Shown here one piece after another: positions 1 to 55,485 of a DNA stretch of 55,485 bases. This DNA is from Candidatus Fimenecus sp. Lineage in GTDB: Bacteria > Bacillota > Clostridia > Oscillospirales > Acutalibacteraceae. Each line of letters starts with the position of its first letter. The first letter of the stretch is position 1. The notes beneath the pieces were generated by a model that was not told the origin of the DNA, did no database searches, and worked only from the letters and a program-made list of their open reading frames with translations. The DNA lies in contig DAVZHM010000001.1 in NCBI GenBank assembly GCA_052273845.1, positions 1 to 55,485 of the forward strand, in the 5' to 3' direction. The position numbers were made by a program, and so were the translations under genes.

Positions 1-48
1 TGGAAAACTTGTCCGAAGTGAGATTTGACGATGCCATAGTATACTGTA

Positions 49-597
49 TTGTTTATGCGTAAAACGGGTCTTTTTGATTTGATTGAAAATCATATAGTCA
101 ACAATCTTGTCGATTACGCAACAGGTGTTGAAACAGGACTTGATTCAAACGGAAGAAAAAATCGTGGCGGTCATTTGATGGAAAATTTGGTGGAAAGTTT
201 TATCAAAAAAGCCGGATTTGTTAAAGATGAAACTTATTTCAAAGAAATGTATATTCATCAAATTACAGAAAAATGGAATATAGACTTATCTGCCATCTCA
301 AACCAAGGCAAAACAGAAAAGCGTTTTGATTTTGTGGTTAAGACACCTAATATGATTTACGGTATCGAAACTAATTTTTACGGAGGTGGCGGAAGTAAAT
401 TAAATGAAACAGCACGCAGTTACAAAACACTTGCTCTCGAAACCGATACAATCGACGGTTTTACTTTTGTTTGGTTTACCGATGGAAAAGGTTGGATAAG
501 CGCTCGTCATAATCTTGAAGAAACCTTTGATGTTATGGAACACATTTATAATATTAAGGATATGGAAAATGGCATAATTACAGAGGTTTTTGAATAA
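49..597 (+). CDS. DpnII/MboI-family (GATC-type) type II restriction endonuclease, C-terminal ~180 aa only; upstream part appears out of frame
   Basis: KTGLFDLIENHIVNNLVDYATGVE, GRKNRGG, RFDFVV and NFYGGGGSKLNETARSYK match my recollection of the DpnII family. The frame of this ORF has stops at 19-21 and 37-39, while another frame is open from the window start to 60. Confidence 0.7.
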   Translation: MFMRKTGLFDLIENHIVNNLVDYATGVETGLDSNGRKNRGGHLMENLVESFIKKAGFVKDETYFKEMYIHQITEKWNIDLSAISNQGKTEKRFDFVVKTPNMIYGIETNFYGGGGSKLNETARSYKTLALETDTIDGFTFVWFTDGKGWISARHNLEETFDVMEHIYNIKDMENGIITEVFE

Positions 598-1343
598 TGG
601 CAAAGAAAATTACAAAATGGGAACCTGAAGATTTTGAGCTTGAGATGACTACACATTGGTCTTTTCCAAAGCGTGGAGATTGGGCTACACACGATGCTAA
701 GTGGCGTGGTAATTGGTCGCCATATATTCCACGAAATATTATATTAAGGTATTCAAAAGAGGGCGATGTAGTTCTTGACCAATTTGCAGGCGGCGGAACT
801 ACACTCGTTGAAGCAAAGCTTTTGAACCGTGATATTATCGGCGTTGATGTCAATGGTGTTGCACTTGATAGGTGCAAAGAAAAAATAGATTTTGAGCATG
901 AAGGCGCAAATGGAAAAGTTTACATCCGTAAGGGAGATGCCAGAAATTTAGATTTTCTTTCAGATGAAAGTATAGACCTTATTTGTACACATCCACCCTA
1001 TGCCGATATTATTAAATATAGCGATGGCATTGACGGAGATTTGTCGCAACTCAAAGTGAAAGGTTTTCTTGAAGAAATGAAAAAGGTGGCTGCAGAGAGC
1101 TACCGTGTTTTGAAAAAAGATAAATTTTGTGCCGTACTTATGGGCGATACAAGACAAAAAGGCTGTATGATACCTATGTCTTTTGATGTGATGAAAATAT
1201 TTCAGGATGCAGGGTTTCAATTAAAAGAACTGATTATCAAAGAACAGCACAATTGCAAAGCGACCGGATATTGGAAAACGAACAGTGTGAAATATAACTT
1301 TCTGTTGATTGCGCACGAGTACTTGTTTATCTTTAAAAAATGA
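597..1343 (+). CDS. SAM-dependent DNA methyltransferase (N6-adenine or N4-cytosine), probable cognate methylase
   Basis: Motif I is LDQFAGGGTT and motif IV is THPPY. The ATG overlaps the endonuclease stop (TAATG). The composition is AT-rich like the endonuclease gene. Confidence 0.75.
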   Translation: MAKKITKWEPEDFELEMTTHWSFPKRGDWATHDAKWRGNWSPYIPRNIILRYSKEGDVVLDQFAGGGTTLVEAKLLNRDIIGVDVNGVALDRCKEKIDFEHEGANGKVYIRKGDARNLDFLSDESIDLICTHPPYADIIKYSDGIDGDLSQLKVKGFLEEMKKVAAESYRVLKKDKFCAVLMGDTRQKGCMIPMSFDVMKIFQDAGFQLKELIIKEQHNCKATGYWKTNSVKYNFLLIAHEYLFIFKK

Positions 1344-1365
1344 CTTTGGAGGGAATAGAAAAGAA

Positions 1366-2727
1366 ATGGAATCAATTTTACTGCATCCGCCGCTATTGGA
1401 GGGCGAGGAGTTTTCGTTGCTTCGACAAAATCCCGACCGCGGCTGGCGAATGGAGACTTATTTGACTTTGGGCAGCAACACGGTGATGTTCAAACCCTCA
1501 AAAACCCCTTTGGGATTTTTGGACGAGCAAATCGAATTGTACCGTGACACGCCTTGCCGTTTGGTGCAGGTGTATGTGTATTTAACGGAATACTGCAAAA
1601 AGCCGTTGGATTCACTTGCCTTTTCGCAGTTGGAAGCGTATTTGGAAGGGCTTCGCGCGCGGGGACTTCGTGCGATATTGCGCTTTGCGTATGAATATGA
1701 AGTGAACCGCAAGGTGGGACCGACTTCCGGCCGTATTTACGGGCATCTTCAGCAAATCAAAAAATGGTTTTTGCAAAACGAGCCTTTGGTGCGGGAAACT
1801 GTGTTGGTGTTGCAGGCGGGTATGATTGGCGCGTGGGGCGAGTGGCACACCGCAAAACATTACCACAGCAAAAAGAAAGTGCTTGCACATCTGTGCGACG
1901 CAGCGCCGCCGTATTTGCCTTTGCAAGTGCGTATGCAACCGTTTAAGGATTGCGTGCAAAACACCGAAAATGCCGCGCGTGTGGGCTATCACGATGATTT
2001 TTTGGTCGGTGCTTACCACAAATGGAATACGCCTGCCGGCGCGCCTGGCAGCGAAGCCTTCGACAGGTTTGTAAAGGAGTCTCGCTTTACACTAAATGAC
2101 GGCGAAATGCCGTGGGGCAGAGATAAAACTTATCAAAACGGCTTTATTAACGGCTACGAAATGCTGACCGCCTGTGCACAGCATAGCCTTTCCACGCTGA
2201 GCTTGACGCACAATTATATCGAAGAGGACGGGCAGCATAACGCTGTGCGTTGGCAAACGGAAACGCTCAACGCCATACGTGCAAGCGAACTTTCGTGCCC
2301 CTCTACGCCTGAATATTTCACCCAAAACGGGGCGGCGAGGGAGAGAACTGTCTTTGACTTTTTGACCGACCATTTGGGGTATCAAATTGCGGTGTGGGAA
2401 ATCTTTATCGGCGACACCCCCGACGGCGGGCAAATTGCCACCGTGAAACTTTCCAACAGTGGATTTGCGCTGCCGTATGTTTTTACAAAATTGACATTAT
2501 ATCTCGCCGATGCGAATGGAAATGTAAAGGAATACAACTTTACGGATTACACACCCAAAAAACTCCTCGGCGGCGCGGCGGGAACCTTCTCTCTCACGGG
2601 AGAGTTCGGCGAAATTCGCAAAATCGGGCTTTCTTTGGAAAAGGAAATTTACAAGCCTTGCTATATCCGCTTCGCCAATCGCTGTGATTTTCAATACGGT
2701 GTGCATTGGTTTGAAATTACACCGTAA
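1366..2727 (+). CDS. Glycoside-hydrolase-like protein, tentatively DUF4874/DUF4832 type
   Basis: The ATG at 1366 is preceded by GGAGGG. The QAGMIGAWGEWH motif is recalled from DUF4832-type proteins. GC content shifts sharply relative to 1-1343. Confidence 0.5.
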   Translation: MESILLHPPLLEGEEFSLLRQNPDRGWRMETYLTLGSNTVMFKPSKTPLGFLDEQIELYRDTPCRLVQVYVYLTEYCKKPLDSLAFSQLEAYLEGLRARGLRAILRFAYEYEVNRKVGPTSGRIYGHLQQIKKWFLQNEPLVRETVLVLQAGMIGAWGEWHTAKHYHSKKKVLAHLCDAAPPYLPLQVRMQPFKDCVQNTENAARVGYHDDFLVGAYHKWNTPAGAPGSEAFDRFVKESRFTLNDGEMPWGRDKTYQNGFINGYEMLTACAQHSLSTLSLTHNYIEEDGQHNAVRWQTETLNAIRASELSCPSTPEYFTQNGAARERTVFDFLTDHLGYQIAVWEIFIGDTPDGGQIATVKLSNSGFALPYVFTKLTLYLADANGNVKEYNFTDYTPKKLLGGAAGTFSLTGEFGEIRKIGLSLEKEIYKPCYIRFANRCDFQYGVHWFEITP

Positions 2728-2741
2728 AAATGCCATAATAA

Positions 2742-2776
2742 AAACCGCTGAGCGTCTGCTTAGCGGTTTTGCTTTT
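2742..2776. terminator. Bidirectional intrinsic terminator between convergent genes
   Basis: The hairpin is AAACCGCTGAGC-gtct-GCTTAGCGGTTT with one mismatch. It has an A-run on one side and a T-run on the other. Confidence 0.6.
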
Positions 2777-2785
2777 ATCATACGA

Positions 2786-3889
2786 TTATTTTCTTTGCTC
2801 GGGCGGCTTTTCGGTGATAAACACGCGAAACAGCGGCAGGCAGGAAGTAAAAAACTTTTTGTATGCCGCGCAGTAATCCGCACTTTGCTGTGTGCGTTTG
2901 CAACCGCCCGCACGGCAAATCGGATAGACTTTGCATTGCTTACAGCGGTCGGGCACGGGCAAACTTTCTTTGATAAAGTCGGTCGCCGTTTTGCTGTTTG
3001 CCATCGTGCGAAAATCCGTTTCCCGGATATTGCCGAGCAAATATTCATCGGTGCAGTAGAAGTCACACGGATAAATATTGCCGTTACTCTCCGATACAAA
3101 TTGGTGCGAACAATACCCCAAAATGCCGCATTGCTCGGTTTGTTGCCCCAAAAACAGCCGCACCCAGTTGTCAAACTGCCGCACGCTGATGTATTGCCCG
3201 CGCACATAATCTTTGACATACAAATTAAAGACCTTAATTAAGAAATTCGCGTACTGTTCGGGCGTCATATACAGTTCGCTTTCCTCGGTGGAGTCGAACG
3301 GACGCAAGCAAGGGATAAACTGCAAATAGCGAAATCCCTTTGCGCGGAAATACCGATAAATCCGTTCGCCGTTTTCGGCACAGTACCCTGTGAGCACGGT
3401 TAATATGTTGAACTCCGCCCCGTGCCGCCGCAAAATTTCCGCCGCGTTCAAGATTTGGTAAAACGAGTTTTGCCCCGAAGGCTTTTTGCGGAATTTATTG
3501 CCTTCCAAATCTCCGTCCAAACTCAAGCCCACCAAAAACTGATGGTCGGCGAAAAACTGCGCCCATTCATCGGTGATTTGTGTGCCGTTGGTTTGAATGG
3601 AATAAAAAACGGGACTGTTTTTGCGGTTGTATTGCTTGACCGTTTTAGTAAAATGCTCAAAAAACGGCAGACCGCAAAGCGTCGGTTCGCCACCTTGAAA
3701 GGCGAACGCAACGGGGTGCCCGTCGGCAAAGGCGAGTGCCTTTTTTATGAGAATTTCGGCGGTTTCGAGTGACATAGTGCCAAAACCGAGATGTTCCCTG
3801 TGCTCGGAAACATCTCGGTAGAAGCAGTATTCACACGAAAGATTGCAAAGGGACGACGCCGGTTTTATCATCAACGATAAACTTGGCAT
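2786..3889 (-). CDS. Anaerobic sulfatase-maturating enzyme (radical SAM/SPASM)
   Basis: The N-terminus MIKPASSLCNLSCEYCFY carries the CxxxCxxC radical SAM cluster. The C-terminus is Cys-rich and SPASM-like (CKQCKVYPICRAGGC). It lies next to a CxPxR sulfatase. Confidence 0.85.
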   Translation of the reverse strand: MPSLSLMIKPASSLCNLSCEYCFYRDVSEHREHLGFGTMSLETAEILIKKALAFADGHPVAFAFQGGEPTLCGLPFFEHFTKTVKQYNRKNSPVFYSIQTNGTQITDEWAQFFADHQFLVGLSLDGDLEGNKFRKKPSGQNSFYQILNAAEILRRHGAEFNILTVLTGYCAENGERIYRYFRAKGFRYLQFIPCLRPFDSTEESELYMTPEQYANFLIKVFNLYVKDYVRGQYISVRQFDNWVRLFLGQQTEQCGILGYCSHQFVSESNGNIYPCDFYCTDEYLLGNIRETDFRTMANSKTATDFIKESLPVPDRCKQCKVYPICRAGGCKRTQQSADYCAAYKKFFTSCLPLFRVFITEKPPEQRK

Positions 3890-3916
3890 AAGACCACATC
3901 TTTCGGGAAAAGGATT

Positions 3917-5953
3917 TTATTTTATAATACCGCGGCGATTTTCTTTGAAATCTTTTTGGATTTCGTCGAGCTTCGCATGGTATTCGTCTGCGATTTCGGG
4001 ATATACCGGCGTACGGTTGTAGTTTTCGCCGACGTCATCGCTCAAAATGTGCAGCCAATTCTTGCGGTATTTGTCGAAGAACGCGGAGTTGTCGTTCTGA
4101 ATACGGTCGAAGTATTTGAATGTGATGAAATTGTTTTCGGTCAACACATCGTAATCATAATCCGGATACATTGCGCGCACTTCGGAAGTCGGCATCGTGT
4201 ACTGAATTGCCTTGATGTCCTCACGCTTCATATGTAAAATCGGATTGTCCTTCGTGTGCAGAACCGTATCGTTTTTAAGCAAATCCACCATAGACACACC
4301 GTCGATTTCACGGTCGGTCGGCAAATAACCGGTTTGACCGCCGTTTCCGGTGATGCCGCAAAGGTCCACAAGCGTCGGATAGAGGTCAACAAGCGTTGCA
4401 GACTGGCTTCTCGTGGTGCCGACTTCGCCCAAAGCGCCGTTGGCGTTATCCCAACGAATCATAAACGGTACTTTCTGACCGCCTTCGTAGGCAAGGTATT
4501 TGCCGCCGCGCAAATCGCTGACGGAGCCTTCCAGTGCAGGGCCGTTATCGCTCGTGAAGATGATGATGGTATCTTCCATTACACCGAGTTTTTCCAAGGT
4601 GTCAAACAACTCGCCAAGGTAGGCGTCAAATTCCGTCACGCAGTCTACATAAGTGCCCATGCCGCTTGTGCCGTCAAATTCATCGCCTGCAAAAACAGGA
4701 GCATGCGGCCACGGAGAAGCGTAATAAGCAAAGAACGGTTGGTCGGAATTCTGTACCCGGTCGGTAATCCAATCGGTGATTTCGCCGTGAATCCATTCGG
4801 TGAGTTTGCTTTGGTCTTTTTTGCCGTTTACGAACATTTCGTCCGTACCGTGCACGATTTCGTACTGCCCGTTCTCTTCGCGGACATGGTAGAACGGCGT
4901 CATATCGTTTACATGGTGGCTGCCGTAGAAGTAATCAAAGCCTTGGTTGGTGGGCAGATACTCGCCGTAATCGCCCAAATGCCATTTGCCGAATGCGCCG
5001 GTGTTGTAGCCTGCCGCTTTGAAGGTTTCGGCAATGGTGATTTCGTCACCGAGCATACCGTCAGCGTTTGCACCCATTTCAATCGAGTTGAAAATACGGG
5101 TTTGTGCAAACGGAGTGAGGGTTGCAATGGTCGGATACATTACGTTGTCGGCGTAGCCGCGGTACGGATAGCGACCGGTCATCGCCGCGAAACGCGCGGG
5201 CGAGCAAACGGAATAAGAAGAATAGAAGTTTTCAAGATTCAAACCGTTTTCGCCGATGCTGTCGATGTTCGGCGTGTCATAAATTGCACCGTTCAAGGAA
5301 ACATCGCCCCAACCGAGGTCGTCCATCAAAATGAAAAGTACATTCGGCTTGTCTGCTTTGGCGGCGTTTTTGTCCACGCCTTTTAAGTAATCATCCTGAC
5401 CGTCCCAAAGGCGTTCGGTGTTGGGCTTTGCGCGCAGGTTCATTGTCAGCACATAAACGATGCTTGTGCCGATAAGCAATACGCTCAATACGCCGGAAAG
5501 CGCTTTCTTCGCGCTCTCTTTGGAGAACACGTGTTTTGCGGTAAAGAACAAGCCCCAAAGACAAACCGCAGAGGGGAGTGCCAGCAACACGTTGCCGAGG
5601 ATTCTTGTGCCGATGTTGCCTTCGCCCTGCAACCACGGATGCGCTGCGGAACTGTACCCTGCAAGCCCCGAAGAAAACGCACCGAAGCCTGCGTCCGCGC
5701 CCCAAATGATGTAGTACACAATCACGCCGAGCGCTGCCGCCGCGTAACCGAATACCATCGGTGCATAGACTTTCTTTTTGATGAGCAAGCTCAACAAAAT
5801 CACTGCGGACATAATGCAGCAATACGCAACGGCAACCACGCTGACGATGTTCAAGCGCAGAATCCAAAGTGCCGGCATAATTGCAATGCCCACGACCATC
5901 AAAATGATGGGGAATACTTTTTTGCCTGTGTCTAAAGCGAGTTTCTTTTTCAT
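3917..5953 (-). CDS. Cys-type (formylglycine) sulfatase with an N-terminal multi-pass membrane domain
   Basis: LFILMDDLGWGD and the CSPARFAAMTGRYP (CxPxR) motif are present. About 170 N-terminal residues form several hydrophobic helices. Confidence 0.85.
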   Translation of the reverse strand: MKKKLALDTGKKVFPIILMVVGIAIMPALWILRLNIVSVVAVAYCCIMSAVILLSLLIKKKVYAPMVFGYAAAALGVIVYYIIWGADAGFGAFSSGLAGYSSAAHPWLQGEGNIGTRILGNVLLALPSAVCLWGLFFTAKHVFSKESAKKALSGVLSVLLIGTSIVYVLTMNLRAKPNTERLWDGQDDYLKGVDKNAAKADKPNVLFILMDDLGWGDVSLNGAIYDTPNIDSIGENGLNLENFYSSYSVCSPARFAAMTGRYPYRGYADNVMYPTIATLTPFAQTRIFNSIEMGANADGMLGDEITIAETFKAAGYNTGAFGKWHLGDYGEYLPTNQGFDYFYGSHHVNDMTPFYHVREENGQYEIVHGTDEMFVNGKKDQSKLTEWIHGEITDWITDRVQNSDQPFFAYYASPWPHAPVFAGDEFDGTSGMGTYVDCVTEFDAYLGELFDTLEKLGVMEDTIIIFTSDNGPALEGSVSDLRGGKYLAYEGGQKVPFMIRWDNANGALGEVGTTRSQSATLVDLYPTLVDLCGITGNGGQTGYLPTDREIDGVSMVDLLKNDTVLHTKDNPILHMKREDIKAIQYTMPTSEVRAMYPDYDYDVLTENNFITFKYFDRIQNDNSAFFDKYRKNWLHILSDDVGENYNRTPVYPEIADEYHAKLDEIQKDFKENRRGIIK

Positions 5954-6034
5954 TGCACAGCCTCCTTTTTTATACCCGAATATTATACAATTTTAATAGG
6001 CACTCGTCAAGTAACTAAAGCGTATAAATACGGG

Positions 6035-6047
6035 GAATTTGCCGAAC
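6035..6047. repeat. Left copy of the 13-bp direct repeat GAATTTGCCGAAC (putative target-site duplication)
   Basis: It is identical to 50047-50059 and directly abuts the outer end of the left inverted repeat. Confidence 0.85.
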
Positions 6048-6075
6048 GGTGAATTAAAAAAATAACCTGACCCCC
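6048..6075. repeat. Left terminal inverted repeat (IRL) GGTGAATTAAAAAAATAACCTGACCCCC
   Basis: It matches the reverse complement of 50019-50046 at 26 of 28 positions; the mismatches are at positions 19-20. Confidence 0.85.
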
Positions 6076-6147
6076 CTACCCAATTTGCCATAATTCAAAA
6101 AAGATGTTAAAATGAATCAATTTTTGAGGATGATGGAGAACAGAAAA

Positions 6148-7227
6148 ATGGCGGAAACTCGTAATAAAAAATACAAGCAGATAAACGAAGCAGAAAGAGA
6201 ATTGATTGAGCGGCTTCTGAGAAATAACACACCCAAAAAACAAATTGCAAGAATGCTGAACCGCAGCATAACAACTATCCGTAAAGAAATAAAACGAGGC
6301 TCTGTTGAACAGAGAAAAGAAATCAAAACCACAAAAAAAGATGCAAATATTCCTTTATACAAAACCGAACTCGTCTATTTTGCTGATGTAGGTCAGCGTA
6401 TATATAAACAAAACCGTTCGCATTGCGGGCGAAAATGCAAAATCATTGAATGCCGTGATTTTTTAAATTATGTTGAACAACAAGTGAAGTCTGATAAGCT
6501 GTGGTCATTAGATGCAGCAGCAGGACACGCAAAAAAGTTGAATTTATTTGAGCAAACCGTTACAACGCAAACCTTATATAACTGGGTGGATCTCGGTTTA
6601 TGCAGTACAAGAAATATTGATTTACTCAAAAAAGTCGGATGGAAAACACATCAGAAAAAAGTCCGTGAACACAAAAAGTGTCTCGGGCGTTCAATCGATG
6701 AGCGTCCGGAAATAGTTGATTCCCGATTAGAATTCGGGCACTGGGAGGGCGACGGTATTGTCGGAAAAGACAGTAAAGGGCATTGGATTACTCTTATTGA
6801 GAGAAAAACGCGTATGGGATTTATTTTCAATGTTAAAGATAAGCAGGCGTGTCGGATTGTCGAAGTTGTTGACCGACTCGAGAGAATGTTCGGTGCGTTA
6901 TTCCCGCTCGTTTTCAAAACAATTACATTTGATAACGGTACAGAATTTTCAAGTTCTAATTTAATGGAAGGCAATCAAAGAACCATAATCTACTATGCGC
7001 ATCCATATTCCTCTTGGGAGCGGGGTTCTAACGAAAACTGGAACGGAATTATTCGCCGTTATTTTCCAAAGGGAACATCCTTTGATGATGTTCAAGATGA
7101 AGATTTACGCAGAATTCAGAATATGATTAACAATATGCCACGAAAAATGTTTAACTATAACAGTTCGAGAGAATTGTTTTCACAAGAATTACAAATATTG
7201 ATAGCATCGGCAACTGCGGTAGCATAA
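6148..7227 (+). CDS. IS30-family DDE transposase
   Basis: There is an N-terminal HTH (INEAERELIERLL, KKQIARMLNRSITTIRKEIKRG). The catalytic region shows HWEGD, FDNGTEF and YYAHPYSSWERGSNENWNGIIRRYFPKG. The ATG at 6148 is preceded by GGAGAA, whereas the ATG at 6112 has no SD. Confidence 0.9.
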   Translation: MAETRNKKYKQINEAERELIERLLRNNTPKKQIARMLNRSITTIRKEIKRGSVEQRKEIKTTKKDANIPLYKTELVYFADVGQRIYKQNRSHCGRKCKIIECRDFLNYVEQQVKSDKLWSLDAAAGHAKKLNLFEQTVTTQTLYNWVDLGLCSTRNIDLLKKVGWKTHQKKVREHKKCLGRSIDERPEIVDSRLEFGHWEGDGIVGKDSKGHWITLIERKTRMGFIFNVKDKQACRIVEVVDRLERMFGALFPLVFKTITFDNGTEFSSSNLMEGNQRTIIYYAHPYSSWERGSNENWNGIIRRYFPKGTSFDDVQDEDLRRIQNMINNMPRKMFNYNSSRELFSQELQILIASATAVA

Positions 7228-7258
7228 ACCCATCAAAAACAATTACACACGTTATTTA

Positions 7259-7291
7259 GAGCAATTACAATTTTGTGATTGCTCTTTTTTT
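7259..7291 (+). terminator. Intrinsic terminator after the transposase gene
   Basis: The hairpin is GAGCAATTAC-aatttt-GTGATTGCTC (9 of 10 bp), followed by seven T. Confidence 0.65.
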
Positions 7292-7322
7292 ATTTCAAAA
7301 AATGAAAGGAGCAATTACAAAA

Positions 7323-8147
7323 ATGCAGGATGCAAAAATAATTGCGTTATGCAATCAAAAGGGCGGTGTCGGCAAGACGGCGACCACAAGCTGCTTAGGA
7401 ATATCTTTGGCGGAAAGCGGGAATCGTGTACTGTTAGTCGATTTTGACCCGCAGGGAAATTTAACAAAAGGCTTAGGATATCGAGATCGTTCAAAATACC
7501 GATATTCTGTAAAAGACCTGATTTTCGATGAGTTGAACGAAACCACAAAAGAGTTTCGGGATTACATCATTCCTGCGGAGGGCATTGATTTAATTCCTGC
7601 CAACATTGATCTTGCAGGGCTCGACATCCAACTTTCCAGCGTTATAAGCCGTGAAACCGTATTTAAACGGGCGCTTGCACAGTTTATGCCACATTACGAC
7701 TACATACTGATTGACAGCAATCCCGCATTGAATTTATTTACAATTAACACCTTAGTTGCGGCAAACAGCCTGATTATCCCCGTGCAGGCTGAGCCGTATG
7801 CTACCGACGGGCTATCAGACTTGCTACACACAATTCAGACCGCCAAGCGACAGCTTAATCCTGAATTAAGTATTGACGGTATTCTGATTACTATGACCGA
7901 CCAACGCACAAACCTGTCAAAACACATCTCGTCCGAAGTGCGAAACGCCTTCGGCAATCAAATCAAAGTTTTCCACACGGAAATCCCCCGTTGCGTAAAA
8001 ACTGCTGAAGCTTCGCTTTACGGAAAAAGTCCAATGGCGTATGCACCGAATTCCGAGTCGGCACGCGCATATAACCTTTTAGCAAAGGAGGTGTTGAATA
8101 ATGTCGAAGGAGTTACCAAAGCTCAACATAAACAACCCATTAGATGA
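7323..8147 (+). CDS. parA: ParA/Soj-type partition ATPase
   Basis: The deviant Walker A is NQKGGVGKTATT, followed by VLLVDFDPQGN. AGGAG lies upstream of the ATG at 7323. Confidence 0.9.
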   Translation: MQDAKIIALCNQKGGVGKTATTSCLGISLAESGNRVLLVDFDPQGNLTKGLGYRDRSKYRYSVKDLIFDELNETTKEFRDYIIPAEGIDLIPANIDLAGLDIQLSSVISRETVFKRALAQFMPHYDYILIDSNPALNLFTINTLVAANSLIIPVQAEPYATDGLSDLLHTIQTAKRQLNPELSIDGILITMTDQRTNLSKHISSEVRNAFGNQIKVFHTEIPRCVKTAEASLYGKSPMAYAPNSESARAYNLLAKEVLNNVEGVTKAQHKQPIR

Positions 8148-9105
8148 ACTTTTTACAACCGAGGAAGATCGGCAACAGGTACAGCAGGAACGCATTGTTA
8201 CAATTGACTGCAACGAGATAGATGGCTTTCAACAGCACCCGTTCAAAGTGAGAGACAATCAGGATATGGACGAACTGATAGCATCCATTCAAGAAAACGG
8301 AGTTTTAATGCCGTGTATTGTTCGTCCGAAAGAAAACGGACGCTATGAAATGATTGCGGGGCATCGACGCAAGCACGCCGCTATTCGTGCCGGGCTGAGC
8401 ACGCTCCCCTGTATTGTCAGAGACTTGGATGATGTTCAAGCTACAATTTTAATGGTTGACAGCAACGCACACCGTCCATATCTTCTGCCGAGTGAAAAAG
8501 CGTTTTCATATAGTATGAAACTTGACGCTATGAAGCGACAAGCTGGCAGACCGAGCAAAGAAAATTCTGTGCCACTGGCACAGAATTATGAGGGCAAGAC
8601 ATCCCGTGAACTATTGGGTGAGCAAGTTGGTGAAAGCCAAGACCAGGTGCGTCGTTTCATTCGTTTAACCTACCTTATTCCTGAAATATTGCAAATGGTA
8701 GATAATTCGGTTGAAAAGCCAACTGAACCTGAAGCACTATCTATGGCAATGCGGCCCGCGGTTGAAATTTCGTATTTGACGCCTGAAAACCAAAAAATTG
8801 TTTTGGATTTTATGCAAGACACACTTTCTACACCGTCTCACGCACAAGCCATACAACTTCGTGAAATGCAAAACAACGGCATCTTAAATTCACAGGAAAT
8901 CTACAACCTTCTTGCTCAAGAAAAACCGAATCAAAAACCAAGCGGCAAAATACCTCTCAACAGATTTAGCAGATATTTTCCGCCGAACACAAGCGCCGAA
9001 GATATCGAAAAAGGTATCTTTAAGGCGCTTGATTTTTATCGAAAAGCACGGGAAAAAGCCCAAAGAGATACATATGGAAAACCCGAAAAGAACGCACTTG
9101 AGTAG
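8101..9105 (+). CDS. parB: ParB/Spo0J-like nuclease-domain partition protein
   Basis: FQQHPFKVRD, the ParB-box-like MIAGHRRKHAA and LPCIVRDLDD are present. AAGGAGG lies 9 nt upstream of the ATG. The gene overlaps the parA 3' end. Confidence 0.85.
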   Translation: MSKELPKLNINNPLDELFTTEEDRQQVQQERIVTIDCNEIDGFQQHPFKVRDNQDMDELIASIQENGVLMPCIVRPKENGRYEMIAGHRRKHAAIRAGLSTLPCIVRDLDDVQATILMVDSNAHRPYLLPSEKAFSYSMKLDAMKRQAGRPSKENSVPLAQNYEGKTSRELLGEQVGESQDQVRRFIRLTYLIPEILQMVDNSVEKPTEPEALSMAMRPAVEISYLTPENQKIVLDFMQDTLSTPSHAQAIQLREMQNNGILNSQEIYNLLAQEKPNQKPSGKIPLNRFSRYFPPNTSAEDIEKGIFKALDFYRKAREKAQRDTYGKPEKNALE

Positions 9106-9190
9106 GCAATACCCGCGCAAATGGAGGGTGACCTCTGCAAAAATCGCATTCAAAGTTAATGTCAGCAAGATTCTAAAGGAGGAAAGATAA

Positions 9191-9370
9191 GTGTTTCAAA
9201 TCACAACGAGGACAGGCAGGACGGTTGAGACTAAGATTATCAATTTGAATACTGCAATCCATAAACTGAAATTGCTGGAATACAATCAGAAGCGTGCCGG
9301 AATATACAATCCCGGATATTATCAAATTCAAAAATATGATGAACCACAGAAGCAGAACAATGCTGATTAG
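9191..9370 (+). CDS. Small hypothetical protein (59 aa), below the ORF-track cutoff
   Basis: A GTG start is preceded by AAAGGAGGAAAG. I translated it by hand as MFQITTRTGRTVETKIINLNTAIHKLKLLEYNQKRAGIYNPGYYQIQKYDEPQKQNNAD. Confidence 0.5.
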   Translation: MFQITTRTGRTVETKIINLNTAIHKLKLLEYNQKRAGIYNPGYYQIQKYDEPQKQNNAD

Positions 9371-9384
9371 GAAGAGGTATATCA

Positions 9385-9864
9385 ATGGACAATGAAAACT
9401 TTATGGATAGGTTTAACTCGCCTGAGGAATTTATCCGTTATGAAATTTGTGCAAACAAAGGTACACAAAATGTTGTTGATAAGGCTGACCTTGCAGCACT
9501 GATTCGCTCTTTTGGTTTTGAAATTGATGAAAGGAAACTGACAAAAGCAGATATGTATCTGTTGTTGAAAGATGCAATTTCTATTGAGGAAATCGCCGAT
9601 CATTGCTTGCACTTAGGCGTAAGTACGTATTGTTTTCAGCAAAAATTCGGAATTGCGCACGATGAGGTTAAGCGAATGGCGCGCCTTGGATTTCTAAAGG
9701 TAACGGGTTCGGTACGCTTTAGAATGTATGGCAAATACCGGCACGCTGATGTATACAGTGTGTTCGATTATTTCAGGCTAACGAAAGACGAAGTTGCCGT
9801 TTGGTTAAAATCCCATCCGAAAGGCACACGAACAAGAAAAGAAGATTATATGGAGGTTCGATAG
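9385..9864 (+). CDS. Hypothetical protein
   Basis: It is a 159-aa ORF with an SD-like AGGAAGAGG upstream. It is co-oriented and tightly packed with its neighbours. Confidence 0.6.
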   Translation: MDNENFMDRFNSPEEFIRYEICANKGTQNVVDKADLAALIRSFGFEIDERKLTKADMYLLLKDAISIEEIADHCLHLGVSTYCFQQKFGIAHDEVKRMARLGFLKVTGSVRFRMYGKYRHADVYSVFDYFRLTKDEVAVWLKSHPKGTRTRKEDYMEVR

Positions 9865-9869
9865 GAATT

Positions 9870-10394
9870 ATGGAAGTCCTATTTTCATTTGGAACATCTA
9901 AGCAGTTTCCGTTCCAGGGTGGATATATCATCATCAATGCAGCTGATAGGCAGGAAGCAATTCAGGAATTCCGGAAACGGTATCCCGATGTGCATCAAGG
10001 TATTTTAAACTGCTCTGATGTCTATACAAGCCCTGAAAAGATAAGTGATTTCAAACGAGATGGAAACCTCGGCAAAGGTTGTCATTTATACATCCCCCTT
10101 AACCTACCCGAATTCTGCTATACCGTTTTGCGTTCCACGGGTGAATTTGCAATGCTTCGTCGGGGCGAAAGCGGATATTGTCCGATCAAAATAAATTTAG
10201 CAGGGAACCCCAATATTCGTGATCTTGCAGATAAACTGAACCAACAATTCGGTATAACAAAGCCACAAGAAGCGGCAATGGTTGCGGGTTCTATGTTTGG
10301 ATGGGACTGTCCCGCCGCCAATCCGCACAACTATGATAAAAGCGGCATACCAATCAAACCAAACCGCAAGAGCAAATCAGAACCTTACAGATAA
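9870..10394 (+). CDS. Hypothetical conjugative-element protein
   Basis: An internal ATG at 9870 lies 12 nt downstream of GGAGG. The product starts MEVLFSFGTSKQFPFQGGYIIINAADRQEAIQEF. I could not confidently recall a family. Confidence 0.55.
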   Translation: MEVLFSFGTSKQFPFQGGYIIINAADRQEAIQEFRKRYPDVHQGILNCSDVYTSPEKISDFKRDGNLGKGCHLYIPLNLPEFCYTVLRSTGEFAMLRRGESGYCPIKINLAGNPNIRDLADKLNQQFGITKPQEAAMVAGSMFGWDCPAANPHNYDKSGIPIKPNRKSKSEPYR

Positions 10395-10406
10395 GGAGAA
10401 AAAGTT

Positions 10407-10580
10407 ATGAAAGTGTATTCCCTCAATTGTGATAGCGGCTTCAACAAAGTATTTTATGCACTATTATCAGCAGGAAAGCTAACCAACATAAGACAGCGGT
10501 TTGATTTTAACATCGACGCTGTTGTTTTAGAGGGAACAGTCTGTAATTCCCTCTGCTTGAAAGGAGAAAAAACACAATGA
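10407..10580 (+). CDS. Small hypothetical protein (57 aa), below the ORF-track cutoff
   Basis: AAGGAG lies upstream of the ATG at 10407. Its stop overlaps the next start (ATGA at 10577-10580). Confidence 0.45.
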   Translation: MKVYSLNCDSGFNKVFYALLSAGKLTNIRQRFDFNIDAVVLEGTVCNSLCLKGEKTQ

Positions 10581-10903
10581 AGAACCTTAATTTTGGCTGC
10601 AATACCGAAGAAGCTCTACCCCCCATATTCTCTTTGAATGTAGCGTTTACAGGCAGCCAACTCACGGTAGATGCAAATCAACTCAACGCGCTTATCTCTG
10701 CTGGCGCGGAGTGTGATGTTTTAGCCGAAGAACGCCTTGTAGAGATTCAAAAGGAATTGCAGAACACCTATGAAAAGGTAACATCCCTTTTTGAAGATGT
10801 TCTTTTTTCTATGTTCGGTTCGGATGCCGTTATCAAAAATGAAATCCAAAGCGTTTCCGAAAGCACCATATTTTTTATCGGAGGTGAAGATGATGAAGAT
10901 TAA
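10577..10903 (+). CDS. Hypothetical acidic protein
   Basis: It is a 108-aa ORF with AAAGGAG upstream, and its start is coupled to the stop of the preceding gene. Confidence 0.55.
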   Translation: MKNLNFGCNTEEALPPIFSLNVAFTGSQLTVDANQLNALISAGAECDVLAEERLVEIQKELQNTYEKVTSLFEDVLFSMFGSDAVIKNEIQSVSESTIFFIGGEDDED

Positions 10904-11096
10904 CAATCGAAACTTAACAATACTTCGCAAGGTAGTTGAAGCAGGCTTTACCGACGAAAAATCCATTTCTGCTTTAACGGCAGAAAATATGGTTAGCTTT
11001 TGTAAGGACTTGCGGGATATGAAGACGGTAATTGAACTGCAAAAAGCAATTAAGACAAACACTATTATTGCATTTCTGACCACAAAGGAGGAATAA
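10890..11096 (+). CDS. Hypothetical small protein (68 aa)
   Basis: The ATG at 10890 is preceded by GGAGGTGAAG. The track ORF that starts at 10791 would overlap the previous gene extensively. Confidence 0.5.
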   Translation: MMKINNRNLTILRKVVEAGFTDEKSISALTAENMVSFCKDLRDMKTVIELQKAIKTNTIIAFLTTKEE

Positions 11097-11100
11097 GCCT

Positions 11101-12378
11101 ATGCCCAAACGAGTTTACATCGATATGGACGGCACACTATGCCGATTCCACGATGTCGAGCATAAATACATCGAGCGAATGTGGGAGCAGGGATTCTACC
11201 TGAACCTCCAGCCGTTTGAAGAATTTTTAAAAGCAATATCTCTCTGTATCGACCGCAACCCCGATACAGAGTTTTTTATTCTTTCGGCGGTTTTGGAGAC
11301 CGAACCACCGTTTGCCGAAACTGAAAAACGCGAATGGTTGCACACACATCTTCCGCAGCTCTCAGATGGAAATATGGTATTTGTTCCTGCCGGTACAGAT
11401 AAGACTGCACTTATTCCCGATATGGGCGCCGACTGTGTATTGATTGACGATTACAACAAAAACCTATCGGAATGGAGGCAGCAAGGCGGCACGGCAATTA
11501 AGTTTATCAATGATATTAACGACCGTGGATTAGGCGCATACGGCGGTGAAAAAGGCAACATTTGGGACGGAGAACGCGTTCGATACGATGATAGCGCAAT
11601 GGCAACTTGCTTGCAGATTGAGCGTTTATCGGGCATTTCAAACACAGCGGAAAAAGAAAATGCTTTTTATGGGTTTTCGGATGATGTTCTTCCTGACCGT
11701 TTTCTTGAATTGCTTCCGTCTTATTTCTCGATACGGCAGACGCACGATGTACTTTTAATTCAGGAGTTATATCGCAAAGGCGAAGGGTTCTTCGATTACG
11801 AATCGGTATCCGCGCGCACACGCGATTTTGTCCGTCAAATAACCGACAGCAAAGCAACCGGTCAGCTCGCCCTTTTTCAAACGAACAATGGCGTGAATGA
11901 TGCGATGATGAATTGCCTTAATACCTGCTACACCCTGTCTCGCGCATACGGTATTCCCCTTACCAAGATAACCGGTTGGATGACCGCTTCAATTCGGCAA
12001 GAGCACCTTTGGCAAACATACCCGGTCACTTGTTCCAACTTGCAGACATACATTACTAAACAGCTTGCACGGGATACAAGGTTGACAGTTCTGTCAGACC
12101 AAATTAAGACAGTATCTACGCAATTAAATCAAACAGAGAGCCGCGTCTATCTACCTGCATCATCAGATGTTGAGATGGATGTTGTTTCTAATGGCACACA
12201 AAAAGATGTGCTTTCTGCTTGGTGCAAACAGATTAAAAACCGCCTAAAAGAATACACCGATGAATGGCGACAGCTCGCCGGAGTAGAATATCCAAACATA
12301 CTGTTCGGGAACGGACAAATAAAATATCATAAATATGCTGAACCTCAAAAAAATCTGCGAAACATTCGTCAAAAATAA
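11101..12378 (+). CDS. HAD-superfamily 5'(3')-deoxyribonucleotidase-like domain fused to a ~250-aa domain of unknown function
   Basis: The N-terminus YIDMDGTLCRF carries the DxDGT HAD motif I. CVLIDDYNKNL resembles the NT5C family. I could not recognise the C-terminal half. Confidence 0.6.
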   Translation: MPKRVYIDMDGTLCRFHDVEHKYIERMWEQGFYLNLQPFEEFLKAISLCIDRNPDTEFFILSAVLETEPPFAETEKREWLHTHLPQLSDGNMVFVPAGTDKTALIPDMGADCVLIDDYNKNLSEWRQQGGTAIKFINDINDRGLGAYGGEKGNIWDGERVRYDDSAMATCLQIERLSGISNTAEKENAFYGFSDDVLPDRFLELLPSYFSIRQTHDVLLIQELYRKGEGFFDYESVSARTRDFVRQITDSKATGQLALFQTNNGVNDAMMNCLNTCYTLSRAYGIPLTKITGWMTASIRQEHLWQTYPVTCSNLQTYITKQLARDTRLTVLSDQIKTVSTQLNQTESRVYLPASSDVEMDVVSNGTQKDVLSAWCKQIKNRLKEYTDEWRQLAGVEYPNILFGNGQIKYHKYAEPQKNLRNIRQK

Positions 12379-12406
12379 ACTTTTTTCATAAGAAAGGACT
12401 GTTAAA

Positions 12407-13408
12407 ATGGCAACGACAACAGTTTTTCGTGTAGAAAAAAATAAAAACTACACAACAATCTCAAATCATCACTTACAGGATAAAAACCTCTCCCTGAAAT
12501 CAAAGGGATTATTAACTTTAATACTTTCTCTGCCGCCCGATTGGGATATGACCTTGAAAGGGCTTGTGTCGCTCAGCGGCGACGGTGTTGATTCAGTTCG
12601 TTCAGGGATTCAGGAGCTGGAAAAAAACGGCTATTTAAGGCGTTCACGCTCTCGCAACACTCTCGGGCAACTGCTATGTACGGAATACACTATTTACGAA
12701 CAGGCGGTAAAAGACGAAGCTATTCCGGAAGTAAACACATTTGAAGAAAACCTGAATACACTGTATACAGAAAATGCCCAGGTTGGAAAATCCAATGTGG
12801 ATAAAAGCAGCCAGATTGGAAAATCCGATGTGGCAGAAACACCAAAGAAAAATGCAGAAAAAAACAGCGACAACCAGATTGGATTTCCCAATGTTGGGAA
12901 ACCCTATATAGGGAAAACCGATACAATAAAAGACTTAAATAATAAAGGTACTGATAATATAAATAACTATCCCAATCAATCTACATATGACAGTAAGTTA
13001 TATAAAGCGCCGAAAGATAATTCGATTGATGAGATGGAAAAAGCGCAAAAGCTTTATGATGAGCGAAAGGCTTACGAGGAAACTGTTAAACAGAACATTT
13101 CTTATGACATCCTGCCCGCACAGGAAATAAGCCGTGATTTTTTAGATTTATGCGTTCAGGTAATGGTCGATGCAATTACAAGCACAAAGCCCTATATAAA
13201 AATCAAAGGGCAAGATATACCTCAGCAGGCTGTTAAAAGCGTATTACTAAAATTAGACGAAAACAACATTGCCTATGTTGATATGTGCATTTCCTCATCT
13301 AAAACCGCGATTAAGAATATGCAGTCATATGTTTTGACCGCCTTATACTGCTCTCAATACGGAAGCGACACATACTATGAACAACTCGTAAAACACGATT
13401 TTTCTTAA
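12407..13408 (+). CDS. Replication-initiator-like winged-helix protein (N-terminal wHTH, C-terminal element-specific domain)
   Basis: FRVEKNKNYTTISNHHLQDKNLSLKSKGLLTLILSLPPDWDMTLKGL and IQELEKNGYL are typical of phage/ICE replication-organiser wHTH proteins. There is an internal IGKS(N/D)V repeat. Confidence 0.55.
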   Translation: MATTTVFRVEKNKNYTTISNHHLQDKNLSLKSKGLLTLILSLPPDWDMTLKGLVSLSGDGVDSVRSGIQELEKNGYLRRSRSRNTLGQLLCTEYTIYEQAVKDEAIPEVNTFEENLNTLYTENAQVGKSNVDKSSQIGKSDVAETPKKNAEKNSDNQIGFPNVGKPYIGKTDTIKDLNNKGTDNINNYPNQSTYDSKLYKAPKDNSIDEMEKAQKLYDERKAYEETVKQNISYDILPAQEISRDFLDLCVQVMVDAITSTKPYIKIKGQDIPQQAVKSVLLKLDENNIAYVDMCISSSKTAIKNMQSYVLTALYCSQYGSDTYYEQLVKHDFS

Positions 13409-13425
13409 AGCAAAAACTATAAAAC

Positions 13426-13467
13426 AAAATTCGCACATTTGTATATGCAAAAAATGTATGATAATAT
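13426..13467 (+). promoter_or_regulatory. Sigma-A-type promoter with a shared upstream box, driving the surface-protein operon
   Basis: It reads TTGTAT, 17 nt, TGaTAATAT (extended -10). The 16-mer AAAATTCGCACATTTG is also present at 49538-49553. The palindrome GATAATG-5-CATTATC lies at 13476-13494. Confidence 0.5.
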
Positions 13468-13519
13468 AACATACAGATAATGTGTTCCATTATCACAAAT
13501 ATACAAGTAGGTGAGAAAG

Positions 13520-13876
13520 ATGAAAAAAATCCTGTTAGGCTTGTTTCGCGTTTTGTTCGAACTTTTACAAATGATTCTTCGACCGATTGGACGAATCGGT
13601 ACGGGACTTTCAACACTTGCGTTGATTGTTTTCGGTCTTTTGGTTTTATTTGGGGGAGCAAATAATCCATTTGAAAAAAAGTTTTTGCTTATTTCATTCG
13701 GATGTTTTATGTTCTTCTCTATCCTTTGGAGAATCGGCACAATCATATTGCCCGTCAAAGTGAAAGAGGAAATCACCGTGAAGGTCATCGATGAAAAATC
13801 AGGCGTGGAAATTCCCTCAAGACTGTGCAGGGCAGCGATAAAGAAAAATAAGATATACGGAGGCTGTAAGTTATGA
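13520..13876 (+). CDS. Small integral membrane protein
   Basis: The ATG follows GTAGGTGAGAAAG. Three hydrophobic segments are visible. Confidence 0.6.
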   Translation: MKKILLGLFRVLFELLQMILRPIGRIGTGLSTLALIVFGLLVLFGGANNPFEKKFLLISFGCFMFFSILWRIGTIILPVKVKEEITVKVIDEKSGVEIPSRLCRAAIKKNKIYGGCKL

Positions 13877-14832
13877 AGAAGTTTTTAGAAAAAATCAAAA
13901 CGGATAAAAAGACGAGAGATACCGTGGTTTGTTCAGCTGTGGGCGCGGTGATTGTGATCGCGGCGGCAGTGATTGTGCCGACCGTGGCGAAAACGCGCGT
14001 GCCTGTTGTTACAAAGAACACGCCGCCGACAGTGGTGGAAACGGTTACGGACGAATCGGGCGAGGTCGTTACCGATGCTTCGGGTGAAGCTGTAACAGCG
14101 GTTTATGACGAGGTTCCCGTCACGGACGCCAGCGGTGAACAGGTAACCAACGCAGACGGAACGGCGAGTATGCAGCGCGTACCGCATACAGAAGCTGCGG
14201 ACAGCGAAAAAGAGAAGGGCGGCATTTTCAGCGGTCTGTTTGGTGGCGGTGAGCGTACGGAGGGCGGCACAGGCAGTGCCAACGGTTCGGGCAATCAAGG
14301 CGGGAACAGCGGCGCAGGCGCGGGAACGCCTGTTGTAAACTCGCCCGCAGGCGGCAACGCGGGCGACTCGGGTACTTCATCGAGCACACCTACAAACCCG
14401 ACAAAGCCCACCGAGCCTACAACCGAAAAACCTACGGAAAAACCCACAAGTGCTCCGATAGCCCCGCCGACCGCAAAGCCCACGGAGAAACCCACAGAAA
14501 AACCTACTGAAAAACCGACTATTAAGCCGACCGACCCGCCGACAACGGAACGCTCGGAAAGCGTTGACTATTTCGTGCAGTACGCCATCAACTACGGTAA
14601 GTCCATCGGGTTGACCTACAGAACGGATTTGCCGAAAGATGTATTTGGTTATGATAATCCTCTGTTGATTTGTACCATTGAAACAGGTAATGAGATTAGT
14701 ATTCTTGAAAGAGCAATCGAACGACGCTTAAATGAATATAAGTCCTATAGTTATCAATCCTTCAATGTTTGGACGGAGCAAAAACCAAACGGCGATTATC
14801 GGCTGGTCATTGGCTACACTTCTTGGGAATAA
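13873..14832 (+). CDS. Membrane-anchored extracellular protein with a Pro/Thr-rich (KPTEKPTE) linker
   Basis: It has an N-terminal TM helix, a low-complexity PT repeat region and a globular C-terminal domain. The start overlaps the previous stop (ATGA). Confidence 0.65.
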   Translation: MKKFLEKIKTDKKTRDTVVCSAVGAVIVIAAAVIVPTVAKTRVPVVTKNTPPTVVETVTDESGEVVTDASGEAVTAVYDEVPVTDASGEQVTNADGTASMQRVPHTEAADSEKEKGGIFSGLFGGGERTEGGTGSANGSGNQGGNSGAGAGTPVVNSPAGGNAGDSGTSSSTPTNPTKPTEPTTEKPTEKPTSAPIAPPTAKPTEKPTEKPTEKPTIKPTDPPTTERSESVDYFVQYAINYGKSIGLTYRTDLPKDVFGYDNPLLICTIETGNEISILERAIERRLNEYKSYSYQSFNVWTEQKPNGDYRLVIGYTSWE

Positions 14833-14867
14833 TCCATCAACGACCGCTTAAAAATCCATAATGCAAA

Positions 14868-14897
14868 AAGAGACTTGTTTTGACAAGTCTCTTTTTT
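14868..14897 (+). terminator. Intrinsic terminator
   Basis: The hairpin is AGAGACTTG-ttttga-CAAGTCTCT, followed by TTTTTT. Confidence 0.7.
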
Positions 14898-14959
14898 GTT
14901 GTGCTTTTTCGTCCGTAGGGGCGTTTACATAGATACTTTTCGAATGAAAGGAAAAAACA

Positions 14960-17900
14960 ATGAAACAACAAATGAAACGAACAACAAAACGCTGCTTCGC
15001 GGTGCTGTTGGCAATGCTTATGCTGTTTTCCTGCTTTTCCACCGTTATTTCGGCAGCGGATTGGAGCGGAGAGGTCTACATTATCAACTATCCGCGCTCG
15101 GCAGATCCGAACAAAAGCGGCTGGGGGCACCCCGATCTGTATTTAATGGACGGCTGGTATATGAAAGCCTCCGACAAAATGGTGATGCGCTCCATCGACG
15201 GCTATGAAGGTCCGACCTGCTACTGCATCGAGCCGGGCATCAGCCAGCATACGGGGGATACACTTACACAACATGGAGAAAACTATTGGGCTAAGCATCC
15301 TGGTAATAGTACCATCGAGAGAGATGTAATTCAAAGCTTAATTGGGCGCATTCTCCAATATGGCTGGACAGGCAATAACAGTTTGAATTGGATTACAACC
15401 GACCCGGCTGCCGCGAATGAGCTGGCGCAGGCAAAGGCTACGCAGATTCTGATTCACGAGGTCATTGTCGGCGAACGGCGTGCGGATTTCTCGAAAGTCA
15501 ACGCACACGACTACGGCTGCAACAATGCCGCCGAGCAGGTCACAGCAGACTGCCCGATTTATGCACAGATTATGGAGCATTACTTCCGAATTGAAGCTGC
15601 TGTCAAACAGCATATGCTACAACCGAACTTCGGCGGTTCGGAATTTGAACTGAGTTACAATAACGGAACATATTCCGTTACGCTGACCGATCAAAACAAT
15701 GTGCTCGGAAAATATGATTTTTCATCGAATGCCGATGTTTCTATTCAAAAAAACGGCAATCAGCTCACTATTTCCACAACCAATCCGACAAGCAAATCCA
15801 TTCAGGTAATGGGCAAAAGCGTCGGGTTGAAAACGCGTGCGTTTGTGGTTTGGTCAGACGGGACAACAGGCAAAGACAATAACGGACAGATTCAGGATCA
15901 AATTCAATACGGCGCGGAAGTTGACGACCCCTTGGCTATGGTTCGTCTAACGCTGAAGGTTGCCACCGGTAATGTCAAAATCGTTAAGGGATCCGAGGAC
16001 GGTCAGGTTGCAGGAATTGATTTCCATTTGGAAGGTGCAGGCGTCAATACCGATGTCACCACGAACGCAAACGGTGAAATACAGGTAGACGGGTTGCGCG
16101 GCGGTGAACAAGTTACCATTACTGAAAAGCCGAAAGATAAATATGTGCAACCGAAAAGCCAAACTGTAACCGTTCTGCCAGGGCAGACGACTTCGGTATA
16201 TTTCTCAAATATCCTCAAAAAATTCACTGTTTCCGTCCAAAAACAGGACAGCGCAACGGGAACAGCACAAGGTGACGCCACTTTGAAAAACGCCGTATAC
16301 GGCATTTATGACGGCGACACGCTTGTAGACACCTACACGACCGATGAAAACGGCTCGTTTACCTCAAAAGAATACATTTGCGGTGAAAATTGGATGCTCA
16401 AGGAGCTGACACCCTCTGAAGGCTATTTGCTTGATGAAACAGTACACCACATCGGCGCAGAACCCGGCAATTTCACAATCGAACATAACCCCATTTCTAT
16501 GACTGTGACCGAAGATGTCAAACTCGGACAAATCGCTATCATCAAGCATAACGACAATGGCGATACGCAAATCGAAACACCCGAAGTCGGCGCAGAATTT
16601 GAAGTGTACTTGAAGTCGGTTGGCTCTTACGCCGCCGCAAATGACCGCGAAAGGGATTTGATGGTCACAGACGATTACGGCTTTGACCAATCAAAAAAAC
16701 TGCCCTACGGCATTTACACGGTGCATCAGACCAAAGGCAACGAGGGCACGGCGTTCATTCCTGACTTTTATGTGGTCATCAATGAACACGGCGAGACCTA
16801 CCGCTACATCATCAACAACGCCACCTTCGAGAGCTATTTGAAATTCACCAAGACGGACGCTGAAACGGGCAAAACGATTCCGCTTGCCGGCACAGGCGTA
16901 CAGCTTTACGATCCTGCGGGCAATCTGATAACAATGTCCTTTACTTATCCGACACCAACGACCGTTGACACCTTCTATACGGACAGCGAGGGCAAGCTCG
17001 TCACACCCGAAAAATTACCTTACGGTAAAGGCTATTCGGCGGTCGAAGTCAAAGCCCCTTACGGCTATGTGCTTGACAGCACGCCTGTGTACTTCGATGT
17101 TACGCCCGAAACAATGCAAGAGGACGGCGGCATTACCGTTGTTATGATTTCCAAGTCCGATATGGCGCAGAAAGGCACGATCGATATCAAGAAACTCGGC
17201 GAGGTATTTAGCTCTGTCACCGAGGAAAACGGCGTTTATCAGCCTGTATTTGCACTTGCAAACAATAAGGGCGCAGAGTTCAGAATTACCGCCGCCGAAG
17301 ATATAGTTACGCCTGACGGCACGATTCGCGCAGCTGCGGGTACCGTCGTGGATAATCTTGTGATTGGTAACGGGGTTGCGAAATCCAAGCCGCTGTATCT
17401 CGGCAAATATTTTGTGGAGGAAACAAAGGCGGCGCACGGTATGGTGTTGGATACCGCTGTTTACGAAGTAACGCTTGCTTACGCAGGGCAGAATGTGTCT
17501 GTGACCACGGCGGCAATTACGGTCACCAATGCGCGACAAAAAGCAATTATTGACCTCAAGAAAGTTTTGGAGCAGGACGAGATGTTTGGAATCGGCACGA
17601 ATGGTGAAATCGGCAAAGTGCAGTTTGCGCTGTATGCTACAGAAAATTTGACGGCAGCGGATGGCTCGGTGATTCCGAAAGACGGTTTACTGGAGATCCT
17701 CAGCTTAAACGAGGACGGCACAGCAACCTTCCACACAGATTTACCCGTAGGTGCCAAAACCTATGTGAAAGAATACAGCACAGACGAACATTATGTTCTG
17801 TCCGACAAAATCTATCCTGTTGTGTTTGAATGCGCAGGGCAGAACACGGCAATCGTGCAGCTGCACATTAACAATGGTGAAGCCGTTGGAAACACACTCA

Positions 17901-18925
17901 TTCGCGGCGACATCTACGGTAAAAAAATAGATGATGACGGATTTGAGGTCTGCGGTGCGCTGATGGGCTTGTTCCGTCCTGATGAAACAGAGTATATCGA
18001 AGAAAATGCGCTGATGACTTGTTCTTCAAATGAAATCGGCGTATTCGGCTTCTTAAATGTCCCTTACGGTAATTACAAAGTGCGAGAAATTAAGCCACCT
18101 GAAGGGTTTAATCTGAATGAGAATGTTTACTCCGTTGAGATAGCCGAAAACGGACAGATTGTGGAAGTCGAAGTTGAAAACCGCTTTATTACGGGCACAG
18201 TAATGCTCATTAAGGCGGACAGCCTTGAAAACGATATTTTTCTCTCAGGATTTGTATTTGAAGTTTATGTTGATGTGGACGAAAACGGCGAATTTAATCC
18301 TGGCGTCGACAAATTAGTTGATACCCTAAAAGAGAGTTCACAAGGCACATACAGCTTAACAGGGCTTCGTTATAACGGGTATTTTTTACACGAGGCTAAC
18401 CAGAGCGGCAAGGGATACTTATTGGATGACGGTTACTATTATTTTGAAATCCGCGAGGATGGCGAAACAGTTACCATTTCCAATTCGGATAACGGGTTAT
18501 TTGTTAATACTCCGTTGCTCGGCAGTTTGGTTATAACAAAAGCCGATGTGTCAGACGGTAAACTGCTCCCGAATGTAGGCTTCCGCATCCGCAATGAGCA
18601 GGGTGAGATTATCCGTGAAGGCTATACCGATGAAAACGGTGTAGCACGCTTCGACAATCTGCGCTATGGAAAATATACTTGTCAGGAATTCGATGCGGCG
18701 GACGGTTATCAGCTCGATGAGACGGAATACCCGTTCGAGATTACGCAAAACAGAGAAATTGTTATGGTGACAATGACCAACGAAAAAATCCCCGTAGAAA
18801 TTCCGAAAACCGGCGGCGAAATCTTAGCCGGCAGTTCTTTGGTGGCTGCGACCGTGCTTGCCACGACGATTTGGATTGCATTTGCGAAGAAATCGCGGAA
18901 AAAGAAAGCATTTAAGACTTTGTGA
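14960..18925 (+). CDS. Sortase-anchored surface adhesin with a probable N-terminal thioester (TQXA-like) domain plus multiple Cna-B/SpaA-type repeats
   Basis: There is a signal peptide. CYCIEPG and ATQILIHEV resemble thioester-domain motifs. A repeated G-x-Y-x-(V/L)-x-E-x-x-(A/P)-P-x-G-Y module recurs. The C-terminus IPKTGG, a hydrophobic helix and KKSRKKK form a sorting signal. Confidence 0.8.
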   Translation: MKQQMKRTTKRCFAVLLAMLMLFSCFSTVISAADWSGEVYIINYPRSADPNKSGWGHPDLYLMDGWYMKASDKMVMRSIDGYEGPTCYCIEPGISQHTGDTLTQHGENYWAKHPGNSTIERDVIQSLIGRILQYGWTGNNSLNWITTDPAAANELAQAKATQILIHEVIVGERRADFSKVNAHDYGCNNAAEQVTADCPIYAQIMEHYFRIEAAVKQHMLQPNFGGSEFELSYNNGTYSVTLTDQNNVLGKYDFSSNADVSIQKNGNQLTISTTNPTSKSIQVMGKSVGLKTRAFVVWSDGTTGKDNNGQIQDQIQYGAEVDDPLAMVRLTLKVATGNVKIVKGSEDGQVAGIDFHLEGAGVNTDVTTNANGEIQVDGLRGGEQVTITEKPKDKYVQPKSQTVTVLPGQTTSVYFSNILKKFTVSVQKQDSATGTAQGDATLKNAVYGIYDGDTLVDTYTTDENGSFTSKEYICGENWMLKELTPSEGYLLDETVHHIGAEPGNFTIEHNPISMTVTEDVKLGQIAIIKHNDNGDTQIETPEVGAEFEVYLKSVGSYAAANDRERDLMVTDDYGFDQSKKLPYGIYTVHQTKGNEGTAFIPDFYVVINEHGETYRYIINNATFESYLKFTKTDAETGKTIPLAGTGVQLYDPAGNLITMSFTYPTPTTVDTFYTDSEGKLVTPEKLPYGKGYSAVEVKAPYGYVLDSTPVYFDVTPETMQEDGGITVVMISKSDMAQKGTIDIKKLGEVFSSVTEENGVYQPVFALANNKGAEFRITAAEDIVTPDGTIRAAAGTVVDNLVIGNGVAKSKPLYLGKYFVEETKAAHGMVLDTAVYEVTLAYAGQNVSVTTAAITVTNARQKAIIDLKKVLEQDEMFGIGTNGEIGKVQFALYATENLTAADGSVIPKDGLLEILSLNEDGTATFHTDLPVGAKTYVKEYSTDEHYVLSDKIYPVVFECAGQNTAIVQLHINNGEAVGNTLIRGDIYGKKIDDDGFEVCGALMGLFRPDETEYIEENALMTCSSNEIGVFGFLNVPYGNYKVREIKPPEGFNLNENVYSVEIAENGQIVEVEVENRFITGTVMLIKADSLENDIFLSGFVFEVYVDVDENGEFNPGVDKLVDTLKESSQGTYSLTGLRYNGYFLHEANQSGKGYLLDDGYYYFEIREDGETVTISNSDNGLFVNTPLLGSLVITKADVSDGKLLPNVGFRIRNEQGEIIREGYTDENGVARFDNLRYGKYTCQEFDAADGYQLDETEYPFEITQNREIVMVTMTNEKIPVEIPKTGGEILAGSSLVAATVLATTIWIAFAKKSRKKKAFKTL

Positions 18926-18959
18926 CACGGTGTCATAAAGTCAGAAAGGAGTTTTTTCA

Positions 18960-21900
18960 ATGAAATCTTTAAAGATATTCACATTGGCATTGCTTGTGTG
19001 CGGAATTTTGGTAACATCTATGCCGCTTGCCACATTTGCAGCCAATGAAGTGAATGTCACAATTCCGAACTTACCCGAATTACCGAATGTGCTTGCGATG
19101 TTGGGCGAAAGCGCGCCACCGGCGGCAGAAGAAAATTACGACTTCATTGTTGATACCACAGAACCCTACACCATAAGACAAAACGGCACTTACTTAGTCA
19201 AAAATGTTGACAACCTTGCTATTCAAGACGGCATTTGTGCCTACCTTGGCGTGCAAGATACAAGCATTACATATGTTTCCTGCGCTGCGAATACAAATGT
19301 TGAATTTCACGCTTTGCAGAATGTCTCGTTCGGCGGCACAGCTTTTGGGAACGAGAAACTATATTTACGGTTTAATACGTGTAAAAATATTGTTTTTTCT
19401 ACCGAAGAAACCGCAGAGATTGATTTTAAAATGCCACTCTACGGTACAGATGCATCGGCTCTGTGGTTTTTGGGCAACATAGTCGTTTCGGTGACAGCTC
19501 CGACGACAAGTGGATGGGCAAAGGATGATTGGCCTGAGTGGGATATGATATCCGGTTTTTCTTCGGTTAGTTTTTACAACAGCACAGCATCTCTGAAGCC
19601 AAAAATATCGTATTGTAAGAAAGTTAGCGGCGACATTCGCACGGACAACCTGTACCTTAACAACAGTCAACTGGATTATTCGATCGACGGTTATTCAGAA
19701 GAGGCGACCGATTATTTAGTGGTAACAAATGATATTGTGATGAAGGACAGCACCTTCAACTTGAAAAACCCTTATATACAAATGACCGCGAAAAACTGTT
19801 ATGTTGATACATCGAAATTAACCGTTTGGAGCGCGATGAGGTTGAATGCTTTGATGTGTAAAAACGCACAACTCTATTTCAGAGACAGCGTTACAGCGCA
19901 AAAAATACATTTACAGTCATCGCCGACAAACGCGTTTGTAAAAGACGGTGATTTACTGTTTTATACTTCGGAACTGCGCGTTTCGGAAGATACAATAATC
20001 AATTATTGGTCGGGCGTAAAGAAATCTACTGTACCCAAAAATGTAATTGCATCTGACGCATTAGATGTAAATACAAGCGTTTTTTCGCCTGATGATTTCT
20101 TTACAACAAACCTGTCCTACAACCATTATCCGACTGATGGAAAATTCGACAATGTTTTTGTCTGTGACAACGGTATTTTCTTAATCCCTTTTCCCGGTGA
20201 ACAACTTAACGAGAATGTTAATTTCGATGACGGCTTTTTCGCGACAAATGACCCGCGACTGCACAATACAGCGTTTTATATTTTCCAAGTCTTGGATGCT
20301 ATGGCGCTCGTTGAAGCCACAAAAAATTTTGATGCAGAACACGGAAAGAATGTTGTCGCTGTAGCATTTGGATATAGCACCTTGGAGGACGCCTTATTAC
20401 ATCTCGAAGATGTATGCAGTCAGGTAGGCTGTACGAAAGAAGACTTCTTTTATCAGTCTGTGGCGGAATGCCTGGAAAAACTGATGCAATACGACGGTGT
20501 AACCTTTACGAGTAGTGACTGCGTTGCAGCGTGCCGAAAGTCTGCCGAAGAAATCAAAAACACTTACTTGAACACAGGAGACAAAGTAAATAATGTCACG
20601 GAGTGGAAAAGCGGAAAGAGTACATATTACTACAATGAAGGTAGTCTTGTGAACCGATACCTTGAAATGCTATATTTCGTTGAACAGGTATGTACGAATG
20701 ATGCCTATACGGATTTCTACACTTTGGAAGGCTTTAAACGGTATCTCTATTTGCAAAACTTACTTTCTTTGGGCGGTGTACGGTACTCATTTAAAGATTA
20801 CGGCGGTGCTAAAGAATATGAAACATTCGGAATAACCCCGCTCAGCTACAATGACGGCAGCGGTGTTTATCAAATGAAATTTACCTATGGTCAGCATTAC
20901 GCCGATACACAAAAGGTGCGTTCTCTTGCGGTTGGACAACGCGGTTATACATCTAATTATCGCCGTGCAATGTATTATTTGCCGGAAGGCGGCACTTTAA
21001 AAACCGATGGCGTTGCCATCCGCAATTTCCCCGGCGGCTTCGATTTGCAAGATGTTTTGCAGCACGCACCTAAAGATAAAGTCGTTACGGGATATAAATA
21101 TAATATTCTTGACGAATCGGGCACACAAAAAACGACGGAAAATATTGAGGATTTTGTTTTTGCCGAAGAAGACTTGTTTGAACAGCTTATCAATTTTACG
21201 ACTGAAGGAAAATATTGTACTCTTCGGTACGATACAAACGGACTCGGCACAATAAGGCGTGCGAATCAGTCCGATGAACAGACTTATGACACTTTGGATT
21301 CCCTTGTCCCATACGGTTATTCCCCAGTATACGCAGAGAATAATGAGTTATCTCTTCCGGGACTCGCACCCGACGGACACCAAAACAGAACAGATGGGCA
21401 AACATTGGTTCACTCGACTTGGAATCAAGCTGCGTCGGTGGGAAATGGCTATTATTTTGAACCTTCTGACAATACGAAAAAAATCTCCGGTTGGTTAGAC
21501 GCCAACGGAAATCCATACGATTTCAGCACCCCTATGACTACAGATGCTTATGTTACTTTAACCCCGGTTTTGGTTGACAAAGGCTCTGTGACAGGTACGA
21601 TGACGGTGCGCATTGCCACGGAGGACAATTCCACCGAGGATTTTGCATATGCGTTTACACAACCGATGGATAAGCCGCCTGTAAGCGCCCTTCAGCTTGT
21701 TGATATTGGCTCTGGGGTCATTGTTGCAAACTATACCGGAAACAGTACTTCCGTGTATATACCGTATAGCGGATATAATATGGCATATGCGTTGGGACGC
21801 CGATTTCCCGGTACAGAAACCAACGGCATGACAGAATTTACCGATTTCCCGGATTTGGAGGCTGTCAACCCGATACAACGCTTAAAAGTCGAAAACGGAT

Positions 21901-23834
21901 ACGACGCTGTTGGTGTATATGCGAATTCGGAGTCTTTCTCAGCATATCTTCCGAGTTCGGTTAATCAATTTATTATGTTTGACGCGAGGCGTCAAGAGAT
22001 TACGCCCGCTCAATGCACAATTTACTATTCCTACGGCGGCAACTGTAAAACGATGATTTTAGACGATATTTCCAGCAATCGTTTAACAGCAGAGGAAGTT
22101 GCCAAAAAGTATTGTCACTTTTGTGACGATGACTTAAATCCGCTTTCAGCAACCGCGCAAACCCAGACGCTCGCGCAATTGCTGTCAGATGCAGGGTTAA
22201 GCCCTGTGGGAATTGTTCCATTGGAACTACTCACCCCGCATACGGACGAAAATGATTGGGCGGTAAACCCGAATGATGCCACGGAGATTATAGAGTATAC
22301 CGGTGCGGATTATGCATATATCGGTATTCCCGCCGTAATTAACGGCGTTGAAATTAAGAAGGTTAGAGCGACTGCTTTGCCGGGAAGAATAAATGTGACT
22401 GGGTATTATGTCCCCGCAACTATAACGAACATCACAGCCGGTTATTTGGACGCGATGCGCTCAATGGATTCAACATATAGCGGAAGCGTAATCGGTACTG
22501 ATGATATGAGCATCTTTTCTACGTTGTCTAATGCATATGTTGTTGTTGACGAACAGAACCCCAATTACAGTTCGTACAAAGGCAGTTTGTATAACAAGCA
22601 AAAAGATTATCTTTACTATCTCGGCGGCGGAACGGACAAAACCACCGTCTTGCCGAGCGTGAAAGCCTTTTCAGCATTTGCTTTGGGTGCCAACAGCACA
22701 ATGCCGTATCCCGCCGGAAACCCCGTAAATAAGATGACCTTCTTAGGCACAGAGCCTGTACGGTTTAATGAGGTGACTATCGCCGAAGACACTTTCTCTA
22801 TGTATTTCGGTGGCTTTATAATCACCGATTCCGCATCGGGAGAAAAAGCAATCAGCCCGATAAACTTCGTATGCGCCGAGAACAGTCCCTTCCATAACGC
22901 GTGGCTTACGCAAGTCCAGCAATGGCTTGACTCGCAAGGTATCACGGACACAACGGCTCAAGAAGGCGCGGAATTTTTCCTCACTTTGGTTGATCCGAAT
23001 ACATACGAAGATCCGAACCTGTCAGACTCGTTTACGATTCAAGAGGATACCGGCGACACTACAAAAGGCTATATCAACATAAACAGTCCGTTTCAAAAGC
23101 AGATGCACACCACAGACAATACGGATTATGTGTTTGAACTGATTGGTTCGTTGCCGGAAAGATATATCACGCCGACGGTTACAGAGTATGTATTAAATCC
23201 GTCTGTGGCAATGGAAGATATTACAATCCATCTTCGATTGAAACGCGGAACGCTCAACATAACAACGATGAATGTTGTCGGCGATGCACCCATTCAAGGT
23301 GTGGTCTATGAAATTGAAAACACAGAAACAGGGGAAGTGTACACAACGGAGGCATCCGATGCCGCAGGGCAGGTTGTTTTTGATGATTTGATATACGGGA
23401 ATTATACCGTTGTTCAAAAATCGTGTCCGAGCGGATGGAAGTTAAATACGGAGATAAAGACTTTCTCTGTGACTGAGGATGGTCAGGTCATAAGCCTTAC
23501 ATTTACAAACGAAAGGGCAACGCTTTACTCTGTAAGAATTCCGAAAACAATTGTTTTGGACGGGAATACAGGGCATTGTGCATACAGCGTTGGGGTAAAA
23601 GGCATCCTCGCGGAAGGACAGGCTGTTACTATTACTCCCGAAGCGACATTTTTGCTTAACCAAGACGGAAAAGACGCTGTTGTTGCGTCGGTCTTGCAGA
23701 ATAAGACATCGTGGATTGGCGCCGATTTGTCTGAAGGTGCGTGGGCAATCACTGCGGGGACGGTCGATGCGACCTTAACCGCCGGCGTTTGGAAAGGCAT
23801 ATGGCAGTTTACTATTTCGATTGGTTTAGTGTAA
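18960..23834 (+). CDS. Giant secreted protein (1624 aa) with BspA-like leucine-rich-repeat segments, one Cna-B-like domain and a C-terminal domain shared with the 24858 gene product
   Basis: There is a signal peptide ending TFAANE. A Cna-B-like block reads YGNYTVVQKSCPSGW. The C-terminal ~105 aa is alignable to 24858-25463. No sorting signal is present. Confidence 0.7.
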   Translation: MKSLKIFTLALLVCGILVTSMPLATFAANEVNVTIPNLPELPNVLAMLGESAPPAAEENYDFIVDTTEPYTIRQNGTYLVKNVDNLAIQDGICAYLGVQDTSITYVSCAANTNVEFHALQNVSFGGTAFGNEKLYLRFNTCKNIVFSTEETAEIDFKMPLYGTDASALWFLGNIVVSVTAPTTSGWAKDDWPEWDMISGFSSVSFYNSTASLKPKISYCKKVSGDIRTDNLYLNNSQLDYSIDGYSEEATDYLVVTNDIVMKDSTFNLKNPYIQMTAKNCYVDTSKLTVWSAMRLNALMCKNAQLYFRDSVTAQKIHLQSSPTNAFVKDGDLLFYTSELRVSEDTIINYWSGVKKSTVPKNVIASDALDVNTSVFSPDDFFTTNLSYNHYPTDGKFDNVFVCDNGIFLIPFPGEQLNENVNFDDGFFATNDPRLHNTAFYIFQVLDAMALVEATKNFDAEHGKNVVAVAFGYSTLEDALLHLEDVCSQVGCTKEDFFYQSVAECLEKLMQYDGVTFTSSDCVAACRKSAEEIKNTYLNTGDKVNNVTEWKSGKSTYYYNEGSLVNRYLEMLYFVEQVCTNDAYTDFYTLEGFKRYLYLQNLLSLGGVRYSFKDYGGAKEYETFGITPLSYNDGSGVYQMKFTYGQHYADTQKVRSLAVGQRGYTSNYRRAMYYLPEGGTLKTDGVAIRNFPGGFDLQDVLQHAPKDKVVTGYKYNILDESGTQKTTENIEDFVFAEEDLFEQLINFTTEGKYCTLRYDTNGLGTIRRANQSDEQTYDTLDSLVPYGYSPVYAENNELSLPGLAPDGHQNRTDGQTLVHSTWNQAASVGNGYYFEPSDNTKKISGWLDANGNPYDFSTPMTTDAYVTLTPVLVDKGSVTGTMTVRIATEDNSTEDFAYAFTQPMDKPPVSALQLVDIGSGVIVANYTGNSTSVYIPYSGYNMAYALGRRFPGTETNGMTEFTDFPDLEAVNPIQRLKVENGYDAVGVYANSESFSAYLPSSVNQFIMFDARRQEITPAQCTIYYSYGGNCKTMILDDISSNRLTAEEVAKKYCHFCDDDLNPLSATAQTQTLAQLLSDAGLSPVGIVPLELLTPHTDENDWAVNPNDATEIIEYTGADYAYIGIPAVINGVEIKKVRATALPGRINVTGYYVPATITNITAGYLDAMRSMDSTYSGSVIGTDDMSIFSTLSNAYVVVDEQNPNYSSYKGSLYNKQKDYLYYLGGGTDKTTVLPSVKAFSAFALGANSTMPYPAGNPVNKMTFLGTEPVRFNEVTIAEDTFSMYFGGFIITDSASGEKAISPINFVCAENSPFHNAWLTQVQQWLDSQGITDTTAQEGAEFFLTLVDPNTYEDPNLSDSFTIQEDTGDTTKGYININSPFQKQMHTTDNTDYVFELIGSLPERYITPTVTEYVLNPSVAMEDITIHLRLKRGTLNITTMNVVGDAPIQGVVYEIENTETGEVYTTEASDAAGQVVFDDLIYGNYTVVQKSCPSGWKLNTEIKTFSVTEDGQVISLTFTNERATLYSVRIPKTIVLDGNTGHCAYSVGVKGILAEGQAVTITPEATFLLNQDGKDAVVASVLQNKTSWIGADLSEGAWAITAGTVDATLTAGVWKGIWQFTISIGLV

Positions 23835-23849
23835 AGGAGAGATGAAACT

Positions 23850-24764
23850 ATGACAAAATACTTTCACACAGCTCTCCGAGGAGAGCATAAAACATTTACG
23901 ATTAAGAATAAGGATGAGAAAAGGAAATATGTAATTGACTATTTCTCTTGCAAGCAGTTCCGTAATTTGGAAAAGACGGGAGAGGCAGAAAAAACAGAAA
24001 ATGATTCCGAACCTAATATTCTCGGCTATTGTAAGCTGCGTCGTCTGAAAAAGGACGACAAGCCGCAAGAACGCGTTTTTTGTGCGGCAAATCAGGAATA
24101 TGCTGTTTCATCAAAGAAATCGCTCTTTCAACGCAAGATAGGCTATATTCGCGTGATTTCGGAATCAGAGGTGCAATCTTTCAGCGCGGACGGTTCGGCT
24201 GTCCCGCAAACCGAAAAAAAACCGTTTACTTATCTGGTTTGCATGAGATTTTCGTGCCTGCCTTTGCTCTTGCTACTTCCGCTTTTCTTACTGCTTTTTC
24301 TCGGGATTCTTAGAGGTTGTGAAAACAATGCAGTTGTTCCGTCGCCGCAACCGGTTATCCAAGTGCCTCAAACCACCACAGAAGTGTTTTCGCTTCCTAT
24401 TGAAGAAGACGCTGAAGATTGGGACGGAACTGTTCCTTCTGATGATTCGGTTGCAGGCTCTTCCGAAGATATTGAGATTGTCGGATACGAACGCATTACG
24501 GTCACAAAAGAAAACCCGTATGTGCAGCTGATTAACCCTACGGGCAATACCGTTTATTTCAAATATGCGATAATGTCGCCCGACAAGCAAAAAGTCGTTA
24601 TGACAACAAACCTCATTCCGCCCGGCAAATATGTTCAATGGAATGCACGGGAGGGGTTATTACCCGGTGAATATGATGTACCTTTGCTTTTGTCTACCTA
24701 TGATTTGGCGACACAAGCACCTTGTAACGGGGCAAATTTGAATATTCACATCACCGTTCAATAA
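23850..24764 (+). CDS. Hypothetical single-pass membrane protein
   Basis: AAAGGAG lies upstream. A central hydrophobic helix reads CLPLLLLLPLFLLLFLGIL. Confidence 0.6.
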   Translation: MTKYFHTALRGEHKTFTIKNKDEKRKYVIDYFSCKQFRNLEKTGEAEKTENDSEPNILGYCKLRRLKKDDKPQERVFCAANQEYAVSSKKSLFQRKIGYIRVISESEVQSFSADGSAVPQTEKKPFTYLVCMRFSCLPLLLLLPLFLLLFLGILRGCENNAVVPSPQPVIQVPQTTTEVFSLPIEEDAEDWDGTVPSDDSVAGSSEDIEIVGYERITVTKENPYVQLINPTGNTVYFKYAIMSPDKQKVVMTTNLIPPGKYVQWNAREGLLPGEYDVPLLLSTYDLATQAPCNGANLNIHITVQ

Positions 24765-24857
24765 ATGTTCGGTCAATACCCAGTCAATATCCGGACGCTG
24801 AAAGGGACAAATAACCGGATATAAATATATATACAACTAATTAAGGAGTGTTTAAAA

Positions 24858-25463
24858 ATGAATAAAACAAGTAAAAAAATCTTATCCGCCATTATGTGCA
24901 TTGCGTTGCTGACGCTTTGCGCTACAAACGCCTTTGCCGCTGACCTGAGTAATTCGGTCGGCTCGCCCGCAACGGACTTTTCCGCAGCTGATGTTGTCGG
25001 CTCGGATGCAACGCAGGACAAAACATCGGAATATGTTGACGCTGTGACAGATTCAACGGCGACTGCAGAAACAAAAAATGCAACCGTTAATGTTTACGCT
25101 ACCCAAGCCTCTACTTATTCCGTAAAAATCCCGAAGACCGTTGTTCTCAACGGTGCAGACGGTAGCGGTGCATACCGCATCGGCGTAAAAGGCAATATCG
25201 CAGGCAACCAGACGATTACCGTTGCTCCTGTTGACAAGGATGCAGAGAAAGAGGGCGTTAACTTCTCCCTTGCAGAACAGGGTACAGTTTCACAGAAATC
25301 CAATATCACAGCATCTATTGAACAAGCAAAAACGGCGTTCGTTCAGTCTGAAATCTCTGCAACTGATTGGACTACTACGGATGCAACCATTTCTGCACCG
25401 GCGATTACCGCAGGTGCGTGGACTGGAACATTCGACTTCAACATTTCAATCACAGCAGCTTAA
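24858..25463 (+). CDS. Secreted protein homologous to the C-terminus of the 1624-aa protein
   Basis: A signal peptide is present. YSVKIPKTVVLNG..YRIGVKG..AGAWTGTFDFNISI parallels YSVRIPKTIVLDG..YSVGVKG..AGVWKGIWQFTISI. Confidence 0.7.
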   Translation: MNKTSKKILSAIMCIALLTLCATNAFAADLSNSVGSPATDFSAADVVGSDATQDKTSEYVDAVTDSTATAETKNATVNVYATQASTYSVKIPKTVVLNGADGSGAYRIGVKGNIAGNQTITVAPVDKDAEKEGVNFSLAEQGTVSQKSNITASIEQAKTAFVQSEISATDWTTTDATISAPAITAGAWTGTFDFNISITAA

Positions 25464-25497
25464 TCAAAAAAATCAGTCCCTTTCAGCAAAATTATAG

Positions 25498-25531
25498 GGT
25501 GGCGTTCTCAAAGTGGAACGCCACCTTTTTT
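25498..25531 (+). terminator. Intrinsic terminator ending the surface-protein operon
   Basis: The hairpin is GGTGGCGTTC-loop-GAACGCCACC, followed by TTTTTT. Confidence 0.8.
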
Positions 25532-25633
25532 ATAAGTCTTTTTGGATATTGCTTTCTAAAAACATAGAAGAATATAATGTTCAGGCACCTTTCAAAACAC
25601 GAAACGATTTGATGCGATAAAAGGAGTATTGAT

Positions 25634-26377
25634 ATGGCAATTAGCACAGAGCGCGAACAGCACTTACGGGATAGTTTCTTTGCGGAAACCAATGATCCCG
25701 AAACACAAGAGTGGCGCGAAGACCTTACAGCTGAAGAAACTGCAATGGTAGAAACCTGGGATGAAAAATTCGATACAGGCATTTCAAAAATGGCATCGGA
25801 TTCTTTACGAATTCAAAAGCGGAACAAACTTATTTCGGAATGCAGAGATTTTGGTATTGAATACGCGCCTGACAATCCGCTTTGTCAAACATTTGAAAAC
25901 ATTACCCAAAAGACCTCATATAATTCTTTTAAAATATGGGCGCTGAAGCTTCCTACGGATAACCCCGATCTCCAAGATTGTGAAAGAGATACGGCATTAC
26001 GCATCTCAGACTTATCTCCTGATGAACTCAAGCGTGAATATTTAATATTCAATCAAGTGTATTGGCTCAGCGGAGAACATATGAAGTGTGATGATCCGAA
26101 TTTCACTTTTGCAACAATTCATACCCCTGCTATGGAAAAACTAAATAACAGCCTTCCGGCATATAAAGCCGCCAATCGCCAATATGACTTTGATGATTTC
26201 GGTCAAGAATATAACCACTACTTGGGCTTCAGGGGCACTCTGCGCCGCGCTGAAAAATACGGCGTAGATACATCCGAATTTAAAAAATTTGTTGCCAAAA
26301 CTTACCAGCAGTCTCTAACACCTGAAATCCAAGAGCCTAAAAAGTCAGAACATAAAAAAGATAATCTTTGTATATAA
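25634..26377 (+). CDS. Hypothetical protein
   Basis: It is a 247-aa ORF with AAAAGGAG upstream. Confidence 0.6.
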   Translation: MAISTEREQHLRDSFFAETNDPETQEWREDLTAEETAMVETWDEKFDTGISKMASDSLRIQKRNKLISECRDFGIEYAPDNPLCQTFENITQKTSYNSFKIWALKLPTDNPDLQDCERDTALRISDLSPDELKREYLIFNQVYWLSGEHMKCDDPNFTFATIHTPAMEKLNNSLPAYKAANRQYDFDDFGQEYNHYLGFRGTLRRAEKYGVDTSEFKKFVAKTYQQSLTPEIQEPKKSEHKKDNLCI

Positions 26378-26444
26378 TTCGGATGCAACATAAAGAGAAT
26401 AAACTGAAAAATAAAGAAAAAGAGCATTAGGAGGTGTTCTTCTT

Positions 26445-29400
26445 ATGGCGAGAAAATACGATTTGATTTCCGAGCTCTATGACCGCACCTGCAAGACGGT
26501 TTCCGCTAATCCACAGAATTGGCAGGCGTTTTTACAGTCAGCTTGCCGAAACTATAAACTGCGTTTCGACGAGCAGATTCTTGTGTTTGCACAGAAACCA
26601 AATGCAAAAGCGGTTCTTGAAATTCAACGGTGGAACAGTAGTTTCGGAAGATGGGTAAACCGAGGAGCAAAAGGAATCGCCGTATTTGAAGATGCAGACA
26701 GGAGCAGACAGCGGCTCATATACTACTTTGATATTTCCGACACCCACGCGGGCCCACATTCCCGTCCTGTTCCTGTTTGGGAAATGAAGCCGGAGTATGA
26801 GGACGCTGTTATTGAAACTCTTGAAAGTAATTTTGGAGAAACGGAAAACAAGCGTGACCTTGCCAACGTCGTTCTGTGTGCCGCCGCAAACGCGGTCGAC
26901 GATAACATTACCGATTACACAAGTGATCTTTTAATATCAAGGATGGGTAGCCTTTTAGGGATGTTGGATAACAATACAGTTGTTTCAAATTTTCATAAAA
27001 CCGTAACCAATAGTGTGGCTTTTATGATAATGTCTCGACTTGGAATAGACACCTCCAGGTATTTTAGTTATGAAGATTTTAAGGATATTGTAAACTTTAA
27101 TACTACCGACACCTTAAACGCTCTCGGCTTTGCTACCGGTGATATTGCTGAAATGGGGCTTTCTGAAATATCTAAAACGGTTATGTCGTTTGAAAGGCAA
27201 AATCGCACATTTGCAGAATATAAAAATTCCGACTATAATATAGACGGAAATAAAAATACTGAAGGGAGTCCTAATTATGACAGAGAAAATAACCTATACA
27301 ATGCAGGGAGATTACAACCTTCCGAACTTGGAAATGCCCAACCAACCAGTGGCGGAAATGGGCAGATACGCTCGAATGAGGAAAGCATTTTTGAAGGAAC
27401 ACCACAAAGTTCTATATTACAATCTCCTGACGAGCTGCAAACTGAACGAACACTTAGCGGAGGTTCAGCAGACGGCAACCGAGATGGAGGAACGCTTAAT
27501 CAAAGAAATGGCGGAGAAAGAGGGCGTGACCGAACAGATGAAGGCGACGGATATGATGAAGTGGGTTCGCCTAATGAACAATCTGAGGAACTCGGCGCAG
27601 GAGATCGTGAAAGCGGAAGTAATCTTCGCTTAGATTGGTACGACCGTGAACACGAGGACAAAAGCCTTCCTTTCTTCGGTGGCGATGATACCATAAGAGA
27701 AATTCTTGATACGACACCCCACCTGAAAGCATCCAAAGACGAAATAAGAGCGTTCTTTGAAACCGTAGCCGATGACGATAAACGCACCGAGTATATCAAG
27801 AGTATTTTCAATAACGATTATACCGAAGTGATCTTGAGTGACGGTAGGCGTGTCGGCTACAAAACTTTTCAAAATGTTCTGCACCTTTGGGAAGGAAGTT
27901 ATCTTAGCCGTACCGCACAGAGTTATTATGATTGGGGCGTTATGGCCGATCACTTTGAAGCAATGCGACTTTTAGGTGAACTCTATGACACGGCAAAACC
28001 CCTACCCTCCATAGACGGACAAATGAGCTTAATACTCGACTACGAAGCAGAGGTTACAAAACCCTCTGCTTTTTCTTTTTCCCAAGAGATTATCGACCTT
28101 ATCCTTTGTAAAGGCGGTCAGGTCAGCGAGGGAAAATTCCGTATCTATGAGCAATTCCAAAAGAGTTTATCCAAAAAGGAAAATGTGGACTTCCTCAAAC
28201 ATGAATACGGTTGGGGTGGTTCATATCCTATCATTGTCGGTACGGGCATTGATGAAATGCACGATGCCAAAGGAATAAAACTCACAAAGCAAGTTAATGG
28301 CGAAAAAGTTAAAATCCTTTTGAATTGGAATCAGGTTGAAAATCGTATCTCTGAGCTTATCAAAATGGATAGATACCTGAACCCAAAGGAAAAGGAACTC
28401 TATCCTGCGTGGCTTGAGCAACACGAAATTCGCAGAGCCGAAGTCGCAGAGAAACGCAGAAAGCGAGAAATCCTTTCTACTGCACCCACCGACAAGAATG
28501 AGCCTGAAACGACAACCGAAAGGTACGAATATCATCTTGGCAACAAGGTGTATATTGGTGCAAGTGAGTATGAAATTCTGTCCTTTGACGATGACCGGGT
28601 AATGCTCTATGATACGCAGTTTCCGTTATTCAATAAGGAAATGAGTCGTGCAGAATTCGACCAAAAGGTGCAAGAAAACCCGATGAACGACCACTTAAAG
28701 GTAAAGGATTTTCCAGCCGAAGAAACCCCGGACAACACGAAGGTGAGAATATCTCTGGATAGCGGAAACGACCTTGTTCATTGGATATATTATAATCCCG
28801 ACGCAAATGCCGGAGGTCAGTATGTCTCAGGTGATTTAAGCTTCTCTGTTTTTGAGGGACTCATCGAGCAGTATGATATTGCGAATCATCCCGAAAACAC
28901 GGATAGGTTTGTTGCCGACCTTGAAGAAATGTCGGATCAGTTTTTGGCTGACATCAACACTCCGTTCTTTATGGAAGCGGAAAACGACTATGAGATGGAC
29001 TGCGACTATATTCAGTTCACACCCGAAAATATTCTCAAAATCCACAAGGATATTCAGCAATTTGAAACGGAACATCAAGCAGAACTTAACAGAATGGCTG
29101 GGCAGAATGAGCCTAACGCATTGCCGGTTTATGACCGTGAAGCAGAAATCCTCTATGATGTTCTTTCTGCGCTGAAAATTGATAATGTTGAGTTGACTTT
29201 CGACGGTGATAAGCTTGTTGCAACCGACAGTATGGACAACGAGTGGCACGGCAAGGAGTTTTATGAGTTCCTTGTAAAAGAAACCTTTGTGTTTGACGAT
29301 AACGGCAAAGTAGTGGGTATCGATGATGATTTGCTTAAAGACTTTACGGATCTGTCTGAACATAATGGGATACCCGTTAAGGATAACAGAGTTAAGCAGC

Positions 29401-32400
29401 TATATAGGGGTTATCTTGAAGTGAAAACTGAAAACCCCGACAATCTTGTGCTGTATCAGGTTGGAGATTTCTTTGAATCGTATAATGACGATGCTCAAAA
29501 GGTTGCAGATGCTCTTGACTTGATAATGACCTCTCGACTGATAACTGACAATGATAGAGTGTCTATGGTTGGACTTCCAAAACACCGTTTGGAAACAAGC
29601 CTTAATATGCTGACTGACCGTGGATATGATGTAGCGTTATCTATTCTTGAAGGCGGGGAACGCAAGGTGTATAACTTTGTTTCTCAGAACAAGGAAAATC
29701 CGGTGGAGTCACGACCAATCGGCAGGATTGAGTATTTACGTGCAGATGGAACTGTGCAGGAAAGTATTGAATATACGAGGCCTTCTCACTTTGAAAGGGA
29801 TATTAAAGAGGAGAAGCGTTGCGGAGATTCGATGCAAATTGTTCTGTATGGGGACAAAGACGGTAAAACCATTTCGGTGGATTTCCTATCTTCTCTCAAT
29901 CTGTCGCAGAGTGTCAAAATTATTGACAGTCCGTATCTTGAAACGGCTTCAGATAAAGCAATTGATTATAAATCCGTTCCAACAATCACTTGTGTATGGA
30001 GTGAGAGTCCGGTCTTTGAGGACGGAAAAACCTATTCGATTGCTGAATTTGATCGTCTGATGAAAACAGCAGATGACGAAAGAGTTGCAGGGAAAAAAGC
30101 TGCTATTGAAAAGTATGGGTCATCAGAGGCTTGGTATAATTCCGATGTTGTAGATGAATACACACAGTATTACGGCTATGACAAAGTGAGATTTACTTTA
30201 AATATGCCCGATGGCACAACATTTACGGAAAGGCAGGATATAGGCGACGGCGATGGTGGCGTCATAGAGTTTTTAAGTCAATACCCGAAATATAATGACA
30301 TCGTTCCGATTTTGAAAAAAACAGTTGCCTATTTGTCAACTGAACAACAAAAGCCTGATTCAACCCATAGTAAGATTGAACAAGCAGAAAAGGCTCACAC
30401 ACCCGCCGTTCCTGCTTGGGAACAGCCGAAGAAGAGCAAATTAAAGCCCTTTGACTTGCACCCCGAAACTCCGATGGCCGACCGTCATAATTTCAATCTT
30501 GCTTCTCACAAAATTGAGGAGGTCGGCAAAAAAGAACGCTTCCAAAGAAATATGGAAGCAATAAAAGTTCTGAAAGCGTGTGAGCTTGAAAATAGTTTTG
30601 CCACTCCTGAAGAACAGATTACACTATCAAAGTATGTCGGTTGGGGCGGCATCCCCGAAGTATTTGATGAACGAGCAGGCTCTTGGCAAACCGAGTTTAA
30701 TATGCTCAAAAATATCCTGACGCCCGAAGAATATGCTTCTGCAAGAGAAAGCACCTTGACTGCCTTTTACACACCGCCTACGGTAATACAGGCAATTTAT
30801 AAGGTAATGGAGCAGTTGGGATTTAGCGAGGGCAACATCTTGGAGCCTTCGTGTGGTATTGGGCACTTTATCGGTATGTTGCCTGAGTCTATGAAGGAAG
30901 CAAAGGTTTACGGTGTTGAGCTCGATACCATATCGGCGGGTATTGCACAGCAGCTTTACCAAAAGACCTCTATTGCAGCACAGCCGTTTGAGGAAGCAAA
31001 TCTCCCCGACAGTTTCTTTGACGCCGTTGTGGGTAATGTGCCTTTCGGGGATTTCAAAGTCCCCGACAAGAGATACGACAAGCACAAGTTCCTGATCCAC
31101 GACTACTTTTTTGCAAAGTCCCTTGATAAACTTCGTCCCGGCGGCGTTATGGCTCTCATAACGAGCAAAGGTACAATGGATAAGGAAAACCCCGCAGTTC
31201 GTAAATATATCGCACAGAGAGCTGACCTGCTTGGTGCAATTCGTCTGCCAAAAAACACCTTTAAGGGCAACGCCGGAACGGAAGTTGTCTCAGATATTCT
31301 TATCCTGCAAAAGCGTGACCACTTGATAGATATTGAGCCCGATTGGGTGCATCTTGGCAAAGATAAGAACGGCATCACAATGAACAGTTACTTTGTCAAC
31401 CACCCCGAAATGATACTCGGTGAGATGAAAATGGTATCAGGTCGATTCGGGCTTGAATCGTCTTGTATACCGTATGAAGATGCAGACCTTGCCGAGCAGT
31501 TGAGCGAAGCAATCACCAACATTCACGGTGAGATTATCACTTATGAAGTGGATGACGAACTGTCCGAAGAAGATAATTCTATTCCCGCCGATCCGACCGT
31601 GAGAAACTTTTCCTATACGCTTTTGGATGGCAAAATCTACTTCCGTGAAAACAGCCGTATGGCTCCGGTAGATGTGTCTACCACCGCAGAAAACCGCATT
31701 AAGGGTATGATTGTAATCCGTGACTGCGTTAGAAACCTTATTGAGTTACAGACCGAAGATTATCCCGACTCGGCAATCAAGGCAGAGCAGGAAAAACTCA
31801 ACAACCTTTATGATACCTTTACGGCGAAGTACGGTCTTATTAACAGCCGCGCCAATTCTTCCGCTTTCTCACAAGACAGCTCGTTCTTTTTACTCTCAGC
31901 TCTTGAAGTCTTGGGCGATGACGGGACTCTGGAAAAGAAAGCGGATATGTTCTACAAGCGGACAATTAAACCCCACGCCCCGGTTACTTCGGTTGATACT
32001 GCTAGCGAAGCGCTTGCCGTATCTATGGGCGAAAAAGCCTGTATTGATATGGAGTATATGTGTCAGCTTAGTGGCAAAACCGAGGAAGAAATCTTTGCCG
32101 ACTTAAAAGGCGCTATCTTCTTAAACCCGAAGTATGGGTACGGAAGCAGTACCGAAGCAAAGTACCTTATGGCTGACGAATACCTCTCCGGTAATGTCCG
32201 TGAGAAACTCGCGCGGGCAAAGAAATCCGCACAGCTTGAACCCGAAGATTACAGTATCAATGTGGAAGCACTCCAAAAGGTGCAGCCGAAAGACTTGACG
32301 GCAAGTGAGATTTCCGTCCGCCTCGGTGCGACTTGGCTACCGCCTGAAATCGTTGAGCAATTCATTTTTGAGTTCTTGGGTACGCCGAGATATGCTCAAT

Positions 32401-35282
32401 GGAATATCAAAACTCATTTCTCCGAATACACGGGAGAATGGAACATTGAAGGCAAGTCCTACGACAAAGGAAATGTCAAAGCATACAGCACTTACGGCAC
32501 AAGCCGTATCAATGCATACAAGATTATCGAGGAAACGCTGAACCTGAAGGATGTGCGTATCTTCGATTATGTGGAAGATGCAGACGGCAAAAAGAAAGCA
32601 GTATTAAACAAAAAGGAAACTGCTATTGCTCAGTCAAAGCAGGAACTTATCAAGCAGGGTTTTCAGGACTGGATATGGTCTGATCCCCAGCGCAGAGAGC
32701 GTTTGACAAAACTCTACAACGAGAAGTTCAACAGTATTCGTCCTCGTGAGTATGACGGAAGTCATATTGCTTTCAACGGTATGAACCCCGAAATTGAGCT
32801 GAGAGAACACCAAAGAAATGCGGTGGCTCACATTCTCTACGGCGGCAACACCTTACTTGCTCACGCTGTTGGCGCAGGCAAAACTTTTGAGATGACGGCA
32901 GCGGCTATGGAAGCAAAACGGTTCGGCTTATGCTCGAAATCCCTTTTCGTAGTGCCGAACCACTTGACCGAACAATGGGCATCAGAGTTCTTACAGCTCT
33001 ATCCCTCCGCAAATATCTTGGTGGCAACGAAGAAAGACTTTGAAACTAAAAACCGTAAAAGGTTCTGCGGTCGAATTGCTACAGGGGATTACGATGCTAT
33101 CATCATCGGGCATTCTCAGTTCGAGAAAATCCCGATGAGTGTTGAACGGCAGAGAGCTATCCTTGAACAGCAACTTGAGGAAGTCACCAACGGTATTGCA
33201 GACCTAAAAAGAAACCGAGGAGATAATTTCTCGGTCAAGCAGTTGGAACGCACGAAGAAGTCCGTCAAGCAGAAGCTCGACAAGCTCAACGATCAATCTA
33301 AAAAGGACGATGTTGTGACCTTTGAGGAACTCGGAGTAGACAGGCTTTTCATTGATGAGAGCCACTACTATAAGAACCTTTTCCTCTATACAAAAATGAG
33401 GAATGTAGGTGGTATCGCACAGACCGAAGCCCAGAAATCCAGCGACCTTTTTATGAAGTGCAGATACTTGGACGAGATTACGGGTGGTCGTGGAACCGTG
33501 TTTGCGACCGGAACGCCAATCTCAAACTCTATGGTGGAACTCTATACCATTCAGAGATATTTGCAGTATAACACTCTTGTGAAGAACAATCTGCAACACT
33601 TCGATGCGTGGGCGTCCACCTTTGGAGAAACCGTAACAGCGGTAGAGCTTACACCCGAAGGAACGGGCTACCGGGCAAAGACAAGGTTTGCACGGTTTTA
33701 TAACCTACCCGAACTTATGGCAATGTTCAAAGAGGTTGCGGATATAAAAACCGCAGATATGCTTGACCTTCCTGTGCCGAAAGCCGTCTATCACAACATC
33801 TCGGTTAAGCCGTCTGAAATCCAAAAGCAGATGGTAGCCGAGCTTGCAGAGCGAGCAGAAAAGGTTCGCAGCGGTATGGTAGATGCGAGCGTTGACAATA
33901 TGCTGAAAATCACAAACGATGGTAGAAAACTGGCTCTTGACCAACGACTGATTAACCCGATGCTCCCTGACTTTGAAGGTAGCAAGCTAAATGCTTGTGT
34001 GGACGCAATGTTTGAAACTTGGGAAAAAGGAAAGGAAAAACGGCTCACACAGTTGTTCTTCTGTGACCTCTCCACTCCCAAAAATGACGGCAATTTCTCC
34101 GTGTATGATGATATTCGTAAGAAACTCATAGAGCGTGGAGTACCCGCCGAAGAAATCAAATTTATACATGAGGCGGACACCGAAGCAAAGAAGCTGGAGC
34201 TGTTTAAGAAAGTCCGCAGAGGTGATGTCCGTATCCTTATGGGCAGTACCGCAAAAATGGGAGCCGGTACGAATGTGCAGAACAAACTTGCTGCATCGAG
34301 CGACCTTGACTGCCCGTGGCGACCTTCCGATTTGGAACAGCGTCTCGGCAGAAGTATCCGACAGGGTAATGAAAACCCCACGGTAGATATTTTCCGTTTC
34401 GTGACCGAGGAAACCTTCGACGCGTACCTCTATCAGCTTGTGGAGGGAAAACAGAAGTTCGCTTCGCAGATTATGACGAGCAAATCACCTGTCCGTTCCT
34501 GTGAGGATATTGATGAAACCGCGCTGTCCTATGCTGAAATCAAAATGCTTGCAACGGGCAATCCGTATATCAAAGAGAAAATGGACTTGGATGTCCAGGT
34601 ACAGAAATTGCGCCTGCTTAAATCCAACTTCCTCTCTGAAAAATATGCTCTGGAAGATAAGATAATCAAGTTCTATCCGCAGGAAATCGCGAGACGGACT
34701 GACACGATAGAAAGATTGAAATCCGATATTGAGCGAGCAAAACAGCACCCGAAACCGATTGGTGATACCTTTTTGGGTATGACGGTCAATGGCGTTTTTT
34801 ATTCCGAGAAGGCGGATGCCGGCAATGCAATCCTCAATGCGTGTCAGGCTATGACGAGTCCCGATCCGATTCCGCTCGGAGAGTACCGGGGTTTTCAAAC
34901 AGAACTGTCCTTTGACATCTTTGAAAAGGAATACAAGGTAAAGTTCAAGGGTGAACTCGGATATTCCGTATCGCTCGGTACGGATACCTTCGGCAACATC
35001 ACTCGTTTGGATAACGCACTTGATGGACTTCCGAAGCGTTTGGCGATAAACGAACAGGAACTTGACAACATCAAAAAGCAGTTTGAAATCGCAATGGTTG
35101 ATGTAGAAAAACCGTTCAATCAGGAAGAAGAATTGCAAACCAAAACTGCAAGGCTGAATGAGCTAAACGCTCTCCTCAATGTTGATAAGCGTGAGAATGA
35201 GATTGTCGATGGCGAGCCTGACAAAGGCGATAAAGTGCTAAAGCCAAAGCCAAAGCAAAAGCAAAACGAACTTAAACGATGA
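26445..35282 (+). CDS. Polyvalent conjugative-element protein (2945 aa): ArdC-N-like ssDNA-binding domain, low-complexity linker, MutS domain I-like module, N6-adenine DNA methyltransferase, SNF2/DEAD-like helicase
   Basis: The ArdC-N-like part reads ILVFAQKPNAKAVLEIQRWNSSFGRWVNRGAKGIAVF. The MutS-I part reads LYQVGDFFESYNDDA..LPKH. The methyltransferase part reads LEPSCGIGHF and GNVPFGDF. The helicase part reads AHAVGAGKTF, FIDESHYYKN and a helicase-C block ending LGRSIRQGN. Confidence 0.85.
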   Translation: MARKYDLISELYDRTCKTVSANPQNWQAFLQSACRNYKLRFDEQILVFAQKPNAKAVLEIQRWNSSFGRWVNRGAKGIAVFEDADRSRQRLIYYFDISDTHAGPHSRPVPVWEMKPEYEDAVIETLESNFGETENKRDLANVVLCAAANAVDDNITDYTSDLLISRMGSLLGMLDNNTVVSNFHKTVTNSVAFMIMSRLGIDTSRYFSYEDFKDIVNFNTTDTLNALGFATGDIAEMGLSEISKTVMSFERQNRTFAEYKNSDYNIDGNKNTEGSPNYDRENNLYNAGRLQPSELGNAQPTSGGNGQIRSNEESIFEGTPQSSILQSPDELQTERTLSGGSADGNRDGGTLNQRNGGERGRDRTDEGDGYDEVGSPNEQSEELGAGDRESGSNLRLDWYDREHEDKSLPFFGGDDTIREILDTTPHLKASKDEIRAFFETVADDDKRTEYIKSIFNNDYTEVILSDGRRVGYKTFQNVLHLWEGSYLSRTAQSYYDWGVMADHFEAMRLLGELYDTAKPLPSIDGQMSLILDYEAEVTKPSAFSFSQEIIDLILCKGGQVSEGKFRIYEQFQKSLSKKENVDFLKHEYGWGGSYPIIVGTGIDEMHDAKGIKLTKQVNGEKVKILLNWNQVENRISELIKMDRYLNPKEKELYPAWLEQHEIRRAEVAEKRRKREILSTAPTDKNEPETTTERYEYHLGNKVYIGASEYEILSFDDDRVMLYDTQFPLFNKEMSRAEFDQKVQENPMNDHLKVKDFPAEETPDNTKVRISLDSGNDLVHWIYYNPDANAGGQYVSGDLSFSVFEGLIEQYDIANHPENTDRFVADLEEMSDQFLADINTPFFMEAENDYEMDCDYIQFTPENILKIHKDIQQFETEHQAELNRMAGQNEPNALPVYDREAEILYDVLSALKIDNVELTFDGDKLVATDSMDNEWHGKEFYEFLVKETFVFDDNGKVVGIDDDLLKDFTDLSEHNGIPVKDNRVKQLYRGYLEVKTENPDNLVLYQVGDFFESYNDDAQKVADALDLIMTSRLITDNDRVSMVGLPKHRLETSLNMLTDRGYDVALSILEGGERKVYNFVSQNKENPVESRPIGRIEYLRADGTVQESIEYTRPSHFERDIKEEKRCGDSMQIVLYGDKDGKTISVDFLSSLNLSQSVKIIDSPYLETASDKAIDYKSVPTITCVWSESPVFEDGKTYSIAEFDRLMKTADDERVAGKKAAIEKYGSSEAWYNSDVVDEYTQYYGYDKVRFTLNMPDGTTFTERQDIGDGDGGVIEFLSQYPKYNDIVPILKKTVAYLSTEQQKPDSTHSKIEQAEKAHTPAVPAWEQPKKSKLKPFDLHPETPMADRHNFNLASHKIEEVGKKERFQRNMEAIKVLKACELENSFATPEEQITLSKYVGWGGIPEVFDERAGSWQTEFNMLKNILTPEEYASARESTLTAFYTPPTVIQAIYKVMEQLGFSEGNILEPSCGIGHFIGMLPESMKEAKVYGVELDTISAGIAQQLYQKTSIAAQPFEEANLPDSFFDAVVGNVPFGDFKVPDKRYDKHKFLIHDYFFAKSLDKLRPGGVMALITSKGTMDKENPAVRKYIAQRADLLGAIRLPKNTFKGNAGTEVVSDILILQKRDHLIDIEPDWVHLGKDKNGITMNSYFVNHPEMILGEMKMVSGRFGLESSCIPYEDADLAEQLSEAITNIHGEIITYEVDDELSEEDNSIPADPTVRNFSYTLLDGKIYFRENSRMAPVDVSTTAENRIKGMIVIRDCVRNLIELQTEDYPDSAIKAEQEKLNNLYDTFTAKYGLINSRANSSAFSQDSSFFLLSALEVLGDDGTLEKKADMFYKRTIKPHAPVTSVDTASEALAVSMGEKACIDMEYMCQLSGKTEEEIFADLKGAIFLNPKYGYGSSTEAKYLMADEYLSGNVREKLARAKKSAQLEPEDYSINVEALQKVQPKDLTASEISVRLGATWLPPEIVEQFIFEFLGTPRYAQWNIKTHFSEYTGEWNIEGKSYDKGNVKAYSTYGTSRINAYKIIEETLNLKDVRIFDYVEDADGKKKAVLNKKETAIAQSKQELIKQGFQDWIWSDPQRRERLTKLYNEKFNSIRPREYDGSHIAFNGMNPEIELREHQRNAVAHILYGGNTLLAHAVGAGKTFEMTAAAMEAKRFGLCSKSLFVVPNHLTEQWASEFLQLYPSANILVATKKDFETKNRKRFCGRIATGDYDAIIIGHSQFEKIPMSVERQRAILEQQLEEVTNGIADLKRNRGDNFSVKQLERTKKSVKQKLDKLNDQSKKDDVVTFEELGVDRLFIDESHYYKNLFLYTKMRNVGGIAQTEAQKSSDLFMKCRYLDEITGGRGTVFATGTPISNSMVELYTIQRYLQYNTLVKNNLQHFDAWASTFGETVTAVELTPEGTGYRAKTRFARFYNLPELMAMFKEVADIKTADMLDLPVPKAVYHNISVKPSEIQKQMVAELAERAEKVRSGMVDASVDNMLKITNDGRKLALDQRLINPMLPDFEGSKLNACVDAMFETWEKGKEKRLTQLFFCDLSTPKNDGNFSVYDDIRKKLIERGVPAEEIKFIHEADTEAKKLELFKKVRRGDVRILMGSTAKMGAGTNVQNKLAASSDLDCPWRPSDLEQRLGRSIRQGNENPTVDIFRFVTEETFDAYLYQLVEGKQKFASQIMTSKSPVRSCEDIDETALSYAEIKMLATGNPYIKEKMDLDVQVQKLRLLKSNFLSEKYALEDKIIKFYPQEIARRTDTIERLKSDIERAKQHPKPIGDTFLGMTVNGVFYSEKADAGNAILNACQAMTSPDPIPLGEYRGFQTELSFDIFEKEYKVKFKGELGYSVSLGTDTFGNITRLDNALDGLPKRLAINEQELDNIKKQFEIAMVDVEKPFNQEEELQTKTARLNELNALLNVDKRENEIVDGEPDKGDKVLKPKPKQKQNELKR
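27277..27633 (+). CDS. tnpV: TnpV-family small protein, encoded out of frame entirely inside the giant ORF
   Basis: AGGGAG lies 8 nt upstream of the ATG. ITYTMQGDYNLPNL, LKEHHKVLYYNLLTSCKLNEHLAEV and EGVTEQMKATDMMKWVRLMNNLRNSAQEIV match my recollection of the Tn4451 TnpV family over the full length. Confidence 0.65.
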   Translation: MTEKITYTMQGDYNLPNLEMPNQPVAEMGRYARMRKAFLKEHHKVLYYNLLTSCKLNEHLAEVQQTATEMEERLIKEMAEKEGVTEQMKATDMMKWVRLMNNLRNSAQEIVKAEVIFA

Positions 35283-35307
35283 AGGAACCTATAAAGGAGG
35301 TATTTAG

Positions 35308-35916
35308 ATGAAGGAATATGAAGTTATTATTACAGAAACACTACAGAAAAACATTGTTGTAGAAGCTGATAGTCGGGAGGAAGCAGAAAGTATTGCCGAA
35401 CAGAAATGGAAGGACAGTGAGTATATTCTCGATGCTGAAACATTTGCAGGCGTCACTTTTACTTGCGTCTCGGACACTCAAACGCACAAAGAACTGTGGC
35501 AGTCGGTACACGATTACGAGTGCCAATTGGATATCCCCCCTGATGCCTGTCTTGTGAAAATGAATCGAAAAGGGCTTTTGCAGTGGGAAGCGAAAGATAC
35601 TGTCACGCCTGATCAGATTGAAAAAGCCTATGCATATCTGCGTGATTTTGTTTCGGAACGCTCTCCGAACTCCGTGAACATAGGCGCGATTGACAATTTA
35701 TGCACAGTATATCCCGAACTGGTTGTTTATACGGTGTTAACACAGAGTGAAAAACAAGCCCTGATAGATTATGTGGAACAGGTGTTAGATCTTTCCTATC
35801 ATCCCAGTGCAACCGAGTATCGTTTATATCAAATGGCGGTTCAAGAAGAAGGGGCATCTTCGGCACCCAAGAAGCAACCTGTGGCAAAAAACAAACAACC
35901 TGTTATTCTTCGATAA
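35308..35916 (+). CDS. DpnD/PcfM-like domain protein
   Basis: The N-terminus MKEYEVIITETLQKNIVVEADSREEAESIAEQKWKDSEYILDAETF matches the recalled DpnD/PcfM pattern. AAAGGAGG lies upstream. Confidence 0.6.
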   Translation: MKEYEVIITETLQKNIVVEADSREEAESIAEQKWKDSEYILDAETFAGVTFTCVSDTQTHKELWQSVHDYECQLDIPPDACLVKMNRKGLLQWEAKDTVTPDQIEKAYAYLRDFVSERSPNSVNIGAIDNLCTVYPELVVYTVLTQSEKQALIDYVEQVLDLSYHPSATEYRLYQMAVQEEGASSAPKKQPVAKNKQPVILR

Positions 35917-35929
35917 GTACTTTTTTTCA

Positions 35930-35958
35930 TTGCTTTTTTTATAATAACAGGGTATACT
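35930..35958 (+). promoter_or_regulatory. Candidate sigma-A promoter for the Fic/Doc-like gene
   Basis: It reads TTGCTT, 17 nt, TATACT. Confidence 0.45.
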
Positions 35959-35982
35959 TAATCTAAATTAGGAGTGATATTT

Positions 35983-36672
35983 ATGTATGACAAGTACGCG
36001 ATGACACAGAATGAAAACATAGAAATTGCCAAACGCACCTTGGTTGACGCAATATATAAAAGTGCGAATCTTGAAGGAATTGCAGTAACTTACGCGCAGA
36101 CCATCGACATATTAAACAATGTCAATGTATCCTCTTTAAAGCCGAGTGAGATTAACAAAGTATTCTGTCTGCGCGATGCTTGGCACTATACTTTAGATCA
36201 TATCAATGACGATATGAACCTTGGTTTTTTAGAGGAGCTGCACAACCTGATTGCGAGGGCGGATCTTCCTTATAGCGAACTCGGAAGAATTCGCACAGAG
36301 GATGTTCTCATCAGCGGTACGATGTGGCGACCGGAATTGCCTAATATTGAATGTTTGCATCGTGAGCTTGTGGGTATTATGTCTATGCCCACGACAACGG
36401 ACAAGGCACTAACATTGATGCTTTGGGTAATGCGTAGCCAAATCTTTAAGGATGGAAACAAGCGCGTTGCTACGCTTGCCGCAAACAAAGTTTTAATTGC
36501 CAACGGTTGCGGTATCGTTTCTGTTCCTGTCGAATTAGATGGTACTTTTAAGCAGATGCTCGTAGATTTTTACGAGAGCAACAACAGCACAGCAATTAAA
36601 AAGTTTCTATATGAAAAGTGTATGGACGGGTTGAAACCGATTCGCCGGAAAGAACCCCCTATATCACTTTGA
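35983..36672 (+). CDS. Fic/Doc-family protein with a variant active-site motif (QIFKDGNKR)
   Basis: The core motif is QIFKDGNKRVATLAAN versus the canonical H-x-F-x-(D/E)-(G/A)-N-(G/K)-R. The ATG at 35983 follows AGGAG. Confidence 0.7.
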   Translation: MYDKYAMTQNENIEIAKRTLVDAIYKSANLEGIAVTYAQTIDILNNVNVSSLKPSEINKVFCLRDAWHYTLDHINDDMNLGFLEELHNLIARADLPYSELGRIRTEDVLISGTMWRPELPNIECLHRELVGIMSMPTTTDKALTLMLWVMRSQIFKDGNKRVATLAANKVLIANGCGIVSVPVELDGTFKQMLVDFYESNNSTAIKKFLYEKCMDGLKPIRRKEPPISL

Positions 36673-36701
36673 GTAGGTAAAAACTAAATACACATTGTAT
36701 A

Positions 36702-36735
36702 AAGAGAAGTTTCGCTGCGAGACTTCTCTTTTTTG
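36702..36735 (+). terminator. Intrinsic terminator
   Basis: The hairpin is AGAGAAGT..TCGCtGCGA..ACTTCTCT, followed by TTTTT. Confidence 0.7.
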
Positions 36736-36757
36736 TGTCTTGTAAGGAGGAAAAACT

Positions 36758-37879
36758 ATGCCAGACGACTATATCCAGCAATTGAAACAAATACCACTTT
36801 CTGAAATCCTGCACGATATTTATGGCATTGAACTTCACCAAAAGAGCAACCGTTTTTATTGTAAAATTCGTCCAGAACGCACCGATTCCTGCTATATTTA
36901 CCCTAACAATTCTTGGTACGATTTCGGTGGAAGCATCGGCGGTGACACGATAACACTTGTGCAAACAATGGAGGAATGTGACCGGAAAACTGCAATGCAG
37001 AAGCTCTCCGATTGGTATAACATTAAGCGTGAATACCGACAAAGAGATAACAAATCGCTGTGGGATTTCGAGTGGAAAAAGCTCGGTGTTCAGCCCGATA
37101 GAACGAGTAAGAACCTTAATATCTGTGTTTTGGAAACAGGCGGAAAGCCTGATCCGTTTGCGGATATTACTTTATTCATTGACCAGCCGGAACAAATCTC
37201 TGCATTTGAAGAAAAGTACGGTGTCCCTTTTAACGAATTCCGAAAGACAGATACCATTGGTTATCATAACATTTTAAAACAGCGCGTTTGGTTTCCTCTG
37301 CTCAACGAAAGGGAGGATTATTACACAGGATTACTGACCAGCTACCGTCTTTACAAGCAGATTGACGGAGAGAATTTTGCGAAAAACGCAGTCGCAACTT
37401 GTGATGAAATTTTGCAAAAAGCCGATGATTTAAATGAAAAATGTGCGATTTTGCGGCGTGCAGTCGATGATATTTCTCTCTTGAAAGTTCCTTTGTTTGG
37501 GCTGAATCCATCTAAAGATTTACAGGGAATTTTAGATGGAAGCATACGGTTTCAGCCGTCAAAAGTACACTACTTTGAACTATGCAAGTGGGGAAAAACA
37601 AAGGGAGAAACCATTTATTGCATCGAGGTTTCCTACGATGATTATGTGCATTTACATACGCCCACGGACAGCCCATTAAGAGGAATTCCACACTCTGCAT
37701 TTTATAAATCCGGTGTCTGTCATATTTGTGTAATTCAATCTTCTACCGCACAGGTAGAAAAAATATTCGGAGAAAAAGTCATTAAAACGGCAGCGCGTTT
37801 TGATGGCTTTTCTTATAGATCTCGGCCGCAAAAAACCGAAAATAAGCAAAAGAAATCACTTTCTTTCCCTGAGGTTTAA
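36758..37879 (+). CDS. Primase-like protein with a degenerate CHC2 zinc-finger region
   Basis: FYCKIRPERTDSCYIYPNNSWYDFGGSIGGDTITLV aligns to the DnaG zinc-finger pattern CPFH..TPSF......F.CFGCG..GD.I.F, but the second Cys pair is missing. Confidence 0.5.
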   Translation: MPDDYIQQLKQIPLSEILHDIYGIELHQKSNRFYCKIRPERTDSCYIYPNNSWYDFGGSIGGDTITLVQTMEECDRKTAMQKLSDWYNIKREYRQRDNKSLWDFEWKKLGVQPDRTSKNLNICVLETGGKPDPFADITLFIDQPEQISAFEEKYGVPFNEFRKTDTIGYHNILKQRVWFPLLNEREDYYTGLLTSYRLYKQIDGENFAKNAVATCDEILQKADDLNEKCAILRRAVDDISLLKVPLFGLNPSKDLQGILDGSIRFQPSKVHYFELCKWGKTKGETIYCIEVSYDDYVHLHTPTDSPLRGIPHSAFYKSGVCHICVIQSSTAQVEKIFGEKVIKTAARFDGFSYRSRPQKTENKQKKSLSFPEV

Positions 37880-38083
37880 TCGGCTTTTTGCGGCTAATTA
37901 TTATGGGGTTTTAGGGCGCTCCCTAACAAGCGGGATTTGGATTGGTCACCCAAATCCCTTGCTTGCCACGCCGTCCACCGTAATTCGGACAAAGGGAATT
38001 TTGATTTTACCAATTTTCTTTCCCTGAGGGCGAAACACGGTGAACGGTATAGGGCGACTCTGCCCCGAAACGGAGGTGAAACA
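37860..38083 (+). promoter_or_regulatory. Candidate oriT / relaxosome assembly region
   Basis: A 15-nt direct repeat TTTCTTTCCCTGAGG occurs at 37860-37874 and 38015-38029. It brackets the hairpins TTAGGG-cgct-CCCTAA and GGGATTTGG-9-CCAAATCCC (37932-37958). The region lies immediately upstream of the RHH, mobC and relaxase genes. Confidence 0.5.
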
Positions 38084-38290
38084 ATGTGTGAAAACAAAAC
38101 TCAGCAAATGCTTATCCGAATGTCCCCGTATGAATCGGGACTGCTGACATACATTTCTGAACAGGCAAATTTGTCGCGTGCAGAAATCCTCAGGCTGGGA
38201 CTTCGGATTATTGCACGAAATTTAAATCCCAAGGAAGTTCGTGAACTTCAGGACTTCTATGCTACACAGAAAGGCGATGAGAATCAATGA
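38084..38290 (+). CDS. Ribbon-helix-helix relaxosome accessory protein
   Basis: The ATG at 38084 follows GGAGGTG. A beta-strand then helix pattern is visible: QQMLIRMSPYESGLLTYISEQANLSRAEILRLGL. Confidence 0.6.
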   Translation: MCENKTQQMLIRMSPYESGLLTYISEQANLSRAEILRLGLRIIARNLNPKEVRELQDFYATQKGDENQ

Positions 38291-38607
38291 GTGAACAGCG
38301 GGCGCGTACACACCGTGTGCAGGTTCGGCTGAACGATGATGAGTACGAGTACTTTTTGTACAATTTGGAGAGATCCGGTCTTTCTAAGGAAGCATATCTT
38401 CGCAAACTGTTAGCAGAAAAGATTCCAAAGACAAAAGAAATCGGGCAGCACGAACAAGATATGTTGTCACAGCTCTATGCTATCGGAAATAATCTGAATC
38501 AGATTGCGCGTCGTGCGAACACGATGAATGTTATCAGTGTGGAGAAATATTCCGATGCAGTTAAAAAGTTTGAAGATATTATGCAGGCGTTTTTGGAACG
38601 GATGTGA
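38287..38607 (+). CDS. mobC: MobC-family mobilisation protein
   Basis: The signature LYAIGNNLNQIARRAN is present. The start overlaps the previous stop. Confidence 0.8.
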   Translation: MSEQRARTHRVQVRLNDDEYEYFLYNLERSGLSKEAYLRKLLAEKIPKTKEIGQHEQDMLSQLYAIGNNLNQIARRANTMNVISVEKYSDAVKKFEDIMQAFLERM

Positions 38608-38611
38608 TTAT

Positions 38612-39979
38612 TTGGCAACGACGAAAAGATTACCCAAGCCTCCAAAAACACATTCTGCTGTCGTCAAACTGATTCGCTATGCTTTAAATCCCGATAAAAC
38701 AACTGATGAAAAATGCCTGTATGCAGATTCCTGCAATTGTTCGATTGTCGGCGCAGCCAATCAATTCAAAGCTGTTCGAGATCGTTGGGATAAAAACAGC
38801 GGAAATTTTGCCTATCATTTTATCCAAAGTTTTAAGCCAGGAGAAACCTCGCCCGAGGAAGCTGCTCATTGCGGTAAGGAACTTGCCGATGCTTTGCTCG
38901 GGAATGCAGGATTTCAAGTTGTAATCGGTACACATTTAGATAAGGCACATCTGCACAATCACTTTGTTGTAAATGCGGTCAACCCAACAGATGGGAAGAA
39001 ACTGCAAACGGATCATAATTTCATCCGAAAAATGCGTGAAGAAAATGACCGGATTTGCCGGGCGCATAATTTATCAGTCATTGAAAATCCCGAAAGCAAC
39101 GGGAAAACCTACGCGGAATGGGTCATCGGTAAAAACGGCGGCTTTACTTGGCGTGGGATGATTCGTCAGGATATTGACGAGCTGATTCCAACGGTTCTAA
39201 CGCTTAAGGAATTGTTGGATGCGCTGGAGCAGAACGGATACACCGTACGGCGTCGTGGCAAGTACCTCAGCCTATCCCCCCCGGGAGCAAAGGTGAACTT
39301 CCGACTATACAAACTTGGTAAGGGATACACCGAAGAAGATATTACAGAAAGAATTTTGTATTTAGACAGGCGGCGAGCAAAAGCGCCGGGCATAAAGCCG
39401 ATACGGATCCGAGTAAAGGCTTACCACATTAAGTCGAGTTTCCCACTCAAGGCAAAGGGTGGGTTTCGCGGGCTTTATTATGTCTACCTTTACCGATTGA
39501 GAAAACTGCTGAATGTTTCTGCGCAGGTGCAAAGGCGAATACCGATCCAAGCGCGACGCGATACCAAACTGTTTCGGGAGTTTGCGGAAGACGCTCGCCT
39601 ATTGTTTGAAAACGGAATCGACAATGTAAATCAGCTTTCGGAATTCTATTACGCGGTGGACAAAAAACGGAACAGATTGTGCGCCCAGCGCCTGTCGTTG
39701 CGTGAGGCGTTGAGCAACTGCGATTCTGCTGATACCTCTAAAATATTGCAGGCACAAATTGCGGGGCTCAATACCGTGATACAGAATTTAGGCAAGCAGA
39801 TGCAATCGTGCGAACGCATCTATGAAAGGTCGAACCGTGTTCGCGTAACAAACAAGCAGATAGATGCGATACAGAAGGAGATGATACAAGAGAATGTAAA
39901 CCCACAGGACAACTCCCCACTATTAAAAACACCAATGAATGAGAATGAAAGGAATGACGAAAATGTCAGCAGAAGCTGA
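38612..39979 (+). CDS. MobA/VirD2-family relaxase
   Basis: YHFIQSF and the histidine triad THLDKAHLHNHFVVN are present. The start is uncertain. I chose the TTG at 38612 (giving ATTKRL) because the family usually begins MA(I/T)TK; in-frame ATGs at 38528 and 38555 would overlap mobC. Confidence 0.8.
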   Translation: MATTKRLPKPPKTHSAVVKLIRYALNPDKTTDEKCLYADSCNCSIVGAANQFKAVRDRWDKNSGNFAYHFIQSFKPGETSPEEAAHCGKELADALLGNAGFQVVIGTHLDKAHLHNHFVVNAVNPTDGKKLQTDHNFIRKMREENDRICRAHNLSVIENPESNGKTYAEWVIGKNGGFTWRGMIRQDIDELIPTVLTLKELLDALEQNGYTVRRRGKYLSLSPPGAKVNFRLYKLGKGYTEEDITERILYLDRRRAKAPGIKPIRIRVKAYHIKSSFPLKAKGGFRGLYYVYLYRLRKLLNVSAQVQRRIPIQARRDTKLFREFAEDARLLFENGIDNVNQLSEFYYAVDKKRNRLCAQRLSLREALSNCDSADTSKILQAQIAGLNTVIQNLGKQMQSCERIYERSNRVRVTNKQIDAIQKEMIQENVNPQDNSPLLKTPMNENERNDENVSRS

Positions 39980-40958
39980 AGCAACGGATATCCTCGTACG
40001 AATGACAATGGAAGGCATTCAATATTGTTTTCGGTTTACAGGAGAAGCAGCATCTAAAGGGCTTGCCTTACTGTTTGCAGGGGTGCGAACTCTTTATGAG
40101 AGAAACAAGGGAAAGCAAAAACTCGGCGGCAAAGTAAAAACACGCGCTTTTCTCAGCAATTTTGTAAGCAGCTCCGTATTCCCTCTGTCAAAAAGTGATA
40201 TGGAAAAGTTGAAGCCAGAATTAAAGCGGTTGCATATTCCGTATATGCAATACAAAACAACAAAGGAAATGAAGGCGGATGGTCGTGTGGAAATCTCGGT
40301 TCGCCGGGATGACGCCGACCGTTTTGTCCGTTTGGCAGAAAGTCTCGGTATTGCAAGCGTCAACCCATATGATATGCAGGTCAATGAGTTATCCTCCGAA
40401 GAATACGAGCAAGCGTTGAAAGAAGGAACTGTAAAAGGTGTAGATGTAACGGTCGCTGATGATGGAATCACGGTAAATGAACGCGAAAACCCCACGCAGG
40501 CTCCGATCGACCCTTCGCTTCGATCGGAGCCGAGCTCCGCCGCATCCAAGCCTTTCGATTTGACCTTTGATCCCCAAGCAGGAGTTACAGAAAATTTGGA
40601 TGAAGCCTATAAGGTTGTAGCACGACGCGACGGTCGGCTGATTCCGATTTCAGCAAATAAAGAAACCCTCTTGGTTTCGGAAACACAGGACGCCGTGACA
40701 TTGACCATACCGGGCACGAAAAAGCAGGAATGCTTGGTTGTTCCAAAAAACGATATTGTTTCAATGAATGCAGATGGCGGGAAATCCATTCGGGTGGATC
40801 TTCGGGACACACATCTTTATGAGATTGTGGATCGGAACAATAATCTTCTCCGCAAAGTTACAGGTGGTGAAATCAAGGGAACCGGAAACTGGGTGCCAAA
40901 ATACACGCCGCATAAAAAGCCCAATATTCCCTTGCCCACAAAAGGGGGCGCTCGGTAA
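39963..40958 (+). CDS. PcfB/DUF3801-like conjugation protein
   Basis: The N-terminal region (LALLFAGVRTLYE, VFPLSKSDMEKLKPELKRLHIPY) matches my recollection of DUF3801. It sits between the relaxase and the coupling protein, as in pCF10-like systems. Confidence 0.55.
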   Translation: MSAEAEATDILVRMTMEGIQYCFRFTGEAASKGLALLFAGVRTLYERNKGKQKLGGKVKTRAFLSNFVSSSVFPLSKSDMEKLKPELKRLHIPYMQYKTTKEMKADGRVEISVRRDDADRFVRLAESLGIASVNPYDMQVNELSSEEYEQALKEGTVKGVDVTVADDGITVNERENPTQAPIDPSLRSEPSSAASKPFDLTFDPQAGVTENLDEAYKVVARRDGRLIPISANKETLLVSETQDAVTLTIPGTKKQECLVVPKNDIVSMNADGGKSIRVDLRDTHLYEIVDRNNNLLRKVTGGEIKGTGNWVPKYTPHKKPNIPLPTKGGAR

Positions 40959-41908
40959 TGGGACAGCAACTTGATTTAACGCCCGAAGAATTCAAACAGG
41001 TAATGCTTGCGAAAGAGCAAGCAACATTTGCGCTGTTGCGAGAACAGACAGATCGAATAATGCAGGATGAGGATATTTTTATTGGATTCTTAAATATGCT
41101 TGCTTCCCACGTTACCACCTCTGTCGGAAACACCATTTTGGTACAGGCACAGCTTCCCGATGCGACAGCAGTACTGTCCATCAAAGAGTGGGATAAACGG
41201 AATATTGCTGTAAAAAAAGACAAAAACGGCTATTATCCTGAAGGAATTTATCAATTTGCTCCAAACGGACAGCGTGTTGATGAAAATGGTGAGGTACATA
41301 CAAAATTCAAAATCTACAAGGGATATGATGCCTGTCAAACCATTAGTCCTGATTATGCTCGCTCCGTAATGAACAACGCACAGCCTGTTTCTGTCTTTGT
41401 CGGCAGTAACAATCCCGAAAGAACCCGAAATATTGCTTTGTGCAATGCGTCGCCAATCCGATGCATTGTATATGATCCAAAACAGTTGATCCACAAAGCT
41501 GAAAACATATCTGAAAGCGACGAGCTGCGATACATTCCCGAAACAAAAACGGTTGTCATTCGGAAGGTGGCGCGACAGGAATGGTTTCAGCGTGTTGCCT
41601 ATGAGATTGCGTTAGGCATCTTCCATAAGCAGGAAGGTTCAAAGTTTGACCGCACATCGCGCTCCTTTGAAGCCGGAATTGTGTCCTATCTGCTTTGCCG
41701 GAGTGTGGGCGTGGACACATCGGCTTTTCGATTTGACCTGTCCCATTTACAGTCAAAGTACCCGGAGCAAACCGCCTTTCGTGCTATGCTCGAAAGCTGT
41801 CAGGAAATTGCACACGATTTGGCATATCGATTGAACAACAAACTGCGCGAGCAAAATTCTAAAAACCGCGCCGGCTCGGAACAGGTACATTTTGCAAAGG
41901 AGGGTTAG
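40958..41908 (+). CDS. ArdC-N-like (ssDNA-binding/antirestriction-type) domain protein
   Basis: NTILVQAQLPDATAVLSIKEWDKRNIAVKKDKNG parallels the ArdC-N pattern and the N-terminus of the giant protein. Confidence 0.5.
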   Translation: MGQQLDLTPEEFKQVMLAKEQATFALLREQTDRIMQDEDIFIGFLNMLASHVTTSVGNTILVQAQLPDATAVLSIKEWDKRNIAVKKDKNGYYPEGIYQFAPNGQRVDENGEVHTKFKIYKGYDACQTISPDYARSVMNNAQPVSVFVGSNNPERTRNIALCNASPIRCIVYDPKQLIHKAENISESDELRYIPETKTVVIRKVARQEWFQRVAYEIALGIFHKQEGSKFDRTSRSFEAGIVSYLLCRSVGVDTSAFRFDLSHLQSKYPEQTAFRAMLESCQEIAHDLAYRLNNKLREQNSKNRAGSEQVHFAKEG

Positions 41909-41910
41909 AA

Positions 41911-43869
41911 ATGTATAAAAACAAGAAGGCGCGCGACCGCCCGTTTTACATCGCGGCTGCCATTGGCAGTATAGCAGTTATTTATTTTGCAATCTGCATC
42001 GCACCATATGCTCAAGGCGGTTTGCCTACCGTTTTGCAAAACGCAGTGCAGATTAGCCTTAATCCGGCAGACATAAGTTGGACGCAAGACACTCCAAAGA
42101 CGATTATTGGATGTCTTTTCTTTTATGCCATCGCAGTTGTTATGTTATTCTCATACAAACGCCGGCTACACCGTAGCGGCGTGGAGAATGGCGGTGCGGA
42201 TTATGCGGATGTCCGTAAACTTCGCAAGGAGTTCCACTCGGACTCCCCGAAGCGAATTGTGTATACGGAAAATTTTGCCTTGAGCGTTACGAAAAAGGAC
42301 ACCTATCAGCACAAGCGCAATTATAATACCGTCCTCATCGGCGGTCCGGGTGCAGGCAAAACGACAGGCTATGTTTATCCAAATCTATTGGAGGCGAGCG
42401 CAAGTTATGTTGTGCTGGACCCCAAAGGCGAGGTGTGCCGCAATACGGCGCAGTTTTTGAACAACAAAGGCTACAGCATAAAAGTTCTTAACCTTGTAAA
42501 CCCAAACCGTTCGTGTGGCTACAATCCGTTTACATATATCCGAAAGGACACAGAAACGGAAGCCTATGCGGAGGATGATATCCAAAAAATCGTGACCGCG
42601 ATATATAAAGCGACGACCGCGCCGAACTCTCAAACATTAGATCCGTTTTGGGATGAGGCAGGCAAAATGCTACTGTCTGCACTAATGTATCTACTTTACT
42701 ATTTCGGTGCGGAATCGGAAAAAAACTTCCCGTATTTGATGAACTTAATCCGTGCGGGAAGAATCGAAAACAGCGAGGATGATGACAGACAGTCGCCCCT
42801 GGATATCCTATTTCAGAGCATAGAGCAGAGATTTCCGGATCACATCTGTGTTCGGTACTATCGCAACGCTACAAGTGGTGCCGGAAAGACACAGCAAAGC
42901 GTACAAATCACATTACTCGCACGGCTTCAAAAGTTTGAAATGTCTTCTGTCGCGGCAATGGCTACAAGGGACGAGTTGGAACTGTCCGCACTTGCGGACA
43001 AGCCAACGGCGCTTTATCTGATTATTCCCGATAATGATACCAGTTACAATTTTATTGTTTCACTTCTGTATATCCAGCTTTTCCAAGCATTGTATGACAA
43101 AGCGGATCGTGTGTATCAAGGCAGATTGCCGCGTTTTATACACATCGTTATGGACGAATTTGCGAATGTAAATACGCCCGACGATTTCCTATTCACTTTA
43201 GCGACCTGCCGTTCCCGAAATATCGGGGTATCGATTATCCTGCAAAACCTGTCACAGCTGAAAGCAAAATACAAAGAGGGCTGGGAAAACATCATCGGGC
43301 AATGTGATGAATTCCTGTATCTTGGCGGTAACGAAAGTTCTACACACGAGTATGTGTCAAAAATGCTCGGAAAAGAGACTATCGATACAACCACCTATGG
43401 TCGGCGTTACGGTATGCACGGTGATGCTTCATCAAACTTTCAGTTTGCCGGGCGCGAGCTAATGACGCCAGACGAAGTTCGTGTTCTGCCTTACGATCAA
43501 GCGATTTTATTTGTGAAAAATGCGCTGCCGCTGGTGGATAAAAAAATCGATGTGTTTCATTATAAGCCTGCAGCAGGCACGGCAATTTGCGGCAATAAGG
43601 ATATGGAATATTCAATTCCGCTGCGCTCTGAACGGCAGAATTCGGGTACCGTACACCGCGCGAAAAAGAAAAATTCCGACAATGCGCCGAAAGATATTTT
43701 TGAATCAACTGCGGTCGGTGAATCGAAAAAAGAAACGCTGGTCGAATTCATTATCAACGGCAGACGCGTCAACATCTCGGATTTGGAGGTTTCTGACCTT
43801 TTGGAAATGTATTCTGTCGATGCTGACGAGTTGGAAGCATATATTCAAAACTTTTCAACAAACAATTAA
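41911..43869 (+). CDS. Type IV coupling protein (VirD4/TraG family)
   Basis: There are two N-terminal TM helices. Walker A is GGPGAGKTTG and the Walker B-like motif is IHIVMDEFANV. Confidence 0.9.
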   Translation: MYKNKKARDRPFYIAAAIGSIAVIYFAICIAPYAQGGLPTVLQNAVQISLNPADISWTQDTPKTIIGCLFFYAIAVVMLFSYKRRLHRSGVENGGADYADVRKLRKEFHSDSPKRIVYTENFALSVTKKDTYQHKRNYNTVLIGGPGAGKTTGYVYPNLLEASASYVVLDPKGEVCRNTAQFLNNKGYSIKVLNLVNPNRSCGYNPFTYIRKDTETEAYAEDDIQKIVTAIYKATTAPNSQTLDPFWDEAGKMLLSALMYLLYYFGAESEKNFPYLMNLIRAGRIENSEDDDRQSPLDILFQSIEQRFPDHICVRYYRNATSGAGKTQQSVQITLLARLQKFEMSSVAAMATRDELELSALADKPTALYLIIPDNDTSYNFIVSLLYIQLFQALYDKADRVYQGRLPRFIHIVMDEFANVNTPDDFLFTLATCRSRNIGVSIILQNLSQLKAKYKEGWENIIGQCDEFLYLGGNESSTHEYVSKMLGKETIDTTTYGRRYGMHGDASSNFQFAGRELMTPDEVRVLPYDQAILFVKNALPLVDKKIDVFHYKPAAGTAICGNKDMEYSIPLRSERQNSGTVHRAKKKNSDNAPKDIFESTAVGESKKETLVEFIINGRRVNISDLEVSDLLEMYSVDADELEAYIQNFSTNN

Positions 43870-43884
43870 GAAAGGATTTTCACT

Positions 43885-44211
43885 ATGAAAAAAACAACAA
43901 AACTGAACAAAATCATCCGCAGAGCCGTTACGCTGGTCGTATCGGTTCTTTTGATTCTCACGGTTACCATCCTGCCCGTGTTTGCCGAAGGTGACGGTGT
44001 GACAGATAGCTTAACAAAATTCAACGACCTGATGTTTTCCATCGTGCGCCTGCTCGGTATTGCCGCCTGCATATGGGGGATTGTTGAATTTGCAATGTCT
44101 ATGCAAAGCCACGACGGTGGGCAAAAGTCAAGAGGCATCACCATATTTGCCGCAGGACTGATTATCGTTTTCGCAAAAGAAATTTTGACCGTGCTCGGGG
44201 TTAGTTTATGA
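43885..44211 (+). CDS. Maff2-family small membrane protein
   Basis: It is 108 aa with a signal/TM segment and two further TM helices. It occupies the typical position after the coupling protein in Clostridial ICEs. Confidence 0.6.
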   Translation: MKKTTKLNKIIRRAVTLVVSVLLILTVTILPVFAEGDGVTDSLTKFNDLMFSIVRLLGIAACIWGIVEFAMSMQSHDGGQKSRGITIFAAGLIIVFAKEILTVLGVSL

Positions 44212-44249
44212 GAAAAAAGAGATAAAAGGCGCAAGGGAGGTGTCCATTT

Positions 44250-45104
44250 TTGTTATTTAAACCTATGCTCTTAAACTTTTGGGGCGAACAAGCAATCGCT
44301 CAGCTTGAGGATGCGTTGGCTATTTGGAGGCAAAGATACGAAAGTATTTTCAGTATTCTTGTGCAAGACCCCTCCGAGTTTCAAAACGGCGCAATTTGGA
44401 ATACAGTTACGGGAATCATTCGCATTGTTGAGGCAACGGGCGTGTCGCTGCTCATTCTGTTTTTTCTGTACGGTGTAATTAAATCCACCTTAGATTACAG
44501 AGACTTAGTCCGGAATCCCCGCCTTGTTCTAATGCAGTTTGTCCGTTTCTTTTTCGCAAAATTTTTCGTGACAAACGCAACCGATTTAATGCTGAGCATT
44601 ATATTAATTGTCCGCAATATCATTCTGCAAATCAATCCGGCTTCACCAACTATGGATTTACACCTGCCAGACGATTTGAGAACTGCGCTTGTAACGGCGG
44701 ATTGGGGCGCAGGAATGGGTGCTTTTGCCGCATCGTTGGCAGGCACAGCAATCATTTGGCTGTTATCCATAATTCTCGTGGTTGTCGTTTACGGTAGATT
44801 TTTCAAAATATTTCTGTTGTCTGCTATTGCTCCGATACCTCTTGCGGGCTATGCAAGTGAAGCAACTTCACCTATCGGTCGAAACTTTTTGAAATCATAT
44901 ATCGGAGAATGTTTACGCGGTGTTTTAATGCTTACAGCTTGTTTGATTTTTTCCGCATTTACAATGGTGACTCCCGGTTGGGCGGCAACCTCTCCCGGAG
45001 GTATGACTTGGGATTATATAGGGAATGTCACTCTGCAAATGCTTTTGTTGGTCATCATTGTGAAAGGTTCAGACAGAATCATAAAAGAAATTTTTGGTTT
45101 ATAA
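44250..45104 (+). CDS. VirB6/TrbL-like polytopic T4SS membrane protein
   Basis: At least five hydrophobic helices are visible. A TTG start follows GGGAGG. It sits in the syntenic position. Confidence 0.65.
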   Translation: MLFKPMLLNFWGEQAIAQLEDALAIWRQRYESIFSILVQDPSEFQNGAIWNTVTGIIRIVEATGVSLLILFFLYGVIKSTLDYRDLVRNPRLVLMQFVRFFFAKFFVTNATDLMLSIILIVRNIILQINPASPTMDLHLPDDLRTALVTADWGAGMGAFAASLAGTAIIWLLSIILVVVVYGRFFKIFLLSAIAPIPLAGYASEATSPIGRNFLKSYIGECLRGVLMLTACLIFSAFTMVTPGWAATSPGGMTWDYIGNVTLQMLLLVIIVKGSDRIIKEIFGL

Positions 45105-45114
45105 GGAGACTTTT

Positions 45115-45483
45115 ATGGAAATTAAACTTAATAAGGATATTCAAAAACTTCAGGACAGCTTCGCTTTTGGCTTGAGTTTCAGGCAAACGGTATTCGGCGG
45201 CATTGGACTTGTTTTGGGAATTGTAACCTATGTTGAAACCACAAAGCACGGAATGAATACAGAACTCGCATCTTGGCTGTGCATCGCCGCTGTTGCTCCG
45301 TTTGCCGCGCTCGGCTTTATTTCCTACCACGGTATGCCGTTTGAAAAACTTGTTCGGGTGTGGCTTAAGCATTATCTTCTTTGCCCTAAAAAGGTTGTTT
45401 TTCGATTGGAAAATGACTTTTATGAGCAGGACAAACCGCGTATAGCTAAAGCACGGGAAAAGGAGGCAAAGCAGGATGAGTAA
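45115..45483 (+). CDS. PrgI/TcpE-like (VirB3-analogue) membrane protein
   Basis: The ATG at 45115 follows AAGGAG. It has two TM helices and lies immediately upstream of, and overlapping, the VirB4-like gene. Confidence 0.65.
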   Translation: MEIKLNKDIQKLQDSFAFGLSFRQTVFGGIGLVLGIVTYVETTKHGMNTELASWLCIAAVAPFAALGFISYHGMPFEKLVRVWLKHYLLCPKKVVFRLENDFYEQDKPRIAKAREKEAKQDE

Positions 45484-47848
45484 AACGCTGAAAAACACAA
45501 GGCGTCAGGATAAGGAGCAATTAAAATCCATTCGCTTTACACAAAACTGCATTCCACTGGAGCAATTCTATGAGGATGGTATTTTTTTGGTACAGTCAGG
45601 TAAAAAGTACAATAATAAATACTCGGCTACATATCAACTTCAGGATATTTCTTACCTAACGCTTTCAGACGAAATGCAAAAACAGATTTTCTTTGCTTGG
45701 TCTGCGGTTCTTAACGCACTTGATCCCGGATCAACAAACAAAATCAATGTCATCAAACACAAAATCAGTACGGCGACCTTGGATCGGTTTATGATGCACA
45801 GCCAAAACCCGCAGTATGCAAAAATCCAAGCGGAGTATAACCGTATTTTAAAACAGCGGGCAATGCAGGGGAACGGAATGATTCAAGAGGTGTATCTAAC
45901 CATTTCCGTCAACAAAAAGGATATAGAATCTGCCCGTAGTTTCTTTTTGCGCTCAGCATCAACGCTGCAATCCCTGTTATTAAAGCTCGGCAGCGCCTGC
46001 CGCCAACTCTCGGGCAAGGAAAGGCTGGAGCTTCTGCGCGATATTTATCGGAGCGACAATGAAAATGAACCAACTTTCGATTTGCAACAGGCTTTACGCG
46101 GTGGGTCATCTGCCAAGAACTACATCTCTCCTGAAAGTATGGAGTTTGAAGCAGATTATTTTAAACTTGGCAAGGTTTATGGCCGCGCGCTTGTGTTGCA
46201 TAGCTATCCGACCTATCTCAAGGATTCTGTCGTTTCGGACCTGTGTGAACTCAACAGATGTCTGATATTCAGTATGGATATTATTCCCGTGCCAACAGAT
46301 GAAGCGGTACAGGAGGCGGAAAAACGCGCGACAAGTGTAGAATCAAACATCACAAAATGGTATCAAAGGCAATATAACAACAAGAATTTTGCCGCTGAAC
46401 TAACCTATGATCTGAAGCAACAGCGCGAACAAGCGCAGGAGTACCTAACAGATTTAACCGAGCGAGATCAGCATCTGATGTACGCAGTTGTGACGATGGT
46501 GCATTTTGCGGACTCTAAACAACAACTTGATGAAGATACCGAAAGTATTTTGGCAACAGCACGCAGTAGCGTACAATGCCGTATGCAGGTGCTTCGCTGG
46601 CAACAGTTGGATGGCTTAAATACGGCTCTGCCGCTGGGCGTCCGTAGGATTGAGGATATAATGTCCCTAACCACCGAGGGCGTTGCAGGCTTTATACCGT
46701 TTAAGTCGACCGAAATTCAGCAGGCGCACGGCTTTTGTTATGGGCAAAATCAAATTTCCCGCAATCTCATTATGATTGATCCGAGAAATCAGCAATCGGC
46801 AAACAGCGTTATTTGCGGTCGTCCGGGATCAGGAAAATCTATGCTCGAAAAATGGATTGCTCTGAATAAAATTCTCGCGACTGTAAACGACCGTCATATC
46901 ATACTTATTATCGATCCGGAACGGGAATATGCACCACTTGTAAAAGCATTGGGAGGTGAAGTAGTTTACCTTTCAGCACAAAGCAAAACATATGTAAATG
47001 CAATGGGCGTAAGTAGTGGGTATGACAAATCTGAAAATCCGATTATCGACAAGGCGGAATTTATGCTCTCGCTTTGTGAACAGCTAATGTATCCGACGAT
47101 TATCGGACCGAAGCAAAAGTCTTTGATTGACCGTTGCACAGAGCTTGTTCTTCGGAATTATGTTCGGGGCGGCTGTGTAGGTGATGCGCCGACCTTGAAA
47201 GACTTTTACGAATGTATGAGAGCTCAGCCCGAAGAAGAAGCAAAAGATATTGCTCTGTCATTGGAATTATATGCAACAGGCTCCCTGTCTGTCTTTGCAA
47301 ATCAAACCAATGTAAATATGGACAATCACATTATTTGCTTCGATATTCACGATTTAAGTGAAAGCTTGACGGGTATAGCAATGCTCATTCTGTTTGACCA
47401 TATTCAGAATAGGATGATCCACAACCGAGCAAATGGGATTACGACCAGTATTGTTGCCGACGAATTCTATATGATGCTTTTGCGGGAATATACTGCAAAT
47501 TTCTTTTTCCGTTGCTGGAAACGCGGAAGGAAATATGACTGTGATTTCTGCGGCATTACGCAGAATGTGGAAGATTTGCTCCGAAGCCCGAACGGGCGCG
47601 CGATTCTATCCACTTCGGAGCTGATTATTATGCTCAACCAAGCGCCGTTGGACTGTGAACAGTTGTCCGAACTGCTTGACATCAGCGAAAACCAGCAGGA
47701 ATACATCACCAATGCAAAGCCGGGTTCGGGGCTGATTAAGGTCGGCGGTACACTGATTCCGTTTGAAAATGATATTCCGAAGGACACAGAAATCTATAAA
47801 TTGCTCACTACAAAGCCCGGTGAAGCTATTTATGATATTGGTGTGTGA
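45476..47848 (+). CDS. VirB4-family T4SS ATPase
   Basis: Walker A is GRPGSGKSM and the Walker B-like motif is SIVADEFYMML. At 790 aa it has the typical size. Confidence 0.9.
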   Translation: MSKTLKNTRRQDKEQLKSIRFTQNCIPLEQFYEDGIFLVQSGKKYNNKYSATYQLQDISYLTLSDEMQKQIFFAWSAVLNALDPGSTNKINVIKHKISTATLDRFMMHSQNPQYAKIQAEYNRILKQRAMQGNGMIQEVYLTISVNKKDIESARSFFLRSASTLQSLLLKLGSACRQLSGKERLELLRDIYRSDNENEPTFDLQQALRGGSSAKNYISPESMEFEADYFKLGKVYGRALVLHSYPTYLKDSVVSDLCELNRCLIFSMDIIPVPTDEAVQEAEKRATSVESNITKWYQRQYNNKNFAAELTYDLKQQREQAQEYLTDLTERDQHLMYAVVTMVHFADSKQQLDEDTESILATARSSVQCRMQVLRWQQLDGLNTALPLGVRRIEDIMSLTTEGVAGFIPFKSTEIQQAHGFCYGQNQISRNLIMIDPRNQQSANSVICGRPGSGKSMLEKWIALNKILATVNDRHIILIIDPEREYAPLVKALGGEVVYLSAQSKTYVNAMGVSSGYDKSENPIIDKAEFMLSLCEQLMYPTIIGPKQKSLIDRCTELVLRNYVRGGCVGDAPTLKDFYECMRAQPEEEAKDIALSLELYATGSLSVFANQTNVNMDNHIICFDIHDLSESLTGIAMLILFDHIQNRMIHNRANGITTSIVADEFYMMLLREYTANFFFRCWKRGRKYDCDFCGITQNVEDLLRSPNGRAILSTSELIIMLNQAPLDCEQLSELLDISENQQEYITNAKPGSGLIKVGGTLIPFENDIPKDTEIYKLLTTKPGEAIYDIGV

Positions 47849-47851
47849 GTT

Positions 47852-49399
47852 ATGGCAAAGGATATAAAGACACGGAAGAAACAGCCTAAGACAATCAAAA
47901 CTATGAAGGGAACGGTCAAGAACCTTGACCGTTCCCTTCGTGCCGGCAGAGATATAAAAGAAATATCTGAGAGGGTGCTTTCGCAGGATACTCCCGATAA
48001 TGCTCCTGCCGAACTGTTGCAATCTGGTGAACGCTGGGGTGCAGAATTTGCAGGACGCAAAACTACAAAGACCGCATATCGTTCTGCCCGCAGCGCTGTG
48101 TCCGTAAAACAGAGAACCTCCGCCGCGCGGGAAAGCTTCCAAACTGCAAAAGCAACTTTTAAAGAATCACGCTCTGCTATAAGGGCGGAAATCAAATCTG
48201 TTAAGACATCTGTAAAAACTGCACGAAACACGATAAAAACAGCAAACAGCGCAAGAAAAGCAGGATCTTCCGCTGCAAAAGGAGCAAGCACCGCCGCAAA
48301 GGGGTCTTTCCAAGCGGCAAAAGCAGTTGCGAAAACCACATTTTATGCTGCAAAGGTTACTGCAAAAGCGTTTGCGGCGGCGATTAAAACTGCTGTAGAA
48401 GCTATTTCGGCATCAGTAGAAGCAATCGGTGCGTTCCTTGCCGCAGGCGGCTGGATTGTTCTCGTTGCAATTTTGATTGTGGTTATACTTGCCGCCCTTT
48501 TCAGCTCGGCTTTCGGTATTCATTTTGCTGACGATGCGAATCCAAACGCGCTGTCAACGGTGCAACAAGAAATAAATCGGGAGTTTTCTGAAAAATTGAG
48601 CGAGCAAAAAGCGCTGTTACAGGGCTATGACCGAATCGTTGTTCGCCCTGCTCCATCTGTCACAAAGTGGAACGAAATCCTTGCTGTTTATTCCACCCGC
48701 GCGCAAAATGAAAACCTTGTACCCATTGAAATGAATGAACAAACTGAGTCACTTCTACGGGATACAATGTGGAATATGATTTCTTTTTCAGTTTCCTCCG
48801 AAACGGTAACCTCGGTTGAATCAGATGAAGCTGGGAACAGTATTACTGTTACAGAAGCCTATGGTGTAGTTACTGTGATGTATAAAAGCACAGAGGAAAT
48901 GGCTACGCTTTATCAATTTTCCGATGGTGACCGAGAGACGCTCTCTCAAGTGCTTTCTATGTACGCCGATTTTGGAGGGATAACCGTAGGCAACGCAGGA
49001 AACGGCAGATTGATAAATCCGTGTCCTGACGGACATTTTAACGGTAATGACTTTCCTGCCTATGCGGGAAGTGGAGAGTACCACGCGGGACGCGACATCT
49101 CTTGTCCCATTGGTACACCAATTTATGCGGCTGCGGACGGAACGGTTATACATATTAACGACCAAGCGGAGACTTATGGAAATCATATTATGATTTCGCA
49201 CAGCGATGAAATATACACCCTATATGCTCACTGTGATTCTTTGCTTGTATCAGTCGGACAAGATGTGAAACAAGGACAACAAATCGCTTGGAGTGGTGCG
49301 ACAGGCAATGTAACCGGTACTCATCTGCATTTTGAAGTCCGCGTCGGCGGTTCAAAATACCGCGTGAACAATGTTGATCCATTGGATTGGATCGCCTAA
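47852..49399 (+). CDS. Membrane-anchored M23-family peptidoglycan metallopeptidase (T4SS cell-wall hydrolase)
   Basis: HAGRDIS, GNHIMISH and THLHFEV are the M23 motifs. The N-terminal half is Ala/Lys-rich and contains a TM helix. Confidence 0.85.
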   Translation: MAKDIKTRKKQPKTIKTMKGTVKNLDRSLRAGRDIKEISERVLSQDTPDNAPAELLQSGERWGAEFAGRKTTKTAYRSARSAVSVKQRTSAARESFQTAKATFKESRSAIRAEIKSVKTSVKTARNTIKTANSARKAGSSAAKGASTAAKGSFQAAKAVAKTTFYAAKVTAKAFAAAIKTAVEAISASVEAIGAFLAAGGWIVLVAILIVVILAALFSSAFGIHFADDANPNALSTVQQEINREFSEKLSEQKALLQGYDRIVVRPAPSVTKWNEILAVYSTRAQNENLVPIEMNEQTESLLRDTMWNMISFSVSSETVTSVESDEAGNSITVTEAYGVVTVMYKSTEEMATLYQFSDGDRETLSQVLSMYADFGGITVGNAGNGRLINPCPDGHFNGNDFPAYAGSGEYHAGRDISCPIGTPIYAAADGTVIHINDQAETYGNHIMISHSDEIYTLYAHCDSLLVSVGQDVKQGQQIAWSGATGNVTGTHLHFEVRVGGSKYRVNNVDPLDWIA

Positions 49400-49400
49400 A

Positions 49401-49461
49401 GAAATTGGCATCTTAGCCGCAAGCTCGCTATGAGCGAGTTGTCGGCCGAGATGCCAATTTC
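49401..49461. repeat. 61-nt nested imperfect palindrome directly after the last T4SS gene
   Basis: GAAATTGGCATCT pairs with AGATGCCAATTTC (13 bp). Inner pairs are GCCG/CGGC and CTCGC/GCGAG. No T-tract follows directly; a weaker hairpin with TTTT follows at 49466-49488. Confidence 0.6.
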
Positions 49462-49537
49462 CAAAAGACTTGATACACAAGACTTTTTCACTCTACAAAA
49501 AATTGCTTTTTAGGAAAAAATCGTATTATGCAATTCA

Positions 49538-49579
49538 AAAATTCGCACATTTGCGATATACATTTGTATGTGATAAGAT
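49538..49579 (+). promoter_or_regulatory. Outward-facing sigma-A-type promoter, paralogous to the 13.4-kb promoter
   Basis: The shared box AAAATTCGCACATTTG is present. It then reads TTGCGA, 17 nt, TGaTAAGAT (extended -10). Confidence 0.5.
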
Positions 49580-49585
49580 ATATAT

Positions 49586-50038
49586 TGATGTAAGTAGTGA
49601 GATACTTATGTCGTTGCCAAACCTACCGGCGATGAGCAGAAATTGTTCTCTATTTACATCAGTTTATATCGAACCTTGACAACCGCATATCAAAGCAATG
49701 GTGACATTCCGCTGTAAACGAGCTGTTCCGAGCGCGCCGCCAAGACTGCCTGTTCTTATTTGAATACAAAACGCGTAAGGCTTCAGATGAAACCCTACGA
49801 ACGGAAAGGCACGAGCAGAAACATCGTGTTCGGATTTATAACGGTGACTCCGTTAGAGAGCGAAGACTTTACAGCAGGGACAATGATACTTCCTTCGGTC
49901 GTAGGTCGAGCGTGAACGAACCGTCGCAACCCGCGAGAACGGCTGCGAGAAACCCTCGCAGAGGAGATAAAACAATCCTATGAGGATGTCGCGTCAACAT
50001 CCCGCCGTTGTTTTTAACGGGGGTCAACTTATTTTTTT
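49586..50038 (+). ncRNA. Candidate ~450-nt structured non-coding transcript at the right end of the element (family unknown)
   Basis: No ORF of 60 aa or more lies within about 49680-50028 in any frame, even though this stretch is GC-richer than its surroundings. Several local hairpins are visible: CGAAC..CACGA-9-TCGTG-TTCG, AACGG-5-CCGTT, GCGAG-5-CTCGC and GGATGT-7-ACATCC. The terminal hairpin CCCGCCGTT-6-AACGGGGG with a T-run overlaps the IRR. Confidence 0.4.
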
Positions 50039-50046
50039 AATTCACC
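50019..50046. repeat. Right terminal inverted repeat (IRR)
   Basis: The plus strand reads GGGGGTCAACTTATTTTTTTAATTCACC. Its reverse complement matches IRL at 26 of 28 positions. Confidence 0.85.
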
Positions 50047-50059
50047 GAATTTGCCGAAC
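50047..50059. repeat. Right copy of the 13-bp direct repeat GAATTTGCCGAAC
   Basis: It is identical to 6035-6047 and directly abuts the outer end of the IRR. Confidence 0.85.
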
Positions 50060-50065
50060 TCGCAT

Positions 50066-50098
50066 ATAAAAAGCACCCGTCTTATAGGGGACGGGTGC
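50066..50098 (-). terminator. Intrinsic terminator of the hydrogenase operon
   Basis: On the minus strand the hairpin is GCACCCGTC-8-GACGGGTGC, followed by TTTTT. It lies 19 nt after the hydA stop. Confidence 0.8.
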
Positions 50099-50116
50099 TC
50101 CAATCGGTTTGTGCGA

Positions 50117-51859
50117 TTAGTTGTACTTTTTACGCGCGATGTAAGAGGTGTGCAGAACCTCGTGCGCCTTGTGGTTGCCGGGTTCACCCAAAAATTCGCT
50201 GTAAAGTTCCTTGATGGTTTCGTTTTCGTGCGATTTGCGTTTGGCATTCGCCGCGTCTGCCGAATAAAGTGCTTCGGCGCGTCTTGCTTTCAAATCGACG
50301 AAGTTGCGCACCACGGCGTGTTGAATCGGCTGACCGCCGCCGTTGATGCAGCCGCCGGGGCAGCCCATAATTTCAATGAATTGATAATCCGCGGTGCCGT
50401 CTTTGATTTTGTCAAGCAATACTTTGGCGTTCTTGGTGCCGCTTGCAACCGCAACTTTGACTTTCATGCCCGCCACATCGTATTCGGCTTCTTTGATGTT
50501 CTGCATACCGCGAACTTCTTTGAAGTCTACGCTTTCGAGCTCTTTGCCGGTCAGGGTTTCCACCGCGGTACGAAGTGCCGCTTCCATAACGCCGCCCGTT
50601 GCACCGAAAATGGTTGCCGCGCCGGTGGACTCACCGAACGGAATGTCGAATTTTTCATCGGGCAGGTGCTTAAAGAAGATGCCTGCGCTTTCAATCATAC
50701 GGGCGAGTTCGCGCGTGGTGATGGCAATATCCACATCCGGATACCCCGAAGCCGCCTGGTCGGGACGCTTGGTCTCGAATTTCTTTGCGGTGCAGGGCAT
50801 AACGCCGACCACAACCATATCTTTCGGGTCCATACCGAGTTTCTGCGCGTAATAGGTTTTCATGGTCGCGCCGAACATCTGCTGCGGAGATTTGCAGGTG
50901 GACAGATGCGGAATGAGTTCCGGATAATAGTGTTCGCAGTATTTAATCCAACCGGGCGAGCAGGAGGTAATCATCGGCAGTACGCCGCCGTTCTGCACGC
51001 GGTCTAAGAATTCGTGCGCTTCTTCCATAATGGTCAGGTCTGCCGCGAAATCGGTGTCAAACACCTTGTCGAAGCCGAGACGGCGCAAAGCCGCAACCAT
51101 TTTGCCTTCCACATTGGTGCCGATGTGCATGCCGAATGCTTCGCCGAGCGTGGCACGAATGGACGGTGCGGTGTTGACGATGACGAACTTGTCGGGGTCG
51201 TTAATGGCTTCGAGCACCTTGTCGGTGTCGTCTTTTTCAACAATCGCGCCGGTCGGGCAGTTCACGATGCATTGCCCGCAGGAAATGCAGGATACATCTG
51301 CCAAATCCTTATCGAACGCAGAACTGATGTGCGTGTCAAAACCACGGGCGTTCGCGCCGATTACGGAAATGCCCTGTGCGTCGCACGCCGCTACACAACG
51401 GCGGCAAAGAATGCACTTGTTGTTGTCGCGCACCATATGTGCGGCGGAATCGTCGAAATCGTAGTGGATGGTTTCGCCTGCGAACGCGTTTTCATCGTCC
51501 ACGCCGAATTCCTTGCACAATGCCTGCAATTCGCAGTTGCCGCTGCGCACGCAGGAAAGACATTTTTTGTCGTGGGTGGAAAGAATCAACTCAAGCGTGG
51601 TTTTGCGCGAATGACGCACACGCTCGGTGTTGGTGAAGATTTCCATCCCTTCGTTTACGGGGTAAACGCAGGCGGTCACAAGACTTCTTGCGCCCTTGAC
51701 TTCCACCATGCAAATACGGCAGGCGCCGATTTCGTTGATGTCTTTCAAATAGCAAAGGGTAGGAATTTCAATGCCGGCAAATCTTGCCGCTTCCAAAATT
51801 GAAATACCCTTCGGCACGCTCAAGGGCATGCCGTTGATTTGAATATTTACAGTTTCCAT
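50117..51859 (-). CDS. hydA: [FeFe] hydrogenase catalytic subunit (multimeric, NuoG-like N-terminus)
   Basis: There is an N-terminal 2Fe-2S ferredoxin-like region. The H-cluster motifs are TSCSPGW, MPCTAKKFE and EIMGCPGGCINGGGQP. The ATG at 51859 lies 8 nt after AAGGAG. Confidence 0.9.
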   Translation of the reverse strand: METVNIQINGMPLSVPKGISILEAARFAGIEIPTLCYLKDINEIGACRICMVEVKGARSLVTACVYPVNEGMEIFTNTERVRHSRKTTLELILSTHDKKCLSCVRSGNCELQALCKEFGVDDENAFAGETIHYDFDDSAAHMVRDNNKCILCRRCVAACDAQGISVIGANARGFDTHISSAFDKDLADVSCISCGQCIVNCPTGAIVEKDDTDKVLEAINDPDKFVIVNTAPSIRATLGEAFGMHIGTNVEGKMVAALRRLGFDKVFDTDFAADLTIMEEAHEFLDRVQNGGVLPMITSCSPGWIKYCEHYYPELIPHLSTCKSPQQMFGATMKTYYAQKLGMDPKDMVVVGVMPCTAKKFETKRPDQAASGYPDVDIAITTRELARMIESAGIFFKHLPDEKFDIPFGESTGAATIFGATGGVMEAALRTAVETLTGKELESVDFKEVRGMQNIKEAEYDVAGMKVKVAVASGTKNAKVLLDKIKDGTADYQFIEIMGCPGGCINGGGQPIQHAVVRNFVDLKARRAEALYSADAANAKRKSHENETIKELYSEFLGEPGNHKAHEVLHTSYIARKKYN

Positions 51860-51871
51860 TTGGCACACTCC

Positions 51872-53659
51872 TTATTTCTTCACAATCGCACCGAATTTGC
51901 AGGTCTCCATGCAGACGCCGCATTTGATGCACTTGTCGGTATGAATGGTATGTACTTCTTTGACGTTGCCTTCGATAGCACCCGCCGGGCACTTTCTCGC
52001 GCAAGCGGTACAACCGCGGCACTTGTCGGCGTCGATGGAATAGGTCATCAACGCTTTGCAGACGCCTGCGGGGCATTTCTTATCCTGAATGTGCGCCACA
52101 TATTCCTCGCGGAAAAACTTGAGCGTTGCAAGTACGGGGTTGGGTGCCGTTTGCCCCAAACCGCACAGGGAGTTCGCCTTGATGTAGTGGCACAAATCTT
52201 CCAATTTGTCCAAATCTTCCATCGTGGCTTTGCCCGCGGTGATTTTGTCAAGCATTTCGAGCAAGCGTTTGGTACCGACGCGGCAGGGTGTGCACTTGCC
52301 GCAGGACTCGTCAACCGTGAAGTTCAAGAAGAACTTCGCAATGTCAACCATGCAGTTGTCCTCGTCCATAACGATTAAGCCGCCCGAACCCATCATACAA
52401 CCGATGGCGGTCAAGTTGTCATAGTCAATGGGGGTATCCATAAGCGAAGCGGGAATACAGCCGCCGGAGGGGCCGCCCGTCTGTGCCGCTTTGAATTTTT
52501 TACCGTTCGGAATACCGCCGCCGATTTCCTCAATGATTTCACGCAAGGTGGTACCCATCGGGATTTCCACAAGACCGGTATTCTTGATTTTACCGCCGAG
52601 CGCAAAAACTTTGGTGCCCTTGGATTTTTCCGTACCCATCGAAGCGAACCAATCCGCGCCCTTCAAGATGATTTGCGGCACATTTGCAAAGGTTTCCACA
52701 TTGTTTTCGGTGGTGGGTTTGGCGAACAAACCTTTGACCGCCGGATAGGGCGGACGGGGTCTCGGCTCACCGCGGTTGCCCTCAATAGAGGTCATCAACG
52801 CGGTTTCTTCACCGCAGACGAATGCGCCTGCGCCCAAACGCACGTGCAAATCGAAATCAAAGCCGCTGTCAAAAATATTTTTGCCCAACAGCCCGTATTC
52901 GCGTGCCTGCTCAATCGCCTTTTGCAAGCGTTTTACGGCGATGGGGTACTCAGCACGCACATAGACATAGCCTTCGCTCGCGCCGGTCGCGTAACCGCAG
53001 ATTGCCATAGCTTCCACGATGCAGTGCGGGTCGCCTTCCAAAACGGAACGGTCCATAAATGCGCCGGGGTCGCCCTCGTCCGCGTTGCAGACTACGTATT
53101 TTTGGTCAGCCGCGTTTGCCGCTGTGAAACTCCATTTTAAGCCGGTCGGGAATCCGCCGCCGCCTCTGCCGCGAAGCCCTGAATCTTTAATAATTTGCAC
53201 AACCTGCTCGGGAGAGTATTCCTTCAAGCATTTTGCAAGAGCCATGTAGCCGTCAAACGCGATGTATTCCTCAATGTTTTCGGGGTCAATCACGCCGCAG
53301 TTGCGAAGCGCCACACGGTGCTGTTTTTTGTAGAAATCGGTTTCCTGCAACGATTTGACATCGTCCATAGTGACGGTCTCATCATAAAGCAGGCGTTTTA
53401 CAAGTCTGCCCTTTAACAGATGTTCCTCAACGATTTCGGGAACATCATCCACTTTAACCTGGCTGTAAAAACTGCCTTCGGGGTAGACAATCATAATGGG
53501 GCCCAAAGCGCAAAGACCGAAGCAGCCCGTACGGACAACTTTGACTTCATCCTGCAAGCCCTTTTTTGCGATTTCGGCTTCGAGTGCATCAATAATCGCA
53601 AGGCTGTTTGAAGAGGTACAACCGGTACCGCCGCAAACCAGAACATGGGAACGATACAT
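51872..53659 (-). CDS. hydB: NuoF-like NAD(P)H-binding flavoprotein subunit of the hydrogenase
   Basis: GLRGRGGGGFPTGLKW is the FMN/NADH site. It has an N-terminal thioredoxin-like 2Fe-2S region and C-terminal 2x[4Fe-4S] CxxCxxCxxxC motifs. Confidence 0.9.
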   Translation of the reverse strand: MYRSHVLVCGGTGCTSSNSLAIIDALEAEIAKKGLQDEVKVVRTGCFGLCALGPIMIVYPEGSFYSQVKVDDVPEIVEEHLLKGRLVKRLLYDETVTMDDVKSLQETDFYKKQHRVALRNCGVIDPENIEEYIAFDGYMALAKCLKEYSPEQVVQIIKDSGLRGRGGGGFPTGLKWSFTAANAADQKYVVCNADEGDPGAFMDRSVLEGDPHCIVEAMAICGYATGASEGYVYVRAEYPIAVKRLQKAIEQAREYGLLGKNIFDSGFDFDLHVRLGAGAFVCGEETALMTSIEGNRGEPRPRPPYPAVKGLFAKPTTENNVETFANVPQIILKGADWFASMGTEKSKGTKVFALGGKIKNTGLVEIPMGTTLREIIEEIGGGIPNGKKFKAAQTGGPSGGCIPASLMDTPIDYDNLTAIGCMMGSGGLIVMDEDNCMVDIAKFFLNFTVDESCGKCTPCRVGTKRLLEMLDKITAGKATMEDLDKLEDLCHYIKANSLCGLGQTAPNPVLATLKFFREEYVAHIQDKKCPAGVCKALMTYSIDADKCRGCTACARKCPAGAIEGNVKEVHTIHTDKCIKCGVCMETCKFGAIVKK

Positions 53660-53671
53660 TGTTTTTCCTCC

Positions 53672-54046
53672 TTATTTCGTAGCCGCGCCGACGGTGAAAT
53701 CGACAATCGGATTGCCGTTGACGATATGGTCGTTGACGACTTTCACCGCTTTTTCGGCGGTCATTTTCACATAAGTGACTTTTTCTTTGCCGGGTTCTAA
53801 AACCTCAACAATCGGTTCATATTGGCACATACCGATGCAGCCGGTCTGCGAAACGGTAACGCCTTTCAAATCGCGTTTTGCAATTTCGTCCACAAATGCG
53901 TTCAAAACGGGACGCGCGCCCGCCGCAATGCCGCAGGTTGCCATGCCGACGACGATACGAACGTTATCATCACCCGTATCTTCACGCACGGTCATTTTCT
54001 TTTTCGCATTCTCACGAATTGCCATCAATTCTTCCAATGTTTTCAT
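53672..54046 (-). CDS. Small thioredoxin-like [2Fe-2S] ferredoxin-type protein
   Basis: VGMATCGIAAGA and TGCIGMCQYEP are present. The ATG at 54046 overlaps the upstream stop (ATGA). The longer track ORF has an Arg-rich, implausible N-terminus. Confidence 0.7.
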   Translation of the reverse strand: MKTLEELMAIRENAKKKMTVREDTGDDNVRIVVGMATCGIAAGARPVLNAFVDEIAKRDLKGVTVSQTGCIGMCQYEPIVEVLEPGKEKVTYVKMTAEKAVKVVNDHIVNGNPIVDFTVGAATK

Positions 54047-54597
54047 ACTGTAACACCTCCGTACAGAGCTTCTGTATTTTCTTTTATGAAGTCGCGCATC
54101 CATTGCATCACGGACGGTTCGGAAAGCGGCACGCCGCCGAGAATTTCGCAAATTTCCGCCGTGTCCAAAATGAATTCCCTGTCATTTACCTTGTGACGGT
54201 ACAGAAATTGGATTTCCGTATTCATACTCACAAGCGTGGTCACCGTAGAAGCCATATCGCCGAGCGGCGTGAAATCCACGCTGTCGGTGTGAAAAGTTGC
54301 TTTCACATTGGTACCGATGCCCACTTTCGATGAAATGGTGAGATTACCGCCCGTCTGTTCCGCCGCCATTTTAAACAGCGGCACACCCATACCGACCTTG
54401 CGGGTGGTGCGGGTGGTGTAAAACGGGTCAAGTACGCTTTTCACCTGTTCGTCGGTCATACCGCAGCCGTTGTCATAAATGCCGACGCACAAAGTGTGCT
54501 GTTCGGTATTTTCAACCACAACGATTTGAATTTGCGACGCACCTGCGGCAATGGAATTTTGTGCAATGTCCAGCACATTCAAAGATAGTTCGCGCAT
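54043..54597 (-). CDS. GHKL/histidine-kinase-like ATPase-domain protein embedded in the hydrogenase operon
   Basis: LNVLDIAQNS (N box), DNGCGM (G1) and GMGVPL (G2) are present. Confidence 0.75.
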   Translation of the reverse strand: MRELSLNVLDIAQNSIAAGASQIQIVVVENTEQHTLCVGIYDNGCGMTDEQVKSVLDPFYTTRTTRKVGMGVPLFKMAAEQTGGNLTISSKVGIGTNVKATFHTDSVDFTPLGDMASTVTTLVSMNTEIQFLYRHKVNDREFILDTAEICEILGGVPLSEPSVMQWMRDFIKENTEALYGGVTV

Positions 54598-55094
54598 CAG
54601 TTTTTATATTTCGCGAGAATGTCGGGCACATCGTCCTCGGTGATTTTGCCGTAAACTTCATCGTTGACGGTCAAAACGGGTGCAAGACCGCACGCGCCGA
54701 TGCAACGGCAAGCTTCAAGCGAGAAACGACCGTCCGCCGTGCATTCGCCGGCGTCAATGCCGAGTTCTTTCGTGAGTCGGTCCAAAATTTGCTGCGAACC
54801 TTTTACGTAGCAAGCCGTCCCCAGGCAGACCGAAATGTTGTTTTCCCCTTTCGGCGAGAGCGAGAACTGCGCGTAGAACGTGGAAACTCCGTAGACTTTC
54901 TCCAACGGAACATCCATTCCCTCGGCAATCATCACCTGCACTTCGTAGGGCAGGTAACCGTAGATTTCCTGCGCCTCCTGCATCACGTGCATCAGCAGGC
55001 TTTTGTCGCTCTTGGATTCGTCGATGACCGCTTGCAGTTTGGCAGCCTGTTCGGGTGTGCCGCGAAACGGAATCGAACTGATTTTCTTGAGCAT
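54597..55094 (-). CDS. hydC: NuoE-like [2Fe-2S] subunit of the hydrogenase
   Basis: The Cys pattern is VCLGTACYVKG ... CRCIGACGLAP. The ATG at 55094 follows AAAGGAGGA. Confidence 0.85.
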   Translation of the reverse strand: MLKKISSIPFRGTPEQAAKLQAVIDESKSDKSLLMHVMQEAQEIYGYLPYEVQVMIAEGMDVPLEKVYGVSTFYAQFSLSPKGENNISVCLGTACYVKGSQQILDRLTKELGIDAGECTADGRFSLEACRCIGACGLAPVLTVNDEVYGKITEDDVPDILAKYKN

Positions 55095-55278
55095 TTCTGT
55101 ATATCCTCCTTTGCGAATAATCGTATGTGCGCGGCGATGAGCGAGACGGTGTTTGAACCGGTCTGCCTTTTTACCGCGACGCATTCCAACGCATAAAACA
55201 GATTATAGCAGAAAGTATGTTAAAAATCTATCATTTTTTACAAAAAAACAATCAGTATTTTCATACTGATTGTCAATT

Positions 55279-55314
55279 TTCCATATTTTTGTGATTTTTT
55301 TAACAAAAGTTGAA
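55279..55314. promoter_or_regulatory. Rex-like operator candidates in the hydrogenase operon promoter region
   Basis: TTGTGATTTTTTTAACAA (55279-55296) compares with the recalled Clostridial Rex consensus TTGTTAA-N4-TTAACAA. A second TTCACAA half-site lies at 55308-55314. Confidence 0.35.
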
Positions 55315-55485
55315 TATTTCACAAAAATCTGTCTCAAATGATACAAATTCAATCGTGGGCTTGTGCGATTTCGGGAAAGCAAGTCTCGTAGAGTAATGAA
55401 AGTGCTGTCGGGAATGCGTCGGTCGGCATACCCGAGCAGGAAAGCAGTAACGATACCGTGCCGTTTTCGGCTGCGGCAGTGCGCA

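Follow-up and report, generated by a model that had tools for sequence, protein, structure and literature searches.

A 44-kb integrative and conjugative element from Candidatus Fimenecus that probably moves as a single IS30-type insertion sequence

Positions 6048 to 50046 of the window, the 55,485-nt stretch of Candidatus Fimenecus sp. DNA analysed here, probably constitute an integrative and conjugative element (ICE) of 43,999 bp. The one recombinase that it encodes, at its left end, is an IS30-family DDE transposase. The whole element appears to behave as one insertion sequence (IS), a reading to which we assign a probability of roughly 0.85. Its conjugative competence, in the sense of self-transmission, and its excision are predicted from sequence.

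Reading of both ends confirmed the boundaries proposed in an earlier note. The left 28-nt terminal inverted repeat, GGTGAATTAAAAAAATAACCTGACCCCC, lies at 6048-6075 (+ strand), directly after the 13-mer GAATTTGCCGAAC at 6035-6047. The right repeat, GGGGGTCAACTTATTTTTTTAATTCACC, lies at 50019-50046 (− strand) and is followed at 50047-50059 by an identical copy of the 13-mer; the two copies form a target-site duplication, to which no strand is assigned. The repeats match at 26 of 28 positions, and a repeat search of the window returned arms of 29 nt that were 93% complementary. Each repeat consists of the tip GGTG, read on the minus strand at the right end, and a core: AATTAAAAAAATAACCTGACCCCC on the left, which is kept in all relatives, and AATTAAAAAAATAAGTTGACCCCC on the right. 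Allowing up to 3 mismatches, the 24-nt core occurred exactly twice in the window versus 0.01 times expected by chance. Thus, there is no internal right repeat behind the transposase gene, as the earlier note had observed.

The transposase gene (6148..7227, +) encodes a 359-residue protein with an N-terminal HTH_38 domain and an rve domain (Pfam; ORF 6112/6148-7227). Its assignment to the IS30 family was borne out by a score of 244.8 bits against NCBIfam NF033563 (transpos_IS30; cut-off, 80), and its ATG, at 6148, is 100 bp inside the left repeat. Its catalytic triad, D202, D262, and E296, does not vary, and 33 residues separate the second aspartate from the glutamate. A promoter-like site, TTGCCA-17-TAAAAT with an extended −10 TG, precedes the gene (6085..6113, +); relatives carry the equivalent TTGCCA-17-TACAAT. 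The closest named IS is IS1470 of Clostridium perfringens, at approximately 43% identity.

All large ORFs between the repeats are on the + strand. As had been claimed, they include partition, relaxosome, and type IV secretion genes, and the set is complete. The partition genes encode ParA (probable start, 7324) and ParB (7275..9105; Pfam AAA_31/CbiA and ParB_N), and adjoin the transposase gene in relatives too. These are followed by genes for an NT5C-like protein of 425 residues and an HTH_36/DUF6017 protein (11101..13408; Pfam; syntenic in L007-L016), a putative replication-initiator-like module. Two large surface adhesins of 1321 and 1624 residues carry thioester (TED) and SpaA domains (14960..23834; Pfam). 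A 2945-residue protein combines MutS_I, LPD25, N6 methylase, and SNF2/ResIII helicase domains (26445..35282; Pfam); proteins of this type are typically found among the leading-region or anti-restriction proteins of conjugative elements, and it may have such a role. In one relative, L070, its homologue comes after ParB. Further rightward are genes for a DpnD/PcfM-like protein, a Fic-domain protein, and a primase-like CHC2 zinc-ribbon protein (35308..37879; Pfam), the last with a weak match to TIGR01391 (dnaG).

The relaxosome genes (38287..39979) encode a MOBP-like relaxase of the MobA/VirD2 type and its NikA/MobC accessory protein (PF21983, PF05713, and PF03432); a partial TraI_MobP match was also obtained. 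The mating apparatus (41911..49399; Pfam) comprises a VirD4-type coupling protein, TrbC/VirB2-like and VirB6-like proteins, PrgI (VirB3-like), a VirB4 ATPase, and an M23 peptidoglycan hydrolase. The oriT of the element was not located. The 620-bp right end is non-coding and contains only a pemK-like structured-RNA motif (Rfam RF02913; 49880..49983, +) and the 28-nt repeat. The conserved motif, just inside the repeat, reads towards the element end and scored 39.1 bits against a gathering score of 34.8; it occupies the equivalent position in 5 relatives, at 42.1 bits. In keeping with the earlier note, profile searches for Phage_integrase, Resolvase, and Recombinase gave zero matches across the window's ORFs, unannotated ones included.

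The empty site that the earlier note had proposed to look for was found in 8 related-strain contigs (L060-L067). In these, the hydrogenase-sulfatase spacer is uninterrupted, its 151 nt are exactly the length reconstructed, and it reads GAATTTGCCGAAa, with the 13-mer present once rather than twice. L053/L054, set against L021/L042, supplied another empty site, this one for a relative. The entire 44 kb is absent from empty sites, precisely between the 13-mers. The boundaries so defined coincide with the repeat tips, and therefore no integrase encoded outside the element is needed.

Insertions elsewhere bore on the length of the duplication, whose constancy had been proposed as a check. It was 13 bp and flush with the repeat tips in all 7 independent insertions for which both ends are known, with a 14-bp reading also possible in 4 of the 7 due to a shared T. 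These pairs were the window, L017/L020 (Ruminococcus sp.), L018/L019 (Ca. Fimenecus sp.), L021/L042, L027/L037, L033/L047, and L044/L036, and their elements spanned 37.5-44.4 kb. The duplicated 13-mers were wholly different between insertions (GAATTTGCCGAAC, ATTCAAAAACGCT, TAATTTACTAAAT, CTTTTTTTGACAA, and others). For IS30 itself, duplications of 2-3 bp are usually quoted. The earlier view of 13 bp as atypical thus stands with respect to IS30, but the length is constant in this family and one IS1470 copy is flanked by a 14-bp repeat.

The proposal that the IS30-like enzyme mobilises the whole unit withstood each of the refuting observations that the earlier note had listed. It is supported by the company that the transposase keeps, as it always travels with the full element. 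Identical copies of P0003, a transposase 87% identical to that of the window, are found at the head of this gene order in nine or more distinct chromosomal flanks. P0032 and P0031, at 59-60% identity, likewise head ParA/ParB elements.

Joined ends, which the earlier note had suggested seeking, were detected in two unit-length contigs from relatives and not in the window's exact lineage. In L011 (42,532 nt), the right-end/left-end junction reads ...AATTCACC-AA-TATCAATT..., and in L029 (38,981 nt) it reads ...CACC-CT-TATC.... The spacer is 2 bp in both, with no 13-mer between the ends. The left tip in these relatives is TATC versus GGTG in the window. A 2-bp spacer between abutted ends is a hallmark of IS30, seen in IS30 minicircles and (IS30)2 dimers. 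The two contigs could represent tandem copies or assembly joins instead of free circles.

That no such junction was found for the window's own lineage, in which the element occupies a single site in four contigs, is compatible with an immobile relic: a conjugative plasmid fixed in the chromosome by a single IS30-type replicon fusion, with true transposon ends. The ParA/ParB and Rep-like genes also suggest plasmid ancestry. Nevertheless, the transposase ORF is intact, with its DDE triad and own promoter, the conjugation ORFs are all uninterrupted, and close relatives are plainly mobile. The 26/28 repeat match and still-perfect duplication further argue for a recent event, and we consider a relic unlikely.

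The IScream phages suggested a composite arrangement, with the cargo mobilised as a compound transposon between two IS30 copies, one of which has decayed. These phages are prophages of gut Clostridia with IS30 genes at their borders, one of them truncated, described in Nature in 2025 (PMC12823448), and their transposases are 36-41% identical to that of the element. Like the window's element, they represent co-option of a Clostridial IS30-family transposase by an approximately 40-kb element in human-gut Clostridia, with circular forms detected and a broad host range. However, tblastn using the element's transposase revealed neither another copy nor a remnant in the whole window, the right end described above holds only the 28-nt repeat and RNA motif, and Pfam detected no phage structural genes among the element's ORFs. 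The window's element is conjugative and has a single transposase gene, whereas the IScream phages have IS30 genes at both ends; a composite is very unlikely.

Slightly less credible again is an ordinary IS30-family IS of approximately 1.2 kb bordering an ICE or integrated plasmid whose own integrase is elsewhere or lost, the distal repeat and 13-mer being coincidental. The transposase gene is indeed terminal, and relatives sharing approximately 50% identity occur as plain ISs on contigs of 1.2-2 kb; P0080, at 52%, is a plain IS of approximately 1.3 kb with its own repeats. Against this, the window contains no separate IS of that size with its own right repeat, the core is confined to the ends of the full-length unit, both in the window and in the six other paired insertions, empty sites lack the whole unit, and no other recombinase is encoded. 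Finally, 13 bp is a typical core length of tyrosine recombinase att sites, but the reading of the 13-mers as attL/attR cores of a site-specific recombinase, instead of a stagger-made duplication, has a negligible probability, being already contradicted by 13-mers that differ completely between insertions and by the junctions, which hold only 2 bp and no matching 13-mer, and the element encodes no tyrosine or serine recombinase.

The preferred reading, a single IS30-type unit, has partial precedents. ICE6013 of Staphylococcus aureus is integrated and excised by an IS30-like DDE transposase, uses many sites, and has integrated and extrachromosomal forms (PMC3942029, PMC7563843, PMC6036120). It spans 13-14 kb, is part of the Tn916 superfamily, and has MobT (Rep_trans) as its relaxase and TcpA as its coupling protein (PMC7563843). 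Both elements use an IS30-type DDE transposase instead of a tyrosine or serine recombinase; the window's differs in its 44 kb, PF03432 MOBP-type relaxase, VirD4, VirB4, and ParA/ParB. Its 13-bp duplication also differs from that of ICE6013, reportedly 3 bp (Smyth and Robinson, 2009), and ICE6013 is not known to show promoter-distance targeting. IS30-family elements have 20-30-bp terminal repeats and joined-end intermediates with a 2-bp spacer. The window's element shares these features, the transposase architecture, and the DD(33)E triad, but 42 kb of passenger genes separate its transposase gene from its right repeat, and its 13-bp duplication and promoter-positioned insertion set it apart from IS30 itself.

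On this basis, a cycle of four steps can be proposed. The transposase would bind both 28-nt repeats to generate, by copy-out or cut-out, a circular or tandem form with ends abutted across 2 bp. ParA/ParB, together with the HTH_36/DUF6017 and primase-like proteins, would partition the circle and perhaps also replicate it. The MOBP-type relaxase would nick it for export via the VirB4/VirD4 type IV secretion system. The transposase would then insert the joined ends into a new site, in a recipient or the same cell, possibly sensing a promoter; cuts staggered by 13 bp would yield the 13-bp duplication.

The insertion site in the window lies next to the promoter of a sulfatase gene (5982..6010, −), TTGACG-17-TATAAT, which points away from the element. 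It matched 11 of 12 positions in a consensus scan, and its −35 box is 24 nt beyond the left duplication copy. On the other side, a host terminator hairpin of the Fe-hydrogenase operon, read directly at 50070..50100 (−), lies outside the element and is intact in empty sites; the target was thus a terminator-promoter spacer. A strong outward promoter was found in 25 of 40 flanks, and the gap to the −35 was 22-24 nt in 21 of the 25; these represent 18 promoter groups (~16 with convincing −35 and −10 boxes). The arrangement in the window thus recurs at about 16-18 other promoters. Six of the 7 paired insertions have an outward promoter at that spacing on one side, the L070 insertion also obeys the rule, and independent insertions at one promoter were offset by 1 nt. 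Some flanks, namely L027/L037 and several unpaired ends, lack a convincing promoter, and survivorship of intergenic insertions could have inflated the association.

The streptococcal TnGBS ICEs insert 15-17 bp upstream of sigma-A promoters (PMC3942029), a fixed distance that avoids gene disruption. They resemble the window's element as ICEs with a DDE transposase, circular intermediate, and plasmid-like maintenance. However, their transposase belongs to the Mutator-like p-MULT superfamily rather than IS30, and their distance differs from the 22-24 bp between the −35 box and near edge of the 13-bp duplication; the similarity in targeting is therefore convergent. Large IS30-driven elements have precedents in ICE6013 and IScream, so the general kind is already known, but this family and its promoter-spacing rule appear to be undescribed. 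Judging from the sites compared, target choice is probably positional and not sequence-specific at the duplicated 13 bp: in either orientation, the duplication edge nearest the promoter precedes the −35 hexamer of a sigma-70-type promoter by 22-24 bp. Such targeting would land the element in terminator-promoter spacers, leaving genes and core promoters intact.

The element lies at 6048-50046 and is bounded by terminal inverted repeats of 28 nt, 26 of which match; this length is within the range of approximately 20-30 bp seen in the IS30 family. At the left junction (6035-6075), the duplication acgggGAATTTGCCGAAC is followed by the repeat GGTGAATTAAAAAAATAACCTGACCCCC; at the right junction (50019-50059), the repeat GGGGGTCAACTTATTTTTTTAATTCACC is followed by the duplication GAATTTGCCGAACtcgc. 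An inverted-repeat search of the whole window returned the pair as its second-longest inverted repeat, with a length of 29 nt and 93% complementarity. The 24-nt core of the repeat, allowing up to three mismatches, was found at the two ends and nowhere else in the window, where 0.01 sites were expected by chance. This result establishes that the repeats reported in the earlier note are real and bears out its observation that no copy of the right repeat follows the stop codon of the transposase gene. With a length of 43,999 bp and approximately 29 passenger genes, the element is unlike the compact insertion sequences of the IS30 family, which span approximately 1-1.3 kb and carry no passengers. 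The G+C content was approximately 0.50-0.53 in the flanks and 0.38-0.49 in the element's interior, and no tRNA genes were found in the window.

Empty sites were used to evaluate the 13-bp duplication. Searches for exact matches to three proteins of the window, the sulfatase, the transposase and the M23 peptidase, yielded only sites of its own lineage that already hold the element, and the NuoF-like flank protein returned no record. The empty site was reached via P0259, a member of the 90%-identity cluster of the neighbouring sulfatase maturase. In eight contigs (L060-L067), the sulfatase gene directly follows the hydrogenase gene with no element between them. The spacer is 151 nt, matching the reconstructed empty site exactly in length, and reads ...ataaatacgggGAATTTGCCGAAatcgcatataaaaagcaccc...; it contains the 13-mer once rather than twice, with a single SNP, the lineage having a few other SNPs. 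The 13-mer of the window is a true target duplication. A second, independent case, in a relative on contig ERZ773202.5, was located through cluster members. The left end of this relative, in L021, reads ...gttaccaCTTTTTTTGACAA followed by TATCAATT..., and its right end, on L042, reads ...AATTCACC followed by CTTTTTTTGACAAttacgactgcgg.... The uninterrupted locus, found in L053, L054 and 11 similar places, reads gttaccaCTTTTTTTGACAAttacgactgcgg.

The first gene of the element (ATG at 6148, stop at 7227) encodes a 359-residue IS30-family transposase with an N-terminal HTH_38 domain and an rve domain (Pfam). The protein scored 244.8 bits against the NCBIfam model NF033563 (transpos_IS30, "IS30 family transposase"), for which the cut-off is 80. 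Residues D202, D262 and E296 were invariant in six aligned sequences, including that of IS1470, with 33 residues separating D262 and E296. A DD(33)E spacing is expected for the IS30 family. A consensus scan placed the gene's own promoter-like site, TTGCCA-17-TAAAAT, at 6085-6113. Searching the whole window with the transposase by tblastn revealed no second copy or remnant. No window ORF, including nine unannotated ones, matched a model for a tyrosine or serine recombinase, in agreement with the earlier note. The transposase is the element's sole recombinase, and the element's boundaries are precise with respect to the empty sites L060-L067.

In two named MAGs, one of Ruminococcus sp. and one of Ca. 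Fimenecus sp., scanning for the repeat core located related elements at both of their ends; the scan also gave 28 loci in human-gut metagenomes and no match among IMG/VR viral contigs. Both ends were known for seven insertions: that of the window, L017/L020 (Ruminococcus sp.), L018/L019 (Ca. Fimenecus sp.), L021/L042, L027/L037, L033/L047 and L044/L036, where each pair of names denotes the two ends of one insertion. In all seven, a 13-bp direct repeat is flush with the tips of the element, and its sequence differs in each; the duplication length is thus constant across sites, although a shared T permits a 14-bp reading in four of the seven. The paired elements span 37.5-44.4 kb. The outermost 4 nt of the repeats vary by lineage and the next 24 nt are conserved in the window and the L007-L048 ends. 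At the left tip, the window has GGTG, elements of the P0003 type have TATC and L041 has GACC; at the right tip, CACC predominates, with CACT in L031 and ACCA in L036. The two tips of the window element (6048-6051 and 50043-50046) are perfectly complementary; those of most relatives are not.

The transposase relatives provided further evidence of mobility. P0003, which is 87% identical to the window transposase, occurs in at least nine chromosomal contexts that are unrelated to one another, each time at the head of the same series of genes (ParA-ParB-...-adhesin). The assembly collection lists P0003 in 109 blocks, and 394 member sequences make up its cluster at 90% identity. Two more distant relatives, P0032 (60% identity) and P0031 (59%), likewise head ParA/ParB elements, whereas P0080 (52%) belongs to a plain insertion sequence of approximately 1.3 kb with its own repeats. 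This IS30 subgroup therefore holds both insertion sequences and a giant, ICE-carrying clade. Together, the empty sites, the seven duplications and the nine or more contexts support the proposal that the IS30-like enzyme mobilises the whole 44-kb unit. On L008, a tyrosine integrase gene (8232-9446) lies approximately 450 bp outside the left end of the ICE, beside HTH_17 and HTH_36 genes and a type I restriction-modification system. This ICE probably inserted next to or inside another genomic island, and the integrase is therefore not considered part of the ICE. P0034, a 463-residue protein from a Logan contig, is a predicted fusion in which 58% of the transposase, from its N-terminus and at 90% identity, is joined to ParA; it probably arose from the same element by deletion or frameshift.

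Joined ends were present in two contigs of unit length, both from relatives of the window element. In L011 (ERZ27287012:k141_408124, 42,532 nt), the right end is joined to the left as ...TTTTTTTAATTCACC-AA-TATCAATTAAAAAAA... (CACC-AA-TATC). In L029 (ULUW01060759.1, 38,981 nt), the junction reads ...CACC-CT-TATC.... In a carrier strain, the joined-end form is predicted to read ...AATTCACC-NN-GGTGAATT..., with a 2-bp spacer. IS30 minicircles and (IS30)2 dimers likewise contain abutted repeats separated by a 2-bp spacer of variable sequence, a feature that the junctions in L011 and L029 share. The right-to-left junction that the earlier note envisaged in a circular form does exist in these relatives, with a spacer of 2 bp, and the contigs fit a circle and a tandem form alike. 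Circles may be formed by the element's transposase. These junction contigs, together with the occurrence of an identical transposase and element in many genomic contexts, including the Ruminococcus sp. and Ca. Fimenecus sp. MAGs, are indirect signs that the elements may excise and transfer by conjugation. In IS30 and IS911, the joining of ends creates a promoter for the transposase. A consensus scan of the L011 junction revealed only the transposase's own internal promoter and did not support a junction-created one.

A pemK RNA motif (Rfam RF02913) occurs at 49880-49983 on the plus strand, approximately 35 nt inside the right repeat and pointing to the end of the element. The motif was conserved in the window and all relatives checked (L011 9732-9835, L029 1214-1317, L020 970-1073, L042 5498-5601 and L047 3156-3259), with scores of 39-42 bits against a gathering score of 34.8. 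No pemK/mazF gene was found near the motif. In the joined-end form, roughly 270 nt would separate it from the transposase gene downstream.

We also evaluated the position of the insertions relative to host promoters. In most insertions, reading outward on one side, the tip of the element is followed by the 13-bp duplication, 22-24 nt, TTGACA, 17 nt and TATAAT. The corresponding promoter in the window is that of the sulfatase gene, TTGACG-17-TATAAT (6010-5982, minus strand), located 24 nt past the left copy of the duplication. A strong outward promoter was present in 25 of 40 non-junction flanks, with a gap between the duplication and the -35 box of 22-24 nt in 21 of the 25. Matches to at least five of the six positions of TTGACA peaked at gaps of 22, 23 and 24 nt (6, 7 and 5 cases, respectively), as compared to 0-3 per position elsewhere. 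The non-redundant set comprised 18 promoter groups, approximately 16 of which had convincing -35 and -10 boxes. Among the paired insertions, such a promoter was present on exactly one side in six of seven, and either end of the element may face it. The rule extends to L070, a distant relative whose transposase is 59% identical. Twice, independent insertions from different samples occurred 1 nt apart at the same host promoter (L021/L040 versus L026, and L043/L046 versus L028/L024), indicating that particular promoters are used recurrently. For the insertion in the Ca. Fimenecus sp. MAG, it is the right end that faces the targeted promoter (L019, 1200-1270, minus strand), which drives a tRNA gene.

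Neither the duplicated 13 bp (75% AT) nor the 22-24-nt gap (73% AT) is conserved in sequence. The right repeat and the targets share an AT-rich stretch followed by TTGAC. Nevertheless, mimicry of the repeat end by the target was not supported: in-register identity was 0.34, as compared to 0.24-0.36 at other shifts, and the comparison revealed no mimicry beyond the -35 hexamer. The enzyme may recognise promoter-bound RNA polymerase or upstream DNA geometry rather than DNA sequence. Direct sensing of the TTGACA box may be a further candidate mechanism.

The genes between the repeats, assigned using Pfam, include each class of cargo described in the earlier note: par, rep-like, relaxosome and T4SS. 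All genes 3' of the transposase gene share its strand. Directly after it are genes encoding ParA, ParB, an NT5C-like protein and an HTH_36/DUF6017 protein, the last being the rep-like candidate. The element also encodes two TED/SpaA adhesins; DpnD/PcfM, Fic and a primase-like zinc-ribbon protein; NikA/MobC and a PF03432 (MobA/VirD2-like) relaxase; DUF3801 and a VirD4-type coupling protein (T4SS-DNA_transf/TraG-D_C); and TrbC/VirB2-like, VirB6-like (TrbL_2), PrgI, VirB4 (AAA_10/P-loop_TraG) and M23 peptidase proteins. The presence of a relaxase, a coupling protein and a VirB4-type T4SS fits an integrative and conjugative element. A single 2945-residue ORF (26445-35282, plus strand) combines MutS_I (MutS domain I), LPD25, N6 DNA methylase and SNF2/ResIII helicase domains; in L070, a 2671-residue homologue is encoded immediately 3' of ParB. 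Within a 319-residue ORF (13873-14832), two tandem 72-nt units (14402-14545, 74% identical) encode a proline/threonine-rich repeat (Pfam PT repeat).

Both flanks are ordinary chromosome. The left flank contains a DpnII restriction-modification system, a DUF4874 protein gene, and genes for a sulfatase maturase and its sulfatase; the right flank contains an Fe-hydrogenase operon. The DpnII-type restriction endonuclease gene, which is cut by the window start, and the N6/N4 DNA methylase gene (together 49-1343, plus strand) have no relation to the element.

The 13-bp duplication distinguishes the element family (seven of seven pairs and two sets of empty sites) from the 2-3 bp of the IS30 family. 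The closest named insertion sequence is IS1470 of Clostridium perfringens, with approximately 43% transposase identity. A 14-bp direct repeat, ATTTATTAAAAAAT, borders the IS1470 copy in L069 (NZ_CP075969.1, C. perfringens plasmid pCP310-85, approximately 380-1615), the one informative copy; that in L068 lacks matching flanks. Long duplication thus seems to be a trait of the subgroup rather than a peculiarity of the ICE, and the figure of 2-3 bp does not apply to the subgroup. The duplication, described as atypical in the earlier note, is indeed outside the IS30 norm but is less odd beside this closest named relative. These data suggest that members of the Clostridial IS30 subgroup generally make long target duplications.

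ICE6013 sets the precedent for ICEs with an IS30-like transposase: both elements use an IS30-like DDE transposase as the recombination module, a likeness drawn at the level of the transposase family. ICE6013 is 13-14 kb, belongs to the Tn916 superfamily, and has a MobT (Rep_trans) relaxase and a TcpA coupling protein (PMC7563843; PMC3175761). The conjugation module of the window element differs, having a PF03432 relaxase, a VirD4-type coupling protein and no Rep_trans match. TnGBS inserts 15-17 bp upstream of sigma-A promoters (PMC3942029). Promoter-proximal targeting is alike in the two, but the window family inserts 22-24 bp away from the -35 box and duplicates 13 bp. Moreover, the TnGBS enzyme is a Mutator-like (p-MULT) DDE transposase of an unrelated superfamily, whereas the best family for the window enzyme is IS30. 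The window element works like TnGBS but is not a member of it. In IScream phages, IS30 enzymes mobilise prophages of gut Clostridia (Nature 2025, PMC12823448); these phages carry IS30 genes at both ends as well as phage structural, packaging and lysis genes (PMC12823448). In contrast, the window element has one transposase gene by tblastn and no phage-type Pfam matches. The IScream transposase relatives are 36-41% identical to the window transposase. Together with the IScream phages, the element suggests that large mobile elements have repeatedly recruited Clostridial IS30 enzymes.

Overall, the window element is best classed as a DDE-transposase ICE of the IS30 type, as the earlier note proposed from observations that were confirmed here. 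The present analysis adds the proof from empty sites, the uniform 13-bp length of the duplication, the junctions with their 2-bp spacers, the breadth of the family and the rule on distance from promoters. DDE-transposase ICEs have been considered rare, the examples being TnGBS, ICE6013 and the mycoplasma ICEs. Searches of full-text literature gave no account of an IS30-type ICE in Clostridia, nor of promoter targeting by an enzyme of the IS30 family; this is weak evidence, as most subscription journals are outside the coverage of these searches. We assign a probability of about one half to the reading that these elements represent an undescribed, widespread family of 37-44-kb ICEs in Oscillospirales-type Clostridia of the human and animal gut, in which an IS30 transposase gained two traits unusual for its family, a fixed 13-bp stagger and insertion by position, 22-24 bp upstream of the -35 boxes that belong to active sigma-70 promoters, the latter as a second, independent invention of a TnGBS-like strategy.

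A promoter-guided, sequence-independent integrase with approximately 40 kb of cargo could be a DNA-insertion tool for anaerobes that are hard to engineer. Surveys of ICEs keyed to tyrosine and serine recombinases will overlook such elements. The targeting rule raises the question of how a transposase reads the position of a promoter, and the placement of the 13-bp duplication 22-24 bp upstream of the -35 box represents convergent safe-harbour targeting by two unrelated transposase superfamilies. Finally, the family shows that a full 44-kb VirB4/VirD4 conjugation system can be carried by an enzyme of the IS30 type, an arrangement that is common in gut Clostridia.

Follow-up and report, generated by a model that had tools for sequence, protein, structure and literature searches.

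A probable canT-type antiterminator RNA adjoining the right inverted repeat of an IS30-type ICE

What occupies the 647 bp that separate the last gene of a 44-kb ICE from the end of the element? The ICE lies in a 55,485-nucleotide stretch of DNA from Candidatus Fimenecus sp. (the whole stretch is referred to here as the window), in which the stop codon of its last gene, encoding an M23 peptidase, falls at 49399 and the element ends at 50046. It encodes an IS30-family transposase together with ParAB, a relaxase, a primase-like protein, T4SS components, adhesins, a methylase-helicase and Fic, and it is bounded by terminal inverted repeats (IRs) of 29 nt that are 93% complementary (6047-6075 and 50019-50047). 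The right inverted repeat (IRR, 50019-50046) ends in ...AATTCACC, and homology to all relatives stops exactly there. An earlier note on this DNA, made from the sequence alone, had pointed to about 650 bp lacking a credible gene, to GC enrichment in the distal part, to the absence of any ORF of 60 aa or more and to an extended -10 promoter at the start of a structured noncoding RNA, and each of these observations is borne out here. G+C rises from 0.33-0.35 (49400-49699) to 0.45-0.52 (49600-50099), and the longest ORF within 49586-50038 is 52 aa. The possibility of a decayed protein gene, which the note had also raised, is unsupported, since no frame stays open throughout in a comparison of homologues and the indels are mostly not multiples of three.

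We find that positions 49551-50046 comprise a conserved sigma-A promoter and a noncoding, highly structured transcript unit of about 460 nt that adjoins the IRR. The promoter (49551-49579, + strand), identified from its sequence, has a -35 element TTGCGA (49551-49556), a 17-nt spacer, a TG at 49571-49572 and a -10 element TAAGAT (49574-49579); an alignment of nine sequences (A2) shows no variation in the -35 region or at the T-A-n-n-A-T positions of the -10, and the same promoter is called at 885-913 in a metagenome contig (L032) that carries a junction of the element ends. We infer that transcription starts at about 49586-49587. When the sequence was folded and compared with shuffled sequences, the + strand gave z = -3.1 and the - strand was unremarkable (z = -1.45). 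A hairpin domain lies at the 5' end (49585-49662, + strand), where RNAalifold and pair counts place a helix H1 (49585-49596 with 49650-49662) around a helix H2 (49611-49617 with 49629-49635). This domain is specific to the IS30-type ICE family, is missing from the Tn916, L038 and L049 relatives, and probably serves as a 5' stabiliser. Beyond it, alignment A3 and a broad alignment show a conserved single-stranded 5' flank, ACCUUGACAACCGCAUA (49673-49689, + strand), for which the superfamily consensus is CUUUGAAAAnUGAAUA.

The flank leads into a core domain (49693-50013, + strand), a multi-helix fold of about 320 nt in which a long-range helix, P1 (49693-49703 with 50003-50013), closes helices H4 to H15. 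Conserved junctions within the core read GGUGACAUUCC, CGCCAnGAC, ACGAGCAG and GCGA, and CGAGCAG and AUAAUGAUAC stand with CGCCAnGAC among its named conserved stretches. Covariation among related elements, a check that the note had proposed, bears this fold out: across the 90 consensus pairs predicted on A3, 97.2% of cells are paired (36-46% with slid partners), double (compensatory) changes occur in 40 of the 90 pairs (10-14 in slid controls), and the observed pairing score was reached by none of 500 shuffles. The fold belongs to the + strand, because G-U combinations outnumber A-C combinations in the consensus pairs by 127 to 11; the alifold energy is -67.9 for the + strand and -39.2 for the - strand. 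Because the same counts favour the + strand in H11 also, we rejected an antisense RNA ending at H11, where a scan had made a terminator-like call on the - strand. Several stems had been listed from the sequence, and covariation confirms AACGG/CCGTT (H12), GCGAG/CTCGC (H13) and GGATGT/ACATCC (H15); CGAAC/GTTCG around CACGA/TCGTG lies outside the conserved fold, and its bases pair elsewhere (H7/H8) or make the conserved CGAGCAG junction. The automatic broad alignment was too poor for pair counting, and P1 was therefore tested in the superfamily by comparing the energies of cognate and non-cognate duplexes in 21 sequences, 17 of them correctly anchored by regular expressions and four checked by hand; among the 17 correctly anchored members, which are of unrelated sequence, the strand's own partner gave the best P1 pairing in 15. 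The whole core was compared by nhmmer profiles and not by a covariance model, for reasons of size.

To which family does this RNA belong? The note had assigned it to an unknown one and had asked for an Rfam scan, which shows that the assignment was wrong. Positions 49880-49983 (+ strand) match the pemK RNA motif (RF02913) over model positions 1-61 of 61 with 39.1 bits, against a gathering score of 34.8, and no other Rfam family matches the window up to E = 10. Within the match lie the conserved ACAAUGAUACUUCC, a variable hairpin that carries a 49-nt insertion, H13, GAGGAG (49961-49966) and an AUG (49980-49982). The margin of just about 4 bits over the threshold is explained by the 49-nt insertion, which is common to Tn916 canT; all full-length homologues tested score 42-54 bits. 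Homologues conserve neither the frame nor the length of the ORF that follows the AUG, which does not point to the sequestered ribosome-binding site of a real gene. A conserved small peptide starting at the AUG was likewise rejected: a 1-nt indel between subfamilies shifts the frame, the position of the stop varies, the stop in the window falls outside the element, and Tn916 has GUG at this place. Fusion of this ORF to the transposase ORF over joined element ends is impossible, as the left inverted repeat (IRL, 6048-6075) has stops in all frames, read directly from the sequence. The pemK motif was reportedly described as a candidate cis-regulatory RNA in Weinberg et al. 2017, and its Rfam type is Cis-reg; in the literature examined, no function is assigned to it.

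Wirachman and Grossman 2024 (PMC11658703) described a conjugation-associated antiterminator RNA of Tn916, canT, to which our RNA is also homologous. L170 is a copy of Tn916 carried on pCF10; its pemK motif scores 55 bits at 2323-2423, in the stretch from the orf8 stop (2040) to the xis start (2501) to which canT has been mapped, and a profile built from the window family matches L170 at 2156-2412 (nhmmer, E = 1.7e-19). Tn916 is able to form P1, H4/5, H7-H10, H12, H13 and H15. A 452-bp fragment, nt 126-577 past the orf8 stop (PMC11658703) and thus 2166-2617 of L170, acts as a cis-acting, orientation-specific, processive antiterminator, and canT is required for transcription over the Tn916 circle joint (PMC11658703). 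The inactivating S3 mutation, which replaces ATA by TGC at nt 283 counted from the orf8 stop (PMC11658703), falls at L170 2323-2325, that is, on pemK consensus positions 1-3, and the counterpart of this region in the window is ACA-AUGAUAC at 49880-49889. It has further been shown that canT, with no signal added, is active from heterologous promoters and on heterologous terminators as well as on a series of three terminators, that in a chromosomal reporter, where no conjugation takes place, it functions as an RNA, and that in trans it neither complements nor interferes (PMC11658703). The authors of that study state that they could not derive a covariation-based structure of canT, and pemK and Rfam are unmentioned in it; in the literature that we searched, no report links the pemK motif to antitermination.

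Conservation among related elements, on which the earlier note had made its proposal depend, is extensive. At more than 25 loci of such elements the unit always adjoins the IRR, its DNA identity is 64-94% where the neighbouring M23 protein has 46-76%, and cargo genes (Fic, HipA) sometimes stand between the M23 gene and the unit; for these reasons we regard the unit as part of the element end. BLAST of the unit found no match among plasmids and, among phages, one unannotated faecal contig that is a fragment of an ICE; two pattern scans of viral contigs yielded no match or chance matches in coding DNA. Among 28 metagenome pattern matches, about nine lack a family or pemK match and are apparently due to chance. 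In the wider family, pemK RNAs retrieved with a 14-mer blind to the upstream domain also carry that domain and P1. On mobile elements these RNAs stand at the start of operons; a sigma-like orf7-type gene typically precedes them, and genes for recombinases (tyrosine or serine), PemK, ParAB or phage structural proteins follow.

How could an RNA at the outer edge of an element affect the genes of that element? All ICE genes lie on the + strand, as does the RNA, which in the integrated copy points out of the element. Two metagenome contigs show the alternative arrangement, in which the unit is followed by the IRR, 2 bp, the IRL, the transposase promoter and the transposase gene (IRR-CT-IRL in L032, IRR-TT-IRL in L031). 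In these circular or tandem forms, joined through the 2-bp spacer, the RNA therefore comes to lie directly upstream of the transposase gene and is co-oriented with transposase-parA-parB. That transcription might be read across the IRR-IRL joint towards the transposase after excision, as the note had suggested, fits this arrangement, and Tn916 canT is known to do so (PMC11658703). The transposase gene (6085-7227, + strand) is the first that a transcript crossing the joint reaches. A promoter scan gives it a promoter of its own (TTGCCA-17-TAAAAT, 6085-6113), its ORF probably begins at the ATG at 6148, and its product belongs to the IS30 family by NCBIfam NF033563 (244.8 bits, cut-off 80) and the Pfam domains HTH_38 and rve. 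By inspection, no convincing -35/-10 pair is formed across the joint. Several strong predicted intrinsic terminators lie between the co-directional ICE genes on the + strand. One of them, in the gap between the transposase gene and parA (7258-7285; a 12-bp stem followed by T7), is kept in L032 at 2586-2613 and is a candidate counterpart of the Tn916 insulator terminator T1; others are intergenic at 14865-14896, 25496-25527 and 36701-36731.

We consider it likely that the unit is a canT-type (Rfam pemK) cis-acting processive antiterminator, equipped with a sigma-A promoter of its own and situated at the extreme right end of an IS30-type DDE ICE, the function being transferred from canT, the one characterised homologue. 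In the integrated state the promoter and RNA would face outward, physically apart from the ICE genes. Once the element has excised, transcription from 49551-49579 would yield the RNA, which, once folded, may remain with the elongating RNA polymerase and render it resistant to terminators. The polymerase could then cross the IRR-IRL joint, pass the terminator at 7258-7285 and those that follow, and reach parAB and the genes for DNA processing and type IV secretion, so that expression of the ICE genes would be coupled to excision. We note that several observations count against a canT reading. The transposase gene has a good promoter of its own and the ICE may have further internal promoters, so that read-through might not be needed; there is no sigma-like gene ahead of the RNA, unlike in Tn916; and the conserved GGAGG...AUG with a short variable ORF beyond it is unaccounted for. 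In addition, the promoter appears to be constitutive, in which case an integrated copy would send terminator-resistant polymerase into host DNA.

A further feature without a counterpart in the published canT model is a terminal hairpin, T (50001-50023, + strand), with a 5' arm CCCGCCGUU (50001-50009), a loop and a 3' arm AACGGGGG (50016-50023). It is present in all 15 full-length homologues, with compensatory changes and a dG of -12 to -17 kcal/mol, and is missing from the Tn916, L038 and L049 relatives, all of which retain P1. Since the 5' arm of T overlaps the 3' strand of P1 (50003-50013), whose stability is -11 to -14.6 kcal/mol, the two helices exclude each other; the bases that they share, 50003-50009, thus take part in two conserved, covarying structures. 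The note had described the final hairpin as a terminator built into the IRR. The hairpin is real, covaries and uses the inner G-run of the IRR, the inner end of which forms its 3' arm, whereas an adjacent U-tract is lacking: the T7 run (50032-50038) starts 8 nt beyond the stem, and the gap is 8-9 nt in all homologues. At such a distance T does not qualify as a canonical intrinsic terminator, and it was not among the calls of the terminator scan. It may instead serve as a fail-safe or be a regulatory switch.

The competition between P1 and T, with shared and covarying bases and similar stabilities, is a hallmark of an expression platform, and Rfam's own label for pemK would suit a riboswitch or attenuator-type leader in which the P1 core binds a ligand or factor, P1 decides whether T forms, and read-through of the joint is gated without processive resistance. 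We think this unlikely, given that T stands 8-9 nt from its U-tract in every homologue and is absent from relatives that keep P1, that no known aptamer class matches, and that canT works with foreign promoters and terminators, and on a series of three terminators, with no signal supplied (PMC11658703). The attenuator logic of the earlier note is thus likely reversed, as the characterised relative suppresses terminators and does not impose one. A trans-acting small RNA or RNP RNA of the ICE with its 3' end close to the IRR, which might for instance regulate mRNAs of the host or of the ICE, would equally possess its own promoter and both a 5' and a 3' hairpin, and a homologue on a Cohnella plasmid is followed by two good terminators before parA. 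Such a role is nonetheless quite improbable when canT in trans gives neither complementation nor interference (PMC11658703), members of the family consistently lie just upstream of operons and share their orientation, and no canonical terminator marks the 3' end here.

Covariation alone cannot separate RNA from single-stranded DNA, and the element is conjugative, with a relaxase and a primase-like protein; the fold might therefore be a single-strand origin, a priming site or a single-stranded DNA promoter used in conjugation or rolling-circle replication. If F-type and MOBP systems are a guide, conjugation should transfer the (-) strand, which is the template for the co-directional genes, and the fold lies on the + strand by its excess of G-U over A-C. 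A conserved sigma-A promoter is placed precisely at the 5' end of this fold and the homologue canT acts as RNA without conjugation (PMC11658703), which leaves very little room for a DNA element. The earlier note had also listed an accessory RNA of the transposase, and a guide RNA like the bridge RNA of IS110 or the omega/reRNA of IS200/605 would suit an RNA that occupies the extreme end of a transposon-like element and that, in the circle, immediately precedes the transposase gene. We regard this as extremely improbable: the transposase is an ordinary IS30-family DDE enzyme, the element encodes no TnpB, IscB or IS110 protein, and the sequences to the right of more than 15 insertions are AT-rich and show no relationship. 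Moreover, differences between subfamilies at the IR tip (AATTCACC, AATCGGCC, AATTGACC and others) are, by inspection only, unmirrored in the RNA, and elsewhere the same RNA is found beside genes for tyrosine and serine recombinases, ParAB and PemK and beside phage genes.

If the RNA is a processive antiterminator, as we favour, a likely function becomes available for pemK, an orphan motif of Rfam, and the canT RNA of Tn916 gains a covariation-supported secondary structure. The same device would be found in an unrelated class of ICE (IS30-type DDE) and before recombinase, partition, toxin and phage structural operons; so wide an occurrence suggests a general scheme in which Gram-positive mobile elements tie the expression of long operons to excision and remain insulated from host transcription. 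The P1/T competition and the conserved GGAGG-AUG provide handles on how such an RNA acts at RNA polymerase. We also put forward, tentatively and as something that we hold to be rather doubtful in its entirety, that the pemK motif and canT are one class of RNA, about 300 nt long, closed by P1 and modifying polymerase on ICEs, plasmids and phages of Firmicutes, and that in IS30-type ICEs it is gated by the T/P1 competition, so that a signal or correct co-transcriptional folding would switch antitermination and, with it, expression of the whole excised element. Were pemK and canT indeed one class, our alignment would be the first covariation-based structural model of canT, and were the RNA gated, it would be the first regulated RNA-only processive antiterminator.

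Several known systems invite comparison. The conAn2 RNA of the bipartite conAn system (pLS20 and other Gram-positive conjugative plasmids; Miguel-Arribas et al. 2021, PMC8191782) is a cis-acting RNA of 260-600 nt that heads a very long conjugation operon and overrides its internal terminators, with a 20-bp long-range inverted repeat closing a central region of about 240 nt (PMC8191782). In its size, cis action and long-range closing repeat it resembles the RNA considered here. We rejected an identity of the two, as no sequence relationship was found: the conAn2 region (pLS20 3082-3466) neither reaches the pemK gathering score nor matches the family profile. conAn2 also needs the ConAn1 protein, encoded just upstream, for processivity (PMC8191782), whereas no ConAn1-like gene adjoins our RNA, the upstream gene being that of the M23 peptidase (Fic in relatives). 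EAR, the eps-associated RNA of Bacillus, and the put RNA of phage HK022 are, like canT, RNA-only, cis-acting processive antiterminators (PMC11658703, PMC8191782). In contrast to the RNA at this locus they are much smaller, unrelated in sequence and without a link to the excision state of a mobile element, and neither gives an Rfam match in the window.

The element itself, with its IS30-family transposase and the 2-bp spacer between IRs in L031 and L032, resembles the joined-end intermediates of IS30 and ICEs of the ICE6013 type, which employ an IS30-like transposase. In IS30 the terminal IRs are joined with a 2-bp spacer, the joint itself makes the transposase promoter and the target repeat is 2-3 bp. 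Here, by contrast, a separate promoter and a structured RNA of 460 nt lie inside the right end, and the repeat that flanks the integrated copy is a 13-bp direct one. With RF02913 the window shares the conserved AUAAUGAUACUUCC, the hairpins and the GGAGG...CCUAUGA over a full-length match to the model, which has 61 consensus positions; here, and in every instance examined, these positions form just the 3' third of a P1-closed domain of about 260-330 nt. The closest parallel is with canT, with which there is sequence homology, a common pemK motif down to the 49-nt insertion (...GUCCGAGCGUGAUAAAACCGUCGCAGGCAAUG...) and the same set of helices, P1 included. Both RNAs point outward from a position close to the right end of their ICE, and after excision both stand upstream of a long co-directional array interrupted by intrinsic terminators. 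They differ in that canT is co-transcribed from Porf7 after the sigma-like orf7/orf8 and has xis-int between it and the joint, whereas the RNA described here is preceded by a sigma-A promoter of its own, bears an additional hairpin domain at its 5' end, adjoins the IR of an IS30-type DDE element and, in its family, adds the helix H11 and the hairpin T that competes with P1.

We have found that the gene-free right end of the integrative conjugative element (ICE) holds a unit that is real and strongly conserved (49551-50046, a promoter and a structured non-coding transcript unit of about 460 nt) and that, judged by its sequence relationships, appears to be a canT-class RNA, a member of a known and recently characterised class, in a new kind of host element. 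As the earlier note had it, no credible gene lies between the end of the M23 peptidase gene (49399) and the end of the ICE (50046), the ORFs inside the noted span all being 52 aa or shorter, and G+C climbs from about 0.33 to about 0.5 over this stretch. The promoter it named is also present (TTGCGA at 49551-49556 and TAAGAT at 49574-49579, with a 17-nt spacer and TG between them), and the plus strand folds better than its shuffles (z = -3.1), whereas the minus strand is unremarkable (z = -1.45). The view that the RNA matches no known family gave way in an Rfam scan: 49880-49983 on the plus strand matches the pemK RNA motif (RF02913) over the full length of the model, at 39.1 bits against a gathering threshold of 34.8, and the RNA-family and tRNA scans found no other Rfam family and no tRNA. 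The pemK RNA is a bioinformatic candidate from 2017, labelled Cis-reg; the literature searched gave no functional description of it and no publication tying it to antitermination. We note that a hairpin with 29-nt arms (83% complementary) and no U-run behind it directly follows the M23 peptidase gene (49401-49461).

Covariation among homologous right ends, which had been proposed as a check, is strong. In an alignment of 17 sequences running from the inferred transcription start to the end of the element, an RNAalifold consensus predicts 90 pairs; these are standard pairs in 97.2% of cells, against 36-46% in controls with the partners slid 1-3 columns, and 40 of them have changed on both sides, against 10-14 in the slid controls. 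The covariation score is 0.386 (about 0.06 in the slid controls), and 0 of 500 shuffles reached the observed values. Since G-U pairs far outnumber A-C (127 versus 11) and the consensus energy is lower on the plus strand (-67.9 versus -39.2 kcal/mol), the fold belongs to the plus strand. On that strand it opens with a 5' hairpin domain at 49585-49662; after a conserved flank that stays single-stranded (49673-49689) comes a core closed by a long-range helix, P1 (49693-49703 pairing with 50003-50013). Inside the core are the pemK part and helices H4-H15, as well as GAGGAG (49961-49966) and an AUG that never varies (49980-49982); the conserved GGAGG-AUG is followed by a short ORF without conservation. 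Three of the stems listed earlier (AACGG/CCGTT, GCGAG/CTCGC and GGATGT/ACATCC) lie within this fold, but CGAAC/GTTCG with CACGA/TCGTG does not. Read on the minus strand, helix H11 (49774-49799) resembles an intrinsic terminator, a hairpin followed by CGUUUUGUAU, that could end transcription entering from the host flank; the G-U and A-C counts for this helix favour the plus strand.

Relatives were gathered from a BLAST hit in a phage collection, from homologues of the M23 protein and their contigs, and from one metagenome pattern scan. Among them the whole unit is found more than 25 times, in eight lineages at 60-76% mutual identity, so that the lack of conservation among related elements that the earlier note had allowed for is not what is seen; in every copy the homology begins at the promoter and reaches the final base of the right inverted repeat (IRR), but goes no further. 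The unit is better conserved than its M23 neighbour (64-94% DNA identity versus 46-76% amino-acid identity), and in some relatives the two are set apart by a Fic gene or by cargo of several kb, HipA for example. A 9-sequence alignment shows no variation in the -35 region or at the T-A-n-n-A-T positions of the -10. A decayed protein gene can be set aside, because the unit is conserved to the IRR end, no reading frame is conserved across relatives and the length of most indels is not divisible by three. Overlapping the -35 is a near-palindrome, TCGCACATTTGCGA (ATCGCACATTTGCGAT in most relatives; 49541-49556), which may be an operator; exact copies of the 11-mer TCGCACATTTG occur at two further places in the ICE (13431-13441 and 27203-27213), an excess over chance that is not significant when one mismatch is allowed.

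More distant members lie between a sigma-like gene and xis-int in Tn916-like elements (loci L028 and L038) and, on a Cohnella plasmid (L049), ahead of parAB. In an unbiased IMG/VR set collected with the 14-mer GGATAATGATACTT, the RNA typically stands behind a sigma-like orf7-type gene and ahead of a serine recombinase, PemK toxin, ParAB or phage structural genes. The upstream domain is present in all of these distant members (Tn916-like, Cohnella and IMG/VR), and therefore the Rfam model spans only the 3' third of the RNA. P1 is universal, with a sequence that is different everywhere: cognate strands average -13.1 kcal/mol versus -6.6 for non-cognate ones, and the cognate partner is the best in 15 of 17 correctly anchored sequences. 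Some IMG/VR loci (L147, L154, L059, L162, L139 and L117) carry an extra conserved element just 3' of P1, GUUCC, a hairpin and then UUGAGAAUAAAUA; this element of other subfamilies is missing from the window family, in which the RNA instead runs into its terminal hairpin, T, and the IRR.

The orf7/orf8-RNA-xis-int arrangement is that of Tn916, where canT was mapped to the orf8-xis gap (Wirachman and Grossman 2024, PMC11658703). Processive antitermination by canT, which is most likely an RNA, works in cis and is specific to one orientation; Porf7 transcripts need it to get past the joint in the excised circle and through terminators T1-T3 (PMC11658703). In the Tn916 copy on pCF10 (L170), pemK scores 55 bits at 2323-2423, a profile of the window family matches 2156-2412 (E = 1.7e-19), and equivalents of P1, H4/5, H7-H10, H12, H13 and H15 can form. 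By the published coordinates (PMC11658703), the active 452-bp canT fragment spans L170 2166-2617, with the P1-closed core inside it. The inactivating S3 change replaces ATA by TGC at nt 283 past the orf8 stop; in L170 this is 2323-2325, where the pemK consensus has its first three bases. The canT paper makes no mention of pemK or Rfam, and according to its authors no reliable structure was derivable (PMC11658703). What is new here is that pemK is equated with canT, that the class gains a structure based on covariation, and that P1 competes with T.

That competition underlies the most serious rival, a riboswitch-like attenuator switching between P1 and T. T (50001-50023) uses the inner G-run of the IRR as had been described, CCCGCCGTT (50001-50009) pairing with AACGGGGG (50016-50023), and is found with compensatory changes in 15 of 15 full-length members (dG -12 to -17 kcal/mol); because its 5' arm shares bases with the 3' strand of P1 (dG -11 to -14.6 kcal/mol), the two are mutually exclusive. 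Against an attenuator, T has no adjacent U-tract and is missing from relatives that retain P1. Nor is T the canonical terminator once thought to be built into the IRR, since the T7 run begins 8 nt past the stem; a terminator scan gave no call. A transposase guide or accessory RNA, also raised in the earlier note, is not supported: the ICE lacks a partner enzyme, the flanks at the targets are unrelated, and many different recombinases accompany the same RNA. An RNA acting in trans is unlikely given that canT behaves as cis-only, and a role as single-stranded DNA is unlikely given that the fold belongs to the plus strand and has a promoter at its 5' end.

The antitermination reading can be compared with the layout of the host element. 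The ICE, of about 44 kb (6048-50046), has 29-nt inverted repeats that are 93% complementary (6047-6075 and 50019-50047) and is flanked by a 13-bp direct repeat, GAATTTGCCGAAC (6035-6047 and 50047-50059), a length well beyond the 2-3 bp that IS30-family elements usually show. It carries genes for an IS30-family transposase (NF033563, 244.8 bits), ParA, ParB, a MobA/VirD2 relaxase, a coupling protein, PrgI, VirB4, the M23 peptidase, two SpaA-type adhesins and a 2945-aa methylase-helicase, all on the plus strand; beyond its right end lies host DNA with hydrogenase genes on the minus strand. The transposase ORF is listed with a start at ATG 6112, but ATG 6148 is more likely, because the homologue in L032, a joined-end metagenome contig, is 359 aa and GGAG lies upstream of ATG 6148; with the promoter at 6085-6113 (TTGCCA-17-TAAAAT), that start would give a short leader.

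In L031 and L032, metagenome contigs of about 39 kb, the order is unit, IRR, 2 bp, left inverted repeat (IRL), transposase promoter and transposase (joined ends at L031 7452-7510 and L032 1356-1415), which is a circular or tandem joined-end form; a 2-bp spacer is typical of IS30. A strong predicted intrinsic terminator directly after the transposase gene (7258-7285, 12-bp stem plus T7) is conserved in L032 (2586-2613), and strong terminators are predicted between co-directional ICE genes at 14865-14896, 25496-25527 and 36701-36731, the predicted ICE terminators having 12-14-bp stems and T-runs. This geometry fits canT-type antitermination. The RNA would modify the same polymerase that transcribed the unit, and the modified polymerase would cross the IRR-IRL joint and pass the terminators into the partition, DNA-processing and T4SS genes, thus coupling ICE gene expression to excision. 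We also note that at least 7 of about 17 distinct insertion sites have a good sigma-A type promoter in the same orientation in host DNA just past the IRR (L002 9118-9200, L016 7092-7170, L033 1050-1110, L034 4548-4620, L043 3082-3160, L045 5666-5710 and L021 1571-1600). These sites point to a TnGBS-like preference for insertion upstream of promoters, and they leave the outward-reading promoter of the RNA facing host genes.

Lastly, pLS20 has a functional analogue in its conAn2 RNA, whose closed architecture is similar; no sequence relationship between it and the unit is detectable. Between the orf9-like HTH gene and orf7, Tn916 has a further Rfam RNA, SQ2397 (RF03532, 229.8 bits, "Cis-regulator of HTH transcription factor"; L170 874-1103), to which nothing in the window corresponds. 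Like Tn916, the ICE has a promoter and a putative antiterminator at one end and genes behind an insulating terminator at the other, joined only by excision.
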